This document shows, piece after piece, positions 1-63,693 of a stretch of 63,693 nt of DNA. The notes under the pieces were generated by a model. That model was not told where the DNA came from, did not search any database, and saw only the letters and a program-made list of their open reading frames with translations. How positions within the stretch are numbered: the stretch's first letter is position 1; each line of letters starts with the position of its first letter. Source of the DNA: an uncultured Erysipelotrichaceae bacterium (GTDB lineage Bacteria > Bacillota_I > Bacilli_A > RFN20 > CAG-826); NCBI GenBank assembly GCA_900317295.1, contig ONGB01000001.1:1-63693 (forward strand), given 5' to 3'. The position numbers were made by a program, and so were the translations under genes.

Positions 1-112
1 GCCACAAGGCGGCTGCGACTGCGGCCTGCAGGAAGCTCCTAGTCACGATCTGGGGAATGCTTCGCAGCGGGTCCTGCTTCGAGAGATAGTCTAGCAAACC
101 GCAGAGATTTTA
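1..112 (-). CDS. partial CDS (3' end only) of an unidentified protein
   Basis: The minus-strand frame is open from the window edge to a TAA (complement of 110..112). The C-terminal peptide reads ...QKSLYDLLGCLN. Too short to assign. Confidence 0.25.
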
Positions 113-180
113 AAAGGGATTTTATGCCCCTTTTTCGGCATGCCCTCAAAAGAGAAAGCGCGAAAAGAGAAAATAAAGAC

Positions 181-200
181 TACTTGACGATACTTGACGA
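181..200. repeat. tandem direct repeat TACTTGACGA x2, each copy holding a TTGACG -35-like hexamer
   Basis: Read directly: tacttgacga tacttgacga, about 130 nt upstream of the first lipoprotein gene. Confidence 0.6.
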
Positions 201-241
201 GACTTATCCTATTTCTTTTATGCGCGTTCCATATATAAAAA

Positions 242-255
242 AGGAAGCGCTTTCA
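242..255. promoter_or_regulatory. cre-like (CcpA-type) palindrome AGGAAGCGCTTTCA
   Basis: Two mismatches to TGWAANCGNTNWCA. Central AAGCGCTT is a perfect dyad. Lies upstream of the operator at 297..312. Confidence 0.4.
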
Positions 256-296
256 CAAACCCATTGACCCCGAATAGTAAGGCGTTCATAATATTA

Positions 297-312
297 AGGA
301 AACCGATTTCCT
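297..312. promoter_or_regulatory. LacI-family operator candidate, copy 1 (AGGAAACCGATTTCCT)
   Basis: 16-bp dyad with central CG, 19 nt upstream of the ATG at 332. Identical copies at 9177..9192 and 20142..20157. Confidence 0.6.
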
Positions 313-331
313 AAATATGGAAAGGAACAAT

Positions 332-2347
332 ATGAAAACCAAACTTCTCCTGACTCTGGCCGCCTCTGCTTTGCTTCTCGCCGCCTGCGGTGGGACTCCG
401 AAGCCGACCCCGACCCCCTCTTCCGAAGAGACCACTTCCGAGACCACCTCGGTCGAAAGCGAAGATTCCTCTGAAGAAGAAGTGACCTCCGAAGGAACCT
501 CTGAAGAAACCACCTCTGAGGAAGCCACTTCCGAAGGCACCTCCGAGGAAGCGACCTCGGAAGAGACCACCTCCGAAGAGTCTTCCGAAGAATCCTCCGA
601 AGAATCCTCCGAATCCTCCTCTGAAGAAGAACATGAGCCCTCCGCGAAAGCCGTCCTCCGCAACATCGGCACCGGAGAGGAAGTCGCCTCCATCACCGAA
701 GGCACGGGCGCCTATAAGCTCGTCGTCGAATTCGAGAACCTCCCCGATGGCGCTGACCCCGCCTCCGCGACCTATACCTTCCCGAAATCCACCGGGATCG
801 CTCGCGTCCAAGAGCAAGCGGGATTTGCCGCCAACGAACGTCTATTCGTCGTCGAATTCGCCGGCATGATCAATGAGACCATCAAAGTCGACTTCAACCT
901 CGGCGGCGATCATCTCGTCTTCAACACTCCGTTAAAACTCGATATCGCCAAAAACGATGCCCTCTACACGAAGATTGGCACCCCCGAAGATTTCGTTAGC
1001 AAAGTCCTCACCGCGACCACTGGCCGCTTTGAGTTGACCGCCAATCTCGACCTCGGCGGCATGGATGCCCCGGGCGCGAAATCCAACGTCACCTTCAATG
1101 GCCTTTTAGACGGCAACGGCCACACGGTTTCCAACTTCGTCGCCGCCCCGCTAGATGATGGGACCACCGGCGGATTATGGACCCACGTCGGCAGCGGTTT
1201 GATCCGCAACACCCATTTCGTCGGCACGATCAACCAGACCGCTGGCTGGGGCTCCTTGCTTGGCAAAGAAGTCCAAGAACTCGCCATCATCGAGAACTGC
1301 CTCTTCGAAGCCACCTCCACCGTCGATACCTCCGCTTTGGATTGGACCTGGCAGCGTTCCGGCATCGTCGCCGGCTTCCTTAAGGGCACCGTCCGCGACT
1401 GCGTCACCTTCAACGTGACCGGCAACGCCCAGATGTTCGATATCGCCCCCTATGCTGGCTCGACCTCGCACATCCAGAACGTCTACACCTCTTCCGCGGA
1501 GAACCTTTCCATCCCCTTCGATCCGAATGGCGGCACGCAGGAATGGTCCGTCCCCGGCGATGCTGTGGGCTGCACCTATAGCGTCGACTGGGCAACCATC
1601 GACCTAGATACCGTCAAACTCGATTCCTCCATCTGGACGTTAGCCGCCGGCGTCGCCCCGAAGCTCGCCCATGATGGCGAATCCGCGGTCGTCTTCTCCC
1701 CGGCTTTGGAAATCGCTGGCATTCCCAACTCTCTTAAAGTTGGCGAACACGCCGCGCTCACCTTCTCCCCGAAGAACTTCCCCGAGGGCGAAGTCGCCTA
1801 TTCCATCGAAAACGCCAGCAAATTGAGCGCCGCCATCACCGATGCTTCGATTGATGTTGAAGCCTTGGCGGAAGGCGATGGTTCCTTCGACCTCGTCGCG
1901 AAGATCGCCGAGACCGAAGTGGCTCGTAAAACCGTCTCCATCGTCGTCTTGGACGCCGGCGCGACCGTTGAGGTCCTCCCCGTCATCGCCCAAGGCAACA
2001 GCCCGACCAAAATCGAAGGCGCCGGCATCTGGGTCTACCTTGATAACACCGACCTTGGCATCACCGGTGCCAACGCCGAATCCATCCTTGCCGACATCAC
2101 GATCAGCGCCACCTCGGAGAACCCGGCGGCCGCTCCGTATGTCGATGGCGGAAGCAACGCTCTCACCTATGACCACCATACGTTCGATGACTATGGCACC
2201 AACACGGTCCGCCTCTTCATCTTCATGAACGCCGGTGTCCCCACCGATTGGGATATGACCATCGAAGTCACGATCAAGCTCACGATCAGCGGCCAAGAAT
2301 ACGCGAAGACGATTTCCTTCTTCAACGGGGTCTACCAACAAGCCTAA
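332..2347 (+). CDS. surface lipoprotein with acidic S/E/T linker, GLUG-like beta-helix module, Ig-like region and an uncharacterised C-terminal module
   Basis: Signal peptide MKTKLLLTLAASALLLAAC with lipobox. AAGGA RBS 5 nt before the ATG at 332, so this start is preferred over 317. Motif FNGLLDGNGHTVSNF is shared with 12552..13916 and 13923..15290. Confidence 0.8.
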   Translation: MKTKLLLTLAASALLLAACGGTPKPTPTPSSEETTSETTSVESEDSSEEEVTSEGTSEETTSEEATSEGTSEEATSEETTSEESSEESSEESSESSSEEEHEPSAKAVLRNIGTGEEVASITEGTGAYKLVVEFENLPDGADPASATYTFPKSTGIARVQEQAGFAANERLFVVEFAGMINETIKVDFNLGGDHLVFNTPLKLDIAKNDALYTKIGTPEDFVSKVLTATTGRFELTANLDLGGMDAPGAKSNVTFNGLLDGNGHTVSNFVAAPLDDGTTGGLWTHVGSGLIRNTHFVGTINQTAGWGSLLGKEVQELAIIENCLFEATSTVDTSALDWTWQRSGIVAGFLKGTVRDCVTFNVTGNAQMFDIAPYAGSTSHIQNVYTSSAENLSIPFDPNGGTQEWSVPGDAVGCTYSVDWATIDLDTVKLDSSIWTLAAGVAPKLAHDGESAVVFSPALEIAGIPNSLKVGEHAALTFSPKNFPEGEVAYSIENASKLSAAITDASIDVEALAEGDGSFDLVAKIAETEVARKTVSIVVLDAGATVEVLPVIAQGNSPTKIEGAGIWVYLDNTDLGITGANAESILADITISATSENPAAAPYVDGGSNALTYDHHTFDDYGTNTVRLFIFMNAGVPTDWDMTIEVTIKLTISGQEYAKTISFFNGVYQQA

Positions 2348-2365
2348 TCCAATCATAAACATCTC

Positions 2366-2387
2366 GGCCCTCGGTAACCCGGGGGCC
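2366..2387 (+). other. GC-rich intercistronic hairpin (9-bp stem, loop TAAC) between the lipoprotein gene and the GH81 gene
   Basis: ggccctcgg-taac-ccgggggcc. No strong T-run follows, so it is more likely a stabiliser or partial attenuator than a full terminator. Confidence 0.4.
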
Positions 2388-2409
2388 ATTTGCTCGAAAG
2401 GGGAGAACC

Positions 2410-5406
2410 ATGAACAAATCCAAATGCCTGATCATCTTAGCCGCCTTGATCCTTTCCTCGTGCGGCAAGGGAGGGAATAAACCCTCGTCTTCCTCCTTGG
2501 ACTCCTCTTCTAATTCCTCCATTTCCAGCGAAATTCATAGCGAAACCTCCAGCGAATCCTCTTCGGAGGCCACTTCGGAATCCGTTTCCTCTTCATCAGA
2601 AGAAACCACTTCGGAATCGACCTCAGAAGCGTCTAGCGAAGAGGCTTCTTCCAGTTCCGAAGCATCTAGCGAGTCTTCCTCTGAATCCTCTTCCGAATCT
2701 AGCGAGGAATCCTCTACCTCCGAAGAAGTGGTGGGGGATTTGACCTTCCTTGGGACGGAGAACCTCACGATCGTCAAAGGGCATTATTTCGATCCCCTAG
2801 AAGGTGTGTCCGTCCAAGAAGACGAAACCGCCCATATCGAAGTGAAAGGCTATGTCGATTATGGGAAAGTCGGTAGCTACACCTTGCGTTATTTCGCTTC
2901 TTCTTCCCTGGGAAGTGGGGAAAAGACCCGCACGATCAAAGTCGCGGAAGGCAGCTACACCCATCCCGCGTTTAATCGTAGCCGCGGGGCGGATCGTTCC
3001 GTTTCCTTAGGCAGCGGATCCTACCGCACCGGGCAGGTTCCCGAAGGCCCGGCGGGGGATGGAAACCAATTCCATCTCGCTCCTTTGCCGACGAATGTCG
3101 ACACCGAAGTCCTTAATCGCGGCATGCTCCCATCCAATCAGTGGTGGTCGGGCTTTGCCTATGACAACCTTGGAGGCGTCACCTTAGGCCAACTCAACCC
3201 CTTGAGCTTTGGCTATATGTCCTCCGGCTTGCACCTAAGCTACCGCGGGGAAGGGTTCACCCAGTATTTCGAAGTCGCGGATACCTTTGGGAAGAACCAG
3301 ACCACGATGTCGAACTTCACCCCGACCTTCCAAGACCTCTTCGTCAAACCTTCTTCTTTAGAAAACGACTATTTCACCTCGATCATCGATTATGATGACG
3401 TCTCGGTCAAAATCGCCGCGCGGAATAGCCAAAACGGCGAGGACGAGATGGTGTCCACCTTCGTCCAAGGCTCCCCCTTCGTCGTTTCCGAATTCAAGAA
3501 CCCGAGCAGCGTGAACATCAACCTCCGCATCCCCGCGGTCACCCAACCCTATCGCTTCTACGATAAGCAGGGGAACGCGGTCACCTCATCTTATGATGGG
3601 GATGGTTTGATCATCTGCTTGCCCCAAGCCCATTACGGGTATGAGACGACCTATCCCTCCACCGCGGTCGGCGCGGCCCTATATCAAGACGTTTATTACT
3701 ACCTGTCCCTACCCAGTGGGAGCCATATTGACTTCGAGCAGGGCGATCATCCCTCCGCGGATTTCAAAGCTCATTTAACGATCCGCCTTGGCAATGGCAA
3801 CGCGCTCGGCGTCGCCTCCTCGAATACCCTAGACGGCGCGAAAGCCTACGCCTCCGCGGGGCAGTCCTTCTTGATGGAGGGCGGCTACGCCTATGAAGGG
3901 GCCGTCAATAGCGGACTTAAGACCACGACCTTCTCCTATAAGGTCCGTCATTTCGGCGAGCAAAATGATCCCTTGATGAGCCTATTGCCCCATCAATGGA
4001 AGAAACTTAACGAGACCCTCCCCATCGCGGGTTCCCTCCCGACCAAACGCGGTTTGACCAAAATCTATCGCGGAAGTTCTTTCTCCATGAATACCCCCTT
4101 CCATGGGTTGACCCCCTCTTTCGCCGGGCTATCCTCTAGCCTCCCCGAGATGGAGGGCTACCTCAATAAGATCATCGAGGACACCGTCCCCGGCGACGTG
4201 TCCATGACGTGGCAAGATAGCCAGAAGAACTATTACAACGCCCCCGGGCCCTACTGGTGTTCCAAGGCCCTTTATCCCTTGGGACAAGGGCTTATCATCG
4301 CCGACCAAATGGGCCTGACCTCCATCAAAAACACCATGAAATCCCGCCTGAAATCCCTTTTGGTGGATTGGTTCACCTATAGTGGGAACGATGACGCGCG
4401 TTGGTTCTATTACGATGAAGCGGTGGGAAGCCTCTATTATTCCGTCGACAATTTCTCGACGAACTCCAGGCTTAGCGACCATCACTTCACCGCGGGGTAT
4501 CTGGTCTCCGCCGCGGCGATCCTAGCGATGTATGATCCGGACTTCCTCCGCGACTATGGGGCGATGGCGAAGCTATTGCTTTTGGATTACATGAATTATG
4601 AAGGCAATCCCTCCTATCCCGCCTTCCGCGGCTTTGATGCCTATGACGGTCATAGCTGGGCGGATGGCAAAGGCGACTTCGGCGACGGGAACGACCAAGA
4701 ATCCTGTGGCGAGGCTCTCCATTCCTGGGCCGCCGGATATTTCCTCGGCGCCGCGCTTGGGGAGAAAGAGATGATGGAGGCCGCGAGCTGGGGCTTCTCC
4801 CTCGAATTAGAGGGCATCAAGCAATACTGGTTCAATTACGATGAGGATAACTGGATCCCCTCGTTGGCGGATTACACCCATGCCTTAGGCATCGTCTGGG
4901 GCGCGAAGAACGACTACGCGACCTGGTTCGGTTCCAACCCCGAATTCATCTACGGCATCCATTTCCTCCCAACCGGCGAATATCTATCCTCCTATGCCTT
5001 CGGAAACGAAGAGAAATCGATGGTGGGCAAGATCTACCAGGAATTCCTCTCCAAAGTCGACGGGGCGCCGCGCTGCTGGCAGTCCAACATGTGGGCGATG
5101 CAGGCGATCTATGATCCCGCGACCGCGAAATCGGTGTTCGATGGATCGAAGATCTACGCCGACCAATACGCGGATGAGGCCGCGGGATCCTATTACATGG
5201 TGAACGCGCTTAACGAACTGGGGCAGAAAGCCATCGACGTCGAACTCGAAGGCGAGCTCGCGCTTACTTCGTATATCAAAGGAAGCATGCGGACGATCCT
5301 CGCTTGGAACCCCACGGGTGAAGCGAAGACCTATTCCTACACCGTCTCCGGCGTCAAGAAAGAAGCAGTGGTCGCCGCGCATAGCTTTACTTTGTTAGCG
5401 ATCTAA
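2410..5406 (+). CDS. lipoprotein endo-beta-1,3-glucanase, GH81 family, with Ser-rich linker and N-terminal Ig-like domain
   Basis: Lipobox ILSSC. GH81 signatures SDHHFTAGY (4477..4500) and GHSWADG...NDQESCGEA with the E-x3-E pair (4693..4716). Confidence 0.85.
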   Translation: MNKSKCLIILAALILSSCGKGGNKPSSSSLDSSSNSSISSEIHSETSSESSSEATSESVSSSSEETTSESTSEASSEEASSSSEASSESSSESSSESSEESSTSEEVVGDLTFLGTENLTIVKGHYFDPLEGVSVQEDETAHIEVKGYVDYGKVGSYTLRYFASSSLGSGEKTRTIKVAEGSYTHPAFNRSRGADRSVSLGSGSYRTGQVPEGPAGDGNQFHLAPLPTNVDTEVLNRGMLPSNQWWSGFAYDNLGGVTLGQLNPLSFGYMSSGLHLSYRGEGFTQYFEVADTFGKNQTTMSNFTPTFQDLFVKPSSLENDYFTSIIDYDDVSVKIAARNSQNGEDEMVSTFVQGSPFVVSEFKNPSSVNINLRIPAVTQPYRFYDKQGNAVTSSYDGDGLIICLPQAHYGYETTYPSTAVGAALYQDVYYYLSLPSGSHIDFEQGDHPSADFKAHLTIRLGNGNALGVASSNTLDGAKAYASAGQSFLMEGGYAYEGAVNSGLKTTTFSYKVRHFGEQNDPLMSLLPHQWKKLNETLPIAGSLPTKRGLTKIYRGSSFSMNTPFHGLTPSFAGLSSSLPEMEGYLNKIIEDTVPGDVSMTWQDSQKNYYNAPGPYWCSKALYPLGQGLIIADQMGLTSIKNTMKSRLKSLLVDWFTYSGNDDARWFYYDEAVGSLYYSVDNFSTNSRLSDHHFTAGYLVSAAAILAMYDPDFLRDYGAMAKLLLLDYMNYEGNPSYPAFRGFDAYDGHSWADGKGDFGDGNDQESCGEALHSWAAGYFLGAALGEKEMMEAASWGFSLELEGIKQYWFNYDEDNWIPSLADYTHALGIVWGAKNDYATWFGSNPEFIYGIHFLPTGEYLSSYAFGNEEKSMVGKIYQEFLSKVDGAPRCWQSNMWAMQAIYDPATAKSVFDGSKIYADQYADEAAGSYYMVNALNELGQKAIDVELEGELALTSYIKGSMRTILAWNPTGEAKTYSYTVSGVKKEAVVAAHSFTLLAI

Positions 5407-5446
5407 CGAGGAAACTTTACGAAACAAAAAGCCCGATAAAATCTAT

Positions 5447-5475
5447 TTGGAAACCGCTTTCATAAGGTTTATAAT
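5447..5475 (+). promoter_or_regulatory. sigma70-type promoter TTGGAA-17-TATAAT with embedded degenerate operator GGAAACCGCTTTC (5449..5461)
   Basis: Hexamers and 17-nt spacing read directly. The half-degenerate copy of the 16-bp dyad lies between -35 and -10. Confidence 0.55.
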
Positions 5476-5520
5476 CAATACACATAATCATCAATTGAAA
5501 AGCAAAAAAGGAGCTTTGAA

Positions 5521-6732
5521 ATGAAGAAAAGATTAATGGTCGTCATGGGTCTAGCCGTCGCTGCCCTTGGCATCGGCGCCACCGCCGCGGTATTGGGAAC
5601 CACCCCCGCCGTGTTCACCCGCGCTACTGGCGAAACCAGGTCGATCGTCTTGACTGCTGCCGATTTTTCTGACGGCAACGGTGATTTCAGCAAAGCTGGT
5701 CTTTCGTTCCACTATGAAAAGATCTCGGTGGTTGGAAACACCGTCACCATTGCAACGAGCGGGACGCTTCAAATGACCATGTCCCACTATTCTGGTGAGT
5801 CTGTTAGTGAAGGCGGGCTTATGGGCAATGGTTTCACTGCCTTGGCCTTCACTGACTACTATCAAGATGGTGTAGGTTCTGTTGCTTTCGGTAAAAAAGG
5901 CACTGTAGATGACATCCTCGCCACTTATACCGTTGCAGCAAGCATGGATTTAACTCATCAAGATGGTGGAGCCGAAGTTCCGAGCGATAACCGTCGCAGA
6001 ATTCACATTAATGCCGCGCACACACTTTCTTTCACCAAAATTACCTATAGCTATGAGTGTGTCGAAGCTAAACCGACCATCGAAATCTCTGGTGATCAAT
6101 TTGTTGAAAAGAACGCCACTGGCAACTTGACCGCTACTACCGAGCGTGTTGATGGGTCCGCTACTTACAACTGGACTTCTTCGAATACTGATGTTGCCAC
6201 TGTTGTTGGTAATGGCAAGTCCGCTACCGTTACCGGCGTTGCCGCTGGCGGCGCCACGATCACCGTCAAGGCTATTGTGAATGAAGCCGTTGTTGCTACC
6301 GACACCTTTGCCCTTACGGTCACCGACCCCGCTTCTAAGGTCTACATGGATTGGAACAAGAGCAACAAAGACCCGAACCACGGTCCTCTCCAGTTCGATG
6401 GCGCGGGCTTAATTATTGGTCTTGATCTTACATCCGTTGGTCGCAACGAAGCTTGGGTCAATGATAATAAAGATAAGATTTCGTTCGAATTTAGCAGAGA
6501 GGGCTGGAATTTGGTCAACTGGCAAACCCCACCCTGGTCCCCGTTTCCTGGTTTCTATGGGTCCTTCCCGAGTGCTGATTTCTCGACCCTGACATCGATC
6601 ACCATTAGGATGCCAAACGACCATGATGTCCTGGCGGTTGCTGAGATGACCCTCTCCTGGTCTGGCAGCACCTATACTGTCTTGACCCTCAACGGCCAGT
6701 CCTTCGCCGCCTATATGGGCATTGCGGCCTAA
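5521..6732 (+). CDS. secreted protein with Big_2 (bacterial Ig-like) domain and an uncharacterised C-terminal module
   Basis: AGGAG RBS. Signal or anchor sequence MKKRLMVVMGLAVAALGIGATAAVLG with no lipobox Cys. Big_2-like segment YNWTSSNTDVATVVGNGKSATVTGVAAGGATITVKA. Confidence 0.75.
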   Translation: MKKRLMVVMGLAVAALGIGATAAVLGTTPAVFTRATGETRSIVLTAADFSDGNGDFSKAGLSFHYEKISVVGNTVTIATSGTLQMTMSHYSGESVSEGGLMGNGFTALAFTDYYQDGVGSVAFGKKGTVDDILATYTVAASMDLTHQDGGAEVPSDNRRRIHINAAHTLSFTKITYSYECVEAKPTIEISGDQFVEKNATGNLTATTERVDGSATYNWTSSNTDVATVVGNGKSATVTGVAAGGATITVKAIVNEAVVATDTFALTVTDPASKVYMDWNKSNKDPNHGPLQFDGAGLIIGLDLTSVGRNEAWVNDNKDKISFEFSREGWNLVNWQTPPWSPFPGFYGSFPSADFSTLTSITIRMPNDHDVLAVAEMTLSWSGSTYTVLTLNGQSFAAYMGIAA

Positions 6733-6745
6733 TCCAAAACCCTAA

Positions 6746-6772
6746 GAAAGAGCCGGCCACCCCGGCTCTTTC
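6746..6772 (+). terminator. rho-independent terminator
   Basis: gaaagagccgg-ccacc-ccggctctttc followed by T-rich sequence. Confidence 0.7.
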
Positions 6773-6795
6773 ATTCATTTATCCACGAATTCCCT

Positions 6796-8106
6796 ATGAA
6801 ATCCCGCCTCTTTAAGACCAATGCTTCCGCCACTTTTGTTCCGGCGCGTTTTCTTGACGAGACGGAAAAAACGGATGGGGAAGTAGTGGTCCGCCCTATC
6901 TACAAACAAACGATCCTCGGCTACGGGGGAGCCTTCACGGATTCCTCGGCATCGTTATACGCGAAACTAGACGAGAAAACGAAGAAGGAATTCATCCGCC
7001 TCTATTTCTCCAAAGAGGGACTTGGCTACAACCTTGGTCGCGTGACGATTGGCTCCTGCGATTTCTCCACGGGGATGTATGACTACGCGGAGAAAGACAA
7101 TTTGTCCGATTTCTCGCTTAGCCATGATGAGAAGGCCATCATCCCGATGATTAAGGACGCGTTAAAGGAAACCTCTTTGTCTTTATTGGCCTCCTGCTGG
7201 TCGCCTTTGGCGAAGTGGAAAGATAGCCATGACAAAGACCACGGGGGACATCTATTAAAAGAACATTTCCCCGACCACGCGGAATACATGGCGAAGTACG
7301 TCGAAGGATATCGCGCCTTAGGTCTTCCCGTCGTCGCGATGACCATCCAAAACGAGCCCGCGGCCACCCAGACCTGGGAATCCTGCCTCTATTCCCCCGA
7401 GGAAGAGGCGGAGATGGCCTTATTGCTTAAGAAAAGGCTCCCGGATACCAAGATTTATGTTTGGGATCATAACCGTGACATCATGCTCGACCGTGTTAAC
7501 GGGAGCCTGTCCGTTCCCAACGCCAAAGAAGCGATCTACGGGGTCGCCTACCATTGGTATGACGGAGATAAGAACGCAGAGATCGCCAAGGTCAAAGAAG
7601 CTTATCCGGATCTGCATATCCTCTTCACCGAAGGGTGCGTCGAATTGCTTAATCTCAATAAAGATGACCCCTCCTCAGCGATCGGGACCTTCGAAAACGG
7701 CAGGCGTTACGCGGAAAACTATATCCGCGACCTGAATTATGGCAGCGAAGGCTTCCTCGATTGGAATCTCCTCCTTGATATGAACGGGGGGCCTAATCGC
7801 GTCGGGAATTATTGCGAGGCCCCGATCCTCACCGACGGGAAATCGCTCCATCCGACCTATTCCTATTACTTCATCAAACACCTATCCTCCTTCCTCCGTC
7901 CCGGGGCGAAGGTGATGGAGGTTGAGGCCCCGGAAGGCGTTCTCGCCGTGGCGGGGAAAAACCAAGAAGGCAGCCTCGCCCTCGTGCTGCTCAACCTAAA
8001 AGAGGGGAGGAATCTCTCCCTATCCATCGGGGCCTGGAAAGGTAAAATACCTTTGGGAAAAAACGAAATCGTTTCAATTGAACTGGAAGGGGTAGATCTA
8101 TGGTAA
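6796..8106 (+). CDS. cytoplasmic GH30 glycoside hydrolase (glucosylceramidase / beta-1,6-glucosidase-like)
   Basis: ILGYGGAFTDSSA, IGSCDFS, TIQNEPA (7342..7362), HWY and FTEGC motifs typical of GH30. No signal peptide. Confidence 0.8.
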   Translation: MKSRLFKTNASATFVPARFLDETEKTDGEVVVRPIYKQTILGYGGAFTDSSASLYAKLDEKTKKEFIRLYFSKEGLGYNLGRVTIGSCDFSTGMYDYAEKDNLSDFSLSHDEKAIIPMIKDALKETSLSLLASCWSPLAKWKDSHDKDHGGHLLKEHFPDHAEYMAKYVEGYRALGLPVVAMTIQNEPAATQTWESCLYSPEEEAEMALLLKKRLPDTKIYVWDHNRDIMLDRVNGSLSVPNAKEAIYGVAYHWYDGDKNAEIAKVKEAYPDLHILFTEGCVELLNLNKDDPSSAIGTFENGRRYAENYIRDLNYGSEGFLDWNLLLDMNGGPNRVGNYCEAPILTDGKSLHPTYSYYFIKHLSSFLRPGAKVMEVEAPEGVLAVAGKNQEGSLALVLLNLKEGRNLSLSIGAWKGKIPLGKNEIVSIELEGVDLW

Positions 8107-9113
8107 CCATCTACGACATCGCGAAGAAGTGTGGGGTATCCCCCGCGACCGTCTCCAAGGTCATCAATAACTACTCGGCGATCCCCGAGGTGACGAAAGA
8201 GAAGGTCCGCCAGGCGATGGCGGAGCTCAATTACATTCCTAATGCGAACGCGAAATCCTTGTCCAAGGGCAAATCCCGCAACATCGGGGTCATCGCCTAT
8301 TTTGGGATGGACATCACCCCGTTTAAGCACGCGTTGTTCACCGAGATCCTCGACGCGGTTCAGCAGGAGATGGATTCCTCGCGTTACGATTTGCTTTTCG
8401 TTTCGCATAACGTCGCCGGGCAGCATGGCTCTTTCTTAAAGAATTGTCTCTCCCGCGATATCGCCGGGGTCGTCCTCTTCGGCAATTTCGCCCACCCGGA
8501 GATGAAGGAAGTCCTCGCCTCCCCGATCCCCAAGGTCGCCTTCGACTATGTTGGGGAAGGGGTCTCCAGCGTCTCCTCCAACTCCAAGCATGACATGCAC
8601 GAGCTCACCGAATACCTCCTCTCGCTAGGGCATCGCGACATCGTCTTCCTCCACGGCGAGGATGGCGAGGTCACCCGCCTCCGCATCGAAGGGTTCCGCT
8701 CCGCCATCGAAGAAGCGGGGATCCCTTTCCGCGAGGATATGCTCGTCGAAGGCCGTTATTTCGATATCGAAGGGGCAAAAGACCTCACCAAGAAGATCCT
8801 CGCCAGGGAACATCGCCCGACCGCGATCATGTATCCCGACGATTTCTCCGCGATCGCCTCAATCGGGGTGATTTCCTCGCTCGGGCTTCACTGCCCCGAG
8901 GATATTTCGATCACTGGGTACGACGGATTGGATGTTTCCCAGATGGTCACCCCGCATCTAACTACCGTCAAACAAGACCTTTCCGGCATCGGAAAAGAAC
9001 TTGCCAAGAAGCTCATCGAAGCCATCGAAAACCCCGATGCGGAACCTTCAAACATTCGTTTGGCTTCCACACTTTTGAAGGGCGGATCGGCTGGAAAAGC
9101 CCCCGCGAGATAA
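8100..9113 (+). CDS. LacI/GalR-family transcriptional regulator
   Basis: N-terminal HTH MVTIYDIAKKCGVSPATVSKVINN followed by a periplasmic-binding-protein-like sugar domain. The ATG overlaps the GH30 stop. Confidence 0.9.
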   Translation: MVTIYDIAKKCGVSPATVSKVINNYSAIPEVTKEKVRQAMAELNYIPNANAKSLSKGKSRNIGVIAYFGMDITPFKHALFTEILDAVQQEMDSSRYDLLFVSHNVAGQHGSFLKNCLSRDIAGVVLFGNFAHPEMKEVLASPIPKVAFDYVGEGVSSVSSNSKHDMHELTEYLLSLGHRDIVFLHGEDGEVTRLRIEGFRSAIEEAGIPFREDMLVEGRYFDIEGAKDLTKKILAREHRPTAIMYPDDFSAIASIGVISSLGLHCPEDISITGYDGLDVSQMVTPHLTTVKQDLSGIGKELAKKLIEAIENPDAEPSNIRLASTLLKGGSAGKAPAR

Positions 9114-9140
9114 ATTTGAAAAGTCAGGTATGCTTTTCGC

Positions 9141-9169
9141 TTGCCTGTAAGCGCTTACGCGTATAAAAT
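9141..9169 (+). promoter_or_regulatory. sigma70-type promoter TTGCCT-17-TAAAAT
   Basis: Hexamers and spacing read directly. A cre-like site overlaps the spacer, and the operator lies 7 nt downstream. Confidence 0.55.
9146..9159. promoter_or_regulatory. cre-like (CcpA-type) site TGTAAGCGCTTACG
   Basis: 13 of 14 positions match TGWAANCGNTNWCA. Sits between -35 and -10 of the transporter operon promoter. Confidence 0.55.
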
Positions 9170-9176
9170 AAATTTC

Positions 9177-9192
9177 AGGAAACCGATTTCCT
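9177..9192. promoter_or_regulatory. LacI-family operator candidate, copy 2 (AGGAAACCGATTTCCT)
   Basis: Identical 16-bp dyad, 17 nt upstream of the ATG at 9210. Confidence 0.6.
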
Positions 9193-9209
9193 AAAAGGAG
9201 ATATCCCAT

Positions 9210-10640
9210 ATGAAAAACATCAAAGCCAAATCCACGTTGATGGTCACCCTGCTCTCCGCGATGGCCCTTTGCTCTTGCGGCGGCGGCGGATCGAAGATCG
9301 ACCCCTCCGTCGAGCAAGTCTCGATCATGGCCTATAACGGCGGCTACGGCACCGATTGGCTGCAGGATATCTGCGAGGAATTCACCCGTCAGACCGGCAT
9401 CATCGCCACCTATTCCCCGGACTCCACGATCCTCAACAAGATCGAATCCCAGCTCACCGGCACCTGCGAATACGACATCTTCATGTCCCACGGCCTCGCT
9501 TGGCAGAACTTCGCCAGCCGCGGCCTCCTCGCTCCGCTAGATGACCTTTACGCCTCCGAAGTCGAAGGCGGCGTCACCTTTGAATCCCGCGTCTTGCCGG
9601 AAGCCTTGAGCCATGTCCGCTATATCGACAAAGACGAAACCGAGCATTATTTCAAAGTCCCGTTCACCCAGGGTTTGGGCGGCTTTATCTACAACGTCGA
9701 CATGTTCGAAGAAAAAGGCTGGGCGATTCCCAAGACCTATGACGAATTGACCGCGCTTTGCGCCCAGATCGTCTCCGACACCGGCGGAGCCGTCAAACCG
9801 TTCGCCTGGGCCGCCGCCCGCGACTATTACTGGGATTACCCGATCTATGAATGGTGGGCGGAGCTCGAAGGCAAGGAGAACTATGAGAAATGGTTCGACC
9901 TCAAAGGGGCCGACGGGACCTATGCGAGCGGTTACGAGTCCTATGACCCGAACGGCAAATTCTCCAACTTCAAGAAAGCCTTCAAGATGTGGTTCGACCT
10001 CGTCGGCACCCATCCCGAATACTGCAACGACAAAGCCTATAGCGCTTCCCTTTTGACCGCGCAGAACCAATTCTTCAACCAGAAGGCCGCGATGATCCCC
10101 TACGCCCAGTGGTGCAAGAAAGAGATCGAGAAGGCGATGAAGAAGAGCTTCACCTTCAACATCGCGATGATGCCGACCCCCAAAGCCAAATCCACCACGG
10201 CGAAGAACGTCAACTTCATGGTCGGCTTCGGCGATTCGATGATCGTCCCGAAGAAGGCGCGCCACCTCGAGAACGCGAAGAAGTTCCTCGCTTTCCTCTC
10301 TAGCGAATACGCCTGCAAAACCTTCGTCGAGAAGGCCGATGGCCCCTTCCTCGGCTTTGATTATTCCGGCATCGACCTATCTTCGATCACCGCGAATAAC
10401 ACCTATATCGCCTCGCTCCATAACATCCTGACGTCCTCGGAGAACATCTCCACCGACTCCAATAACCCGATTCTGGTCACTAACGGCGATACCTTCATCC
10501 AGCCGTGGGTTAACAATAAGCGTTATTACAAAGAAGTCTCCTCCGGTCAGGCCACTAGCGTCGACGCGATCATGAACGAAGTCTATGAGACCGCCAGGGA
10601 CGCCTGGCCCGCTTGGGTGCGCAACGCAGGGGTGCGGTAA
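9210..10640 (+). CDS. ABC transporter sugar-binding lipoprotein (solute-binding protein family 1)
   Basis: AGGAG RBS. Lipoprotein signal ...LLSAMALCSCGGGG. Size and Trp/Tyr-rich composition are typical of oligosaccharide SBPs. Directly followed by two permease genes. Confidence 0.8.
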   Translation: MKNIKAKSTLMVTLLSAMALCSCGGGGSKIDPSVEQVSIMAYNGGYGTDWLQDICEEFTRQTGIIATYSPDSTILNKIESQLTGTCEYDIFMSHGLAWQNFASRGLLAPLDDLYASEVEGGVTFESRVLPEALSHVRYIDKDETEHYFKVPFTQGLGGFIYNVDMFEEKGWAIPKTYDELTALCAQIVSDTGGAVKPFAWAAARDYYWDYPIYEWWAELEGKENYEKWFDLKGADGTYASGYESYDPNGKFSNFKKAFKMWFDLVGTHPEYCNDKAYSASLLTAQNQFFNQKAAMIPYAQWCKKEIEKAMKKSFTFNIAMMPTPKAKSTTAKNVNFMVGFGDSMIVPKKARHLENAKKFLAFLSSEYACKTFVEKADGPFLGFDYSGIDLSSITANNTYIASLHNILTSSENISTDSNNPILVTNGDTFIQPWVNNKRYYKEVSSGQATSVDAIMNEVYETARDAWPAWVRNAGVR

Positions 10641-10642
10641 GC

Positions 10643-11587
10643 ATGTTCGGCGCCTTCACCCGAAGAGACAACGCGCCGAAGAAGGCCTCTCCGCGCAGGA
10701 AACGCTTCATCTCACGGACGAGCATCTTCATCATTTTGATGCTGCTCTACCCCATCGTGCAGTTCTGCATCATGTGGTTCGGGGTCAACATCAACTCCAT
10801 TTTATTGACCTTCCAAAACACCGAAGGGCATTACTATTCCTGGAACGATCTCTTCCATAACTACGTCACCGTCTTCCAAGAGCTCGACACCAAGTCGATG
10901 CGGGAGATGCTTTCCGCCTCCTTCGCCTACGTGATCCTGAATTGCTTCATCACGTTGCCGATCTCCTTGCTTTTCTCCTATTTCATCTTCAAGAAGATCT
11001 ACGCGGCCGGGGTGTTCAAAGCCTTGTTCTACCTCCCGGCGATTTTGCCGGTCATCTCCTTGACCTTCGTCTTCACCCTCGCCTTCTCCAATACCCCGGA
11101 CGCGACGGGTTTCATGGCGACCATCATGTCGTGGTTCGGGCTCGACACCTCGACGTGGTTCTTCGGCGACATGGCCAAATGGATGGTCTGGATCTTCTGC
11201 TTCTGGACCGGCATCGGGTATGACGTGATGCTTTTGACCGCCGGGATGTCGCGCATCCCCAAGGAATTGCTCGAATCCGCGAAGATGGACGGCATCTCCG
11301 CGATGAAGGAATTCATCTACGTCGTCATCCCGCTGACCTGGCCGACGATCACCACCCTCTTCATCTTCGCGATGATGGGGTTCTTCGGCACCTTCCTCCA
11401 GCCGATGTTATTGGTCGAAGGCCAATATGGCACGAAGACCATCGGCCTGCAGATCTTCTATGAAGCCGATACCCCGGGCCGCGTCCATGCGGCGACGTTA
11501 GGGTTGCTTTGCACCATCGTCGGCTCCCCGATCATCCTCGGGGTCCGTTCACTTCTTAACCACTTCTTCAAGGAGGTCAATTTCTAA
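10643..11587 (+). CDS. ABC sugar transporter permease (MalF/LplB-like)
   Basis: Six or more TM segments. EAA-type loop ESAKMDGISAMKEFIYVVIP. The ATG at 10643, just after the SBP stop, is preferred over the overlapping 10613. Confidence 0.85.
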   Translation: MFGAFTRRDNAPKKASPRRKRFISRTSIFIILMLLYPIVQFCIMWFGVNINSILLTFQNTEGHYYSWNDLFHNYVTVFQELDTKSMREMLSASFAYVILNCFITLPISLLFSYFIFKKIYAAGVFKALFYLPAILPVISLTFVFTLAFSNTPDATGFMATIMSWFGLDTSTWFFGDMAKWMVWIFCFWTGIGYDVMLLTAGMSRIPKELLESAKMDGISAMKEFIYVVIPLTWPTITTLFIFAMMGFFGTFLQPMLLVEGQYGTKTIGLQIFYEADTPGRVHAATLGLLCTIVGSPIILGVRSLLNHFFKEVNF

Positions 11588-12534
11588 TGGCTTCCGTGAG
11601 TTCCCGCATCCGCGGCTTTTTCAAGAAGAAACGCGACGACCGCCGGAAAGAGGCGTATGTGCGCAAAAACAATATCCTTTATTCCCGCAAGAAAGGCGAG
11701 AAGGCCCTTTTCATCGTCTTCTTCGTGATCTTCCTCGTCTTCGCCGCTTCTTACATCTATCCCTTCCTTTGGCTATTGATGAACTCCTTCAAGACCCAAA
11801 CGGAATTCATCAACAACTTCGGCGGCTTCCCCCGCGCCCCGACTTTTGAGAACTTCATCGAAGCCTTCTCCTTCTCCTCGCCGGAGACCAATGGGTTCAC
11901 CGTCGTGCAGATGCTCGGGATGTCGGTTTTGGTCTCGGTCTCCGGCACCTTGGCCGCCGTCTTCACCTCGTCCTGCGCCGCCTATGTTGTCGCCAAATAC
12001 GACTTCCCCGGGCGCAAGATCATCTTCGGGGTCGTCATCTTCACGATGATCATCCCCATCGTCGGCTCCTTGCCCTCGCAGATTGCGTTGATGAAGGCGA
12101 TGCACCTCGATCAGAAAGTCATCGGCCTCGTCTTCCTCTATTCCGGCGCCTTCGGCATGAACTTCATGCTTCTCTACGCCTTCTTCAAGAACCTCTCTTG
12201 GAGTTATGTCGAGGCGGCGAAGATCGATGGCGCGAGCGATTTCCGCATCTTCTGGTCGATCATAATCCCGATGGCCAAAGGCCCGATGACCGCGATCGCG
12301 ATCATCACGCTTATCGGCCAATGGTCGGACTACATGACCCCGATGATCTACCTATCGACCAAACCGACCCTCTCCGTCGGCTTGAAGCTGCTTAGCGACA
12401 CGATGATGATCGATGGTAACTACACGATCCTCTTCGCGACCATCGTCATCTCGATCCTGCCCGTCGTCATCGGGTTCATCGCTTTCAACAAAACCATCAT
12501 GGAAAACACCGCCGTCGGCGGATTAAAAGGATAA
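11587..12534 (+). CDS. ABC sugar transporter permease (MalG/LplC-like)
   Basis: EAA loop EAAKIDGASDFRIFWSIIIPMAKG. TAATG overlap with the upstream permease gene. Confidence 0.85.
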   Translation: MASVSSRIRGFFKKKRDDRRKEAYVRKNNILYSRKKGEKALFIVFFVIFLVFAASYIYPFLWLLMNSFKTQTEFINNFGGFPRAPTFENFIEAFSFSSPETNGFTVVQMLGMSVLVSVSGTLAAVFTSSCAAYVVAKYDFPGRKIIFGVVIFTMIIPIVGSLPSQIALMKAMHLDQKVIGLVFLYSGAFGMNFMLLYAFFKNLSWSYVEAAKIDGASDFRIFWSIIIPMAKGPMTAIAIITLIGQWSDYMTPMIYLSTKPTLSVGLKLLSDTMMIDGNYTILFATIVISILPVVIGFIAFNKTIMENTAVGGLKG

Positions 12535-12551
12535 CTTTGGGAGGTATGAAA

Positions 12552-13916
12552 ATGAAAAAACCGGTTACCTTGCTCCTTCTCTCTGCGTCGCTATTTCTCG
12601 CCGCCTGCTCCGATGGCGGTAAAACGACCCCCGCGGTCGATCCGAGCGCGATCACCATCGTCGTCGCCGGCCCCACCAGCGTCGAAGTGGGCAAAACGAT
12701 CAAGCTCAACATCACCTTGACCAACGATAGCGAGCGCCTCGGCTTCGATGTCGAAAGCTCCGACCCGACCATCGCCTCCGTCGATGGGGAAGGCCGCGTC
12801 ACCGGCAAGAAGGTCGGCAACGTCATCATCACCGCCTCCTCGTCCAAAGACCCCTCCGTCAAAGCGACCTATGAAATCGAAGTCACCGAATCGAGCGTCC
12901 CGACGCTTAGCCTACATGCCGACCGCGACATCATCACCCTCGGCAGCGGCACCCTCACCTTCACCGCGAATCTCAATAACCCGACCCCCTATACCCCTGA
13001 ATACCTCTGGGAATCGGTCAACGGGAACATCTCCCCGCTTGGCGCCCGCAACCCCCGCGGCACCTTCCAGACCGTCTCCGCGGGCGGCGACACCGTCAAA
13101 TTGACCGTCCACGTCGGCCCCTATCTCCTCTCCGCCCAAACCTATGTCGTTGTTCAGCCGAACTATGAAGACGGCACCTGGCTATCGATCACCGACAAAG
13201 ACACTTTCGTCTCCAAACTTCTCACCAACAACACCGTCACGGGCAACTTCGCCCTCGACGCGGACATCGACCTCGAGGGGATGGAGATCCCGAAGTCCGG
13301 CCGCACCTTCGCCGGCGTGCTCGAAGGCAAAGGCCACACGATCTCCAACTTCAAAGTCCACGGCGCCCAAGATGGCAACATCTATAACTCCGCAGGCATG
13401 TGGAACAGCGTCACCGGCGCGATCCGCGACACCGCCTTCGACGGGGAAATCGATGAGCTCGGCTCCGGCTGGGGCGGCGCCTTGATCGCCGCGGAAGCCC
13501 CGGGCGTCTTCGAAAACCTCTTCGTCCATGTCAACCATAGCTTCGATAATGGCCAGAAACAGAAAGAGGGCTGGGTCGCTTTCAACGCCGCCCTCGTCGG
13601 CGTCGCCAAAGAAGGCGGTCGCTTCCATGACCTCGTCATCGAAGTCGCCGATAACGAAGGCAAAGCCACCTGCTATGCCGATACCGCCTATCCTGCGGGC
13701 AGGGTCGGAGCGCAGACCTTCAAATTCGATAACCTCTATACCAATTCGACCGTCGTCGGCGGGCAAACTTGGGACTGGGGCGACGCCGTCAGCGATCTCT
13801 CTGGCTACTACACCGGCATCAACTTCGCCGGCCAGGACGCTTCCCTCTACCGTCTCAATCCGACTTTGTGGAACCTTGAAAGCGGCGTCAAGCCGACCCT
13901 CAAGGTCCGGGAGTAA
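12552..13916 (+). CDS. lipoprotein with Big_2 domain and GLUG-like beta-helix module (paralog 2)
   Basis: GGGAGG RBS 7 nt before the ATG at 12552. Signal MKKPVTLLLLSASLFLAAC. Motif FAGVLEGKGHTISNF. C-terminal end WNLESGVKPTL. Confidence 0.75.
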   Translation: MKKPVTLLLLSASLFLAACSDGGKTTPAVDPSAITIVVAGPTSVEVGKTIKLNITLTNDSERLGFDVESSDPTIASVDGEGRVTGKKVGNVIITASSSKDPSVKATYEIEVTESSVPTLSLHADRDIITLGSGTLTFTANLNNPTPYTPEYLWESVNGNISPLGARNPRGTFQTVSAGGDTVKLTVHVGPYLLSAQTYVVVQPNYEDGTWLSITDKDTFVSKLLTNNTVTGNFALDADIDLEGMEIPKSGRTFAGVLEGKGHTISNFKVHGAQDGNIYNSAGMWNSVTGAIRDTAFDGEIDELGSGWGGALIAAEAPGVFENLFVHVNHSFDNGQKQKEGWVAFNAALVGVAKEGGRFHDLVIEVADNEGKATCYADTAYPAGRVGAQTFKFDNLYTNSTVVGGQTWDWGDAVSDLSGYYTGINFAGQDASLYRLNPTLWNLESGVKPTLKVRE

Positions 13917-13922
13917 ACATCT

Positions 13923-15290
13923 ATGAGAATTCCCTTCCTATTCCTTTCCGCGCTGGCGACTTTGTCACTGGTCTCCTGCGGCAATTCCGGCCCGAAAGGC
14001 GCGGCGATCCGCGATGGCGATGTCGTCTTCACCAAGACCCCCTACGTCGATCTTTCCGCTTTGCCCGAGCGGCTGAACCTCGAGGTGGAAGTCACGGGGA
14101 AAATCACCCGTCTCCAAGTCGGGACCCAGGTCCTTTTGAACGAGAATAGCGGCAAGTATTCCTACGCCAAAGGCATTTTGACCATCGATACCTCCGCCTT
14201 TAAGGACAAAGACGGCGAATTGCTCATCGGCCCGGGCGATCAGCCGATCCGCATCTACGCGGACACCACGGTCACCACGAGCTGCCTCTTCGTCAGCAAA
14301 GTGATCAAGACCGCGGAAGACCTAGTGGCGATCAATCAAGGCGGAAGCGCCGCCCTCCAAGGCGCCTATATCCTTGGCAATGACATCGATTGCTCCTCCA
14401 TCGCCAACTTCGAGCCGCTAGGCTATAGCGATACCGATGACGGCACGCACTATAACGAGCAGTTCAACGGCATCTTCGATGGCAATGGCTATTCCATCAA
14501 GAACGTCACCACCAAATATTCGAATAACCCCGCCTCCTATAAGGAAATCTTCGACGGGAATTACCAATTCGAAGACGAAGCCCACAAAACCGGCAACAAA
14601 TTCGGTTTCTTCCAAGAAATCGGCGGCGCGGGCGTCGTGCGCAACGTCGCCTTCGATAACGTCTCAATCACGGGACGCACCATAGTCGGCATCGTTGCCG
14701 GGCTCAACTCCGGCCGCATCGAAAACGTGTTGGTCAAAGAGAATTGCCGCGCCCTCATGTCCACCCATTTCTATGATGAGACCTGCGCCTTAGGCGGCAT
14801 CGCCGGGGTCATCTCCTCCTCCGACACCGCCATCGTCGAGCACTGTCTCTCCTTGGCCACCGACCTCAATATCGTCGAGACCTACGTCGATTACGATGAA
14901 GAGGCCTATTACGAAGAAGACCATGGGATCACCCATACCTTCTATAACGGCGAGCTTGGCTGGGACGATTCCAACGGTAAGCGCGCGAATAACATCTACT
15001 CCGGCGTTGGCCTCACATATGGCGTCGCCAGCGAGAACCTCGGGAAGCTCTTCAACGTCACCCCGACTGGGCTGCCCGCCGACTTCTCGCAGACCCACAT
15101 CGAGGCCAACAAAGAGAAAGACGGCCCCGACTGCGGGATGCTCACCGACTGCGACATGCTCTCGGTGACCGAACTGAAGACTGCCGCCCCGTATGAGGCC
15201 CATAACTTCGATACCTCCGTTTGGAACCTCAAAGAGGGTGTCTTCCCGTCCTTCAAGGCGGTTTACCCCTCCCGCATCTACAAGGCCTAA
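13923..15290 (+). CDS. lipoprotein with GLUG-like beta-helix module (paralog 3)
   Basis: Signal MRIPFLFLSALATLSLVSC. Motif FNGIFDGNGYSIKNV ... FGFFQEIGGAGVVRNVAFDNVSITG...VGIVAGLNSGRIENV. C-terminal end WNLKEGVFPSF. Confidence 0.75.
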   Translation: MRIPFLFLSALATLSLVSCGNSGPKGAAIRDGDVVFTKTPYVDLSALPERLNLEVEVTGKITRLQVGTQVLLNENSGKYSYAKGILTIDTSAFKDKDGELLIGPGDQPIRIYADTTVTTSCLFVSKVIKTAEDLVAINQGGSAALQGAYILGNDIDCSSIANFEPLGYSDTDDGTHYNEQFNGIFDGNGYSIKNVTTKYSNNPASYKEIFDGNYQFEDEAHKTGNKFGFFQEIGGAGVVRNVAFDNVSITGRTIVGIVAGLNSGRIENVLVKENCRALMSTHFYDETCALGGIAGVISSSDTAIVEHCLSLATDLNIVETYVDYDEEAYYEEDHGITHTFYNGELGWDDSNGKRANNIYSGVGLTYGVASENLGKLFNVTPTGLPADFSQTHIEANKEKDGPDCGMLTDCDMLSVTELKTAAPYEAHNFDTSVWNLKEGVFPSFKAVYPSRIYKA

Positions 15291-15313
15291 GGCCTAAGAA
15301 AGGAAAGATCCCG

Positions 15314-16708
15314 ATGAAAAAGCGTTTCTTCTTGCTCGCTTCCGCCTCCTTGCTTTCCCTCGCCTCCTGCGGCGGCTCCGCCCCGGAGAAAAGCAAAGAG
15401 CTTTCGCTTTCTTTCCTCGCGGATAACCCGACCACTTTGACCGTCGGCCAAGTGACGAAAATCGGGGTCGATTTCCAAAACGGCGGGGGACAGTCACTCA
15501 TTTACGCAATCGATGACCCCCTCATCGGCAGCGTCGACCAGCAGGGGAACGTCACCCCGCTTCGTAGCGGCGTCCTCTCCCTCACCGTCACCCCGTCGGA
15601 AGACGAAGAGAAGGCCATTCAGACCTATCTCGAGGTCAAATACCCGACCGGCATCAGCGTCGAATTCTCCCGCAAGACGACCACGTTGGCCGTCGGAAAC
15701 ACTTATGCCTTCCAAGCCCGCGTGACCGGGGATAGTTCCAACCAAGGCGTCGGTTACCAAGTCAATAACCACGCGCTGGCCTCGATCACCCAAGAAGGCG
15801 AACTCACCATCCTCTCCAAAGGGGTGGATGAGAAAGTTACCGTCACCGCCTATTCCTTGGCCAATCCCGACGCCACCGCGGATGTGGTGGTCTCCATCAC
15901 CGGCGAGCAGCCCACCGAAGGCATCGAGACGGTCCATGGGTATTCCCTCATCTTCAAAGACGATTTCTCCGATGGGAGATTAAGCGACGCCAACTGGACC
16001 TATATGACCGGCGATGGCTCCGCTTATGATGTCGTCTCCGGCTGGGGCAACGAAGAACAGGAGTTCTACCGCAAGGAGAACGTCAAGGTGGTCGACGGCA
16101 AGATGATCATCACCGCGAAGAAGGCGGATGCCTTGAAGAACAAGGGAATGCCCTATACCTCCGGACGCATCCGCTCCAAAAACAAAGTCTCGTATAAATA
16201 CGGCCGGATTGAAGCGCGCATCGCCTGCCCGTTCGGGTCGGGGATCTGGCCCGCTTTCTGGATGTTACCGGAGTCCGAAGGCACTTCCGCCTATGGCGGA
16301 TGGCCCAATTCCGGCGAGATCGACATCATGGAAGCCAAAGGCCGCATCAAATATTCGACCGATGGCACGATCCACTTCGCCGACTCCACCGGTGCCCATA
16401 CCTACCGTTTCGGAACCTACGTCATGCCCGAGGGGCAGGATATCTCGCAGTTCCACGACTACGCGGTCGAATGGGACGAAGGGGAGATCCGTTGGTATGT
16501 CGATGGCAATCTCTACCATAGGTGCAACGCGGAAACCAAACCCTGGTCCGTCAAGACGGGCACCGGGGAATTCCCCGCGCCGTTCGATAAGAAGTTCCAT
16601 CTTCTCTTCAACATGGCGGTCGGCGGCAATTACGACGGCTACCGCATGCCCAGCGAAGACGAAACCCCGGCCCAATTGAAGGTCGAATACGTGAAGTGGT
16701 ATCAATGA
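15314..16708 (+). CDS. lipoprotein GH16 endo-beta-1,3-glucanase (laminarinase-type) with two Big_2 domains
   Basis: Signal [21 protein letters not shown]16 catalytic motif [10 protein letters not shown] (16313..16333) with WPAFWMLP. The ORF-track start at 15221 overlaps the upstream gene and is rejected. Confidence 0.85.
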
Positions 16709-16722
16709 AAGGAGCGCCCAGC

Positions 16723-18156
16723 ATGGAAAAACTCACCCGAGAAGAAAAGAAAGCCCGCCGGCTGGAACAGCGGCGCTTAGAGAAAGAGCAAGCGGCCGAA
16801 GAACGGCTTCTAGAGAAGAAGCGCGACCTCGTCTACAAAGACACGATCGCCCTGCAAAAACGCTCCGAAAAAGAAGAAAAGATCGCCCCGGCGGATTCTT
16901 TCATCTCCCTCCAGCATATCAACAAGATCTACGGCAACCACGTCCAGGCCGTCTTTGATTTCAATCTCGAGATCAAGAAGAACGAATTCATCGTCCTCGT
17001 CGGCCCCTCAGGATGCGGCAAATCGACGACCCTCCGCATGGTCGCGGGTTTGGAGAACATCACCTCCGGCGACCTTTATATCGATGGGGTCTACGCGAAT
17101 AACCTCGAACCGAAAGACCGTAACCTGACCATGGTCTTCCAAAATTACGCCCTCTACCCCCATATGTCCGTCTACACGAATATGGCGTTTGGGCTCAAGA
17201 TGCGCAAATTCCCGAAGGCCGAAATCGACCGTCGCGTCCACGCCGCGGCGAAAACCTTGCAATTAGAAGAATACCTCGACCGCAAACCGGGCGAGCTTTC
17301 CGGGGGCCAATGCCAGCGCGTCGCTTTGGGCAGGGCGATCGTCCGCGAGACCGGCGTGTTCTTGATGGACGAGCCGCTATCGAACCTCGACGCCAAACTC
17401 CGCGTGCAAATGCGCTCGGAAATCGTCGCCCTCCACGAGGCGATCGGGGCCACGACCATCTATGTCACCCACGACCAGACCGAGGCGATGACGATGGCCA
17501 CCCGCATCGTCGTCATGAAAGGCGGCTACATCCAGCAGATCGGCACCCCGAAAGAGGTTTATAACAACCCCACGAACACCTTCGTCGCCACCTTCATCGG
17601 CTCCCCGGCGATGAATATTCTCACCGCCGAATATGACCATGGCAAACTCCGCTTGGCCAATGGCTTCGAAATCGCGTTGCCGTCTTCTTTCGTCAAAGGC
17701 CACGACGCCTTCTATTTCGCCCAAGAAGCGGAAATCGAGGAGAAGATCGCCGCTCTTCGCGCGGAACTCGAAGACCCCGAGCTTGGCGAATCCCTGAAGC
17801 AAATCCATCTCGATGAGATCAATAAACTCGAGGAAAACGCCGCGAAATTCCGCCTGATCGCCGAAAGCAAATGCCATCCGATCAAATTGGGCATCCGCCC
17901 GGAGGACGTCTATGAATCCGGCGAACCGACCGAAGCCACGAAGCTCACCGCCTCGATGGAAGTGGAGGTCTTCTCCGCCGAATACCTCGGGAAGGAATAC
18001 TTCGTCCACGCCGATGTCGGCGAGGAGCGCCTCATCGCCAAACTCTCGGCGAAAAAGGACATCGCCGCCCACGAAAAGATCTCCCTCTGCTTCGACCTTG
18101 GGAAGATCCACCTTTTCGACGAAATCACCACCAACAGCATCCCCGCGGTAGAATAA
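16723..18156 (+). CDS. MsmK/MalK-type sugar ABC ATPase with a ~65-aa K/E-rich N-terminal extension and a coiled-coil-like insertion in the C-terminal domain
   Basis: AGGAG 8 nt before the ATG at 16723. Walker [10 protein letters not shown], signature LSGGQCQR, Walker [12 protein letters not shown]. Extension: [33 protein letters not shown]. Insertion: [42 protein letters not shown]. Confidence 0.85.
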
Positions 18157-18162
18157 GGGGCC

Positions 18163-18645
18163 ATGGAGAGAGGTTATTTCCTAGAAGAAGAATATCGGGA
18201 TAGCCGTAAGCGATTCACGCTATGGCTGTCCCTTTTCCTTTCGTCTATCTTGCTGCTGGGCTTAACCGTCCTCTTCGTTTTCCTTTTCCAAACGAGGGAG
18301 ACCAAGTTCTTCTTTATCCTTTTCGGCTCTATCCTCTCCGTCATCTTTCTCTTCTTCGCCTTCTTCATCGGCTTTGTATTGCTCCGTCCTTATGCGGGGT
18401 TAATGAAGCTATTTAAGGATTTGAAAGTCCGTCCGAAGAAAGAAGGGGCCATGACATTCCTTTACGCCGAAAAACAGGCGGCGACCTATTATTCCAATGC
18501 CTTTTACCCCGCGTTTTTCCAAGCGGATGGGAAGAAAGCCCGCGTTTATCTATTGGAAGAACAACTTTCCTTATTCGAAGAAGGGAAAACCTATGCATTA
18601 ACGCGCTGCCTTGATGTGGTGCTTTCCGCGGAGGAAACGCGATGA
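18163..18645 (+). CDS. hypothetical membrane protein (2 TM plus soluble tail)
   Basis: ORF with hydrophobic N-terminal half. Its stop overlaps the next start (ATGA). Confidence 0.6.
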   Translation: MERGYFLEEEYRDSRKRFTLWLSLFLSSILLLGLTVLFVFLFQTRETKFFFILFGSILSVIFLFFAFFIGFVLLRPYAGLMKLFKDLKVRPKKEGAMTFLYAEKQAATYYSNAFYPAFFQADGKKARVYLLEEQLSLFEEGKTYALTRCLDVVLSAEETR

Positions 18646-19274
18646 AAGCCCGTCTCCCCAAAGGCGCCTTGGCCCATTTTTGGACCTATAACCTCATCCC
18701 ATTTTTGATCTTGGGGTCGGGGATTTCCTTTGGGCTATACTACGCGGTGGAATCGATCGACGAATATAAAGACCACGAGAAGATCGATCTCTTCTGCGAA
18801 GGCTATTCCTTCCTCGATTCGGAACTGAAGAAAGCGATCCTCGAAGAGAATGAAGGGGTCATCTTCAAAGTGGAGACCCATGTCTATTCCCCGCATATGA
18901 GGGAAATCGCCAAGATGTACGCCGCCTATGGGGAATACGCGGACATCCTCGTCCTAACGGAGAAGGATCTGACCGATATGGACAAGGCCATCGCCACCCG
19001 TTTCCTGTCCATGGAAGGATGTTCCATCCCATCCTCCCTGACCACCTATGAATTCGAAGGCACCCCCTATGCGGTGAAGCTTTTCGATAAGGAAGACGAG
19101 GGGTATAACGCCCATTACGCTTTGGGGGATTGGCTGAAGTTCGATGCGGAATTCGAATCCCTATATTTATTGCTTAACGCCCGTAGCCAAAACATGGGTT
19201 CCCTTAACGCGAAATCCAAAAACGACGCGGGTTTGCATGCGTTTTCGACGATTTTGGAGCGGTATATCCGATGA
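18642..19274 (+). CDS. hypothetical membrane-anchored protein
   Basis: Single N-terminal TM (FWTYNLIPFLILGSGISFGLYYAV) followed by an acidic soluble domain. Overlaps both neighbours by 4 nt. Confidence 0.6.
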   Translation: MKARLPKGALAHFWTYNLIPFLILGSGISFGLYYAVESIDEYKDHEKIDLFCEGYSFLDSELKKAILEENEGVIFKVETHVYSPHMREIAKMYAAYGEYADILVLTEKDLTDMDKAIATRFLSMEGCSIPSSLTTYEFEGTPYAVKLFDKEDEGYNAHYALGDWLKFDAEFESLYLLLNARSQNMGSLNAKSKNDAGLHAFSTILERYIR

Positions 19275-20098
19275 AAAAGCCCGTCTTATATGAACCGGGG
19301 AAGCCGATCAACCGCTTCCAGATGCTAGGGAACATCCTCCGTCGGCATTTAAGCGAAGTGATGCTCGTGAGCCTGTATTGTTTCCTTTTTTCCTTGCCTC
19401 TTTTGGGTTGGGTCATCTTCTCGATCAACGTGGATTTCCTCCGCCAGGATAACGCTTACGCCATCCTCATCGTCGATGGGGTGGGGGCGTTGCTGCTTGG
19501 TGTGCTTGGTTTATCTTTCGCCGGCGGGATGCTGTTCTTCAAGAAACTGATCTTTGGCGAAGGAGCCTCCCTGAAAGAGGATTTCGCCCAGGGCATCCGC
19601 CGCAATGGGGGGCTCTTCTTCCTGATCTTCCTCGTCGTGGGGGCGCTTTATCTATTGCTCCATCTAGGACTAGGCATCACCGCGGGGATGGAAATCGATG
19701 GGGCGTGGAAAAGCGTGTTGGCTGGGGTGGAATATGCGGTGTTCTTCCTACTTTGCTTCGTGCATCTATTCATGCTGAGCGAAGCCACGATGTTCGAAGG
19801 CGGGTATTTCTCCTTATTGGCCTCTAGTTTTCGCCTATGCTTCGCCTCGTTATTGAAGGGATTGCCCATCTATTTGATGGTGATGCTCCCGTTATTGCTA
19901 TTCGAGTTCCTGCCCTTCCCGTATTTCAATCTCGCCGGGGTGCTCGTAGGGGCTTTCTTCCATTTTGGTTTTTCCTTGGCTTGCCTGACCTTATTCTGCA
20001 ATCACGTCTATGACCGCAGCGTATTCAAAACCCAATATCCGGAACTCTACCGCAAGGGGCTGGCGAAAGAAGTGGGGGAAGGTGAAAAACCCCTCTGA
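19271..20098 (+). CDS. polytopic membrane protein, possibly YesL/DUF624-like
   Basis: Five or six TM segments. Its position at the end of a sugar ABC operon is typical of YesL-family genes. The family call is by resemblance only. Confidence 0.5.
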   Translation: MKKPVLYEPGKPINRFQMLGNILRRHLSEVMLVSLYCFLFSLPLLGWVIFSINVDFLRQDNAYAILIVDGVGALLLGVLGLSFAGGMLFFKKLIFGEGASLKEDFAQGIRRNGGLFFLIFLVVGALYLLLHLGLGITAGMEIDGAWKSVLAGVEYAVFFLLCFVHLFMLSEATMFEGGYFSLLASSFRLCFASLLKGLPIYLMVMLPLLLFEFLPFPYFNLAGVLVGAFFHFGFSLACLTLFCNHVYDRSVFKTQYPELYRKGLAKEVGEGEKPL

Positions 20099-20107
20099 CG
20101 CATTATG

Positions 20108-20136
20108 TTGACGAAGGAAGCTATGCTTCCTATAAT
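20108..20136 (+). promoter_or_regulatory. near-consensus sigma70 promoter TTGACG-17-TATAAT
   Basis: Hexamers and exact 17-nt spacing read directly. Confidence 0.7.
20116..20130. promoter_or_regulatory. inverted repeat GGAAGC-TAT-GCTTCC inside the promoter spacer
   Basis: Perfect 6-bp arms. Its half-site resembles the GGAAGCGCTTTC element at 243..254. Confidence 0.4.
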
Positions 20137-20141
20137 AGTTT

Positions 20142-20157
20142 AGGAAACCGATTTCCT
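20142..20157. promoter_or_regulatory. LacI-family operator candidate, copy 3 (AGGAAACCGATTTCCT; 18-bp dyad with flanking T/A)
   Basis: Identical 16-mer, 5 nt downstream of the -10 and 14 nt upstream of the ATG at 20172. Confidence 0.65.
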
Positions 20158-20171
20158 AGGAAAGGGCAAAT

Positions 20172-23100
20172 ATGGGAAATTATCGTTATGAGGCGGGTCG
20201 CTTCGTCATCCGCGATTATCAAAACCAAAAGACTTTCGCATCCTTCTTGCCGGCGCTTGCGGGCGAGCAAGGAAAACCCCTTTGGGCGTTCTATGCCAAC
20301 GTCGGCCAGGCGATGGGCGGCTTTGGCATTTCCTCCAAAGAGACGCCGATCACCCCTTTCGATTCCGCGAATCTCGCCTACGCCAACATTCCCTTAAAGG
20401 GTTTCCGCACCTTCGCTAAAGTCGACGGGGCTTATTTGGAACCTTTCCTCCGCCAAAGAAAAGCCAAACGGGAGATGAGCCTTTCCCAAAGCGACGTCGA
20501 GATCTATGAAGAAAACGATTCCTTCTCCATGAAGGTCGCCTATTACGGCATCCCTTCCCGTTCCTATGCTGGGCTAGTCCGCGAAGTGACTTTCGTCAAC
20601 CGCGCTGATCACGCGATCGAACTCGAATTCATCGACGGGCTTCCCGTTTTCTTCCCCCATGGGCTAAGCAATTTCTGCTACAAGGAGCTCGTCTCTTTGA
20701 TGGCTGCCTACTGCGAAGTCCATCGTTTGGAAGAGAAGACCCCATTCGTCAAATTCAAGACCTCGACCGGCGACCATGCCCAAGTCGAAGAGGCGAAAGA
20801 GGGCAACGGTTTCTTCGCGATCGATCAAAACGGCGATCTCCTTTCCCCGATCGTCGACCCGGAAATCGTCTTCGCCCACGATGCGACCAATCTTCTCCCG
20901 GAAGGCTATTTGGACGCCTCTTTAGAAGAAACGCTTGGGAAATCGCAGCAAATTGAAAACAAATTGCCCTGCGCCTTCCTCGCGAAAAAGTTGTGCCTCG
21001 CCCCGGGCGAATCCTATTCCTATGCCGCGGTATTCGGTCATTGGGAATCCCTCCAAGAATACCTAGACGCGCTTGAAGGGCTTTCCTTTGAGACGATTCG
21101 CGGGTTCCGCAAGGAGAATGAGGAATTACTTTCCTCCCTCCTCTCTCCGGCCACTTCGGAAACGGCTTATCCCTTGTTCGATGCATGCTTGAAGCAAAGC
21201 TATCTCGACAATAACCTCCGCGGTGGTTTCCCGACTTTGCTAGGCAACCAAGTCTATTACCTCTATGGCAGGAAGCACGGCGATATGGAACGCGACTATA
21301 ACGCCTTCGATATCCCGTCTTGCTATTACTCCTCCGGCCCCGGGAACTTCCGCGACGTCAACCAGAATCGGAGGAACGATCTCTTCTTCGCCCCCTTCGT
21401 CAAGGACTACAACATCAAGACGTTCTTCTCTCTCCTCCAAATCGACGGGCAGAACCCATTGACGGTCAAACCGAACTCCTTCTCCGCGCCGGAAAAGGTC
21501 ATCGATTCCTTGCCTTCTGGAATGGTCAAAGACAAAGCCGCTTTGGCCAAATTGCTGAACGATTTCTGCCCCACGGACTTATACTCGTTATTGCGCGATC
21601 AATGGCAATTAGAGAAAAAAGAAGCGGATTTTGCATTCAAAACGATCCTCAACGCCGCTTCTCAGCACGTCGAAGCCTGCTTCGGCGAAGGCTACTGGGT
21701 TGACCATTGGACCTATAACGTCGATCTATTAGAAAACTATTCTTCCATCTACCCCGATCAAGAGGAAAACCTCTTCTTCGGATCCGATTATCCCTATTTT
21801 CATTCCCCGGTCTATGTGCAGCCGCGGACGGAGAAATATTGCCTCGTCGAAGAAGGCAAAGTCCGTCAATATGGGGCGATCGACCTCAAGGGTTTGAAGG
21901 AAGAATGCGAACGCGAGGGCATCGACATCCGCAAGACCGATTGGCTCCGCGACGAAAAAGGGAACATCATCCACACGAACCTCGCCGGGAAGATCCTTCA
22001 CACCATCTATGTGAAGTTCTCCACCCTCGATAGCCTCCAGATGGGCATCGAGATGGAATGCGAGAAGCCGGGTTGGAATGACGCGATGAACGGCCTCCCC
22101 GGATTATTCGCTTCCGGGTTATCCGAAAGCATCGAATTGCTGCGCCTCCTCCGTTACGCGAAGGCCCATTTGGCGCCTTTTGGCGGACGTTCCCTCACCT
22201 TGATGCGTGGCCAAGCGGAATTCTTCCGCGGGCTAGAAGAGGCGATTAAGGAGTTCGAATGCAAGAAGCTGACCCGTTTCGCTTATTGGGACAAGGCGAC
22301 TTCCTTAAGGGAAGCCCTCCGACTCCGTTATCGCCGCCAGGGCGAAGCGGAAATGGTCTCCTTCCCCTTGTCCGAGGCTTTGGATTGCCTAAGCAAGATG
22401 GAAGCCATCCTCGTCGACGGCATCGTTCGCGCGAAAGAAGCGGGGCAGGGCATCCTTCCCTCCTATTTGATCTACCGTTTGGAGAAATACGAGAAGACCG
22501 GCCACATCAACCATTTGGGTTATGAGACCGTCAAGCCGTTTTCTTTCGTCTTAGAAACGATCCCCCCGTTCCTCGAAGCCAGCGCACGGGCTTTGAAGCT
22601 CGGCGATGAATTCCTTAAGGAAAAGGATTTGGACGCGATCAAAGCCACCTCGCTTTATGACGACAAACTCCATTTCTATAAGACCTGCGGCGACATCGAT
22701 GACGCCCCCTTCGAAATCGGGCGCGTCCACGCCTTCACCAAGGGCTGGCTGGAGAGGGAATGCAACTTCCTCCATATGGATTACAAGTTCCTTCTCGGCT
22801 TGCTAAAAGGTGGCTTCCTCGATCGCTTCTATGACGAAGTGAAGACCAACTGGACCCTGCATCTAGACCCCGAAGTCTATGGCAGGAACCCCGTGGAAGC
22901 GAGCAGCTTCATCGTCCCGACCTGCAACCCCGACGCGAGCAAGCATGGGCGCGGCTATTTCGCCAGGCTCACCGGGGCGAACGCGGAATTTCTCAACATG
23001 TTCGTGTTGCTTTTCGCCGGGGAACGCCTCTTCTCTTATGAAAACGGCGAACTGAAGTTCCATCTCCGCCCATTGCTTTCCTCCGCCTTCTTCGACGCGG

Positions 23101-23291
23101 AAGGCAAGGCGAGCTTCACCTTGTTCGGAAAAACGAAAGTCACCTACGTCAATCCTTCTAGGAAAGACCTGAAGGGCAATGAAACGCTTCGATACACCAT
23201 CGAAGGGAAAACTTATGAAACCGTGGGGGGCAAAACCGCGGAAGATATCCGCGAAGGCCGAATCAAAGAAATCATCGTGGAGGTTCTCTGA
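20172..23291 (+). CDS. cytoplasmic GH94-clan glycoside phosphorylase-like protein; candidate beta-1,3-(oligo)glucan phosphorylase (GH149/GH161-like)
   Basis: 1039 aa with no signal peptide. FRDVNQNRRND (about 21348..21380) and KPGWNDAMNGL (about 22070..22096) resemble the RDxxQD and DWNDxxN motifs of GH94-type phosphorylases. Lies in a beta-1,3-glucanase locus. Confidence 0.55.
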   Translation: MGNYRYEAGRFVIRDYQNQKTFASFLPALAGEQGKPLWAFYANVGQAMGGFGISSKETPITPFDSANLAYANIPLKGFRTFAKVDGAYLEPFLRQRKAKREMSLSQSDVEIYEENDSFSMKVAYYGIPSRSYAGLVREVTFVNRADHAIELEFIDGLPVFFPHGLSNFCYKELVSLMAAYCEVHRLEEKTPFVKFKTSTGDHAQVEEAKEGNGFFAIDQNGDLLSPIVDPEIVFAHDATNLLPEGYLDASLEETLGKSQQIENKLPCAFLAKKLCLAPGESYSYAAVFGHWESLQEYLDALEGLSFETIRGFRKENEELLSSLLSPATSETAYPLFDACLKQSYLDNNLRGGFPTLLGNQVYYLYGRKHGDMERDYNAFDIPSCYYSSGPGNFRDVNQNRRNDLFFAPFVKDYNIKTFFSLLQIDGQNPLTVKPNSFSAPEKVIDSLPSGMVKDKAALAKLLNDFCPTDLYSLLRDQWQLEKKEADFAFKTILNAASQHVEACFGEGYWVDHWTYNVDLLENYSSIYPDQEENLFFGSDYPYFHSPVYVQPRTEKYCLVEEGKVRQYGAIDLKGLKEECEREGIDIRKTDWLRDEKGNIIHTNLAGKILHTIYVKFSTLDSLQMGIEMECEKPGWNDAMNGLPGLFASGLSESIELLRLLRYAKAHLAPFGGRSLTLMRGQAEFFRGLEEAIKEFECKKLTRFAYWDKATSLREALRLRYRRQGEAEMVSFPLSEALDCLSKMEAILVDGIVRAKEAGQGILPSYLIYRLEKYEKTGHINHLGYETVKPFSFVLETIPPFLEASARALKLGDEFLKEKDLDAIKATSLYDDKLHFYKTCGDIDDAPFEIGRVHAFTKGWLERECNFLHMDYKFLLGLLKGGFLDRFYDEVKTNWTLHLDPEVYGRNPVEASSFIVPTCNPDASKHGRGYFARLTGANAEFLNMFVLLFAGERLFSYENGELKFHLRPLLSSAFFDAEGKASFTLFGKTKVTYVNPSRKDLKGNETLRYTIEGKTYETVGGKTAEDIREGRIKEIIVEVL

Positions 23292-23292
23292 T

Positions 23293-24267
23293 ATGAAGAA
23301 ATTCACCCCCCTGCCTTTGGTGATCATGCTCGCGGGCTTAGCCGGCTGCAGCGCCTCGATCATCAATCCGGACTCGAAAAAAGATAGCTCCGTGCCCACC
23401 TCGGAAAGCGAAAGCGGCGACCCCTTGCATTCGTCTTCCGAAACTTCTTCGGAATCTGCCTCGACTTCTTCCGGCACCTCCGATACCTCCGCCTCGACCA
23501 GCTCTGGCGGAGAAACGGGCTGGAATTTGTGGTGGAGTGATGAGTTCGACGGCACCTCGCTCAATAAGTCGAATTGGGAACCCCAAATCGGGGACGGCTC
23601 CAACTATGGGGTCTACCAATGGGGCAATGGCGAAGCGGAGTATTACCGCGAAGAGAACGCCACGGTCGCCGACGGCGTCCTCACCATCACCGCGAAGAAG
23701 GAATCCTTCAGTGGCTATAACTACACCTCCGCAAGGATCCGGACCAAAGGGAAGGTCAAGACCACCTATGGCCGTTTCGAGGCGAGGATGAAGCTCCCTA
23801 ACGTTGCCGGATGCTGGCCCGCCTTCTGGATGCTTCCGGAAAGCAATTACCAAGGCCAAGGTTGGCCCTATAGCGGCGAGATCGACATCATGGAGAACAA
23901 AGGCCGCCAAGCCAAAACCACCAGCGGCGCCCTCCATTATTCCGATAATGGGGGACATACCTATCGCACCAACACTGCTACTTTGACCTCCTCGATCGCC
24001 GAATGGCATGTCTATGCCTTGGAATGGTCTTCCGAAGGGATGAAGTGGTTCGTCGACGGGAAGCAGTTCCTCATGGCCAAGAAAGAATATTGGCATCCTC
24101 AGGGCAGCGTCTATCCGACCGATGACGACGCCCCCTTCAACCAGGACTTCCATATTCTCATCAACCTCGCCATCGGCGGGCACTTCGATAACTATACCTT
24201 GCCCCCGGACAACATGATGCCCGCGGAGATGAAGGTCGATTACGTCCGCATCTACAAAGCCGCCTAA
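23293..24267 (+). CDS. lipoprotein GH16 beta-glucanase (laminarinase-type) with S/T/E linker
   Basis: Signal [38 protein letters not shown] and GEIDIMEN (23875..23898). The ATG at 23293 lies 1 nt after the upstream stop. Confidence 0.85.
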   Translation: MKKFTPLPLVIMLAGLAGCSASIINPDSKKDSSVPTSESESGDPLHSSSETSSESASTSSGTSDTSASTSSGGETGWNLWWSDEFDGTSLNKSNWEPQIGDGSNYGVYQWGNGEAEYYREENATVADGVLTITAKKESFSGYNYTSARIRTKGKVKTTYGRFEARMKLPNVAGCWPAFWMLPESNYQGQGWPYSGEIDIMENKGRQAKTTSGALHYSDNGGHTYRTNTATLTSSIAEWHVYALEWSSEGMKWFVDGKQFLMAKKEYWHPQGSVYPTDDDAPFNQDFHILINLAIGGHFDNYTLPPDNMMPAEMKVDYVRIYKAA

Positions 24268-24275
24268 GGCAAGAA

Positions 24276-24305
24276 AAAAGATCCTCGGGGAACCGAGGAT
24301 CTTTT
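24276..24305. terminator. bidirectional rho-independent terminator
   Basis: aaaagatcctcgg-ggaa-ccgaggatctttt between convergent genes. A-run and T-run flank the stem. Confidence 0.8.
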
Positions 24306-24332
24306 CATTAACCCTATGAAATCGCGGCTCTT

Positions 24333-25010
24333 TTATTCCGTGGGAGGCGCTGGGTTGTTGTTTTTGATGTCGATGTCTTTGTTGGCTTTGAAGCCCTCAA
24401 GGCTCTTCTCAAAGATGTCGTTGGAGCGGTAGATGATCATGATGAACCTGGCGATGTAGGCCTGGCAGACGACCGCGTAATAGATCCAGCTCGCCAAGAA
24501 GAGGAAGACCTCGATATAGGCGGGGATATGCTCCACGCGGAAAGTCGGGGCGGCGGATACGGAGGGGAAGCGGGCAAGAAGCGACATCCCGAAGACTTTG
24601 ACGAAGACCGGATCTTCCGGCGTGCCTTTCCAATCGAAGTGGAAGAAGAGCTCGGACCAGACGACGAAGATGTTCTCTCCCCATCTGCCGGAAGCGATGT
24701 TGGAGATGATCCAGATCAATAACCCGAGGATTCCGATGCCGAAGGGGATCAAGGAAGAACGGAAGAGGATGCGGTTGTTCTTCTTAAAGCCAAGCGCGCG
24801 GAATTCTTTTGGGGTGGCGACAACATGGGTGACGGCGACGTCATGCATGAAGGCATCCGCCCGTTTGCTTTGATATAGCATCGTGTGGCGGATGGCGATG
24901 CCGATGAGGGCGGCCAAAAGGAACGCGATCAAAATGATGATCAAAGCGATCACGAGGACACGGCGATCGGTGTCCGACAAAGAAATCGAGGCCAAAACGA
25001 AGGGATTCAT
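24333..25010 (-). CDS. hypothetical polytopic membrane protein
   Basis: About four TM segments. Its start overlaps the stop of the upstream gene (25007..25010). Confidence 0.6.
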   Translation of the reverse strand: MNPFVLASISLSDTDRRVLVIALIIILIAFLLAALIGIAIRHTMLYQSKRADAFMHDVAVTHVVATPKEFRALGFKKNNRILFRSSLIPFGIGILGLLIWIISNIASGRWGENIFVVWSELFFHFDWKGTPEDPVFVKVFGMSLLARFPSVSAAPTFRVEHIPAYIEVFLFLASWIYYAVVCQAYIARFIMIIYRSNDIFEKSLEGFKANKDIDIKNNNPAPPTE

Positions 25011-25585
25011 TCTTCGTCTCCTTCATCCGAGGGCGGGAAGCTTAATAGCGGAGGTTCCTTAGGCGTTTCCTCTTGTACATTCACGACCGGGATCTCCGCA
25101 GGGGTTTGCTGCGGTGGGATCTGCGGTTGCTGTTGCGGATAAGGCTGTCCGGCGGCGTGCTGAGGGATATAGCCTTGTTGTTGCGGATAGGGTGGTTGCT
25201 GCATCTGCTGATACGGGGGCTGCTGGGGATAACCCTGTTGCTGGGGATAACCCTGTTGCTGGGAATAGCCCTGCGGCTGCCCATAGGCGTTGGGGTTCGG
25301 GTAATAGTTCTGATTGATGATGACCGTCTGCGGCTGCGGGGGTTGCGGCTCTTCGGGGGTTTCTTCTTCCTCCAAAGCGGCGTTTTTGAGGATGGCGTAG
25401 GCTTTTTCGTCCTCGGGGAAAGGCGGGAAAAGCTTCTTCCCTTGGAAGAAATGGATGATCATCAAAATGAGTTCGACGAAGAAAACGGGGATGCCGAAGA
25501 TCGCCACCAAAGCGATGCCAAGCAAAAGGAAGGGCGAGAGGATCACCCAGACGATACCAAGTCCAAATTCCTTCAGTGCCTTCAT
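25007..25585 (-). CDS. membrane protein with Q/P/Y/G-rich low-complexity C-terminal tail
   Basis: Two N-terminal TM segments, then ...GYSQQQGYPQQQGYPQQPPYQQMQQPPYPQQQGY... 4-nt overlaps with both neighbours. Confidence 0.6.
   Translation of the reverse strand: MKALKEFGLGIVWVILSPFLLLGIALVAIFGIPVFFVELILMIIHFFQGKKLFPPFPEDEKAYAILKNAALEEEETPEEPQPPQPQTVIINQNYYPNPNAYGQPQGYSQQQGYPQQQGYPQQPPYQQMQQPPYPQQQGYIPQHAAGQPYPQQQPQIPPQQTPAEIPVVNVQEETPKEPPLLSFPPSDEGDEE
25223..25276. repeat. 3 x 18-nt tandem repeat (CTGGGGATAACCCTGTTG, third copy degenerate) encoding the QQGYPQ units on the minus strand
   Basis: Two exact adjacent copies at 25223..25240 and 25241..25258, plus a diverged third copy. Confidence 0.7.
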
Positions 25586-26499
25586 TGCGGGTTAATTCTA
25601 TGCTCGGGAGCCTTTTTCATCAATCTATCGCTTAGGAAAGAACATAGCAGAAGCGGCAGGGCGAATAGGCCCGTCAAAGCGAGCCCCGTATCGGCGGGGC
25701 AAAGGGAATAAAGCAAAGCAAATAGCATGATGATGAGCAGCACCCCGCCCCCCAAGATGAAATATAGATACGCCCTCGCGTAAGGGAAGGCGGTGACCGC
25801 GATGGCGATCGACCAGTATAAGAAGCAACCCAAGGCGAAATAGCCTAGGGTCGGGGCAAACCACACCAAGGAAAAGGTCAGCGCCCCGAAAAGCAAGGCG
25901 ATCGCATAATCGGCCCACCGCGGCAAGGAGGCTTCTTCGTTAGGCACGCGAAGACGGGTGAAAACTAGACGCAAGAAGAGATCCGTCAATACCATTTGAG
26001 CCAAGGAATAGGCGAGGCAGAATAATGGAAACACGTGGGACGTGTATTCGTTTTCCGCCTTTCCGACCGCAGAAAGCAGTAAGGAAAACACGTCTATTTC
26101 ATAAATGAGTTTCAACAAATACAAAGACAATGTGAACAAGAGGAATTGCAACAAAGACACCCCGAAGAGGAGATAACTGCTCGGCGTCCGTTTCCTAAAA
26201 AGGAACCCATATAAACCCCCAACGATCAAAGAGGGCAAAACATAGAACAAAGTCGCTTGGAAATTCCATGCAGAGGAGGCCATGCAGACGCCGAAGGTCG
26301 AAAGCACGAAAATCGGGATCCATTGGCCAGGGCAAAGCAAGGCGATCAGCGCGCTAGAGGCGGGGATCAAAAGCAGCAAGAAGATGGTGCTTCCCGGGAA
26401 GAAGGCCGCGAACAACGCCAAAACGGCATCGAGGGCCGCGAAGATGGCCATGAAGGCGATGATTTCCACGGGGCGTTGCCGGAAGCGAAAAAAGTGCAT
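25582..26499 (-). CDS. hypothetical polytopic membrane protein (~8-9 TM)
   Basis: Highly hydrophobic 305-aa ORF. First gene of a three-gene overlapping set, divergent from pcrA. Confidence 0.6.
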   Translation of the reverse strand: MHFFRFRQRPVEIIAFMAIFAALDAVLALFAAFFPGSTIFLLLLIPASSALIALLCPGQWIPIFVLSTFGVCMASSAWNFQATLFYVLPSLIVGGLYGFLFRKRTPSSYLLFGVSLLQFLLFTLSLYLLKLIYEIDVFSLLLSAVGKAENEYTSHVFPLFCLAYSLAQMVLTDLFLRLVFTRLRVPNEEASLPRWADYAIALLFGALTFSLVWFAPTLGYFALGCFLYWSIAIAVTAFPYARAYLYFILGGGVLLIIMLFALLYSLCPADTGLALTGLFALPLLLCSFLSDRLMKKAPEHRINPQ

Positions 26500-26617
26500 G
26501 GCTTATTTTAGCAAAACATCGAAAGGGAGATAGCGGGGGAACGCTTTTTGGGACACCGTCAAAAAACCTTCGCTTCCTTATTAAAGGAAAAGGGAGGAGG
26601 GAGTAGAATATACGGGC

Positions 26618-30900
<4,283 letters not shown>

Positions 30901-30998
30901 TCTTTTTCTCCAAAAGTGTTCCGCGCGTGTTTTTCATGCGCCTATTTTCGCCCGACCCGTGTATACTAGTTTGCGAAACGAGGAAATTTGGTGCCCCT

Positions 30999-31295
30999 AT
31001 GAAAGAAATCAATCTCTCTGTGCTCCACGATGCCGCGTCCCGACTGCTCTTTGATATGTCCGATGAGGAATATCAGACCCTGTTAGAGGAATTCGGCATC
31101 CTCACGAAGCAAATGGACACGATCGGGAAAATCGATGGCTTGGAATCCTTTGAGCCGATGACTTTCCCCTTCGAATGCTCGGTGACGTATCTGCGCGAAG
31201 ACGTCGCCGTCGAACCCTTGCCCCGCGATTTGGCTTTGGCCAACGCCGGAAGCAAGCAGGATAACGAAATCAAACTCCCGAAGGTGGTCTTATGA
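30999..31295 (+). CDS. gatC: Asp/Glu-tRNA(Asn/Gln) amidotransferase subunit C
   Basis: About 98 aa, immediately upstream of and overlapping gatA. The ATG at 30999 gives a typical GatC length; the 30927 start in the ORF track looks like an extension. Confidence 0.8.
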   Translation: MKEINLSVLHDAASRLLFDMSDEEYQTLLEEFGILTKQMDTIGKIDGLESFEPMTFPFECSVTYLREDVAVEPLPRDLALANAGSKQDNEIKLPKVVL

Positions 31296-32758
31296 ATTAC
31301 TTGGATTTATCGATTCGGGAGATCCACCAGGCGTTGGTGGAAAAGAAGACGACCCCGCTGGAGCTGGTGGAGGAAGCCCTCCGCCGGGCCAAGGCGAACA
31401 AAGATAACGCCTTTGAGATGCTTTGCGAGGAAGAGGCGATCGCTTTCGCCAAATCCCTCGGCGAGCCTGAGGAGGACAACCTCCTTTGGGGCATCCCTTA
31501 TTGCTCGAAGGACAACTTCTCCACGAAGGGCAAAGAAACGACCGCGTCCAGCAACATCTTAGTCGGGTATGTTCCCCTCTTCGATGCCACCGTCATCGAG
31601 AAACTGAATGCCAAAAAGGCCATCATGATCGGGAAAACCACCCTCGACGAACTCGCGATGGGCGGCACCGGCACCACCGGCCATAAAGGCATCACCTATA
31701 ACCCCTACGACCCGAGCCATAAGCGTATGTGCGGCGGCTCTTCCTGCGGTTCGGCCGCGGTGGTCTCCGCGGGCATCGTGCCCTTCGCCTTGGGCTCCGA
31801 TACTGGCGATTCCGTCCGTAAACCCGCTTCCTATACCGGCCTCGTCGGCATGAAACCGACCTGGGGCAGGATCTCTCGTTATGGGCTATTTCCCTTCGCC
31901 CCGAGTTTGGATCACGTCGGCTTCTTCACCCGTTATGTCGAAGATAGCGCCATCCTCTTAGGCACGCTCTCCGGACGCGACGACCGCGATTCGACGAGCT
32001 CCTTTAAGCCTGTGGAAGACTATGTCCCTGTCTCTTCTTCCTTAAAAGGAACGAAGATCGCGATCATCAAAGAGATCGTCGATTCCATCAAAGATGAGAA
32101 ACTACTTAAGAGCTTCGCCACTTCGGTGGAAGCCCTGAAAAAGGCCGGCGCGGAAATCGATTATGTCGAATTCGGCCTGCCCGAACTCCAGGCGATCTAT
32201 GCGACCTACATCGTCATCTCCTGCGCCGAGGCCACCAGCAACGACGCCAACCTCGATGGCATCAAATTCGGCCCCTTCCTTGGCGGGAAGACCTATCAAG
32301 AGGTCATGAGCAACGCCCGCACCGCCGGGTTCAGCGAACTCATCAAGCGTCGCTTCGTCATCGGTTCCTTCGCCTTGATGAGGGAAAACCAAGACGTCTT
32401 GTTCCTCCGCGCTCAGAAGGTCCGCGCGAAGATCGTCGCGAAGACCAACGAAATCCTCTCTACCCACGACACGATCTATGTCCCGGCCGCCCCGGGGATC
32501 GCCCCGTTATTCGAAAAGAAGGGCGATAAGCTTTCCGACGAATACCTCGTCGCCGATAACCATCTGGCGTTAGGCAATTTCGCAGGGCTTCCCTCGATCA
32601 CGCTTCCGCTATGCCTAGAGGACGGCATGCCCATCGGCATCAACTTCATGTGCCGCGCCTTTGAGGAGAAAAAACTATATGAAATCGCCAGCGAATTTGA
32701 AAAAATCGCCGGTTTGGATGGTTTGACTTTGGTCAACAGGAAGGAGGGCAATCTATGA
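31292..32758 (+). CDS. gatA: Asp/Glu-tRNA amidotransferase subunit A
   Basis: Amidase signature GGSSCGSAAVVSAG...GSDTGDSVRKPAS. Confidence 0.93.
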   Translation: MNYLDLSIREIHQALVEKKTTPLELVEEALRRAKANKDNAFEMLCEEEAIAFAKSLGEPEEDNLLWGIPYCSKDNFSTKGKETTASSNILVGYVPLFDATVIEKLNAKKAIMIGKTTLDELAMGGTGTTGHKGITYNPYDPSHKRMCGGSSCGSAAVVSAGIVPFALGSDTGDSVRKPASYTGLVGMKPTWGRISRYGLFPFAPSLDHVGFFTRYVEDSAILLGTLSGRDDRDSTSSFKPVEDYVPVSSSLKGTKIAIIKEIVDSIKDEKLLKSFATSVEALKKAGAEIDYVEFGLPELQAIYATYIVISCAEATSNDANLDGIKFGPFLGGKTYQEVMSNARTAGFSELIKRRFVIGSFALMRENQDVLFLRAQKVRAKIVAKTNEILSTHDTIYVPAAPGIAPLFEKKGDKLSDEYLVADNHLALGNFAGLPSITLPLCLEDGMPIGINFMCRAFEEKKLYEIASEFEKIAGLDGLTLVNRKEGNL

Positions 32759-34185
32759 ACTTCGAAGCCGTCATCGGATTAGAAATCCATGTGGAGATGA
32801 AGACCAAATCCAAAATGTTCTCCGCCTCCCCGAACTCCTTCTCCCGTGAGCCCAATACGGAAGTCACCCCCTTCGATATGGCCTATCCCGGCACGATGCC
32901 GGTGGTCAATAAGCAAGCCGTCATCAACGCGATCCGCGTCGCCAATGCCTTGCATATGACGATCGATCCGCTCATCCGCTTTGACCGCAAGAACTATTTC
33001 TACGCCGACCTTCCCAAGGGTTTCCAAATCACCCAACAATTCCACCCGATCGGCAGGGAAGGCTATCTCGATGTCAAAGGGCGCGATGGCAACATCAAAC
33101 GCATCCGCATCGAGCGCATCCACATGGAAGAGGATACCTGCAAACAGCTCCACTTCGCCGATTATTCCCTTTTGGACTATAACCGCGCCGGGGTGCCGCT
33201 GGTGGAGATCGTCTCCATGCCGGATATGCGCGATGGCACGGAGGCTATGCACTATGTCGAGGCCATCCGTAACATCGTCGTCTATAGCCTCACTTCCGAC
33301 GGCAAGATGGAAGAGGGGTCGCTCCGCTGCGACGTCAACGTCTCCCTCCGCCCCTATGGAAGCGAGAAATTCGGCACTAAGGTCGAGCTGAAGAACCTGA
33401 ACTCCCTCAAGAACATCGAGGAAGCTTTGGATTACGAAATCGCCAGGCAAAGCGCCTTGTTGCTCGCCGGCAAACCGATCCAGCAGGAGACCCGCCGCTT
33501 CGACGAAGCCTCCGGCAAAACCGTTTTGATGCGCGTGAAGACCGACGCGGTCGACTACAAGTATTTCCCGGAGCCGAACATCGTCCCAATTCGCCTGAGC
33601 GAGGAATTCGTCAAGAACGCGATCGATACTTGCCCTGAGCTCTATGATGATAAAAAACAACGGTATGTCTCCCTCGGATTAAGCGAAACGGACGCCGAAA
33701 TCCTTCTGGCGAACCTCGCGATGTCCGCTTATTTCGAGAAGGCCGTCGAAGGCAATGAGAAGAACGCGAAGATCATCTCGAACTTCCTCATCGTCGAAGT
33801 CAATGGGGTGCTCAACAAAGAAGGCATCGCGATGGAAGAATTCCGCCTCGCGCCGAAGACCCTCGCGGATATCGCCGCGCTTCAGGCAGACGGGTATACC
33901 CATAAGCAATGCGTCGATGTGTTCCGTTACGCCTTAGAGAACGATGTCTCCGCCGAAGAAGCGCGCCTCGCCCTTCATATTGAGAAACAAGAAAGCGATG
34001 AAGGCGCCGTCTTGGCCTTCGTCACCCAAGTTCTCGATGCCAATCCGCAATCCGTCGCCGACTTCAAGGCGGGCAAGGACCGCGCGAAAGGCTTCCTCGT
34101 CGGCCAGGTCATGAAGCTCGCCAAAGGAAAGGTCAACCCCGCCTCCGTCTCGAAAGTGATGGACGAGGAATTGGCCAAGAGGTGA
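32755..34185 (+). CDS. gatB: Asp/Glu-tRNA amidotransferase subunit B
   Basis: N-terminus MNFEAVIGLEIHVEMKTKSKMFS, NRAGVPLVEIVS, and a C-terminal YqeY-like tail. Confidence 0.93.
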   Translation: MNFEAVIGLEIHVEMKTKSKMFSASPNSFSREPNTEVTPFDMAYPGTMPVVNKQAVINAIRVANALHMTIDPLIRFDRKNYFYADLPKGFQITQQFHPIGREGYLDVKGRDGNIKRIRIERIHMEEDTCKQLHFADYSLLDYNRAGVPLVEIVSMPDMRDGTEAMHYVEAIRNIVVYSLTSDGKMEEGSLRCDVNVSLRPYGSEKFGTKVELKNLNSLKNIEEALDYEIARQSALLLAGKPIQQETRRFDEASGKTVLMRVKTDAVDYKYFPEPNIVPIRLSEEFVKNAIDTCPELYDDKKQRYVSLGLSETDAEILLANLAMSAYFEKAVEGNEKNAKIISNFLIVEVNGVLNKEGIAMEEFRLAPKTLADIAALQADGYTHKQCVDVFRYALENDVSAEEARLALHIEKQESDEGAVLAFVTQVLDANPQSVADFKAGKDRAKGFLVGQVMKLAKGKVNPASVSKVMDEELAKR

Positions 34186-34188
34186 CCT

Positions 34189-34932
34189 ATGGAAAAAGAG
34201 ATCCTTGAACTTGAGGCTTATTTGGAGACGGTCAAGGATTTCACCTTGCCCAAATTCAAAGAACTGCCCGGGGTCGACCTTTACATGGATCAGGTCCTCC
34301 AATACATCAATGGGGTGCTGGAAGATCTCTCCCCCGACGATAAGAAAGTCCTGACCTCCTTCATGGTCAATAACTATGTGAAGGCCAAGATGATCAAAGA
34401 ACCGGTCAAGAAAAGGTATTCCCGGGAGCAAATCGGCTATCTCATCGCCATCTGCTTGATGAAGGCGACCATCTCGATGTCGGATATGTCCCTCCTGCTA
34501 GAGATGGACGAAGGCATCACCGAGAACAAAGAAAGACTTTATAGCTTCTTCTGCTCGATGGAGACCTCGATCCTCGAACCCACCGTCGAGAAAACCTCCA
34601 AACGCATCGAGGGATATAAGAAGCGTTACGAGAAGGAAAAGGAGATTGATCCCGAAAAGGCGTCCTCCAACCTCCGCGATTCCTTGGGCCTATTGGCCCT
34701 CCGCCTCGCCATCCAAGCGCAGGCGAACAAAATGCTCTCCGAACGTATCATCGCCTATATCCGTCAGGACATGCACGGAGATAAGACGGTGGCGATCGAA
34801 GAAGGGCAAAGCCCGCGGGAAATCCGCCATGAGATCCGTCAAGGTCTCCACGAGGCCGACCGCCTCGCCGAAGCGAAAGCCAAAGAAAAACGCATTAGAA
34901 ATCGCCGTAAAAACGGTAAGAAAGGGGAATGA
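34189..34932 (+). CDS. DUF1836-like DNA-binding-type protein with basic tail
   Basis: LTSFMVNNYVKAKMIKEPVKKRYSREQIGYLIAICLMK resembles the DUF1836 core. Family call by resemblance only. Confidence 0.55.
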   Translation: MEKEILELEAYLETVKDFTLPKFKELPGVDLYMDQVLQYINGVLEDLSPDDKKVLTSFMVNNYVKAKMIKEPVKKRYSREQIGYLIAICLMKATISMSDMSLLLEMDEGITENKERLYSFFCSMETSILEPTVEKTSKRIEGYKKRYEKEKEIDPEKASSNLRDSLGLLALRLAIQAQANKMLSERIIAYIRQDMHGDKTVAIEEGQSPREIRHEIRQGLHEADRLAEAKAKEKRIRNRRKNGKKGE

Positions 34933-34935
34933 AAA

Positions 34936-35949
34936 ATGCGAGTATTAGTCACTGGGGGCCTGGGTTTCATCGGGTCCGAAACCGTCTGCGCACTTTACGA
35001 AGCGGGACATGAGGCCGTCATCGTCGATGACCTTGTCAACTCCAAAATCGCGGTCCTTGATCGCTTGGAGACCATCATCGGGAAACGCCCGGCCTGCTAT
35101 ATCGTGGATTGCTGCGACCTCAAGGCCTTCCGCGAGGTCTTCCAAAAAGAAAAGGTGGATGCGGTCATCCACTTCGCGGGGCTTAAAGCCGTCGGCGAAT
35201 CCGTGGAGAAGCCGATCGAATATTACGCGAATAACCTCACCTCGGCGACCAACCTCCTTCTTTTGATGAAGGAATTCGGCGTCCATAACATCGTCTTCTC
35301 TTCTTCGGCAACAGTCTATGGCATCCCGCAGCGCGTGCCGCTTAAGGAAGACGACCCTGTCATGAGCGCGACCAATCCTTATGGCGAGACCAAGGTGATG
35401 ATCGAGCGCATCATCGAAGACGCCTGCGCCGCGGATAAGAGCCTCAACGCCGCCTTGCTCCGTTACTTCAATCCGATCGGTGGGCATGCCTCGGGACTCC
35501 TTGGCGAAGACCCCAACGGCATCCCCAATAACCTGATGCCCTATATCACCCAAGTCGCCATCGGGAAGCGCCCCTATCTCAACATCTATGGCAACGATTA
35601 TCCAACCGTTGACGGCACCGGCGTCCGCGACTATATCCACGTTGTCGATTTGGCGGAAGGACATGTCGCTACTTTGGCGAAATTAGCGCAAAACCCTGGT
35701 CTTTGCATCTATAATCTCGGCACTGGCAAGGGATCTTCGGTGCTGGAAATGGTGCACGCATTCGAGGAAGTCAACGGGGTGAAGATCCCCTATAAATTCC
35801 AGCCTCGCCGCGCGGGTGATGTCACCGAGAACTTCGCCAACTGCGACAAGGCGGAGAAAGAACTTGGCTGGAAGGCGAAGCGCGACATCAAAGACGCTTG
35901 CCGCGACGCCTATTACTTCCAACAGAAAAACCCCAACGGAATCGAGTGA
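34936..35949 (+). CDS. galE: UDP-glucose 4-epimerase
   Basis: VLVTGGLGFIGS Rossmann motif, SSSATVYG, YGETK catalytic motif. 337 aa. Confidence 0.9.
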   Translation: MRVLVTGGLGFIGSETVCALYEAGHEAVIVDDLVNSKIAVLDRLETIIGKRPACYIVDCCDLKAFREVFQKEKVDAVIHFAGLKAVGESVEKPIEYYANNLTSATNLLLLMKEFGVHNIVFSSSATVYGIPQRVPLKEDDPVMSATNPYGETKVMIERIIEDACAADKSLNAALLRYFNPIGGHASGLLGEDPNGIPNNLMPYITQVAIGKRPYLNIYGNDYPTVDGTGVRDYIHVVDLAEGHVATLAKLAQNPGLCIYNLGTGKGSSVLEMVHAFEEVNGVKIPYKFQPRRAGDVTENFANCDKAEKELGWKAKRDIKDACRDAYYFQQKNPNGIE

Positions 35950-35970
35950 GCCAATCGGCCCACTCTTTTC
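35944..35970 (+). terminator. rho-independent terminator overlapping the galE stop
   Basis: gagtgagcc-aatc-ggcccactc (one mismatch) followed by TTTTCTTTC. Confidence 0.55.
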
Positions 35971-36032
35971 TTTCAAAGTAAACACTTTCAAGTTGAACGG
36001 CCTATGTTTTGGGATTACCCTAGCAAGGCTCT

Positions 36033-36584
36033 ATGAATGACCTTGGGATTTTCAAAATCTATGACGCATCGCTGAATATTGCGGTCATCAGCACCGCCAT
36101 CGTCGTGACGGTCGTCATTTTCATCTTGGTCACCGTGGCGAGGATTCTCTTCAAGGCCACCTATTTCGGAGTTTCGATGATCCGCGCGTCTTATTTGGAT
36201 CCGCGCGACGTCCGTTTAAATCTTATCTTCCTTAACGAATCCGCAAAGGAGATCAAATTCATCGATCTTTCTCTCGTCGGTTACCGCAAAGGAAGCAAAA
36301 AGGGGGAACTGATCGCCCCGCTCGCGGGATTGCCGCTAAGCAACGATATCTCCTCGACCTTTATCTCCAAGGGCAAAAACGGATTCTGCATCACCGCGAG
36401 GCAAAACTCGCGGAGCCAGGCGCTTCTGGAATACCGTATCCCTCAAACGGTTCGGCTAGATGATTACGATTCTTTCTCCTTAAGGGGGTACGATGGGGAC
36501 CTAAAGGTCATCGAGGCCACCATCAAGGATTTAAAAAGCACCTCCGAACAGGCGCTTCCGTTCAAGAAAAGAAAGAAGATCTAA
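36033..36584 (+). CDS. hypothetical membrane-anchored protein
   Basis: One TM segment (IAVISTAIVVTVVIFILVTVA) plus a soluble domain. The stop overlaps the convergent ugd stop (CTAA). Confidence 0.55.
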   Translation: MNDLGIFKIYDASLNIAVISTAIVVTVVIFILVTVARILFKATYFGVSMIRASYLDPRDVRLNLIFLNESAKEIKFIDLSLVGYRKGSKKGELIAPLAGLPLSNDISSTFISKGKNGFCITARQNSRSQALLEYRIPQTVRLDDYDSFSLRGYDGDLKVIEATIKDLKSTSEQALPFKKRKKI

Positions 36585-37744
36585 TCCTTCTTTGGGTCGC
36601 GGGTGAAAACCTTGTCCTTCCAAGGAAGGATTTTTTCATCGATCCGATTGGCGATGATGAGGTCGGAAGTCGAGACGAAGGCGGTGAAATCCTTTTCCAC
36701 GCGGACGCCTCGGTATTCCGCGTCGTGAACTAGCGGCTCATAAAGGGAAAGAGGATAGCCTTTTTCTTTTAATAAAGAGATTAGAGCGTCCAAAGAGGAA
36801 TTCCGGATGTTCTTGGAATTCTTTTCCATCACGAGGCGATAGATCCCGATGGTTTTGGCTTCTTCTTGCTCATAACGATCGATAATCGCCTTTACGATAG
36901 CTTTAGCGCGGGTCTGATTCGCGGACACGGTGGCGCTGATGAGGGTTTCGGGAACGCCGTCATAGGAAGCGGCCATCTGTTTGGAATCCTTAGGTAGGCA
37001 ATATCCACCATAGCCAAAGGAAGGCTTGTTATAGAAATCGCCGATGCGCGGATCTAGCCCAACGCCTTTGATGATGCGGGAAGCGTCCATCCCCTTTGCC
37101 ATGGCGTAGGTATCCAATTCGTTGAAGAAGGCGACGCGCATTGCCAAATAGGTATTGGAGAATAGCTTCACGGATTCCGCCTCATCGGAGGACATCCATA
37201 GAAGCGGACGCCCTTTCCAGGAGGGGACGCCTTCCACAAGGGATAGCAGCCGCACCTTCATATTCTCATCTTCTAAGGAGGGCAAACCAAAGATGATGCG
37301 GCTAGGATTTTCAATGTCTTCCATCGCGGAGGATTCGCGAAGGAATTCCGGGAAAAATACCGTATTTCGCAGGCGGAATGACTTAGTGAAGCCCACGGGA
37401 ACCGTCGATTTGATCAGGATTACGAGGTCGGGATTCGCCTCCGAAAGAAGGCGGATAGCTTCCTTCGGGCCTTCCACGTCAAAGGCGTTTTTCTCCGGCG
37501 AGAAATCGGTGGGCAATGCAAGGAAGGCAAACTCGGATTCTTTCGCCGCCTTTTCCAAATCCGTCACCGGGATGATGAGGTTGGGCTTCCATTTCCCTTG
37601 GGCGTCGGGGAATAAAGAAGTAGGGGAGGACAAGGCCGCCATTTTGGCGGGGTCCACGTCATAACCAAGCACCTCAAAGCCATCGGAAAGGGCGACCCCA
37701 AGATGGAATCCGACGTAGCCTAAACCGAGGATCAGGGTTTTCAT
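36581..37744 (-). CDS. ugd: UDP-glucose 6-dehydrogenase / nucleotide-sugar dehydrogenase
   Basis: N-terminal LGLGYVGFHLG Rossmann motif and GGYCLPKD catalytic-Cys motif. Confidence 0.85.
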   Translation of the reverse strand: MKTLILGLGYVGFHLGVALSDGFEVLGYDVDPAKMAALSSPTSLFPDAQGKWKPNLIIPVTDLEKAAKESEFAFLALPTDFSPEKNAFDVEGPKEAIRLLSEANPDLVILIKSTVPVGFTKSFRLRNTVFFPEFLRESSAMEDIENPSRIIFGLPSLEDENMKVRLLSLVEGVPSWKGRPLLWMSSDEAESVKLFSNTYLAMRVAFFNELDTYAMAKGMDASRIIKGVGLDPRIGDFYNKPSFGYGGYCLPKDSKQMAASYDGVPETLISATVSANQTRAKAIVKAIIDRYEQEEAKTIGIYRLVMEKNSKNIRNSSLDALISLLKEKGYPLSLYEPLVHDAEYRGVRVEKDFTAFVSTSDLIIANRIDEKILPWKDKVFTRDPKKD

Positions 37745-37775
37745 CCCCCCTATTGTAAGGAAGTCGGTAGCGCAT

Positions 37776-37792
37776 AGAAAGTTCCACTTTCT
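37776..37792. promoter_or_regulatory. perfect palindrome AGAAAGT-TCC-ACTTTCT in the divergent ugd / 2-epimerase promoter region
   Basis: 7-bp arms read directly. The intergenic region is 75 nt. Confidence 0.4.
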
Positions 37793-37819
37793 TCCGTTTG
37801 GGAATAAAATGGACGGGTT

Positions 37820-39007
37820 ATGAGTGAGAAACGTTACAAAGTTATGACGATCCTCGGCACCCGCCCCGAGATCATCCGCCTATCCGAAGTCATCAAAGCC
37901 TGCGACCGCGAGTTCGAGCATATCCTCGTCCACACCGGCCAGAATTATGACTACGAATTGAATCAAATCTTCTTCGAACAGCTAGGGCTCCGCAAACCGG
38001 ATTTCTATCTTTCCTGCGTCGGGGATAACCTTGGCAGGACGATGGGGAACGTCATCGCCGCGGCCTATGAATTGATCGAAAAGGAAAAACCCGACGCCGT
38101 TTTGGTTTTGGGCGATACCAATTCCGCGCTTTCCGCGGTGGCTGCAAAGCGGCTTAAGACCCCGATCTTCCATATGGAAGCCGGGAACCGCTGCTGGGAT
38201 TGGTCGGTCGCCGAGATGACCAACCGCACGATCGTCGACCACATCGCCGACATCAACATGCCCTATAGCCAATTCGCCTATCAGAACCTCCTCCGCGAAG
38301 GTTTGTCCCCCGAACGGACCTTCCCGACCGGCAGCCCGATGCTAGAAGTCATCAACGCCCATCGGAAAGAGATTGAGGAATCTGATGTCTTGGAACGCAT
38401 TGGATTAGAAAAGGGCAAATATCTCGTCGTCTCCGCGCATCGCGAAGAAAACGTCGATATCGAATCCAAATTCCGCCGCCTCTTTCCCGCGCTCAACCAT
38501 ATCGCGGATGAGTTCAAGATGCCGGTGGTCTTCTCCTGCCATCCCCGCACGAAAAACCGCTTGGGTCGGTACGGATTCACCCTTTCCCCATATATTCGCG
38601 AAGATAAACCTTTCGGATTCTTCGATTATTGCCAACTGGAGAAGAACGCCTACTGCGTCCTTTCCGATTCGGGCACTTTGACTGAGGAAAGCTCCATCTT
38701 TGATTTTCCCGGAGTCCTGATCCGCACTTCCACCGAGCGTCAGGAAGGTCTAATCCACGGTTCCGTCGTCTTAGGCGGGGTGGATTACGAAACCATCCGC
38801 AAGGGCATCGATGAGGCGAGGGAAATCCATCGTCCCGGGAATGGCCTATCGATCGTTCCCGATTATGACGTGACGGACGTCTCTTCTCGCGTCGTCGGCA
38901 TCATCAAAAAGTACATTGACGTTATCAACAAAGAAACCTGGCTTAAGGATGACGATCCCGTCTATGAGAAAGAAAGGATCGCCGCTCTTATGAAGGAGGT
39001 CCAATGA
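37820..39007 (+). CDS. non-hydrolysing UDP-N-acetylglucosamine 2-epimerase, FnlC/CapG-like
   Basis: VMTILGTRPEIIRLSEVI...HTGQNYDYELNQIFFEQLGLRKPDFYL is characteristic of the CapG/FnlC subgroup. Confidence 0.8.
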   Translation: MSEKRYKVMTILGTRPEIIRLSEVIKACDREFEHILVHTGQNYDYELNQIFFEQLGLRKPDFYLSCVGDNLGRTMGNVIAAAYELIEKEKPDAVLVLGDTNSALSAVAAKRLKTPIFHMEAGNRCWDWSVAEMTNRTIVDHIADINMPYSQFAYQNLLREGLSPERTFPTGSPMLEVINAHRKEIEESDVLERIGLEKGKYLVVSAHREENVDIESKFRRLFPALNHIADEFKMPVVFSCHPRTKNRLGRYGFTLSPYIREDKPFGFFDYCQLEKNAYCVLSDSGTLTEESSIFDFPGVLIRTSTERQEGLIHGSVVLGGVDYETIRKGIDEAREIHRPGNGLSIVPDYDVTDVSSRVVGIIKKYIDVINKETWLKDDDPVYEKERIAALMKEVQ

Positions 39008-40116
39008 AGGTACTCGTCACCGGGGGCCGCGGTTTCATCGGGAAAAACCTGGCATTTACCCTCGAAAACCATGGTATGTCCCCCTTGGTTTTCGATATTC
39101 AGGATAATGAAGACACCCTCCTGAGTTACCTAAAGGAAGCGGATTTCATCGTCCATCTCGCTGGGGTAAATCGCCCTTTGAAGGAAGAGGAGTTCTTGGA
39201 TGGGAACGTGAACTTCACCGCCCATCTTTTGGAAGATATCGTTAAGGTCGGCTCCAAAGCCCCGATCCTTTATGCTTCCTCCACCCAAGCGGAATTGGAT
39301 AACCCCTATGGGAAGAGCAAGAAGATGGCGGAAGACCTCTTATTCCGTTTCCAGAAGGAGCAGGGGAACCCCGTCTACGTCTACCGCTTCTATAACGTTT
39401 ATGGCAAATGGTGCCGCCCGAACTACAATTCGGTGATCGCGACCTTCTGCCATAACGTCGCCCACGATATCCCCTTGCAGGTCAACCCCAACGCCGGGGA
39501 GATCGATTTCGTCCACATCGACGATGTCTGCGATTCCATCCTTAAAACCATCGAGGCCAAAGGGAAGGGCTCGGCGGATATTCTTTATCCCGAGCCGCAT
39601 GACCGTGTCGCTTTGGGGAAAGTGGTGGAGCTACTCGAATCTTTCAAGGCGGGGCGGAAGAATCTCCTTTGCCCCCTGCAAGAAGGATTTGAAAAGAAAC
39701 TCTACGCGACTTATCTAACCTACTTGGAGCCGGAGGATTTCTCCTATCCTCTTGATCCCCATGAGGATAACCGCGGGTCCTTCACCGAAATTTTAAAGAC
39801 CCTTTCCTATGGCCAGATGTCGGTGAATGTCGCCCATCCTGGCATCACCAAAGGCAACCATTATCACCGCCTTAAGACCGAGAAGTACATCGTGGTCTCC
39901 GGGGAATGCATAATTCGTCAACGGAAAATCGATTCCGACGAGGTTTTTGAAACCCGTTGCTCAGGCAAGGATCTGCGCGTGGTAGACATCATCCCCGGCT
40001 ATACCCATAGCATTGAGACGGTAGGGGAAGAAGACTCGGTCACCCTTATGTGGGCCAGCGAGCTCTTCGACCCAGAAAACCCCGATACCTATATGATGCC
40101 CGTTTTGAAGCAATAA
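39004..40116 (+). CDS. SDR epimerase/reductase fused to a C-terminal cupin, CapF/FnlB-like
   Basis: VLVTGGRGFIGKNL Rossmann motif. About 370 aa with a C-terminal cupin-like segment GNHYH...GYTHSIE. Overlaps the upstream epimerase gene. Confidence 0.7.
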   Translation: MKVLVTGGRGFIGKNLAFTLENHGMSPLVFDIQDNEDTLLSYLKEADFIVHLAGVNRPLKEEEFLDGNVNFTAHLLEDIVKVGSKAPILYASSTQAELDNPYGKSKKMAEDLLFRFQKEQGNPVYVYRFYNVYGKWCRPNYNSVIATFCHNVAHDIPLQVNPNAGEIDFVHIDDVCDSILKTIEAKGKGSADILYPEPHDRVALGKVVELLESFKAGRKNLLCPLQEGFEKKLYATYLTYLEPEDFSYPLDPHEDNRGSFTEILKTLSYGQMSVNVAHPGITKGNHYHRLKTEKYIVVSGECIIRQRKIDSDEVFETRCSGKDLRVVDIIPGYTHSIETVGEEDSVTLMWASELFDPENPDTYMMPVLKQ

Positions 40117-40145
40117 AGTGGATTTTGCATCGAAAGGAATGAAAA

Positions 40146-40508
40146 ATGAACGAATCTTTGTATAGAGAAGAATACTCCGGCATGAGCCTAGAAGCTTTAA
40201 AGGCGGAGCGCGAAAAGCAGCAGAAGATCGAAGCGGATCAAACCGCGATTTGGGAGACCACGGACCTGACCTCCCCCATCGTCATGACCGCTTTCGGTTT
40301 GATCTTCATTTGGCTGCTTCCCTTAAGCATCCCCTTACTCGTTATTGGGATCCCTAGAATCGTCAATAATGCCAAGCTAAGGAATCGTTGCAACATGGCG
40401 ATTTACCATGCTCGTGACCGCATCGCCGTCCTTGATATCCTCATCCGTAACAAAGAGAAGGATCAGGCAGGCGCGGCAGGCGCCACCGAAGTGGAGGTCG
40501 TCGCCTGA
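40146..40508 (+). CDS. small hypothetical membrane protein
   Basis: 120-aa ORF with a central hydrophobic hairpin. TGATG overlap with the next gene. Confidence 0.5.
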   Translation: MNESLYREEYSGMSLEALKAEREKQQKIEADQTAIWETTDLTSPIVMTAFGLIFIWLLPLSIPLLVIGIPRIVNNAKLRNRCNMAIYHARDRIAVLDILIRNKEKDQAGAAGATEVEVVA

Positions 40509-41206
40509 TGTACGCTTTCGTCTTCGCGATGGAAAAGGAAGCTTCGCCGCTTCTTAAGGATTGCGAAATCCTATCCGAGGAAACCATCGGGTTCACCCGT
40601 CTCATCCACGCTCGTTTTGAGTCGCATGAATTCTTGGCGGGCATTTCTGGCATCGGAAAAGCTTTTGCTTCTTCAACGATGACCGCGATCTGCGCTCACC
40701 CTGTTTATGGGAAGAGCATCGAAGGCGTCATCAATGTCGGCATTGCTGGTTCTTTGAATAAGAAAAAAGCCGATCTGCTCAGCTGCGTCCTTGGACAGGA
40801 ATGCATCGAACACGATTTGGATACTTCCGCGATCGGCGACCCCGTTGGAATGGTCTCGGGGATCAATCGAATCCGTTTCCCCGGGGATCCTAAGCTGATG
40901 GAAGCTTTCGAAAGTGTTCTTGAGGAAGAAAATGTTCCTTATTGCAAAGCGGTCATTTCCTCAGGCGATGCCTTCCTCCTCGATCCGAAGAAGAAAAGCG
41001 CGATCGTCAAAGAGTTCGGGTCGCTTTGCCTCGATATGGAAAGCGCCCCCTTCGCCCAGATCGCTTATGTCTTTAAAGTCCCCTATCTCGCGGTGCGTTT
41101 CATTTCCGATGCCGAACACCCCGAATACGAATACGCCCAATATGGGGAAGAAGCGGCGGGAAGGGCCGCGAACACCGCCAAAGGTTTTCTGCGGAAGTGC
41201 GCTTGA
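40508..41206 (+). CDS. mtnN: 5'-methylthioadenosine/S-adenosylhomocysteine nucleosidase (PNP_UDP_1 family)
   Basis: AMEKEASPL, SGIGKAFASS, NVGIAGSL, SGDAFL and DMESAPFAQIA motifs parallel Pfs/MtnN. Confidence 0.75.
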   Translation: MYAFVFAMEKEASPLLKDCEILSEETIGFTRLIHARFESHEFLAGISGIGKAFASSTMTAICAHPVYGKSIEGVINVGIAGSLNKKKADLLSCVLGQECIEHDLDTSAIGDPVGMVSGINRIRFPGDPKLMEAFESVLEEENVPYCKAVISSGDAFLLDPKKKSAIVKEFGSLCLDMESAPFAQIAYVFKVPYLAVRFISDAEHPEYEYAQYGEEAAGRAANTAKGFLRKCA

Positions 41207-41281
41207 GTGATCGAATAATCACTATCTCAGGCGCGCCTATCCGCTATAATTAGAAACGACTTAGAAAGGAATCAACCAAAC

Positions 41282-41998
41282 ATGATCAAATTAGTCTTGC
41301 TCCGCCATGGCCAATCCGAATGGAATCTGAAGAACCTCTTCACCGGCTGGACGGATGTCGACCTCTCCGAAACCGGCGTCAACGAAGCCAAAGCCGCCGG
41401 TAAGCTTCTCAAAGAGAAGGGCTACCATTTCGACGTCGCCTTCTCCTCCGTCCTCAAAAGGGCGAACCGCACGATGGATCTCTGCCTTGGCGAACTTGGC
41501 GAGAGCAATCTCCCGAAGCATTATTCCTGGCGTCTTAATGAGCGTCACTATGGCGCCCTCCAGGGCCTGAACAAAGCCGAATCCGCCGCGAAATGGGGCG
41601 ATGAGCAAGTCCATATCTGGCGCCGCAGCGCCGATGTTCCGCCGCTATCCCTCACCAAGGATGATGAAAGGTGGCCCGGCAACCAGGAGACCTATAAGAA
41701 ATTGATCGCCGCTGGTGAAATGACCATCGAAGACTGCCCGCTCACCGAGTGCCTCATCGACACCGCCGCCCGCGTCAAACCTTATTTCGATAAAGAGATC
41801 GCCCCGGCCATCCACGAAGGCAAGAAGGTCCTCATCGCCGCCCACGGCAACTCCCTCCGCGCCATTGTCATGATGCTTGAGCACCTCACCCCCGAGCAGA
41901 TCATCTCCGTCGAGATCCCGACCGGCAAGCCGTTGGTCTATGAGCTCGATGAGAAGACGCTCAAAGTCCTCGACAAATACTACGCCGAGCAGCGCTAA
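41282..41998 (+). CDS. gpmA: 2,3-bisphosphoglycerate-dependent phosphoglycerate mutase
   Basis: [27 protein letters not shown] and RSADVPP...AAHGNSLRA. Confidence 0.93.
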
Positions 41999-42006
41999 GC
42001 CTTTTG

Positions 42007-42034
42007 AAAGCCACCCTCATCGGTGGCTTTTCTT
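42007..42034 (+). terminator. rho-independent terminator after gpmA
   Basis: aaagccacc-ctcatc-ggtggcttt followed by TCTT. Confidence 0.75.
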
Positions 42035-42056
42035 ATGCCCTTAGAAGGAGAATGAC

Positions 42057-42398
42057 ATGACGTATCGCGAATTCACTTATGGCCTCGGAGACATGGTTTT
42101 GTCCTACCAGGTTCTGGAAGATAATCTTGCCTCTTATTTGAAAAAGAAAGGGGACATACATGCGCTTTTGAAGGAATCCCTTTCCCTTTTGCCAAAGGAT
42201 TTGGGCGAAGAAATCGCATATCTCCTCTCCCGCGAGGACTATTACTTCCACGAGATTGGCCTATCCTTCATCGACGCGGATAATCTTGAAGAGGATCCCG
42301 CGTTTGAAAAGGCGTGCGCCGAGCTCACCGCGGACCATAAAAGGATCTACGCGGCCAATTCGGAATTGCTTAAGCGCATCCTAGAAAAGAAAAACTAA
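42057..42398 (+). CDS. hypothetical cytoplasmic protein
   Basis: 113-aa ORF with no recognisable motif. The stop overlaps the convergent CDF gene stop. Confidence 0.5.
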   Translation: MTYREFTYGLGDMVLSYQVLEDNLASYLKKKGDIHALLKESLSLLPKDLGEEIAYLLSREDYYFHEIGLSFIDADNLEEDPAFEKACAELTADHKRIYAANSELLKRILEKKN

Positions 42399-43564
42399 TC
42401 GTTAAGCGGTTCTTCAAAGGCGATGGTCAGTGTAAACGGGACCATCGCTTTTTCGCAGGCGAAGCGGATCTCATCTTCTTTGCCCACCATTTCGAAAGGC
42501 AAAACGATTTCGCATTCCGCTTGGTCATTTTCGAAACGAAGATCATGGACGGTAAGGCGAGGATCGATGGAAGCTAAGCATGCGTCCAGACGCTGCCTTG
42601 CCATCTCTTCTTTATTGGAAAGCGGGGACACGGGATCCGCGTGAATGGTCACTTCCGCGTGCGAAATTGTGGTGATTTCGCGTTCCAATTCATCGATTTG
42701 GTGATGTGCTTCCTCTAAAGAAGTCCCCCCGTCGATCTCCGCGTGGAGGGAGATGAAGCGCTTCGTCGGGCCATAGGAATGGATGCGGATATCATGTACC
42801 CCGAGGATGAAGCCATGTCTTAAGGCGATGCGTTCGATTTCCTGGATTTCTTCTTTGGAGACGGGTTGCCCGATAAGAGGGTTGGAGGACTCTTTGATCG
42901 CCAAGACGCCGGAATAGATGACAAAGCAGGAAACGGCGATGCCGAAATAGCCATCCAAATTATGGATCTGCCCGAAGACGCTTAAGGCACCGGAGACCAA
43001 AACGGCGGTGGTGGCGATCGTGTCGGTGAAGGAGTCGATCGCGGTTGCTTTCAAAGTCGGCGAATGGATGATTTTGGCAATGCTTAGATTCAAGAAACCC
43101 TGAAGAAGCTTTAATAGGATGCAGACGCCCAAGATGATCAACACGATCCAATGGGAGGGGGTTTCCGCCCCATTGATGAGGCTTTGGATGGAATTGAAGA
43201 TGATCTCCGCTCCGCTGATGACGATGACGGTCCCGACGATCACGCCGGCGACGAATTCGACGCGTTCGTGGCCAAACGGATGTTCTTTGTCCGCAGGTTT
43301 CTTCGCTTGCTGGAAACCCACGAGGGTCACGATCGTCGTGCCCAAATCGCCGATGCTATCGATCGCGTCCGCCAAAAGGGCCATGGAGAAAAGCCAGGCG
43401 TTTTGGCTAGCCAAAAAGACGGCGCATCCCACTTTCAAAAGGACAAGCAAGGTATTGATGATCAATCCCAAAACTGCAGCGAGGATCCCATGTCCTACGC
43501 GGACTTCCTCGTTATCGACCTTTTCGTAGTCGCGGATAAATCTCTTTCTTAATAAAGTAAGCAC
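42395..43564 (-). CDS. cation diffusion facilitator (CDF) family metal efflux transporter
   Basis: Six TM segments with DAIDSIGD and DSFTD metal-site motifs, plus a C-terminal cytoplasmic domain. GTG start with an in-frame stop immediately upstream. Confidence 0.8.
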   Translation of the reverse strand: MLTLLRKRFIRDYEKVDNEEVRVGHGILAAVLGLIINTLLVLLKVGCAVFLASQNAWLFSMALLADAIDSIGDLGTTIVTLVGFQQAKKPADKEHPFGHERVEFVAGVIVGTVIVISGAEIIFNSIQSLINGAETPSHWIVLIILGVCILLKLLQGFLNLSIAKIIHSPTLKATAIDSFTDTIATTAVLVSGALSVFGQIHNLDGYFGIAVSCFVIYSGVLAIKESSNPLIGQPVSKEEIQEIERIALRHGFILGVHDIRIHSYGPTKRFISLHAEIDGGTSLEEAHHQIDELEREITTISHAEVTIHADPVSPLSNKEEMARQRLDACLASIDPRLTVHDLRFENDQAECEIVLPFEMVGKEDEIRFACEKAMVPFTLTIAFEEPLND

Positions 43565-43654
43565 CTATCAAGGATAGACCCCGACAGGCGGGGTTAATCA
43601 ACAATAAACTTTTTAAAGTCTCCTCTCATTAACTAGTAAACGAAACTAGGTGTA

Positions 43655-43682
43655 TTGACAACCGATACTAGGAGATTAGAAT
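43655..43682 (+). promoter_or_regulatory. sigma70-type promoter TTGACA-16-TAGAAT for the hemolysin-III-family gene
   Basis: Hexamers read directly. ACTAG(G) motifs flank the -35. Confidence 0.55.
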
Positions 43683-43703
43683 AGTGGCGAAAGGAGAAGC
43701 CTT

Positions 43704-44378
43704 ATGAGAGTTGCCGACATCACCCTTCCGCCCTATACGAAAAAGATGGAAATCTGGAACACGCTTAGCCATGGTTTAGGCGTCGTTTTCGGCCTGATTG
43801 CGGGGCCTTTTGCCATCACGAAAGCCGCGGCGACTCATGACGCCCTCTCCGTTTTGTCCATCGCGATCTATGTCGTCACGATGATCGTCTTATACGCGGG
43901 GAGCGCCATCTATCATGGCCTCGCTCCATCTAATGCCAAGCGCGTTATGCGGGTGATCGATCACGATAACGTATTCCTTTTGCTCATGGGATCCTATCTC
44001 CCATATTGCTTAATCTCGCTTCGCCATACCTCGGATGGCTTCCCATGGGGCTATGTCATCGGCGGCATCGTCTGGGGGCTTTGCCTATTAGGCATCGTGT
44101 TGAATTCCATCAATATCAAGCGTTTCGCCATCGCCAATTTCATCATCCAGGTTTTGATGGGTTCGGCGATCGTTTCCGCCTTCTATCCGCTTAGCCAAAC
44201 GATCGGCTGGGCGGGGGTCATCACCTTGCTCATTTCCGGGATGTTTTATTGGGTCGGCGCCGCCTTATACGGCATCGGCGGCAAAAAAGAGCCGTGGATT
44301 CATACGGTTTTCCACTTCTTCATCCTCTGCGGCACCATCATGATGTTCGTCTCCATTTACGCTTTCGTCCTGCAGTAG
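43704..44378 (+). CDS. hemolysin III / PAQR family membrane protein
   Basis: Seven TM segments. NTLSHGLG, SAIYHG, DHDNVFLL and a C-terminal HxFxxxG-like FHFFILCG. Confidence 0.8.
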   Translation: MRVADITLPPYTKKMEIWNTLSHGLGVVFGLIAGPFAITKAAATHDALSVLSIAIYVVTMIVLYAGSAIYHGLAPSNAKRVMRVIDHDNVFLLLMGSYLPYCLISLRHTSDGFPWGYVIGGIVWGLCLLGIVLNSINIKRFAIANFIIQVLMGSAIVSAFYPLSQTIGWAGVITLLISGMFYWVGAALYGIGGKKEPWIHTVFHFFILCGTIMMFVSIYAFVLQ

Positions 44379-44417
44379 TCGCTTGATTATTCTTGGTATA
44401 CCAAGGATGATAAGGCG

Positions 44418-45947
44418 ATGAAGGTTTTCCCCGGAAAGAAATTGCTTTGGCTTCCCGTGATGGGTGCCTGTCTTTCCCTTTCGACCTCCTGCATCGTCGA
44501 AGGTGTGGAATATAGCAAGCAGAACATCATCTATAACGAAGGCTATTATCAGCTGAAGACCGTCAATAACGACATCTCCTGGAAAACCATCTTCCATGAC
44601 CATTCCGGAATGGACGCCACGCCCTCCGTTGGGCGCGTCCCCGTTTTGGTATTGCCGATCGAATTCAGTGATTTCCCGTTCGAGGAGAAAACCCTGAATG
44701 ACATCGACGCTTTGATCCAAGGGGAATCCGAAGACACCAAATATTGGGAGTCTTTAGGCTCTTTCTATGAAAAATCCTCTTACGGGAAGCTCCTATTGGA
44801 TTTCGAGATCGCCCCGAAGACCACTTTGTCCCTCAATTCCTCCGATTTCTATATCCAACATCAGTTGGCCGGGGATTGGGGCGCCGCGGCGATGAAAGAA
44901 GCGGTGGATGCTTATAAAGCCCAATTCGGGGAAGAATCCACGAAACGCTTCGACCAAGACAAAGATGGCTTCATTGATTCCGTCATCATGATCTATTCCG
45001 CCCCGGATTGCTCTTCGTCCTCGGAAGTGGCCCATGACCGCACCTGCTGGTGGGCTTATTGCTACTATGACACCGCTGCCAAAGGCCTCGCGAATAGCCC
45101 CGTCGGCTTCCACTATTTCTGGGCTTCCTATGATTTCTTTTATGCCGCCGTGGAAGACCAAGAAGGGGTCGATGCCCATACCTTAATCCACGAAATGGGA
45201 CATATGTTGGGGTCGGATGACTACTATAACGCCACGGGAAGCCCCGGCGATTTGGAGCCTTCCGGCCAGTCCGTGATGATGGCTTATAACACTTTGGACC
45301 ACGAATCCTTCACCAAGCTTTCCTATGGCTGGGTCAGCCCCTATTGCGTCACGGGGGATTGCGAAATCACGATCCGCCCCTTTGAATCGACGGGCGACTG
45401 CATCCTGCTCGCCGACGATTGGAATGGCACCGCTTGGGACGAATACGTCATGTTGGAGCTATATACCCCGACCGGGCTAAACGAATTAGACGCCACCCAG
45501 GCCTATCCGGGCAGATACATCGGGCCGCAGAAAACGGGTATCCGCATGTGGCATGTCGATAACCGTTTGGCGAAGATGCGCTATTCCCCAGTGACCGAAA
45601 AGCTCACCTTCTCCGCGTTCATCGAACCGAAAGAGCTCAAATTTAACGTCTATAGCCGCGGAACGACGGTCGCCTCCGCCTTCCGCAACGGCACCGATGA
45701 CAACGCTCCTGGGGATTATGACCTCATCAGCCTCGTTTCCCCGCGCAACATGACCTTCCGTTTAGGCGGAAAAGCCTATAGCGAACTCGATTTGTGGCAG
45801 ACGGGCGACCGTTTCCACGCGAAGAGCTTCCAATGGCAATTCCGTAACGGCGGGCATCTAGATAACGGCAACCCGTTGCCCTTCTCGGTCGATTTCGTCT
45901 CCGTGGGCGATGAAGAAGCGACGATCCGCTTCACCAAGATGGGCTAA
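44418..45947 (+). CDS. exported zinc metalloprotease, M6 (immune inhibitor A)-like
   Basis: Signal with ...LSLSTSC. VPVLVLPIEFSD...SYGKL N-terminal pattern. HEXXH motif in TLIHEMGHMLGSDDYY. Confidence 0.6.
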   Translation: MKVFPGKKLLWLPVMGACLSLSTSCIVEGVEYSKQNIIYNEGYYQLKTVNNDISWKTIFHDHSGMDATPSVGRVPVLVLPIEFSDFPFEEKTLNDIDALIQGESEDTKYWESLGSFYEKSSYGKLLLDFEIAPKTTLSLNSSDFYIQHQLAGDWGAAAMKEAVDAYKAQFGEESTKRFDQDKDGFIDSVIMIYSAPDCSSSSEVAHDRTCWWAYCYYDTAAKGLANSPVGFHYFWASYDFFYAAVEDQEGVDAHTLIHEMGHMLGSDDYYNATGSPGDLEPSGQSVMMAYNTLDHESFTKLSYGWVSPYCVTGDCEITIRPFESTGDCILLADDWNGTAWDEYVMLELYTPTGLNELDATQAYPGRYIGPQKTGIRMWHVDNRLAKMRYSPVTEKLTFSAFIEPKELKFNVYSRGTTVASAFRNGTDDNAPGDYDLISLVSPRNMTFRLGGKAYSELDLWQTGDRFHAKSFQWQFRNGGHLDNGNPLPFSVDFVSVGDEEATIRFTKMG

Positions 45948-46000
45948 TCTACCCCCTCTACCCTTTCTTCTATATAATAGAGCACGCCCTCGGGGTACCT

Positions 46001-46480
46001 ATGTCTAAGAAAAGCGATTCCTCCGTCCTGCTAGAGAACCGGAAAGCCCGGTTCCTCTATTTTCTTAGCGACTTCATGGTCGCGGGGATCGTTTTGACCG
46101 GCACCGAGATCAAATCCCTCCGGGCGAGGAACGCCTCTTTAAGCGACTCCTATGTCTACGTGAAGGAAGGCGAAGTCTACGTCGCCAATATGCATATCGC
46201 CCCCTATAAAGATGGGACGATGTTCAACGTCGACCATCTTCGCGATCGGAAATTATTGCTCACCAAGCGGGAGATCCGTCACCTAGAGAACGACCTGAAG
46301 GGCAGCGGGATGACCTGCGTTCCCACCAAAGTGTTTTTAAGCCATGGCTTCGCGAAGATGGAAATCGCCCTTGCCAAAGGCAAAGCCGCCCACGATAAGC
46401 GGGACGCCATCAAAGAAAGAGAAGGGAAGCGCGAAGTCGGCAAAGCAATGCGCGAAGGCGTGAAAGCCTCAGGGGAATGA
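46001..46480 (+). CDS. smpB: SsrA-binding protein
   Basis: ENRKARFLYFL...GIVLTGTEIKSLR...YVANMHIAPY...RKLLL. Confidence 0.93.
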   Translation: MSKKSDSSVLLENRKARFLYFLSDFMVAGIVLTGTEIKSLRARNASLSDSYVYVKEGEVYVANMHIAPYKDGTMFNVDHLRDRKLLLTKREIRHLENDLKGSGMTCVPTKVFLSHGFAKMEIALAKGKAAHDKRDAIKEREGKREVGKAMREGVKASGE

Positions 46481-47694
46481 TGATGGATATCCAAGAAATC
46501 GAAACCTATTTGAAGGAACGCTCCTTCGAAGTCAGCTCCGGCAACTTCTTCGCTTTCGCGTCCAAGACGAAGCTGCGCCTGCATACCCCGCTGATCCACG
46601 TATCCGGGAGCAACGGCAAAAGCCTGACCGCGCATTACATCGCTTCTGTCTTCGGGGCGAAATACCGCGTGGGCTTGCTTTTGAATTCCTATTTGCTTAG
46701 CTTCCGGGAAGCCATCTCCATCAACGGGGAATCCATTCCCGAAGAAGACGCGATCCATTATTTCGAAGAACATCAGAAAGCCTATGAGAAATACGAATTG
46801 ACCGCCTTCGAGATTCTCGTTGATATCGCCTATCGCTATTTCAACGACCAATCCCTGAATCTATGCGTCGTCGAATGCGGCATGGGGGGCAGGGAAGACG
46901 CGACGAACATCGATGACCTCCCCACCATCTTATCCGTCATCACCAATGTCTCTTTGGAACATACCGAATACCTCGGGACCACCCGTTCGGAGATCGCCCT
47001 CCATTGCGGAGGCATCATCGCCAAGGGGATGCCGGTGCTAATCGGAGACATCGAAGAAGGCTGCCGCGACGCGCTTAAGGAGCTGGCCGCGAAAAAGAAC
47101 ACGATGCTCACGAGGATGGACCCGATTTACCTCCCGCACCTCGTGGATAGAAGCGTCTTCCATTTCGATTATCCGCCTTATAAAGACCTCGCGATCCAAA
47201 GCTTCGCCTCCTATAACGTCACCAATGCCGCGATGGCGGTCGAATGCGCGAAAATCCTGCAAAAGTCGCTTCCTTTATCCGAAAACGAGCTAAAACAAGG
47301 CTTATTCTGCGCGCCTTTGAAAGGCAGATTGGAAGCCAAGGGGAACGTGGTCTTGGATTCCGCCTGCAACCCCGACGCCATCTTGACGCTGCGCCGCTGC
47401 TTCCAAACCGCCGGGCGCGGAAAGCCGGTCCATGTGCTATTCGCCAGCAAGCAAGAAAGCAACATCTCCGTCATGCTGCCTTACCTGGCCGATGCATGCG
47501 CCGACATCACTTTGACTTCCTTTGAACATCCTTCCGCCAGGACGGAGATGGACTATGCTTTGTTCACCGAGGACCATCGTTATATCGAGAATCCGTTATT
47601 CGCTTTGATGACCCTGCAGATGGAACACCCGGATGAAGTGGTGCTCGCCACCGGATGCCGCGAATTCATCGCTTTCCTAGAAGAACGGTTATGA
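46477..47694 (+). CDS. folC: folylpolyglutamate synthase / dihydrofolate synthase-like Mur-ligase family protein
   Basis: HVSGSNGKS P-loop variant, ECGMGGREDATN, and a C-terminal Mur ligase domain. Confidence 0.7.
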   Translation: MMMDIQEIETYLKERSFEVSSGNFFAFASKTKLRLHTPLIHVSGSNGKSLTAHYIASVFGAKYRVGLLLNSYLLSFREAISINGESIPEEDAIHYFEEHQKAYEKYELTAFEILVDIAYRYFNDQSLNLCVVECGMGGREDATNIDDLPTILSVITNVSLEHTEYLGTTRSEIALHCGGIIAKGMPVLIGDIEEGCRDALKELAAKKNTMLTRMDPIYLPHLVDRSVFHFDYPPYKDLAIQSFASYNVTNAAMAVECAKILQKSLPLSENELKQGLFCAPLKGRLEAKGNVVLDSACNPDAILTLRRCFQTAGRGKPVHVLFASKQESNISVMLPYLADACADITLTSFEHPSARTEMDYALFTEDHRYIENPLFALMTLQMEHPDEVVLATGCREFIAFLEERL

Positions 47695-47885
47695 AGAAAG
47701 ACAAGTACCCCGAACCCGAGATCGACGAATCGGTTTTGACGGAAGAGCAGAAAGCCGGGCTCCATCCCCCCTTCCCGTGGAAATGGGCGATTTTCGTCGG
47801 GGTCATCCTGACCTTGATCGTCGTCGCCTTTATCGTGATTTACGCCCTCGGCGGTCCTACGGACCCCTCCGCGGCATCTTCTTGA
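47691..47885 (+). CDS. small single-TM protein
   Basis: The ATG overlaps the folC stop (ATGA). TM segment WAIFVGVILTLIVVAFIVIYAL. Confidence 0.45.
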   Translation: MKKDKYPEPEIDESVLTEEQKAGLHPPFPWKWAIFVGVILTLIVVAFIVIYALGGPTDPSAASS

Positions 47886-48008
47886 AAAATAAATTTTTAT
47901 CCGACGTTTCCTAGCCTATTTGGGATAAGTTTTACAGTGTCCAAGAAAAGGCCATTGCGCGCCTGCGGTTCTCCCGTAGAATAGACCCAGTTTTTCGGAG
48001 GTGTCCCC

Positions 48009-48140
48009 ATGGAAGACGAAAGGTTAATGACCGTTCAAGATTACGACGATTATCTCTCCCTCGCCCTCTCCAGCGCGGAGGACCCCTCGGTGGCGAAAGC
48101 CCTCGAGGAAGCTTCCGAGGAAACTTCTTACTCCCTCTGA
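48009..48140 (+). CDS. 43-aa highly acidic small ORF (not in ORF track)
   Basis: GGAGG 7 nt upstream of the ATG. Peptide MEDERLMTVQDYDDYLSLALSSAEDPSVAKALEEASEETSYSL. A weak hairpin plus T-run follows. Confidence 0.3.
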   Translation: MEDERLMTVQDYDDYLSLALSSAEDPSVAKALEEASEETSYSL

Positions 48141-48233
48141 CCGGGGAGTTTTTCTTATCCGTGCACTTTTTCGGGCGAAGTTCCCGCCTTCATGCTATCA
48201 TTCCTCACGCCTGCATGATGAGCAGGGGAGGAA

Positions 48234-48728
48234 ATGCGTATGGACAACGCCAAAGCACGCAAAGACAATCTGAGCTGGGACGAGTATTTCATGGGGATCG
48301 CCATGCTTTCGGCGAAGCGATCCAAAGACCCTTCCACCCAAGTGGGGGCCTGCATCGTCGATCCCAACCACAAAGTCGTCTCCATCGGCTATAACGGGAT
48401 GCCGCGGGGCGTCGATGACCAAACCATCCCCTGGGGCCATGGCGAAGGCCTGGATTCCAAATACCTCTACGTCTGCCACGCCGAATTCAACGCCGTCCTC
48501 AATACCCGTGATGGCAGCGCCCTTCAGGGCTGCAGCCTCTACGTCACGCTTTTCCCCTGCAACGAATGCGCGAAGGCCATCATCCAAGTCGGCATCAAGG
48601 AAATCATCTACGCCGACGACAAATACCACGATCATATTGAGGAAGTCGCCTCGCGCCGCATCCTCGACATGGCGGGGGTGAAATACCGCAAATACGAGGG
48701 GCGTGACATCGAAATCGCCGTCAAATAA
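48234..48728 (+). CDS. comEB: dCMP deaminase (ComEB-type)
   Basis: WDEYFMGIAMLSAKRS, CHAEFNA and PCNECAKAI zinc-binding motifs. Confidence 0.9.
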   Translation: MRMDNAKARKDNLSWDEYFMGIAMLSAKRSKDPSTQVGACIVDPNHKVVSIGYNGMPRGVDDQTIPWGHGEGLDSKYLYVCHAEFNAVLNTRDGSALQGCSLYVTLFPCNECAKAIIQVGIKEIIYADDKYHDHIEEVASRRILDMAGVKYRKYEGRDIEIAVK

Positions 48729-48958
48729 TGACCCGTTCGCCGTTTTATCGCATCTTGGTTTTATTGCTTTGCTATGCGATTTTAGGCGTATCCATCCTCG
48801 TTCCTTTGGCGATGAATAAGAACCCCAACATCGTTTTGATTATCATCATCGCCTCCGTCTTGGTCGCCGCCTTCGTGGCCACCGCGATCATCGTCGAGAT
48901 CCAATGGGCGAGGAAATACAAGCAAGAAGAAAAGGAGCAAAAAGATGCGGGAGAATGA
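48728..48958 (+). CDS. small 2-TM membrane protein
   Basis: 76-aa ORF coupled to comEB (TAATG) and overlapping the ecfA1 start. Confidence 0.45.
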   Translation: MTRSPFYRILVLLLCYAILGVSILVPLAMNKNPNIVLIIIIASVLVAAFVATAIIVEIQWARKYKQEEKEQKDAGE

Positions 48959-49775
48959 CCCCGTCCTTTCCGTCGAGGGCCTTTCTTACGCCTATGAAGA
49001 AGGCCGTCCCGTCCTTCAGGACGTCTCCTTTTCCGTGCCTAAGGGCGCCTATGTCTCCGTCATCGGGCATAACGGCTCGGGAAAATCCACCTTGGCCAAA
49101 TGCATCATGGGTTTGCTCGGCGGATTCGAAGGGAAGATTTCCCTTTTCGGGGAGGAATTGACTCGGAAGAGCCTTTATCGCCTCCGTTCCCGCGTTGGCA
49201 TCGTATTCCAAAACCCCGACAACCAATTCGTCGGCTCCACCGTCGCGGATGACATCGCCTTTGGCTTAGAGAATAAATGCGTCCCCCATGAGGAGATGCA
49301 GGGCATCATCGACCGTTTCGCGGAAGAGGCGGGGATGAAGGATTTCCTTTCCCATGAACCCCAGATGCTTTCCGGGGGGCAAAAGCAAAGGGTCGCGATC
49401 GCCGGGGTCTTGGCGATGGAACCCGAACTGATCCTATTCGACGAAGCCACCGCGATGCTTGACCCTCGCGGGAAAAAAGAAATCCGCGAGCTCATCGCCA
49501 GGATGCGGGAGAAGAACCCCGACCTCACCCTCATCTCCATCACCCATGATATCGAAGAAGCCGCCGCGAGCGACCAGGTTTTGGTCATCAATCAGGGCCG
49601 CCTCATCTTGCAAGGCCCGCCTTCTTTGGTGTTCTTGGAAGAGGAAAAACTACGCGAAATCTCGCTCGGAATTCCTTTTTTCTACCAAATGAAATCCGCG
49701 CTCATCAAAGAAGGCATCGCCATCCCCGATGACATTTCGACCCTAGAAGGATTGGAGGACTACCTATGCCGGTAA
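48945..49775 (+). CDS. ecfA1: ECF transporter ATPase subunit A1
   Basis: GHNGSGKST, LSGGQKQRVAIAG and ILFDEATAMLD. First of the ecfA-ecfA'-ecfT triad. Confidence 0.9.
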   Translation: MRENDPVLSVEGLSYAYEEGRPVLQDVSFSVPKGAYVSVIGHNGSGKSTLAKCIMGLLGGFEGKISLFGEELTRKSLYRLRSRVGIVFQNPDNQFVGSTVADDIAFGLENKCVPHEEMQGIIDRFAEEAGMKDFLSHEPQMLSGGQKQRVAIAGVLAMEPELILFDEATAMLDPRGKKEIRELIARMREKNPDLTLISITHDIEEAAASDQVLVINQGRLILQGPPSLVFLEEEKLREISLGIPFFYQMKSALIKEGIAIPDDISTLEGLEDYLCR

Positions 49776-50626
49776 GCTTCCAAGATGTCACTTATATCTA
49801 CCACCGGAAATCCCCTTTGGAATTCGAGGCGCTTCATAAGATCTGCCTAGATATCGAGGAGGGTTCTTTCACCGCTCTCATCGGCAGGACCGGATGCGGG
49901 AAGAGCACCCTCGTCCAACATCTTAACGCTTTGCTTAACCCCACCTCCGGCTCGGTGGTCATCGACGAGTTCGTCAATGACGCGTCCAAGAAGAAACGGA
50001 CCAAGCGCCTCAAACCCCTCCGCGAACGCGTTGGGCTCGTCTTCCAGTTTCCCGAATACCAGCTATTCGAGGATACGGTGGAGAAAGACGTCGCTTTCGG
50101 GCCGAAGAACTTCGGCAAGAAACCCGAAGAGGCGTTGGAGGCCGCGCATAAAGCCCTCGAAGCCGTCGGGCTAGATGAATCCTTCTACCAACGCTCCCCC
50201 TTCGAATTATCGGGTGGGGAAAAGCGCCGCGTCGCGATCGCCGGGGTGCTCGCCTATGCGCCGAAATACCTGATCGTCGATGAACCGACCGCCGGGTTAG
50301 ACCCCGAAGGCGCCCTAGAAATGATGGGGTTATTCCAAAAAATCCATGAGCAGGGCACCACGGTATTGCTCGTCACCCACGACATGAACCTCGTCCTCTC
50401 CTATTGCGATAAGGCGATCGTCATGGCGGATGGACGAATCGAGAAAATCATCGCCCCGAAGGAATTGTTCCAAGAAGACATCGAGTCCTATTCTTTGGAA
50501 ACGCCTTTGCTATACCGCTTCGCCCGCGATTTGAACGCGAAGGGCATGCATTTGGATTTCTCTTCGATTAAAGATGTGGGATCGTTAGCCAAGCAAATCA
50601 AAGCCCAAAGGGGGAAGAAGGAATGA
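49766..50626 (+). CDS. ecfA2: ECF transporter ATPase subunit A2
   Basis: GRTGCGKST, LSGGEKRRVAIAG and LIVDEPTAGLD. Confidence 0.9.
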   Translation: MPVSFQDVTYIYHRKSPLEFEALHKICLDIEEGSFTALIGRTGCGKSTLVQHLNALLNPTSGSVVIDEFVNDASKKKRTKRLKPLRERVGLVFQFPEYQLFEDTVEKDVAFGPKNFGKKPEEALEAAHKALEAVGLDESFYQRSPFELSGGEKRRVAIAGVLAYAPKYLIVDEPTAGLDPEGALEMMGLFQKIHEQGTTVLLVTHDMNLVLSYCDKAIVMADGRIEKIIAPKELFQEDIESYSLETPLLYRFARDLNAKGMHLDFSSIKDVGSLAKQIKAQRGKKE

Positions 50627-51489
50627 AGAACTTCGCCCTCGGGAAATACGTGCCCTATGATTCCTGGGTCCATCGCCTCGATCCCCGCGTGAAGATTTTC
50701 TGCGTCCTGCTTTTGATGGTCGCGATCTTCTTCACTTTCGATACTTGGGCGATGCGCCTCGCGGTCAATGGGGCGATCTTCATCCTCGCCTCCGTTTTAT
50801 TGGCCTGCACCCATACCCGGTTCCGCGATTTGATCCGCAGCCTCCGTTCTCTATGGTTCATGGTCATCGTTTTGTTGATCGTCTATATCCTCGTCCCCAC
50901 GACGACGACCCCGGTGTTCCCGGTCGCGTGGAGCTACAAAGGATGGACGGTCTATTGGGATTCCTTCGCCGAGGCCGGCCGCATTTTGATGCGCTTGATC
51001 ATCATGATCGAGCTGACGATGATCTTGACCTCTTCCACGAAGCCTTTGGATCTGACCTACGCCTTAGAATGGTATATGACCCCCTTGAAGGTTTTCCGCT
51101 TTCCCGCCGCGGCGGTGGCGATGACCGTCTCCATCGCTTTGCGGTTCATCCCGACCTTGTTAGAAGACACCGACCGCGTGATGAAGGCCCAGACGAGCCG
51201 CGGGGTCGATTTCCAACATGGCCACATCTGGCAACGCCTGACGGGGCTCACCGCCTTGATCATCCCTTTGTTCATCTCTTCCTTCATGCGCTCGGAAGAA
51301 CTCGCCAACGCGATGGAATGCCGCGGCTATGACCCGGATGCGAAGCGCACCCGTTATCGGTTGCTTCGCTTCCATTTCTCCGACTTGCTTTCCTTCCTCG
51401 TCTGCGCGGGGATCTTGGTCGCGGTGATCTTGGCCTTCGCCTATCATTACGACGTCTTCTTAGAATGGTTCGGGTGGCAGACCTTATGA
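50623..51489 (+). CDS. ecfT: ECF transporter transmembrane subunit T
   Basis: Polytopic protein. Ala-Arg-Gly type coupling motifs (MKAQTSRGVDF / AMECRGYD). Confidence 0.88.
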   Translation: MKNFALGKYVPYDSWVHRLDPRVKIFCVLLLMVAIFFTFDTWAMRLAVNGAIFILASVLLACTHTRFRDLIRSLRSLWFMVIVLLIVYILVPTTTTPVFPVAWSYKGWTVYWDSFAEAGRILMRLIIMIELTMILTSSTKPLDLTYALEWYMTPLKVFRFPAAAVAMTVSIALRFIPTLLEDTDRVMKAQTSRGVDFQHGHIWQRLTGLTALIIPLFISSFMRSEELANAMECRGYDPDAKRTRYRLLRFHFSDLLSFLVCAGILVAVILAFAYHYDVFLEWFGWQTL

Positions 51490-52238
51490 AATACCTCGGC
51501 ATCGTCCAATATCTAGGCGCGGCCTATTCGGGATTCCAAAGGCAGAAAAACGCCCCCACGGTCCAAGCGGAATTAGAAGAGAAGCTCTCTTCCGTCCTAG
51601 GCGAGCCTACCCAAATCAAAGGAGCGGGGCGCACCGACGCCAAAGTGAACGCGAAGGGACAAACCTTCTCCTTCTCCTATGAAAAAGAGATCGCGGATAT
51701 CCCATCTTTCATCTTCGCGATGAACCGTTTGCTCCCCAAAGACATCTCTTTGATCTCTTTAAGGGAAGTGCCCGATGCTTTTGATGCCCGTCATTCCAAC
51801 TGCGGCAAGATCTATTCCTATTCCTTCTATTTCGGGAAGAAGGATCCCTTCTTATCCTTGACCTCCGCCTACATCCCTTATCTTCCGGAGAAGTTCGATC
51901 CTAAGGCTTTTGAAAAGGCGCTTCACGTCTTCCTCGGAAAGCACGATTTCCGTAACTTCACCGCGAAGGAAGAGGATGTCGATGGCTTCGTCCGCGAAAT
52001 CCGCCGGATCGAGCTAAAAGAAGAAAAACCCATGCATTTCCGGGTTCTTTTTGAAGGAAATGGCTTCATGACCTACATGATCCGCTTCCTCATCGGCGGG
52101 GCGATGAAGGTGGGCTTAGGCAAACTTAGCGTCGAAGAATTATCCGCCTTATTGGAACAGCGCCCCCGGCATATCGTCGCTTATAACGCCGCCCCGGAAG
52201 GACTATGCTTAGAGGAGGTGCTCTATGAAGGGATTTGA
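51486..52238 (+). CDS. truA: tRNA pseudouridine(38-40) synthase
   Basis: YLGAAYSGFQRQ and GAGRTDAKVNA catalytic Asp motif. The ATG at 51486 overlaps the ecfT stop. Confidence 0.9.
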   Translation: MKYLGIVQYLGAAYSGFQRQKNAPTVQAELEEKLSSVLGEPTQIKGAGRTDAKVNAKGQTFSFSYEKEIADIPSFIFAMNRLLPKDISLISLREVPDAFDARHSNCGKIYSYSFYFGKKDPFLSLTSAYIPYLPEKFDPKAFEKALHVFLGKHDFRNFTAKEEDVDGFVREIRRIELKEEKPMHFRVLFEGNGFMTYMIRFLIGGAMKVGLGKLSVEELSALLEQRPRHIVAYNAAPEGLCLEEVLYEGI

Positions 52239-53040
52239 CGCGAACTACCATAGCCACACCGTCCGTTGCGGCCACGCGACCGGGCGCGATGAAGATTACG
52301 TCAAAGAGGCGATGAAGGCCGGGTTCAAGGTCTTAGGCTTTTCCGACCACATCATGCTCCCCAACATCAACCAACCCCGCATCCGCGGAGCCTATTTCCT
52401 TTTGGACGGTTACCTCTCCTCGGTCAATGAGTTGAAACAAAAATACGCAGGGCGCATCGAAATCCACCTCGGCTTTGAGGCGGAATGGCTTGGGGAAGGC
52501 CTCGCGGAGTATTACCGGCACCTTTTGACCTCCAAGAAAATCGAATATCTGATCCTCGGGCAGCATTGCCGCTACCGAAATGGCGGCCTCCATTGGTATG
52601 ACGAGGACGTTGTTTCCTTAAAAGAAGCGGTGGACCATTACGGGGAAGACCTCCTCACGGGGATGCGGTCTGGATTATTCACCTATGTCTGCCATCCCGA
52701 TCTTTTCCTCCGCTGGCTCCCCGGGGAATGGACGGAGCAGGCGGAAGAGCTAAGCCGCCGCATCGCCCAAGAAGCCAAAGAGAGAAACCTCCCCTTGGAG
52801 ATCAACATGGGGATGATGAATTTCCATCCGGAACGGAACATCGGCGACCCCGATTGCTTCTGCTACCCCTATATCCGTTTTTGGGAAATCGTCAAAGAAG
52901 TGGGGGCCCCCGCGATCATCGGGGTGGACGCCCATACCCCCGATACTTACCGTTACGCGGAATATGGAAAAGTCTTGGATTTCGCTAGGAAATTGGGGAT
53001 CAAACCCCTGAAACGGGTCGATTTCCCGCATTTTGAATAG
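52225..53040 (+). CDS. PHP-domain phosphoesterase (histidinol-phosphatase HisJ family-like)
   Basis: N-terminal YHSHTVRCGHA metal-binding motif, with later HPD and GVDAH motifs. Confidence 0.65.
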   Translation: MKGFDANYHSHTVRCGHATGRDEDYVKEAMKAGFKVLGFSDHIMLPNINQPRIRGAYFLLDGYLSSVNELKQKYAGRIEIHLGFEAEWLGEGLAEYYRHLLTSKKIEYLILGQHCRYRNGGLHWYDEDVVSLKEAVDHYGEDLLTGMRSGLFTYVCHPDLFLRWLPGEWTEQAEELSRRIAQEAKERNLPLEINMGMMNFHPERNIGDPDCFCYPYIRFWEIVKEVGAPAIIGVDAHTPDTYRYAEYGKVLDFARKLGIKPLKRVDFPHFE

Positions 53041-53120
53041 GAATCCCCCAACAAAATAATTTCTTCGCACGCGCCCTAGTGCTATATTTACCCCGTTCCT
53101 AATCTAGGAGAAGTATCACT

Positions 53121-53828
53121 ATGGGAAGACATTTTGAGGTCCGCGCCGCCGCGATGGCGGCCTCGGCCAAAGCAAAAAGCGCCATCTACATGCGCGCCTC
53201 CAAGGAGATCTATGCCGCGGCGAAAAGCGGCGAGCCCGATCCCAACAGCAACCTCGCCCTCCGCGCGGCGATCGAGAAATACCGCAAGCAGTGCCCGAAG
53301 GACGTCATCGAGCGCGCCATCGAGAAAGCCAAAGGCGGCGATGCCGTCGCCTATATCCAGGGCCGTTATGAATTCATGGGCCCCGGCGGCAGCGAGATCA
53401 TCGTCGACACCTTGACCGATAACGTCAACCGCGCCCTCGTCACCGTCCGCACCATCGTCACCCGCAAAGGCGGCAAGATGGCCACGGTCAACTACAACTT
53501 CCAATATCTTGGCATCCTCAACTTCAAGGGCCCGTCCCGCGATGAGGTCGAAGAAGCCTTGATCCTCGGCGACGTCGATGTCCGAGACGTCTCCATCGAC
53601 GAAGACGGCGAGATCGAAGTCCGCCTCGAGCCGAATGACCTCGCCAAAGCCCAAGAGGTCCTCAAAGACCTCGGCGTCACCGATTTCGACCGCGCCGAGA
53701 CCACGATGTATCCCAACGAATGGATCGAAGTCGAAGGGGAAGACCTCCAGAAGCTCAAAGACATGATGGCCAACCTCGACGAATCCGAAGACGTCCAGGC
53801 CGTCTACACCAACGTCGATAACCTCTAA
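53121..53828 (+). CDS. yebC: YebC/PmpR family DNA-binding regulator
   Basis: The family N-terminus is usually MAGHSKW; here it is MGRHFEVRAAAMAASAKAKSAIY...PDPNSNLALRAAIEK. Length 235 aa. Confidence 0.85.
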   Translation: MGRHFEVRAAAMAASAKAKSAIYMRASKEIYAAAKSGEPDPNSNLALRAAIEKYRKQCPKDVIERAIEKAKGGDAVAYIQGRYEFMGPGGSEIIVDTLTDNVNRALVTVRTIVTRKGGKMATVNYNFQYLGILNFKGPSRDEVEEALILGDVDVRDVSIDEDGEIEVRLEPNDLAKAQEVLKDLGVTDFDRAETTMYPNEWIEVEGEDLQKLKDMMANLDESEDVQAVYTNVDNL

Positions 53829-53840
53829 TCCAAAAGAGAA

Positions 53841-53868
53841 AAGAAGCCGGGAAATCCGGCTTCTTTTT
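53841..53868. terminator. bidirectional rho-independent terminator
   Basis: aagaagccgg-gaaat-ccggcttctt followed by TTT. T-rich on the opposite strand as well. Lies between convergent genes. Confidence 0.75.
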
Positions 53869-54451
53869 ATCGGTAGAGGGCCTCGATGACCCGTAAGGCC
53901 TCTAGGCAATGAAAGCTTTTCGCATAGGCTTCTAGCTTTTCAAGGCTTGGGGATTTGGCATAGGCCGCTTTCAAGGTTTTAATCAGCTCTTCCTTTTTAT
54001 ATATATAAGGATGGCGGATGACGTCTAATAAGGTCCTTTCCAAATCGAAGGTTGGAACGATGTTCCCCTTCTTTGTGACGATGAGGGTCTGCCCTAAGCC
54101 ATATTCTTTCTTCCCAACATGGCGGGATTTGGCATTCGGGATCCCCGCGGTCATATAGCCCGTCGGGAGATAGACCGTTAAGCCTTTATCCTCGCATAGC
54201 CCCCATAATGCGAGCGCGCTGGAGGAGGCGAACACCGCCTTCTTGTAGGTATGGTGGAGGAGGTAATAAGGATCCTCTTCATGGCCTTTCCGTAGATATA
54301 ATCCCTTGCCCACGCGGCGGAATAGCCCCTCTTCCACGGCGAAAGAAAGATAGGCGCGCTCGATGGATTCGCGCTTCAGATCATCGGTGGAGACATAGCC
54401 GTCGTTATTCTCCGCGATCTCTAATAGAGTCGCCAATTTCTTATTTTGCAC
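53867..54451 (-). CDS. AbiEi-family (type IV TA antitoxin-like) wHTH protein, orphan
   Basis: LATLLEIAENNDGYVSTDDLKRESIERAYLSFAVEEGLFRRVGKGLYL matches the AbiEi N-terminal pattern, as does SSSALALWGL. A GTG start at 54451 is proposed, because the longer ORF would cover the rplM promoter. Confidence 0.6.
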   Translation of the reverse strand: MQNKKLATLLEIAENNDGYVSTDDLKRESIERAYLSFAVEEGLFRRVGKGLYLRKGHEEDPYYLLHHTYKKAVFASSSALALWGLCEDKGLTVYLPTGYMTAGIPNAKSRHVGKKEYGLGQTLIVTKKGNIVPTFDLERTLLDVIRHPYIYKKEELIKTLKAAYAKSPSLEKLEAYAKSFHCLEALRVIEALYR

Positions 54452-54505
54452 GCAACGATTATACAAAAGCGTTGTTTCAAAGTAAAAACTTGTTTGGAAA
54501 ATGCT

Positions 54506-54534
54506 TTGACATCGGCATTTTACTTCAGGATAAT
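54506..54534 (+). promoter_or_regulatory. promoter TTGACA-17-GATAAT for rplM-rpsI
   Basis: Consensus -35 and 17-nt spacing read directly. Confidence 0.7.
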
Positions 54535-54543
54535 ACGGCACGG

Positions 54544-54565
54544 CTAGAGGGCCAAAAACCCCTAG
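54544..54565 (+). promoter_or_regulatory. 5'-UTR hairpin, possible L13 leader-type autoregulatory element
   Basis: ctag(a)ggg-ccaaaaa-cccctag, between the promoter and the rplM SD. The analogy to ribosomal-protein leaders is an inference. Confidence 0.35.
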
Positions 54566-54593
54566 AAGCGTTAAAAAGAAGAAAGGTAAAACC

Positions 54594-55037
54594 ATGCAAC
54601 GTCAAACCACCATGGCGAAGAAGGAAACCATCGAAAGGAAATGGTTCCTCGTCGACGCCAAAGACATCCCGCTTGGCCGCCTCGCCTCCAAGGTCGCGGT
54701 CATCCTGATGGGCAAAGACAAACCCACCTACACCCCGCACGTCGACACCGGTGACTATGTCATCGTCGTCAACGCCGCCCAGGTCAAACTGACCGGCTCC
54801 CACCCCGAGAGCAAAAAGAACTACTACAACGTCTCCGAGTACAACGGCGGCCTCCGCACCCGCAGCGCCGGCGTCATGCGCGAAGAGTACCCCGAAGAGA
54901 TGATCGAACGCGCCGTCTGGGGCATGCTCCCCAAGGGACGCCTCGGCCGTCAGATGATCAAGAAGCTCTTCGTCTACCGCGACGAAAAGCACGAGCAGTC
55001 CGCCCAGAAGCCCGAGACGCTCGATCTCAAGAAATAA
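54594..55037 (+). CDS. rplM: 50S ribosomal protein L13
   Basis: ERKWFLVDAKDIPLGRLASKVAVILMGKDKPTYTPHVDTGDYVIVVNA. Confidence 0.96.
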   Translation: MQRQTTMAKKETIERKWFLVDAKDIPLGRLASKVAVILMGKDKPTYTPHVDTGDYVIVVNAAQVKLTGSHPESKKNYYNVSEYNGGLRTRSAGVMREEYPEEMIERAVWGMLPKGRLGRQMIKKLFVYRDEKHEQSAQKPETLDLKK

Positions 55038-55050
55038 GGAGTGAAGGAAT

Positions 55051-55440
55051 ATGGCCAACACGAAATACTATGGCACCGGCCGCCGCAAATCCTCGGTCGC
55101 CCGCGTCTACCTCAAATCCGGCAAAGGCGTCGTGACCGTCAACGGCCGCGATGTGAACGAATACATGCCCTACGCCACCCTCGTCCAGAACCTCAAGCAG
55201 CCCTTGGCTCTCCTCGGCGCTGAAGAGAAATACGACGTCGAAGCCCACGTCGTCGGCGGTGGCTTCACCGGCCAGGCCGAAGCGATCCGCCTCGGCATCG
55301 CCCGCGCCCTCCTCGAAGCGAAAGAGGATCGTTCCACCCTCAAGAAGGCTGGCTTGCTCACCCGCAACGCCCGCTCCAAAGAGAGGAAGAAATACGGTCT
55401 CAAAGGCGCCCGCCGCGCCCCGCAATTCAGCAAGCGTTAA
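55051..55440 (+). CDS. rpsI: 30S ribosomal protein S9
   Basis: [15 protein letters not shown]... with C-terminal [18 protein letters not shown]. Confidence 0.96.
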
Positions 55441-55460
55441 TCCGCTTCCGTTTGTGGACC

Positions 55461-55486
55461 AGCCCTTGGGAAACCAGGGGCTTTTT
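55461..55486 (+). terminator. rho-independent terminator after rpsI
   Basis: agcccttgg-gaaa-ccaggggct (one mismatch) followed by TTTTC. Confidence 0.65.
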
Positions 55487-55538
55487 CTTTGGATCGGACC
55501 GCGAAATCACGGGGTTTTCTCCCGTCATAAATTCTTGC

Positions 55539-55567
55539 TTGCTAGGGGTGGGCCTTTGGTCTATATT
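55539..55567 (+). promoter_or_regulatory. promoter TTGCTA-17-TATATT for the tRNA cluster
   Basis: Hexamers read directly, about 24 nt upstream of tRNA-Ile. Confidence 0.55.
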
Positions 55568-55590
55568 ATATGGGCGCTTTCGGGCGTCAT

Positions 55591-55667
55591 GGGCCTTTAG
55601 CTCAGTTGGTTAGAGCGTGCGCTTGATAAGCGCAAGGTCGGTGGTTCAAGCCCACTAAGGCCCACCA
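55591..55667 (+). tRNA. tRNA-Ile (anticodon GAT), CCA encoded
   Basis: Cloverleaf folded by hand. Acceptor GGGCCTT/AAGGCCC, anticodon loop TTGATAA, T-arm GGTGGTTCAAGCCCACT. Closely resembles Bacillus tRNA-Ile. Confidence 0.9.
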
Positions 55668-55678
55668 TGAAGTTAGAT

Positions 55679-55710
55679 AGGCCCCGGACCCTTAACGAGT
55701 TCCGGGGCCT
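55679..55710 (+). other. 10-bp GC-rich hairpin in the tRNA-Ile / tRNA-Val spacer
   Basis: aggccccgga-(12 nt)-tccggggcct. No T-run follows. Confidence 0.4.
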
Positions 55711-55721
55711 CTTCATTCCTT

Positions 55722-55796
55722 GGGTGTTTAGCTCAGTGGGAGAGCGCTTCCTTCACACGGAAGAGGTCGAGGGTTCGAAACCCCCAACACCCACCA
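55722..55796 (+). tRNA. tRNA-Val (anticodon CAC), CCA encoded
   Basis: Acceptor GGGTGTT/AACACCC, anticodon stem CTTCC/GGAAG, loop TTCACAC. One A-C mismatch in the T stem. Confidence 0.85.
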
Positions 55797-55837
55797 CGAA
55801 ATCATCTTGCTGCCGTTGTCCAAAACCAGCATAGATT

Positions 55838-55860
55838 AGGCCTCTTCGGAGGTCTTTTCT
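55838..55860 (+). terminator. terminator-like hairpin after tRNA-Val
   Basis: aggcctc-ttcg-gaggtct (one G-U pair) followed by TTTCTT. Confidence 0.5.
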
Positions 55861-55878
55861 TGCGTCTTGACTCTTTTT

Positions 55879-55895
55879 AAGTGCAAGTTGCACTT
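55879..55895. promoter_or_regulatory. 17-bp perfect palindrome AAGTGCAA-G-TTGCACTT, plus a third half-site TTGCACTTT at 55901..55909, upstream of the Fic gene
   Basis: Read directly, 40-60 nt upstream of the ATG at 55936. Confidence 0.5.
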
Positions 55896-55935
55896 TAAGA
55901 TTGCACTTTAAAGCATTTTATGACAATATTTTCCT

Positions 55936-56910
55936 ATGGAAAATGATTATACAAACCGCTACATATTGGAAACTGGCATTGGCCTTCAAGATGTCGACCA
56001 TTTAAAGAATTCATCCTATTTCCTTCAGGAATCCGAAAGATATTTAAAAGGCGAAATCTCGCTAGATGAATTAGATGGCATCGTGAACTCCTATTACAAG
56101 AGTAAACCAGATGTGGGGGATAGAAGCGAGGAAGCTGATAAAATCTCGATTAGAATAGCCAAAATAATCAGTGAGGATTATTTCACTTTTACCGTTGGGC
56201 AGCTACTTTCTATTCATCGAATTCTATTTGAAGGCATTTTGGAACACCCTGGCCAATTAAGAACCTACAATTTCTCAAAAAAAGAATGGGTTCTTGATGG
56301 CGCATCGGTCATCTATGGGGACTATCGTGAATTAGAGGCGACGCTTCAATATGATTTTGATATCGAAAAGCGGTTTGATTATTCAAAACTTTCAATGGAT
56401 GAAATCGTTGAGCATCTTGCGATCTTTATTGCCAACCTTTGGCAAATTCACGTTTTTGAAGAGGGCAATACCAGAACTACTGCGGTATTTACCATTAAAT
56501 ATTTAAGGAGTTTAGGCTTTGATGTAACCAATGACACGTTTGCTAAAAACGCGTGGTATTTCAGAAACTCTTTAGTGAGGGCAAACTACACAAACTTACA
56601 AAAAGGAATTCATGAAGATAGAACGTATCTCATTAAGTTTCTCAAAAATTTGTTATTAAACGAGAATAACCGGTTGGAAAACAAAGAGTTGCATGTTGTT
56701 CCTCTTTCTTCTGCGTTTAATGAGACAAAAGAAGCTAGATTACTCCGTTTGTTAAAAGGTAATCCGACTCTGAGAACAGACGAACTAGCGATGGAATTGG
56801 GCGTTTCGTTAAGGACGGTTAAAAGCATTATTTTCGCCTTAAGAAAAGACGGGAAACTAGAGCGCGTAGGCGGAAAGAAATATGGTCACTGGGAGGTAAA
56901 GCAACCATGA
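55936..56910 (+). CDS. Fic (Fido) domain protein with non-canonical active-site motif and C-terminal winged-HTH
   Basis: HVFEEGNTRTTAVF (56449..56475) compared with the canonical HPFx(D/E)GNGRxxR. C-terminal wHTH-like LRTDELAMELGVSLRTVKSIIFALRKDGKLERVG. AT-rich codon usage. Confidence 0.8.
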   Translation: MENDYTNRYILETGIGLQDVDHLKNSSYFLQESERYLKGEISLDELDGIVNSYYKSKPDVGDRSEEADKISIRIAKIISEDYFTFTVGQLLSIHRILFEGILEHPGQLRTYNFSKKEWVLDGASVIYGDYRELEATLQYDFDIEKRFDYSKLSMDEIVEHLAIFIANLWQIHVFEEGNTRTTAVFTIKYLRSLGFDVTNDTFAKNAWYFRNSLVRANYTNLQKGIHEDRTYLIKFLKNLLLNENNRLENKELHVVPLSSAFNETKEARLLRLLKGNPTLRTDELAMELGVSLRTVKSIIFALRKDGKLERVGGKKYGHWEVKQP

Positions 56911-56963
56911 AAACTTATTGCGGGATCGACTGTTGCAAAGATTGTGACAAATTATCCGAATGA
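56907..56963 (+). pseudogene. 18-codon remnant resembling the N-terminus of a Cys-rich DUF3795-type protein
   Basis: MKTYCGIDCCKDCDKLSE then stop. Resembles the YCG(L/I)DCxxC start of DUF3795 proteins. By resemblance only. Confidence 0.25.
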
Positions 56964-57087
56964 GGGGGCTTTTCTAACACGAAAGGAAAAACCCCGAAAC
57001 CTATTCGCACGAATAGATGAAAAAGGCCTTGGGCTATAAACATTGCATCGACTAGCCCATTGGGGAGGTGGTAAAATCACCCCGCTC

Positions 57088-57163
57088 GCCGCCTTAGCTC
57101 AATTGGCAGAGCAACTGATTTGTAATCAGTAGGTTGCTGGTTCGATTCCGGCAGGCGGCACCA
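57088..57163 (+). tRNA. tRNA-Thr (anticodon TGT), CCA encoded
   Basis: Acceptor GCCGCCT/AGGCGGC, anticodon stem ACTGA/TCAGT, loop TTTGTAA, T-loop TTCGATT. Confidence 0.88.
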
Positions 57164-57174
57164 TCCAAGCGCAT

Positions 57175-57204
57175 AATCCCTGATGCGAATCGGGGATTTT
57201 TCTT
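57175..57204 (+). terminator. rho-independent terminator after tRNA-Thr
   Basis: aatccctgat-gcga-atcggggatt (one mismatch) followed by TTTTCTTT. Confidence 0.7.
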
Positions 57205-57381
57205 TAGCGTAAAAGTTCAATGAGTTATTCAGCAAAAACACGATAATCGCGTCTGAATAAATATACTTTTCCTCTAAAAACGCCTATTTCTTGGGACAAA
57301 TCAAAACTATTGTTTCATTATTTTTCCCGCCCTGTATGATTAAGGTAGACGACCCATAAACGATTCATAAGGAAGTATTTT

Positions 57382-58860
57382 ATGAACAAGAGTCTCGGTC
57401 TATTCTTCGGCAGTCTATTCCTTGGGGCGATCGGCATCGGGAGTTTTTACGCCGCCGCGAACCGTTCTAACGGAGTGGGCGTAGACGCTAAAAGCGCCCT
57501 TTCCTATGTCACCTTCGATGACAAAGGGACATGTAGATTAGGCTCCTATCCCCAGTATGTCTCGGATATCTCCGCGACGGAAATCAAGAATAACGGGGAG
57601 CTAAAGCAAACGACCTCTGGGGATAAGTATTACGTTTACCAATCCAAGAAATACGCGATCATCGAGACGGCGGTCGTCGATAATGAGCAATCCGCGGGCC
57701 GTCTTTTGTCTAATGGGGCGCCGGCGGACTCCTATAACGGGCTAACCGACGTTGTCATATCATTTGAGAATATCGAATGGCAATTGCTGAAGCTTTCCGA
57801 TTACGACGACGTCGCCTATCTCATATCCACGAATATCCTGGATCGGCAAATCTATAATCCCTCGCTCCCTACCCACGTTGTCTATGGCCAATCCGCCCTA
57901 TTCACCTATTTGAATACGACATTCAAAGAGATGGCCTTCACCGCGGAGGACTACAAATACATCGCCTATAGCGAGTCCGGATTAGAAAAGGTCCTCATCA
58001 ATATTCCCGAGAAATCCGACGTCGATCTCGACGCTTATGAAGACAAAAACCTCAAGCAGGCGAGCGATTTCGCCATTTTGAAGAACCTCACCAGCCATAG
58101 CGCCTATAACCATGGCGTCGGCGTGCCGTTCACTAACGCCGGCTATTGGCTTAATTCGCTTTCCTCCGAGGCGGATAGAGTGGAGGTCTGCTGGGCCAAA
58201 GTGGCCTATTCGCACTGCCTGATGGACGATCCCAAGATCGGCGTCCGCCCGGTGATCGAAGTGAATTACAAAGCCAAAGGATCCGGCGGCGGCAGTAGTA
58301 CGCCCACGGCCACCGTGAATATCGATGGCGGCGCGGTCACCCTCGGCCTAGGGATCACCTTCACCGTGCTTGGCGCGGGCGGGCTCATCGCCTTCTTCGT
58401 CATCTGGGCGAAGAAACACCCCACGGGGAAACCGCCGATTTGGATCATCGTCTCCATCGCGGGGTCCTTGGTCGTCTCCGTCGCGGGCTTAGGCTGCATG
58501 GCCGGCGGGATGAACGGCGCGGGCGGCGGTGGCTGCTTGAAGATGGGATATTACGTGCAAACCGGCCAGCATAGCGGCGGAGGGATCACCCAACTCGGTT
58601 ATACCGCGTGGCTGATCAAATACGATGGCACCGCCTCCTATTGCACCCATTTGACGGATGCCGCCCAGGCGAGCGACTTCGCTCCCGATAACTACATGAC
58701 CGGCACTTATAAGATCAATGGCTCCAAGTTGGTCATCACGATCCCCAAGCACGAGATTCAGAACTTCGGCACCGTCGGCGGGACTTACACCTACAACATC
58801 AAAGGCTGCGAGAATTTCCAGAATTATGATGGGGCCTACCACTGGGTCAGAGGAGAATAG
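57382..58860 (+). CDS. membrane protein with extracellular DUF6273-like domain, two internal TM segments and a C-terminal domain
   Basis: N-terminal anchor. GSYPQ..., IEWQLLKL..., GYWLNS and KIGVRPVIEV follow the DUF6273-type pattern. Gly-rich TM pair. Confidence 0.6.
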   Translation: MNKSLGLFFGSLFLGAIGIGSFYAAANRSNGVGVDAKSALSYVTFDDKGTCRLGSYPQYVSDISATEIKNNGELKQTTSGDKYYVYQSKKYAIIETAVVDNEQSAGRLLSNGAPADSYNGLTDVVISFENIEWQLLKLSDYDDVAYLISTNILDRQIYNPSLPTHVVYGQSALFTYLNTTFKEMAFTAEDYKYIAYSESGLEKVLINIPEKSDVDLDAYEDKNLKQASDFAILKNLTSHSAYNHGVGVPFTNAGYWLNSLSSEADRVEVCWAKVAYSHCLMDDPKIGVRPVIEVNYKAKGSGGGSSTPTATVNIDGGAVTLGLGITFTVLGAGGLIAFFVIWAKKHPTGKPPIWIIVSIAGSLVVSVAGLGCMAGGMNGAGGGGCLKMGYYVQTGQHSGGGITQLGYTAWLIKYDGTASYCTHLTDAAQASDFAPDNYMTGTYKINGSKLVITIPKHEIQNFGTVGGTYTYNIKGCENFQNYDGAYHWVRGE

Positions 58861-58862
58861 CG

Positions 58863-59357
58863 ATGAAATACTGCACCAAATGCGGGTCGCCGATGAATGA
58901 CGACGCCCTGTTCTGCCCCAAATGCGGCACCAAGGTCGAAGAAGTGGTGAGGGATACCCCCGCCCCCGAAAACACCCCAGCGCCCGAGAATGCCCCGGCG
59001 CCTGAGAACGCCCCCGCATCCGAAGCCACGCCGAAGCCCGCGGGCAAAGTCGCGAGGAAGGCCACCCCGCTTTATGAACAAACCCTGAAGGAGATCTTGC
59101 CGCCTCCTTTGGCGTTGATCGTCGGTTCGATCGTTTTATGGATCCTCAACGCGACTTTGTATCCGACCGGGATCGCTAAAGTGGGGCCGTTGCTCATCTT
59201 CATGCTCATCACCGGGTTTTTCGGGGCGATCTCGATGGTACGCGCGATCAAATGCCTGACGCGAAAGATCTATTACAAATCGGTCCTGTCCTTTGTGTTC
59301 TTCGGATTATTGGTGGCCTGCTTCTTCATCGATTTCGTGGTTCTCGTCAGCGCCTAA
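58863..59357 (+). CDS. zinc-ribbon membrane protein with PAPEN repeats
   Basis: MKYCTKCGSPMNDDALFCPKCGTKV zinc ribbon, PAPENTPAPENAPAPENAP linker, three TM segments. Confidence 0.65.
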   Translation: MKYCTKCGSPMNDDALFCPKCGTKVEEVVRDTPAPENTPAPENAPAPENAPASEATPKPAGKVARKATPLYEQTLKEILPPPLALIVGSIVLWILNATLYPTGIAKVGPLLIFMLITGFFGAISMVRAIKCLTRKIYYKSVLSFVFFGLLVACFFIDFVVLVSA

Positions 59358-59456
59358 TCTTTTGTTTTGATTAATCTCATAAAACTTGGGTTGTTTTTGT
59401 GACGCTTTCGTGGCGGTTATTGATTACAATAAATCAATCCCTTGGAGGCATTATCC

Positions 59457-61388
59457 ATGAAATCCCCAAAACTATTGTTCGTCTTGATGGCCGCTGGGCT
59501 GCTTTCTAGCTGCGGAGCCACGCCCATCCTTCCGTCTTCTTCTATCGATTCTTCTGAAGAAACCTCTTCCCAAGAGGAAGTTTCCTCGGAGAGCGAAGAG
59601 AGTTCGACCGAGCCCGCTCCCACGCTCAACAAGATGGCGGTCGACCACTATAACCTCGTCTATTGCCCCTACGAACCCGAAGATCCTCGGTCGATCTCAT
59701 TTGATGGCGAGTGGACCGAATATAAATCCACGTCCCCCTTGGATTTCTATTATTTCGATGACCAAGACGAGTTGCCTTATATCAGCGTGGACACCTATGC
59801 CGCCCTTCTAGGCAAAGACCTAAAAGATGGCTATGCCGTCACCGCGAAGGAAGTGGGAGAAGCCGCGACCATCGAATTCACCAAAGGCGAGGAGAAGCTG
59901 CTCTCGATCAAATTCGACCGTGCGAATAAGCAGGTCACCCGTTCCCCGGGCTCCATCGAACCCGCGCTGAAGGCCACTGGGATTCTGAAGAATTCCGTCG
60001 TCGAATACATCCAGATGCAAGAAGGGATGCTCAAAGGTGAGAACTTCGACTTCGTCTATTCCTGGAAGAACACCGACTTCCATACCTTTTCCCATGAAGG
60101 GAAGAACTATTTCCCCTTCGCTTTGCTTGATCTCCAGCTCTCCAAAGACACCGGCCGTTCCTTCTTCTTCCTCGGCGGAAGGAAAGAAATCTATGAGGTG
60201 TGCGACACCAAACAATATGAAGACATCTCCCTGAAGACCAAAACCAAGGAGGGGGCGGACGTCTACCGCAACGTCAACACCTTCGCTCGCGAGGAATTCG
60301 AAGAGAAGTTCGGCGAGGTCATCCAAAGCCAGAGTGGTTCCTTCACCGTGCCGAGACTCCCGGAATACCTGACCCGTTATGAGCGCGATTCCTTCTATTA
60401 CGTCATGGATAACTTCTATGGCCTCGGGGAAACGCTTGGCTACAAATCGATGGCGGCTTTCTTAAATAACACCGTCTATGCCGAGCGGATGCTTAGCAAC
60501 AACGGCCAAGTGCGCGCGGCGGCTTATTCCTACGCCTGCTCGATCCTCAACGACAACCATACCCTCTTCCAAGGAAGCGGCGTGGCCGATGAGGCGACCG
60601 GGATCGGCGGTCTTTCTTATGGCCAAACCCTCGGCGGCGACCGCACGGCGTTGCAGCGCATCCTGAAGGCCCAGCGCGACGCCGTCTTGGCCAAAGAAGG
60701 GAAAGAAGCCACCGAGGTCCGTTATAGCGATGACGGCAAAGTCGCCTATTTCAGCTTCGACGAATTCGCCGGGGTCAAATACGACGAGACCGAAGGCAAG
60801 CCCGCGAGCATCAATAAGGACGACACCTATCTCCTATTCCTGAATAACCTCAAAGCGATTCAAGCCAAAACCGGGGTCGAGAAAGTCGTCATCGATGACA
60901 CGATCAATGGCGGCGGTTACGTGGCGCAGCTCGTCAAATTGCTCTGCCTTTTGAGCAAAGACAACAGCTCCACCATCTATTACCGTAACGGGGAGAACAA
61001 CTCCGTCGGTTATATGACGAGCAAGGTCGATGTCGACCTCGACGGCAAAATCGATGAGGCGGATAAGACCTTCGGCGCCGACTTCAAGTTCTATATCCTC
61101 ACCTCGCCCTATTCCTTCTCCTGCGGCAACGCCTTTCCCAAATACGCGGAGGATCTTGGCCTCGCTAAGATCATCGGCAATAAGAGCGGTGGCGGCGAAT
61201 GCATCGTCGGTGGATCCCAGCTCCCCTATGGATGCGCGCTTGGGTATTCCTCCAATATGCATCTAGGCTTCTATAACCAGGAGGCGGACACCTTCTCCGG
61301 CTACGAAGCCGGGGCGTATCCGGCGTTACAGATCTCGGAGAACTTCTACGACGTCAACGCGATTGCCAACGCGATCTCGAAGATCTAA
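59457..61388 (+). CDS. lipoprotein, S41 (tail-specific protease)-like C-terminal domain
   Basis: Signal MKSPKLLFVLMAAGLLSSC, S/E linker, then VVIDDTINGGGY...ILTSPYSFSCGNAFP...GNKSGGG resembling the S41 core. Confidence 0.55.
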   Translation: MKSPKLLFVLMAAGLLSSCGATPILPSSSIDSSEETSSQEEVSSESEESSTEPAPTLNKMAVDHYNLVYCPYEPEDPRSISFDGEWTEYKSTSPLDFYYFDDQDELPYISVDTYAALLGKDLKDGYAVTAKEVGEAATIEFTKGEEKLLSIKFDRANKQVTRSPGSIEPALKATGILKNSVVEYIQMQEGMLKGENFDFVYSWKNTDFHTFSHEGKNYFPFALLDLQLSKDTGRSFFFLGGRKEIYEVCDTKQYEDISLKTKTKEGADVYRNVNTFAREEFEEKFGEVIQSQSGSFTVPRLPEYLTRYERDSFYYVMDNFYGLGETLGYKSMAAFLNNTVYAERMLSNNGQVRAAAYSYACSILNDNHTLFQGSGVADEATGIGGLSYGQTLGGDRTALQRILKAQRDAVLAKEGKEATEVRYSDDGKVAYFSFDEFAGVKYDETEGKPASINKDDTYLLFLNNLKAIQAKTGVEKVVIDDTINGGGYVAQLVKLLCLLSKDNSSTIYYRNGENNSVGYMTSKVDVDLDGKIDEADKTFGADFKFYILTSPYSFSCGNAFPKYAEDLGLAKIIGNKSGGGECIVGGSQLPYGCALGYSSNMHLGFYNQEADTFSGYEAGAYPALQISENFYDVNAIANAISKI

Positions 61389-61395
61389 ATAAGGG

Positions 61396-61420
61396 AAAGA
61401 GGAGTGATCCTCTTTTTCTT
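61396..61420 (+). terminator. rho-independent terminator
   Basis: aaagagga-gtga-tcctcttt followed by TTCTTTT. Confidence 0.7.
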
Positions 61421-61477
61421 TTATCTAGATGGTAAATATTCGAAAGCGGGATAGAATGTCTCTACAGAAGGTATTTT

Positions 61478-61996
61478 ATGAAACGTTTTTTCACCAATAA
61501 CCCCATGAAATCCCGCCTCTTTTTGTCTTTCTTGCCTTTGTTCGCCCTCCTATCGGGGTGCACCTGGGATGAGGGGTGGAAGGACTATAACACCCCGGAA
61601 CTTTTCCTTAGCCACGCCCAGGTTCATCCCTATGTGACCGTCACTTCTTCCGAAATCCCCGATGCGAAGGTCCAGGATTATGATCTATTGATTCAAAAGG
61701 CGATGCTGGAATGCGAATATACCGCCTCTAGCAAAGTTACCCCGACGACAGAGCGTCATTTCTCCTATAACATCCTCATCAGCCCCTCCACTGCGGGGCC
61801 GAACCATTCCGAGATGCACGTCTACGCGGATGGGGCGGTGCGCATCGATTACAAATCCGCGTTAGGCTCCCCGCATTCGTTTTATTTCTCTTTGGCCCCT
61901 TCTTCCGCGGCTGGACTTAATGCTTTTGTTGAACACCGCATCCAAGAAAATGCCCTTATCGAGGAGCAGGAACTGGATTCCGCCGCTCTCGCGTAA
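61478..61996 (+). CDS. hypothetical lipoprotein
   Basis: Lipobox LFALLSGC. The alternative start at 61505 (MKSRLFLSFLPLFALLSGC) gives a more canonical signal peptide. Confidence 0.6.
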   Translation: MKRFFTNNPMKSRLFLSFLPLFALLSGCTWDEGWKDYNTPELFLSHAQVHPYVTVTSSEIPDAKVQDYDLLIQKAMLECEYTASSKVTPTTERHFSYNILISPSTAGPNHSEMHVYADGAVRIDYKSALGSPHSFYFSLAPSSAAGLNAFVEHRIQENALIEEQELDSAALA

Positions 61997-62160
61997 AGTA
62001 AGTTTTCCTTTGTCAATTTATTTCCAAAACAAAAGTGTATTTTGCGTTGAAAAAAGGCCATTTTTCAGGGCTTTCCAACATAGGCACTTGCCCGTAATGC
62101 GTTTAGGCAATACAATGCCTTTCCATAGAGATTGCACGAAGACAGTCGGGAGGATCTCAT

Positions 62161-63693
62161 ATGAAACATTTTGCGAAGTTCGGCCTATTCTCTTTGGCCT
62201 TGTCTCTGGTACTTGGATCAGGGATCGCCGCTTTTGTGACCCACAAAAAAGCCGCCCAAGTCCAAGCTACCCACGCCACGCCGTCGATGATGTATCATGG
62301 CGGCCAAGAATTTAGCGACGACACCAATTTTGCTCTGGGCTATGACCTGAATAACACCCCAACTTGGGGAACTTGGAATCTCACCGGCAACGCGAGCACT
62401 TCGACTTTCACCTTTTCCGAGACGGGAAACAAACAAAAATTCCATTATTATGCGGCCACTATCCGCGTGAGCGTTACTCTTCCGGCCTATTCGCATAGCC
62501 AATTCACTTTCAATTTTTCGGCCTCTTCGACTTCCAGCGGATCAAGGGGTGAGCCTGATCATGGCCTGGAAGTTTATTTCATCGGGGCGAAGTCCGGCGG
62601 TTATTCTTCCATGAGCGATAAATTCAGCTATAACAAGGATGACTTCACGACCAAATCGACCAATGCCCTTTTTCGGGTCGGCGCGCGTGGTCATACCACG
62701 GCGAATGGCAGCAGCAGCACCCAAATTGATGTTTCCAATACGGGTTCTTCGCAAGACACGAGCCGCAGCATCTATTTCCATGTCGCGGGTTACATCGAAA
62801 CCTCCGGCTACGATCACACCCTAAACGCGTCTCTCACCACGACGATTACCGAAAACAACATCACTTACGCTTGCTATAACGCCACCTATGGCACTTATCA
62901 CGACACGCTTTCGGGCGCGGTGGCCGGCACTTATAGCAAAGAAAGCGGCGGAACGATCCGGATGTTTAAGAATTACACCGAAGCCAGCGTCTGCATCATC
63001 CAAAAATCCCTCACCATCGATTTGCAGGGCTATACCCTGACCTTCTCCCCGGCGTCCGCCCAAGCCGTCTTCTTCCTCATGCGTGGCTACAATGGCGCGG
63101 TGAATAATTGCTATTTCAGCATCACTGGCAACGGTACCGTCACCGGGGCGGCCAACGATGCTCTTATTATCGTCGGTGATGGCAAAGGCAGCAGCTACGA
63201 TAGCTATTCCTACAAATGCGTCATCGGCAACGGCACCACGGTCAACGCGACCGGCGGCAGCGCCATCTCCGTCCAGAACAACGCCACGCTTGATGCCCAA
63301 GCCGGATCGACCCTCCGGTCAACAATCAATACCGTCCGCGTCAACGGCAACGGCAAAGCTTCCTTCGCCGGCACGGTCACTTCCAGCGGCCGCAACGCCG
63401 TCTATTGCGATTCGGCGGCCTGCGGTTCCGTTGGCCTCTACGGCACCCCGGTTTTGACCCCGGCCTCTAGCTCCTATGCTTCGATTTATGTGGATGGCAC
63501 CCCGGACGCGGCCAAAATCTATGGCACCGATATCGGCGGCAGCACGATGTATCGTGGCGGCACCCAAATCACCATCGAATTCTCCGGCTCCGTCACTTCC
63601 GGCACGACGATCGTCTTCGGCATTCAGGACAATAATGCGGCGCGCGACTACGCGGCCAATTACCTCAAACTGAAGCACAACACGTTAAAACTC
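62161..63693 (+). CDS. partial (5' part) large secreted repeat protein, probable beta-helix surface protein; not in ORF track
   Basis: GGGAGGA RBS 8 nt upstream. Signal MKHFAKFGLFSLALSLVLGSGIAAFV. The frame stays open for 511 codons to the window end. Recurrent G/N/T-rich motifs such as GNGTVTGAANDALIIVGDG, NGTTVNATGGSAISVQNNATL, RVNGNGKASFAGTV. Confidence 0.75.
   Translation, partial: MKHFAKFGLFSLALSLVLGSGIAAFVTHKKAAQVQATHATPSMMYHGGQEFSDDTNFALGYDLNNTPTWGTWNLTGNASTSTFTFSETGNKQKFHYYAATIRVSVTLPAYSHSQFTFNFSASSTSSGSRGEPDHGLEVYFIGAKSGGYSSMSDKFSYNKDDFTTKSTNALFRVGARGHTTANGSSSTQIDVSNTGSSQDTSRSIYFHVAGYIETSGYDHTLNASLTTTITENNITYACYNATYGTYHDTLSGAVAGTYSKESGGTIRMFKNYTEASVCIIQKSLTIDLQGYTLTFSPASAQAVFFLMRGYNGAVNNCYFSITGNGTVTGAANDALIIVGDGKGSSYDSYSYKCVIGNGTTVNATGGSAISVQNNATLDAQAGSTLRSTINTVRVNGNGKASFAGTVTSSGRNAVYCDSAACGSVGLYGTPVLTPASSSYASIYVDGTPDAAKIYGTDIGGSTMYRGGTQITIEFSGSVTSGTTIVFGIQDNNAARDYAANYLKLKHNTLKL

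Follow-up and report, generated by a model that had tools for sequence, protein, structure and literature searches.

A predicted LacI-repressed Gram-positive-type PUL for beta-1,3-glucans in an uncultured RF39-type gut bacterium

Enzymes of family GH161 phosphorolyse beta-1,3-gluco-oligosaccharides, and their genes cluster with GH16, GH30, GH1, GH3 and ABC transporter genes (PMC6484121). Described examples include the cluster of Paenibacillus polymyxa PapP, the GH30-GH1-GH161 cluster of Bacillus weihaiensis and the GH16-GH3-GH161 cluster of Acholeplasma laidlawii, which also encodes permeases; most GH161 clusters come without a nucleotide-binding component (Kuhaudomlarp et al. 2019, PMC6484121). 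Clusters combining GH161, GH16, GH30 and ABC genes are already known in Gram-positive bacteria, and for CAZyme specialists the overall design of the locus described here is no surprise. A locus that brings together a regulator, a transporter and one or more polysaccharide-degrading CAZymes is called a gpPUL (Sheridan et al. 2016, PMC5320581). Bacteria of the RF39/UBA660 group are common in the guts of humans and farm animals; they are uncultured and genome-reduced, and have recently been associated with the body weight of chickens (PMC13155120). A literature search for a link between RF39 and a beta-glucan locus found none.

Here we describe a locus in a stretch of 63,693 nucleotides (the window) whose host is placed by its GatB sequence near Candidatus Enteromonas/RF39. 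The locus, at 264-24305, holds 17 co-oriented genes, all on the + strand, rather than the 20 counted in the initial annotation. It encodes one GH81 and two laminarinase-type GH16 lipoproteins, a cytoplasmic GH30 enzyme and a cytoplasmic phosphorylase. Its other genes code for a repressor of the LacI family, the full set of CUT1 ABC importer components, four accessory proteins of the cell surface and three membrane proteins; the locus thus unites CAZymes, transporter and regulator in the manner of a gpPUL. The initial annotation had proposed a beta-1,3-glucan utilization locus with three surface-tethered glucanases (one GH81, two GH16), a GH30 enzyme and a phosphorylase without signal peptides, a LacI regulator and an importer made of a solute-binding protein (SBP), two permeases and an MsmK-like ATPase; this proposal was borne out, and each of these components is found at the coordinates given below. 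With functions assigned by homology and context, we put at roughly 80% the probability that the locus is a conserved, LacI-repressed Gram-positive-type PUL for beta-1,3-glucans, either laminarin or yeast/fungal beta-1,3/1,6-glucan. The rest of the window consists of housekeeping genes, and an Rfam scan returned three tRNAs only, with no riboswitch within the locus.

Surface enzymes and accessory surface proteins

The GH81 endo-beta-1,3-glucanase (g2, 2410..5406) is a predicted lipoprotein with an acidic linker and an Ig-like domain. Its catalytic domain matched PF17652 with E = 1.3e-46 (159.9 bits versus a cutoff of 25.6), and both family motifs, DHHF..GY and E-x3-E, are present as SDHHFTAGY and QESCGEA, which we take to have the catalytic role in GH81. 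The nearest solved structures were 6fop (2.8e-64) and BhGH81 5t49 (3.6e-43). Both GH16 genes also encode predicted lipoproteins, the first combining Big_2 domains with the catalytic domain (g11, 15314..16708) and the second carrying a Ser/Thr/Glu linker (g17, 23293..24267). They matched PF00722 above its cutoff (6e-22 and 3e-21, respectively), share the sequence EIDIME, which corresponds to the E-x-D-x-x-E beta-bulge catalytic motif, and are 44% identical in their catalytic domains. The search of solved structures, which covered g11, returned ZgLamC 4crq first (1.2e-50), followed by Thermotoga, Pyrococcus and Rhodothermus laminarinases. Pfam family, motif and nearest relatives together point to the laminarinase type (GH16_3-like).

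Lipoboxes were found in the GH81 enzyme, in both GH16 enzymes, in the SBP and in three of the accessory proteins. By homology, the GH81 and the two GH16 enzymes are thus placed at the outer face of the membrane, to which they are predicted to be tethered by lipid anchors and long acidic linkers. We considered whether this tethering reflects a wall-less host, but most RF39 are predicted to retain peptidoglycan (PMC10868615), and the idea was given up.

Four further genes encode the accessory surface proteins. The first gene of the locus (g1, 332..2347; its ORF opens at 317, and translation probably starts at the ATG at 332) encodes a lipoprotein with an acidic Ser/Glu/Thr linker, a beta-helix module and C-terminal beta domains, which belongs to no Pfam family and for which no solved relatives were found. 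Its paralogue g9 (12546..13916; 31% identity over 289 aa) is a lipoprotein with Big_2 domains and a beta-helix module, and g10 (13923..15290) is a lipoprotein with Ig-like and beta-helix-like domains that represents a conserved uncharacterized family. The fourth, g3 (5521..6732), is a signal- or anchor-bearing protein with three beta-sandwich/Ig-like domains, the central one being Big_2; its predicted model contained Ig-like or beta-sandwich domains only and no catalytic fold. The label GLUG-like, initially given to g1, g9 and g10, had to be abandoned: none of them matched Pfam GLUG (PF07581) even at E <= 10, and the sole Pfam hint for g10 in this check was Peptidase_M26_N (E = 0.04). What the three have in common is a beta-helix module that carries no annotation (hhalign probability 94-95%). 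Among them g10 is the most conserved, and nearly every related locus has a member of its family beside GH161 and GH16.

We infer that the beta-helix lipoproteins and g3 are most likely non-catalytic and would hold the glucan or present it to the enzymes and the SBP. The same pathway could also include an undescribed glycoside hydrolase or lyase family, represented by g10 and possibly by g9 and g1, that cuts a linkage beyond those of the known enzymes; we regard this as rather unlikely, but it is the alternative that fares best. The g10 model is confident (pLDDT 93) and beta-helix-like, a fold used by many glycanases and lyases, and its weak structural matches were a pectate lyase and a fucoidan lyase; however, single-sequence, profile and Foldseek-versus-PDB searches revealed no significant match to a solved relative. 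Likewise, the roughly 44 invariant positions of the g10 family, with D, E, H, N and K residues among them, would suit an enzyme, but the g10-specific polar residues are mostly missing from g9, from g1 and from the module that is fused to GH16. This fusion, a complete g10-type module joined to a GH16 catalytic domain in one protein (P0366), is in line with an accessory role and is also reminiscent of multi-catalytic enzymes; the g10 profile also matches a second GH16-containing protein (P0378). Finally, giant surface proteins carry up to 21 copies of the part that these modules have in common, a pattern typical of adhesin or binding repeats, which argues for the non-catalytic role that we prefer.

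Import and cytoplasmic processing of oligosaccharides

The importer consists of a lipoprotein SBP of CUT1 type with an SBP_bac_1 domain (g6, 9210..10640), two BPD_transp_1 permeases (g7, 10613..11587, with a likely start at ATG 10643; g8, 11587..12534) and a MalK/MsmK-type ATPase (g12, 16723..18156), which has a Lys/Glu-rich N-terminal extension and the domains ABC_tran, OB_MalK and TOBE_2. This set of domains is that of a CUT1 importer. The solved relatives of the SBP are remote only (best 9.9e-11), so that no ligand can be deduced from them. Three genes for membrane proteins follow that of the ATPase: a small protein with two predicted TM segments (g13, 18163..18645), a single-pass protein (g14, 18642..19274) and a six-TM protein (g15, 19271..20098). 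The single-pass protein is conserved after the ATPase gene in related loci; the six-TM protein is likewise conserved in relatives and gave a distant match to the MusI family (E = 9e-7; 29 bits, cutoff 160). MusI is an extra membrane component of the MusEFGK2I importer. For both g14 and g15, an accessory membrane role in the importer is likely.

The phosphorylase (g16, 20172..23291; 1039 aa) had been proposed to be a candidate of the GH94 clan, from GH149 or GH161. The phosphorylase call and GH161 stood, and GH94 and GH149 were ruled out. Indeed, residues 10-1036 align end to end with the solved GH161 structures 9qqk and 9h8v (E = 6e-193), far more strongly than with GH149 6hq6 (3.5e-9) or GH94 6ggy (0.03), and g16 scored 76 bits against a cutoff of 1150 in the GH149 equivalog model; the Pfam search gave no match. 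The motif GWNDAMNG at 634-641 aligned with GWYDALNG of 9qqk, in agreement with clan GH-Q. From knowledge of GH94 and GH149, we take the Asp of this motif to be the catalytic residue. A literature search for the publication behind 9qqk ('GH161A') found none. We thus predict g16, in which, as in the GH30 enzyme, no signal peptide was found, to be a cytoplasmic beta-1,3-glucan/oligosaccharide phosphorylase. The GH161 enzyme PapP requires a DP of at least 3 and does not cleave laminaribiose (PMC6484121), whereas THA_1941 accepts DP 2 and thus cleaves laminaribiose (bioRxiv 10.1101/2025.04.05.647330). Since PapP leaves laminaribiose uncleaved and no disaccharide-cleaving GH1, GH3 or GH94 enzyme was found in the window, the last step would have no enzyme unless GH30 or g16 itself acts on the disaccharide.

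The GH30 enzyme (g4, 6796..8106) belongs to its family by a match to PF02055 (E = 8.5e-46; 157 bits) and carries the motifs QNEP and FTEGC. Its closest solved structure is that of SrfJ, of glucosylceramidase type (2wnw, 1.4e-76), ahead of 5ngk (1.5e-39). It scored 179.5 bits in the NCBIfam equivalog of BT3312-type endo-beta-1,6-glucanases, below the cutoff of 700, and is predicted to be cytoplasmic, so that neither its score nor its location is that of a GH30_3 endo-beta-1,6-glucanase. The beta-1,6 debranching suggested by the initial annotation is therefore kept as one option for an enzyme nearer to SrfJ than to BT3312; a beta-glucosidase action on di- or trisaccharides is the other.

In the pathway that we propose, the surface GH81 and GH16 enzymes would cut the polymer into oligosaccharides, the ABC system would bring these in, GH161 would take off glucose units as glucose-1-phosphate, and GH30 would strip beta-1,6 branches and/or finish short products. 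This order of outside cutting, oligomer import and intracellular processing had been anticipated in the initial annotation, and it fits every family call and every predicted location. A different target, either cereal mixed-linkage beta-1,3/1,4-glucan, with GH16 as a 1,3(4)-glucanase, or a pustulan-type beta-1,6-glucan, with GH30 as the key enzyme, appears improbable to us. Laminarinase-type GH16 enzymes can also cut mixed-linkage glucan, the beta-1,3(4)-glucanase 7wwc is among the solved matches of g11, and the hosts of related metagenome-assembled genomes (MAGs) are cereal eaters; nevertheless, no enzymes for beta-1,4 products (GH94, GH3, GH5 or GH9) are present, and the nearest solved GH81 relatives (BhGH81 and Rhizomucor Lam81A) as well as the characterized GH161 enzymes are beta-1,3-specific (PMC6484121). 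As for a beta-1,6-glucan, the below-cutoff match of g4 to BT3312 would be in its favor, but an external beta-1,6 polymer is out of reach of g4 because g4 is cytoplasmic. We thus retain beta-1,3-glucans as the target.

A shared operator and related loci

The regulator gene (g5, 8100..9113) encodes a LacI-family protein with a LacI HTH (PF00356) and a Peripla_BP_3 sensor domain (PF13377). An inverted repeat with a central CG, the palindrome AGGAAACCGATTTCCT, occurs at four sigma-70-like promoters of the locus, in agreement with the LacI/GalR family, and g5 is the predicted repressor. The first promoter (TTGACC-17-CATAAT, 264..292, + strand) would serve g1-GH81, and its operator (298..311) is the core GGAAACCGATTTCC, 6 nt after the -10 box. 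The second promoter-like site (TTGGAA-17-TATAAT, 5447..5475, + strand) has its -35 box overlapped by an operator with two mismatches, GGAAACCGCTTTCA (5449..5462). The third (TTGCCT-17-TAAAAT, 9141..9169, + strand), for the g6-g15 operon, and the fourth (TTGACG-17-TATAAT, 11/12, 20108..20136, + strand), for GH161-GH16, are followed by exact copies 9 nt (9178..9191) and 7 nt (20143..20156) after the -10 box. All four copies sit at promoter-like sites that rank among the best on the + strand. The count of this 14-mer, three exact copies and one with two mismatches, was reached in none of 100 shuffles, and no copies were found in the other 39 kb of the window.

A terminator-like hairpin with an 11-bp stem lies after g3 (6746..6772, + strand), and a hairpin between convergent genes (24274..24305; GATCCTCGG-GGAA-CCGAGGATC, flanked by A and T runs) is a probable bidirectional terminator closing the locus. 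Transcription is predicted to proceed in four units: g1-GH81; g3, continuing by read-through into GH30-LacI; the SBP gene through g15; and GH161-GH16. In our model, g5 would bind the AGGAAACCGATTTCCT sites and be released by an imported oligosaccharide.

About 40 species-level MAGs, from the guts of humans, chickens, rabbits and ruminants, show the same core arrangement of genes, SBP-permease-permease-(g9)-g10-GH161-GH16-ATPase-(g14-g15)-GH30-LacI. In these related loci the operator motif was found 38 times in 741 kb, versus 0.08 expected. Most of these sites lie 30-200 nt upstream of the SBP gene; others precede GH161, GH16, GH81 and g3-like genes. Metagenome relatives of the GH81 gene lie beside the same genes and behind the same motif. 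One variant (L082), with an AsnC-type regulator and unrelated sequence upstream of GH161, matches the window at 100% identity from locus position 731 onward but differs upstream of it; it was taken as a chimeric assembly and left out. The shared operator and the conserved synteny strengthen the proposed pathway logic. That unrelated sugar genes merely lie side by side without common regulation is hardly conceivable: with four or more promoters and a terminator in its interior, the locus is indeed not one operon, but one operator is common to the four promoters, and the conservation of synteny and operator across about 40 species contradicts a coincidence of annotation.

Meaning of the locus and comparison with known systems

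What is new here is the operator shared by four promoters, the placement of the host together with the synteny in about 40 MAGs, and the beta-helix module with the g10 family. The locus suggests a carbon source for RF39-type bacteria, laminarin or yeast glucan, that could be used for selective enrichment or prebiotic targeting. It also supplies a candidate repressor-operator pair, new GH161, GH81 and GH16 variants, and an uncharacterized beta-helix family as a biochemical target. We tentatively raise a bolder possibility, which we hold with limited confidence: the g10 family and its paralogues g9 and g1 may form a new class of surface proteins for beta-glucan capture or cleavage in RF39-type bacteria, and the locus may be their main polysaccharide-harvesting device. 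If so, g10, g9 and g1 would be functional counterparts of the surface glycan-binding proteins of Bacteroidota, or a new glycanase family, and beta-1,3-glucan would be a selective substrate for isolating RF39-type bacteria.

Regarding the importer, MusEFGK2I is the maltose importer of Corynebacterium glutamicum (Henrich et al. 2013, as cited in PMC10101108), and the present system resembles it as a CUT1 sugar importer with an additional polytopic membrane protein, g15. However, g15 lies far below the MusI cutoff, substrate and lineage are different, and g13 and g14 have no counterpart.

Compared to Bacteroidota laminarin PULs (Gramella forsetii, PMC4069401; Bacteroides uniformis, PMC7553746), the locus appears to have the same target glycan, with GH16 and GH30 enzymes, and it would likewise deploy surface endo-glucanases alongside predicted surface binding proteins. 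Unlike these PULs, it has no SusC/SusD pair, no outer membrane to cross and an ABC importer, and its final step is predicted to be GH161 phosphorolysis rather than periplasmic GH3 hydrolysis. Indeed, none of the 17 proteins had a Pfam match to a TonB-dependent receptor (SusC-like) or to SusD, as a Bacteroidota-type PUL would. The contrast to SusC/SusD systems drawn in the initial annotation is correct in this respect, but the ABC-based design had already been described as the gpPUL (PMC5320581).

With gpPULs (PMC5320581), the locus shares the combination of a regulator, an ABC importer and CAZymes, and with the mixed-linkage glucan locus of Blautia producta (PMC10318527) the sequence of a surface GH16, oligosaccharide import and cytoplasmic processing. 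It differs from both in its putative beta-1,3-specific GH81 and GH161 enzymes, in the lipoprotein tethering of its enzymes with acidic linkers, and in its extra beta-helix lipoproteins.

The Gram-positive GH161 clusters (PMC6484121) resemble it in having a cytoplasmic GH161 that adjoins ABC permeases, a GH16 laminarinase and GH30, and in the proposed outside cleavage, import and phosphorolysis. In contrast to them, the locus itself encodes the SBP and the ATPase, the latter being the component that most GH161 clusters lack, and it is without GH1, GH3 or GH94 for the disaccharide. To their design it adds a GH81 enzyme, a second GH16, four accessory surface and three membrane proteins, and a four-site LacI operator set, in a host from an uncultured RF39-type gut lineage.

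Gene content and predicted pathway of the beta-1,3-glucan locus

The locus consists of 17 closely packed ORFs on the + strand (317-24267; intergenic gaps of -7 to 114 nt), where the initial annotation had counted twenty genes. These genes, named g1 to g17 in order, were assigned by Pfam, NCBIfam and PDB sequence searches, which bore out the coordinates and family guesses of that annotation. By homology, they encode three predicted surface endo-beta-1,3-glucanases, a complete CUT1 importer and two putatively cytoplasmic enzymes. The glucanases are a GH81 protein (g2, 2410-5406; PF17652, 1.3e-46; 6fop, 2.8e-64), which retains SDHHFTAGY and QESCGEA, a Big_2- and GH16-containing protein (g11, 15314-16708) and a second GH16 protein (g17 or GH16b, 23293-24267). 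In both GH16 domains the catalytic motif takes its beta-bulge form, EIDIME, and the top solved matches of g11 are laminarinases, namely ZgLamC (4crq, 1.2e-50) and the Thermotoga, Pyrococcus and Rhodothermus enzymes. All three glucanases have a lipobox (L-x-x-C), as do g1, g6, g9 and g10. Right after the lipobox, g1, GH81 and GH16b carry acidic Ser/Glu/Thr-rich low-complexity linkers of 50-90 aa (332-640, 2470-2730 and 23350-23600, respectively), presumably stalks keeping the domains off the membrane.

The importer comprises the lipoprotein solute-binding protein (SBP; g6, 9210-10640, SBP_bac_1), two BPD_transp_1 permeases (g7 and g8, ending at 12534) and an ABC ATPase with MalK OB and TOBE domains (g12, 16723-18156). 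This ATPase, whose relatives reach up to 73% identity, has a Lys/Glu-rich N-terminal extension (~65-75 aa) and, between the OB_MalK and TOBE parts of its regulatory domain, a ~60-aa insertion resembling a coiled coil. Three membrane proteins are encoded downstream (g13-g15, 18163-20098). g13 is not conserved; g14-g15 follow the ATPase gene in many relatives, and both may plausibly serve the importer as accessory proteins. g15 has six TM segments and matched the MusI family at 9e-7, far under the family cutoff.

A hydrophobic N terminus is absent from GH30 (g4, 6796-8106; PF02055, 8.5e-46) and g16 (20172-23291). The latter had no Pfam match and had been annotated as a GH94-clan candidate; its end-to-end alignment with the solved phosphorylases 9qqk and 9h8v (E = 6e-193) assigns it to GH161, and GH149 (E = 3.5e-9) and GH94 (E = 0.03) were rejected on the same comparison. 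GWNDAMNG is kept in g16, and GH30 retains QNEP and FTEGC, its nearest relatives being SrfJ/glucosylceramidase-type members (2wnw, 1.4e-76). In the predicted pathway, glucan would be cleaved outside the cell, oligosaccharides would be imported, GH161 would convert them to glucose-1-phosphate, and GH30 may take off beta-1,6 branches and/or cut short products. The surface glucanases, importer and cytoplasmic enzymes of the pathway first proposed hold by homology, but its beta-1,6-debranching GH30 scored 179 bits for the endo-beta-1,6-glucanase equivalog, below the cutoff of 700. Phosphorolysis by PapP, the founding member of GH161, ends at laminaribiose (PMC6484121), which THA_1941 cleaves (bioRxiv 10.1101/2025.04.05.647330); no GH1, GH3 or GH94 was found in the window.

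The Big_2-containing g3 (5521-6732) has a hydrophobic segment at its N terminus and only ten homologues. Since its model (pLDDT 81) consists of three beta-sandwich/Ig-like domains, akin to S-layer and adhesin modules, g3 is predicted to be a non-catalytic surface protein. A close strain (L084; 94-100% protein identity) has a longer g3 region with two matches (6634-8600), and homologues of ~600 aa exist (P0386-P0390); the number of g3 domains therefore varies between strains.

Operators and conservation of the locus

The 14-mer GGAAACCGATTTCC forms the core of AGGAAACCGATTTCCT, a nearly perfect palindrome whose central CG is characteristic of LacI-family operators. Exact copies lie at 298, 9178 and 20143 and a two-mismatch copy at 5449, with none elsewhere in the 63.7-kb window, and no shuffle matched this count. 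Every copy goes together with a sigma-70-like site that ranks among the best of the + strand (264-292, 5447-5475, 9141-9169 and 20108-20136); three lie 6-9 nt 3' of the -10 box, and the fourth overlaps the -35 box. We infer that the LacI-family repressor g5 (8100-9113) binds these operators and that an inducer relieves it. g3 has a promoter with an operator to itself and likewise a terminator, in the form of a strong hairpin 3' of the gene (6746-6772); a second hairpin (24274-24305) closes the locus, facing convergent genes. The likely transcription units would be g1-GH81, g3 with read-through into GH30-LacI, SBP through g15, and GH161-GH16; g4 has no obvious Shine-Dalgarno sequence. The convergent genes (24333-26499, - strand) encode three membrane proteins without Pfam families and overlap; the one in the middle (25007-25585) carries a long repeat tail rich in Gln, Pro and Tyr.

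GatB of the window shares 85% identity with proteins named "Mollicutes bacterium" and "Candidatus Enteromonas sp." The nearest GH161 genes (50-68% identity) belong to Candidatus Alloenteromonas and Enteromonas and to "uncultured Mollicutes," Erysipelotrichaceae and Bacilli MAGs recovered from the guts of humans, chickens, rabbits, reindeer, deer, sheep and buffalo. We take Candidatus Enteromonas and Alloenteromonas to be RF39 (family UBA660) in the GTDB taxonomy, and on these identities we read the lineage of the host and of the nearest GH161 carriers as RF39. A wall-less envelope as the reason for lipoprotein tethering was rejected, because most RF39 are predicted to keep peptidoglycan (PMC10868615).

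When the 17 proteins were compared by tblastn with the loci of the nearest GH161 genes, the order SBP-perm-perm-(g9)-g10-GH161-GH16(x1-2)-ATPase-(g14-g15)-GH30-LacI (perm, permease) recurred in ~40 species-level genomes. In 741 kb of these loci, the degenerate operator [GT]GAAANCGNTTTC[CA] was found 38 times (0.08 in shuffles); most copies lie upstream of the SBP gene, at a distance of 30-200 nt, and others precede GH161, GH16 and g3-like genes. As GH81 was outside the reach of this GH161-based scan (10-kb flank), a second scan was seeded with GH81 and recovered relatives at 39-97% identity. On contigs long enough for neighbors to be visible, those at least 39% identical are nearly always beside GH30-LacI-SBP, g14-g15 or GH161-GH16-ATPase, usually with the same operator motif in front; a distant group (~30% identity) is mostly without those neighbors. 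An identical GH161 protein was found in several independent metagenome assemblies. Given this synteny, shared operator and GH81 neighborhood, the 24-kb unit is a real, conserved regulon and no chance neighborhood. In one public assembly (L082, 1-730), mid-g14 (window 18902) is joined to an AsnC-type regulator and a fragment of another, unrelated gene; this was discarded as a variant context, the contig being most likely chimeric.

Elsewhere in the window, 55591-57163 holds tRNA-Ile and tRNA-Val, a Fic/DOC and HTH gene (55936-56910) and tRNA-Thr; the gene sits in a 2-kb stretch of 42.6% GC (window average, ~54%) that looks like a small foreign insertion in the tRNA cluster. An AbiEi_4 antitoxin-type transcriptional regulator (53867-54595, - strand; PF13338, 1.4e-8) had no AbiEii partner that we noticed. 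A 509-aa predicted lipoprotein (44418-45947; LSTSC), which has no Pfam family, contains the zinc-metalloprotease motif HEMGH. Nucleotide-sugar genes at 34936-40116 (epimerase/dehydratase, UDP-glucose dehydrogenase-like on the - strand, UDP-GlcNAc 2-epimerase and Polysacc_synt_C epimerase) suggest surface polysaccharide synthesis.

Beta-helix lipoproteins g1, g9 and g10

Neither g1 (332-2347) nor g10 (13923-15290) could be assigned to a family, and g9 (12546-13916) carries Big_2. All three had been labeled GLUG-like, but Pfam GLUG matched none of them. g1 is a paralogue of g9 (31% identity over 289 aa), and the g10-family profile matches both at the start of the beta-helix module (hhalign probability, 94-95%). 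The g10 family consists of hypothetical lipoproteins of ~450-500 aa without a Pfam domain, the sole hint for g10 itself being Peptidase_M26_N (E = 0.04). The AlphaFold model of g10 is confident (pLDDT 93) and places an Ig-like domain (~residues 30-125) ahead of a beta-helix-like one. The PDB gave no match by sequence or by profile, and Foldseek against the PDB returned nothing at E <= 1e-3, its beta-helix matches being weak (pectate lyase 7xks and fucoidan lyase 7xz9).

An exhaustive g10 profile search yielded 10,549 representative proteins. Among the matches listed, the full g10 architecture is confined to about a dozen clusters, and many others are giant surface proteins carrying as many as 21 copies of the module's N-terminal cap. 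Among matches P0241-P0384, this cap reads Y.L..DIDL...F.PIG..F.G.fDGNGh.I.N, and the giant proteins that repeat it measure 1000-7000 aa. Those scanned had no Pfam domain, and they appear to form a large unannotated surface-protein superfamily. One match, P0366, is a lipoprotein in which a complete g10-type module is joined to a laminarinase-type GH16 domain (GEIDIFE); P0378, also GH16 containing, matches the g10 profile in six stretches. The g10 family has ~44 invariant positions, many of them polar, and g10, g9 and g1 could possibly represent a new catalytic family; the g10-specific polar residues are mostly lost in the P0366 fusion, g9 and g1. In our reading, the three lipoproteins are auxiliary surface proteins that work alongside GH81 and the GH16 enzymes and most likely bind glucan.

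Comparison with known systems

The locus is chiefly valuable for the foothold it offers in an uncultured lineage (PMC13155120) and for its uncharacterized beta-helix family. As the initial annotation had pointed out, it differs from the laminarin PULs of Bacteroidota in having no SusC/D, for which there were no Pfam matches. Its regulator-ABC-CAZyme design is that of the gpPUL concept (PMC5320581), of which the Blautia producta mixed-linkage glucan locus (PMC10318527) is a related gut example. Bacterial GH161 genes, those of Acholeplasma included, cluster with GH1, GH3, GH30, GH16 and ABC transporters, and the same pathway has already been proposed for these clusters (Kuhaudomlarp et al., PMC6484121). 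However, most of them are without an ATPase, whereas this locus carries its own. Particular to it are also the RF39-type host, GH81 and a second GH16, lipoprotein tethering via long acidic linkers, the beta-helix lipoproteins and the four-site operator.

Follow-up and report, generated by a model that had tools for sequence, protein, structure and literature searches.

GLUG-like β-helix lipoproteins encoded in a conserved, predicted β-1,3-glucan import locus of uncultured gut Bacilli are candidate glycan-capture proteins

Our analysis of a 63.7-kb stretch of DNA (the window) from an uncultured gut member of the Bacilli, a relative of Ca. Alloenteromonas and Ca. Enteromonas, indicated that three lipoproteins (ORF1, ORF2, and ORF3) of a β-glucan import locus share a right-handed β-helix module of the GLUG/M26_N type, and that ORF3 is a core gene of this locus type. 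We tentatively regard the three proteins as non-catalytic glycan-capture or presentation proteins. Their binding to β-glucan is inferred from their position within the locus, their membrane anchoring, one fusion with a GH16 domain, and the variable lipoprotein slot that some of them occupy. These genes were formerly unannotated members of what seems to be a main β-glucan route in an abundant uncultured gut lineage.

Organization of the β-glucan locus

The predicted substrate of the locus (Table 1) is β-1,3-glucan (laminarin or yeast-glucan type), and the locus enzymes alone supply each step of a complete β-1,3-glucan pathway. The GH30 glycosidase is presumed to be cytoplasmic, since it has no signal peptide, and the surface GH81 lipoprotein carries an acidic linker and a Bact_surface_Ig-like domain. 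The gene order of second permease, ORF2, ORF3, GH16, and MalK, with gaps of -4 to 20 nt, agrees with the preliminary description of this DNA, which had placed ORF2 and ORF3 between the permease genes and the GH16 gene; the locus reaches beyond the extent given there and takes in the GH161 gene and the second GH16 lipoprotein gene. The 275-aa small membrane protein is weakly MusI-like.

Table 1. Genes and β-helix modules of the β-glucan locus, with positions in the window
Feature	Position (nt)	Strand	Description
ORF1	332..2347	+	671-aa lipoprotein; no Pfam family match
ORF1 module	944-1681		GLUG-like β-helix, ~aa 205-450
GH81 endo-β-1,3-glucanase lipoprotein	2410..5406	+	Pfam Glyco_hydro81C, E 1.3e-46; lipobox LSSC
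Big_2-containing protein	5521..6732	+	403 aa; N-terminal hydrophobic anchor; no function assigned
GH30 glycosidase	6796..8106	+	Pfam E 8.5e-46; no signal peptide
LacI-family regulator	8100..9113	+	
ABC solute-binding lipoprotein (SBP)	9210..10640	+	Pfam SBP_bac_1; lipobox
Two ABC permeases	10613/10643-11587 and 11587-12534	+	Pfam BPD_transp_1
ORF2	12552..13916	+	454-aa lipoprotein; accessory gene
ORF2 module	13164-13913		GLUG-like β-helix, ~aa 205-454
ORF3	13923..15290	+	455-aa lipoprotein; core gene of the locus type
ORF3 module	14298-15287		β-helix, aa 126-455
GH16 laminarinase-type lipoprotein	15311..16708	+	Pfam match; Big_2 spacer; lipobox; true start ~15311
MalK-type ABC ATPase	16705..18156	+	Lys/Glu-rich N-terminal extension of ~85 aa
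Three small membrane proteins	18163..20098	+	160, 210, and 275 aa; kept downstream of MalK
GH161 β-1,3-glucan phosphorylase	20172..23291	+	PDB 9qqk 'gh161 phosphorylase', E 5.8e-193; no signal peptide
Second GH16 lipoprotein	23293..24267	+	Acidic linker

Anatomy and kinship of the three lipoproteins

Each of the three proteins has a lipobox with its cysteine at position 19 (LAAC in ORF1 and ORF2, LVSC in ORF3), which confirms their earlier classification as lipoproteins, and Cys19 is invariant in the ORF3 family (58/58 members). In ORF1, the lipobox is followed by an acidic Ser/Glu/Thr linker (~aa 25-105), an Ig-like domain (~105-205), and the module, with another Ig-like domain and a ~130-aa C-terminal domain of no assigned type lying C-terminal to it. 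ORF2 passes from its lipobox through a Big_2 domain (aa 41-104) and a second Ig-like domain into the module, and ORF3 has a poorly conserved Ig-like stalk (aa 30-125) ahead of a well conserved module. The translations bore out the motifs by which a common module had been proposed: FNGLLDGNGHTVSNF (ORF1), FAGVLEGKGHTISNF (ORF2), and FNGIFDGNGYSIKNV (ORF3) at its N-terminal end, and WTLAAGVAPKL, WNLESGVKPTL, and WNLKEGVFPSF, respectively, at its C-terminal end. In a six-frame translation of the window, matches to the expression G-x-hydrophobic-(D/E)-G-x-G were confined to these three sites.

The proteins had been described as three paralogues. This held for ORF1 and ORF2, which are clear paralogues of one family with a similarity well above chance level (BLASTP E 3e-22, 32% identity over 289 aa), whereas the term overstates the kinship of ORF3 because ORF3 is a distinct family with its own invariant loops. 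Pairwise, the similarity of ORF3 to ORF1 and ORF2 was no more than motif-level (E 6e-4 and 0.014); its residues 127-313 aligned to residues 212-365 of ORF2 in an hhalign profile-profile comparison (probability 99.5%, E 2.7e-23), which by sequence links the ORF1 and ORF2 modules to the ORF3 β-helix. We therefore consider ORF3 to be a separate and much more widely conserved family having the module in common, and three equivalent paralogues were ruled out.

Fold and relationship to GLUG/M26_N proteins

The assignment of the module to a GLUG-type β-helix was supported by profile matches to genuine GLUG/M26_N proteins and by structural comparison, but not by the Pfam gathering thresholds. Neither ORF1 nor ORF2 matched GLUG (PF07581) or Peptidase_M26_N (PF05342) in Pfam at E<=1, and ORF3 matched M26_N at E 0.041 with 13.6 bits, under the cut-off of 27.7. 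Among 58 ORF3-family members, 22 weak M26_N matches (best E 4.6e-4) and 2 weak GLUG matches were found, judged by E-values that all fell well short of what the curated cut-off would imply. A profile of the ORF1/2 module searched against 5.8 billion sequences reached proteins with precomputed PF07581/PF05342 annotation (E 4.8e-12 to 1e-4); a k-mer-limited search with the ORF2 module as the lone query gave 3 matches, an alignment query being needed for wider reach. The ORF3 profile matched protein P0189 at E 2.5e-92, and P0189 itself scores 1e-56 for GLUG and 3.9e-26 for M26_N.

Structural modeling supported this relationship. Foldseek matches of the full-length ORF3 model were Ig-domain matches to the N-terminal stalk only, and the ORF3 module was therefore modeled alone. 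The resulting AF2 model was confident (pLDDT 94.9), and its top match was 3n6z (BACOVA_03286; E 8.7e-6, TM 0.47), accompanied by the IgA1 proteases 6xjb, 7uvl, and 7uvk (probability 0.97-1.0, TMq 0.33-0.34); the AlphaFold and Foldseek check suggested at the outset thus returned a β-helix. As modeled, the ORF3 module is a right-handed β-helix of the IgA1 protease N-terminal domain type. Matches to pectin, pectate, and fucoidan lyases and to GH28/GH55 were weak (probability <=0.35, TM ~0.2). A structural match to a protease had been named as evidence against a glycan role, and the best structural relative is indeed a protease domain, but a non-catalytic one that gates substrate (PMC7695701), and the fold match is for this reason neutral with respect to a glycan role.

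The absence of a recognizable glycosidase motif, noted previously, was borne out. No catalytic family (GH, PL, or CE) was detected for ORF1-3 by Pfam, NCBIfam, and PDB profile searches, and NCBIfam returned signal-peptide-type noise only. Against PDB sequences, only the Big_2 part of ORF2 was matched, and the ORF3-family profile found nothing. Pfam and NCBIfam gave no match of ORF1-3 to SusE/SusF families or CBM-like β-sandwich domains; weak CBM_X2 matches were seen in the N-terminal stalk of 13/58 ORF3 homologues (best E 0.0035). A protease reading was ruled out, as ORF1-3 contain neither an HExxH motif nor an M26 catalytic domain (no Pfam match to Peptidase_M26_C). Our literature search on 'GLUG' found nothing functional, and to our knowledge no glycan role is established for GLUG/M26_N domains, nor is a function assigned to them outside IgA1 proteases.

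Conservation across loci

Co-conservation with glucanase loci, the lack of which had been named beforehand as a refutation, was strong. Homologues occur in MAGs whose labels give chicken, rabbit, ruminant, and other gut samples as their source. A full-length ORF3 homologue was found in 52 loci of uncultured gut Bacilli, and all of these loci (52/52) have the ABC/GH16/GH161 neighborhood in the common order SBP-permease-[lipoprotein slot]-ORF3-GH161/GH16-MalK. The neighbors recorded for ORF3 homologues were SBP (35/35), GH16 (41/43), GH161 (44/48), and MalK (36/37), and the synteny persists down to 28% identity. ORF3 is a core gene of the locus, and ORF2, with an orthologue in 15/49 related loci, and ORF1 are accessory genes found in the same loci. 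The slot between the second permease gene and ORF3 is occupied by ORF2-type, ORF1-type, Big_2, or Flg_new proteins, or in one case by a protein with a sub-threshold CBM_4_9 match.

ORF1-like genes elsewhere adjoin GH81, GH16, and GH30 genes, as exemplified by the ORF1 homologue P0130, encoded directly upstream of a GH81 gene. Locus L021 encodes one lipoprotein in which an ORF1-type stalk and module (34% identity, E 1e-41) continue into a fused GH16 catalytic domain. The fusion argument rests on this single case, since the systematic search of 86 loci gave L021 only. These modules are also found in a 1057-aa protein of a Clostridia locus that encodes GH16, a GH94-type phosphorylase, and PGM.

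Proposed role and alternative explanations

In the mechanism that we propose, Ig-like or acidic stalks would hold the GLUG/M26_N-type right-handed β-helix off the membrane, so that β-glucan chains may be kept at the cell surface beside the glucanases and the SBP. The surface GH81 and GH16 lipoproteins would cut the polymer, the ABC importer would bring in the oligosaccharides, and the cytoplasmic GH161 phosphorylase and GH30 would complete their degradation. ORF3 would be the obligatory component and ORF2 and ORF1 exchangeable accessories, acting as functional analogues of SusE/F-type surface glycan-binding proteins (SGBPs). This capture role, which we advance tentatively, is favored because all three proteins have lipoboxes, because the genes are packed tightly in the operon between the permeases and GH16/MalK, because the locus enzymes alone make up a complete β-1,3-glucan pathway, because the interchangeable slot lipoproteins resemble SGBP genes in polysaccharide utilization loci (PULs), and because of the strict synteny of ORF3, the GH16 fusion, the glucanase neighbors of ORF1-like genes, and the Clostridia protein. 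It is also favored because the closest solved folds are non-catalytic, with no catalytic family or HExxH detected, and because conservation of ORF3 is concentrated in the module and not in the stalk. Of the 42 invariant residues, 24 fall in parts of the model that are neither helix nor strand, and F283/Y284, beside H282/D285, form a plausible candidate sugar-binding platform. Several observations speak against capture: the module has no apparent homology to known CBMs, its GLUG/M26_N relatives carry protease, fimbrillin, or adhesin domains, just one GH16 fusion was found, and the β-helix is a common scaffold for polysaccharide hydrolases and lyases.

The invariant residues of ORF3 also weigh against capture and lead to an alternative that we consider unlikely, in which ORF3, and possibly ORF1/2, would be a new β-helix carbohydrate-active enzyme (an unrecognized glucanase, a debranching enzyme, or a metal-dependent activity) acting on surface β-glucan. 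The orthogroup-specific invariant residues of the module are H221, T281, H282, D285, C288, D349, N351, H392, and K397, and all of these except N351 would make up the predicted active or metal site; the three His together with Asp, Cys, and Thr look more like a metal or catalytic site than like the fast-evolving site typical of an SGBP, and leave room for catalysis or metal dependence. The THFYDxxC loop occurs in 115/120 ORF3 orthologues; ORF1/2 lack it, as does the ORF3-like unit of the giant protein P0182. Invariant polar residues cluster in loops. An arrangement of these residues along one β-helix edge would follow from periodicity alone and is not relied upon. An enzyme would also be consistent with the fold, common to pectin, pectate, and fucoidan lyases and GH28/GH55 despite the weak Foldseek matches, and with ORF3 being no less obligatory to the locus than GH16 and GH161. 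Against this, sequence and profile comparisons matched no PDB enzyme and no GH, PL, or CE family, the best fold matches are non-catalytic, those to lyases and hydrolases being the low-probability ones, and the locus already encodes all steps for laminarin breakdown. Neutral β-glucans are, as far as we know, not lyase substrates, which also counts against an enzyme. Somewhat less probable still is a more specific version, in which the ORF3 orthogroup would be an unrecognized β-helix carbohydrate-active family, possibly with a metal-dependent site (H221, H282, D285, C288, D349, H392), performing a step beyond GH16/GH81; on β-1,3/1,6-glucan, such a step may be the opening of triple-helical or insoluble glucan or the cleavage of an unusual linkage.

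It is about as unlikely as the broader enzyme alternative that ORF1-3 serve, by analogy with the IgA1 protease gating domains to which they are structurally related, as protein-protein scaffolds or gates that organize or regulate the surface GH16/GH81 enzymes, the SBP, or the ABC transporter without glycan binding of their own. In 17 loci the ORF3 gene lies immediately next to the permease gene, and it is never encoded apart from the transporter, the tight operon spacing suggests stoichiometric co-expression, and the fusion joins a module to GH16, but any such complex is hypothetical, glycan capture accounts equally for fusion and synteny, and the wide variation of the slot lipoproteins fits substrate-facing proteins better than conserved subunits of a complex. 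That ORF1-3 are generic adhesins, protease-related proteins, or host-interaction proteins present in the locus by chance, with no part in glucan use, is very improbable: the wider superfamily is large (11,381 matches to the ORF3 profile, including many giant surface proteins with multiple repeats), and proteins reached by the ORF1/2 profile include proteases, fimbrillins, adhesin domains, and T9SS cargo and no CAZy domains, but ORF3 is strictly syntenic, ORF1-like genes are locus-bound too, protease features are lacking, and the genes lie inside an operon with gaps of 6-20 nt.

Glycan capture, the role that we tentatively prefer, would make ORF1-3 a possible Gram-positive, ABC-type counterpart of SusE/F-like proteins. 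GLUG/M26_N β-helix domains occur very widely, with >11,000 representative proteins reached by the ORF3 profile alone, and the compact, strictly syntenic ORF3 subfamily, as the core of a β-1,3-glucan import locus, provides a testable context for this domain. Should ORF3 turn out to be an enzyme, it would define a new CAZy family, one that uncultured gut Bacilli would depend on for glucan use.

Comparison with known systems

The general fold class of the module is shared with PL1 pectin/pectate lyases, fucoidan lyase FdlA, GH28, and GH55, polysaccharide enzymes that act at the cell surface or extracellularly; they show no sequence similarity to the module, nor were their catalytic motifs detected. 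GLUG/M26_N proteins (the S. pneumoniae and Gemella IgA1 proteases and BACOVA_03286) have the same cap motif (DID..., F-x-G-x-f-D-G-N-G-h-x-I-x-N) as the ORF modules, with GG(I/V)AG-type coils and a right-handed β-helix in both. Unlike these proteins, ORF1-3 are Ig-stalked lipoproteins of 450-670 aa without a protease domain, with sub-threshold Pfam scores, and encoded within a β-glucan ABC-importer operon, and ORF3 differs from general GLUG proteins by family-specific conserved loops such as THFYDxxC.

Published GH161 gene clusters, for example that of Acholeplasma laidlawii, bring together GH161, ABC permeases, GH16, and a β-glucosidase (Kuhaudomlarp et al. 2019, PMC6484121). They follow the same logic, with an external GH16, uptake through an ABC importer, and intracellular GH161 and a β-glucosidase-type enzyme. 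In the portion of that report consulted, β-helix lipoproteins are not described there as components, whereas they are conserved members of the present loci (PMC6484121).

The SusE/SusF SGBPs of Bacteroidota PULs are built from tandem β-sandwich CBM-like domains, in contrast to the β-helix here, with no relation in sequence or fold, and they serve a SusC/D transporter, whereas the present cell is of the Bacillota type and its locus has an ABC importer. They nevertheless resemble ORF2 and ORF3 as lipoproteins whose genes come right after the transporter genes, an arrangement that the 52 ORF3 loci keep; a variable slot with interchangeable members is likewise common to both, and the likeness may extend to the capture beside surface endo-glycanases that we propose here.

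Results

ORF1, ORF2 and ORF3 each have an N-terminal signal peptide with a lipobox at its end (Cys19), and their translations contain a glycine-rich motif in the versions FNGLLDGNGHTVSNF, FAGVLEGKGHTISNF and FNGIFDGNGYSIKNV, together with a common C-terminal motif, W-x-L-x2-G-x2-P-x-(L/F). In a six-frame translation of the whole window, a regular expression for the glycine-rich motif matched only the sites in these three ORFs. The translations and lipoboxes thus bear out the preliminary description of three lipoproteins carrying these motifs. ORF1 has a second possible start upstream, an ATG at 317.

Features of the β-1,3-glucan locus and its β-helix lipoproteins
Feature	Position	Strand	Remarks
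ORF1	332-2347	+	671 aa; lipobox LAAC, Cys19
GH81	2410-5406		lipoprotein
Big_2 protein	5521-6732		403 aa; between GH81 and GH30
GH30	6796-8106		without signal peptide
LacI regulator	8100-9113
Solute-binding protein (SBP)	9210-10640		lipoprotein
Two permeases	10613-12534
ORF2	12552-13916	+	454 aa; lipobox LAAC, Cys19
ORF3	13923-15290	+	455 aa; lipobox LVSC, Cys19
GH16	15311-16708		lipoprotein
MalK-type ATPase	about 16705-18156
Three small membrane proteins	18163-20098		160, 210 and 275 aa
GH161 β-1,3-glucan phosphorylase	20172-23291		without signal peptide; PDB 9qqk, E 5.8e-193
Second GH16	23293-24267		lipoprotein

ORF1 and ORF2 are clear paralogues (BLASTP E 3e-22, 32% identity over 289 aa), and ORF3 resembled either of them in pairwise comparison at the motif level only. 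When the profiles of the two families were compared (ORF3, 58 sequences; ORF1/2, 14 sequences), the match had a probability of 99.5% and an E of 2.7e-23 and paired ORF3 residues 127-313 with ORF2 residues 212-365, which indicates true homology of the module common to all three. The three had been called paralogues, but the proteins fall into two families (ORF1/2 and ORF3) rather than three equivalents. After its β-helix, ORF1 continues (aa 450-671, nt 1682-2344) with an Ig-like domain and then, at the C-terminus, with a domain of some 130 aa that gave no family match. Two ORF1 homologues, P0128 and P0129, have a second GLUG-like module in place of this domain, and a third, P0130, has another domain there; this end of the protein is thus modular and might be a binding domain.

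The module had no Pfam match above curated thresholds in any of the three proteins: ORF2 matched Pfam only through an N-terminal Big_2 domain, ORF3 showed a sub-threshold Peptidase_M26_N match (E 0.041) and ORF1 had no match, while NCBIfam and PDB sequence searches added nothing on the module. M26_N was weakly matched by 22 of the 58 ORF3-family members. Searched against 5.8 billion sequences, the ORF1/2 module profile retrieved proteins with PF07581 (GLUG), PF05342 (M26_N), PF12389 and PF13149 (E 4.8e-12 to 1e-4). At a cut-off of E<=1e-3, the exhaustive search with the ORF3 profile yielded 11,381 representative proteins, many of them giant, multi-repeat proteins, including P0189 (GLUG 1e-56; M26_N 3.9e-26). 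Many of the best matches were 1,000-7,000 aa long, with up to 22 matched stretches; one giant lipoprotein with four such motifs, P0182 (3160 aa), contains a complete ORF3-like unit of stalk and module at residues 1939-2349. AlphaFold2 gave confident models of full-length ORF3 (pLDDT 92.7) and of the module alone (aa 120-455; pLDDT 94.9); in the former, a β-rich domain comes after an Ig-like stalk at the N-terminus (aa 30-125). With the full-length model, Foldseek returned Ig-domain matches only; with the module alone, the top PDB match was 3n6z, BACOVA_03286, a 'putative IgA1 protease' (E 8.7e-6, TM 0.47), accompanied by the IgA1 proteases 6xjb, 7uvl and 7uvk (probability 0.97-1.0) and, after these, by pectin, pectate and fucoidan lyases at low probability. 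A viral structure library gave GLUG-type matches similar to those in the PDB. By homology and fold, ORF1-3 are divergent members of the GLUG/M26_N β-helix superfamily, so that the initial guess of a GLUG-like β-helix was supported by the profile searches and by Foldseek, with Pfam remaining sub-threshold. Identity as IgA proteases was rejected, since both the HExxH motif and the M26 catalytic domain are missing from ORF1-3; the proteins also fall outside the SusE/F family and all CBM and GH families.

The window locus is a β-1,3-glucan utilisation system, and its enzymes already cover every step of laminarin-type degradation. Intergenic distances from the SBP gene through the gene for the 275-aa protein are -28 to 20 nt. 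The locus reaches past its previously described extent to include GH161 and the second GH16 (20172-24267); the GH161 protein is cytoplasmic and had no Pfam match, and the second GH16 gene, starting 1 nt after it, encodes an acidic Ser/Thr/Glu linker. The MalK-type ATPase has a very Lys/Glu/Arg-rich N-terminal extension of about 85 residues, its ABC domain starting at residue 88, and in related loci, too, its homologues are long (~474-490 aa). The three membrane-protein genes that follow overlap at their stops and starts. Most related loci had matches to the 210- and 275-aa proteins, and the 160-aa protein was not detected by tblastn; the 275-aa protein showed a sub-threshold likeness (E 9.4e-7, 28.9 bits, cut-off 160) to the MusI family (maltose ABC importer accessory protein). 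The 403-aa Big_2 protein has an N-terminal hydrophobic anchor without a lipobox, one Big_2 domain and no other recognisable domain, and homologues in a few related loci (L020, L056, L060). Elsewhere in the window, a stretch of low GC (55591-58860; 0.43 vs ~0.54 elsewhere) contains tRNA-Ile(GAT), tRNA-Val(CAC), tRNA-Thr(TGT) and a 492-aa ORF (57382-58860) without a Pfam match, and may be an island or insertion beside tRNA genes.

At least 163 homologues of ORF3 (~450-500 aa) were found, all unnamed or 'hypothetical' and none with a Pfam domain, and a scan of GTDB species genomes gave 80 loci. Full-length matches were almost all in uncultured gut Bacilli or 'Mollicutes'-type MAGs, including Ca. 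Alloenteromonas, Ca. Enteromonas, Ca. Onthovivens and Acholeplasmatales; two Borkfalkia genomes had matches at 28% identity. Neighbours were mapped by tblastn of the window proteins against all loci and counted in the 52 loci with a full-length ORF3 homologue, with contigs permitting each check as denominators. The kept gene order was SBP, Perm1, Perm2, optional lipoprotein gene(s), ORF3, GH161 and/or GH16, MalK, small membrane proteins, GH30 and LacI. SBP lay upstream of the ORF3 homologue in 35/35 loci and Perm2 within 4.5 kb in 43/48; MalK (36/37) and GH16 (41/43) lay downstream, and GH161 just downstream (44/48), and the co-conservation with glucanase loci that the preliminary description had proposed to check was thus found. 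An ORF2 orthologue preceded ORF3 in 15 of 49 loci. Perm2 and ORF3 abut directly in 17 loci and are separated by one or two genes in 27, and all 38 of the 38 intervening genes encode lipoproteins, of ORF2, ORF1, Big_2 or Flg_new type or, in one case, with a sub-threshold CBM_4_9 match. In L001, from the Erysipelotrichales-labelled relative, two ~550-aa proteins with F5/8 type C (discoidin) domains encoded just upstream of the SBP gene (1618-5102) are a further candidate glycan-binding accessory of such loci.

ORF1-like homologues are tied to the same type of loci: P0130 immediately precedes a GH81 gene, the arrangement seen for ORF1 in the window, P0129 adjoins small membrane proteins, GH30, LacI, GH16 and SBP, and P0128 adjoins MalK, GH161 and a pair of GH16 genes. 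One 722-aa lipoprotein of L021 (Bacillota bacterium UBA9413; 14875-17043; 34% identity to ORF1, E 1e-41) joins an ORF1-type Ig stalk and module, through a DPTPDPDPTD linker, to a GH16 catalytic domain, the one such fusion among 86 loci. Three more L021 genes contain the module (6096-7466, 7470-9977 and 9992-11464). In L061, from an uncultured Clostridia (8318-17178), the order is SBP, two permeases, GH16, a 1057-aa module protein, phosphoglucomutase, a GH94-type phosphorylase and a ROK regulator. The 1057-aa protein has ORF3-like and ORF2-like modules and a weak match to a Pectate_lyase_5 'adhesive domain'. This gene content, which L062 and L063 appear to share, suggests that the module's tie to β-glucan ABC loci reaches beyond gut Bacilli MAGs.

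Discussion

Mean column identity in the ORF3 family is higher in the module (0.53-0.62) than in the Ig stalk (0.36-0.44), and in the model 24 of the 42 invariant module residues belong to neither helices nor strands, a pattern that points to a specific functional surface on the predicted ORF3 β-helix. Among the residues of this surface are H221, T281-H282-F283-Y284-D285, C288, D349, N351, H392 and K397; the THFYDxxC loop occurs in 115 of 120 ORF3 orthologues and is absent from ORF1/2 and from the ORF3-like unit of P0182. The aromatic-plus-polar THFYD loop would fit a sugar-binding platform.

Our tentative preference, held at somewhat short of even confidence, is that ORF1-3 capture or present β-glucan at the cell surface without catalysis, with ORF3 as the obligatory part and the other two as accessories. 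We favour this role because the enzyme set is complete, the proteins are surface-anchored, their position is SusE/F-like, the neighbouring slot accepts interchangeable lipoproteins and one GH16 fusion exists. The three invariant His with Asp and Cys of ORF3 would agree just as well with a metal or catalytic centre, and an enzymatic ORF3 is therefore kept as an alternative, if an unlikely one. In the pneumococcal IgA1 protease, the β-helix forms an N-terminal, non-catalytic domain that acts as a gate to the active site (PMC7695701); a role for ORF1-3 as a protein-protein scaffold or gate is kept as a further, equally unlikely alternative. Given the locus synteny, it is very improbable that ORF1-3 act as adhesins or proteases unrelated to glucan use.

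What is new here is that an unannotated subfamily of a widespread 'function-unknown' domain forms a core, strictly syntenic part of an ABC-type β-1,3-glucan locus of an uncultured lineage from the gut, and that modules related to it are found again at GH16 and phosphorylase loci of Clostridia. GH161 clusters with ABC permeases, GH16 and β-glucosidase have already been described, for example in Acholeplasma laidlawii (PMC6484121), whereas the β-helix lipoproteins of the window cluster go unmentioned in the accessible part of that account. Likeness to SusE/F-type surface glycan-binding proteins would lie in mode of action and not in family, and the β-helix proteins, beside their slot of interchangeable lipoproteins, occupy the same locus position as the SusE/F-type binding proteins of Bacteroidota.
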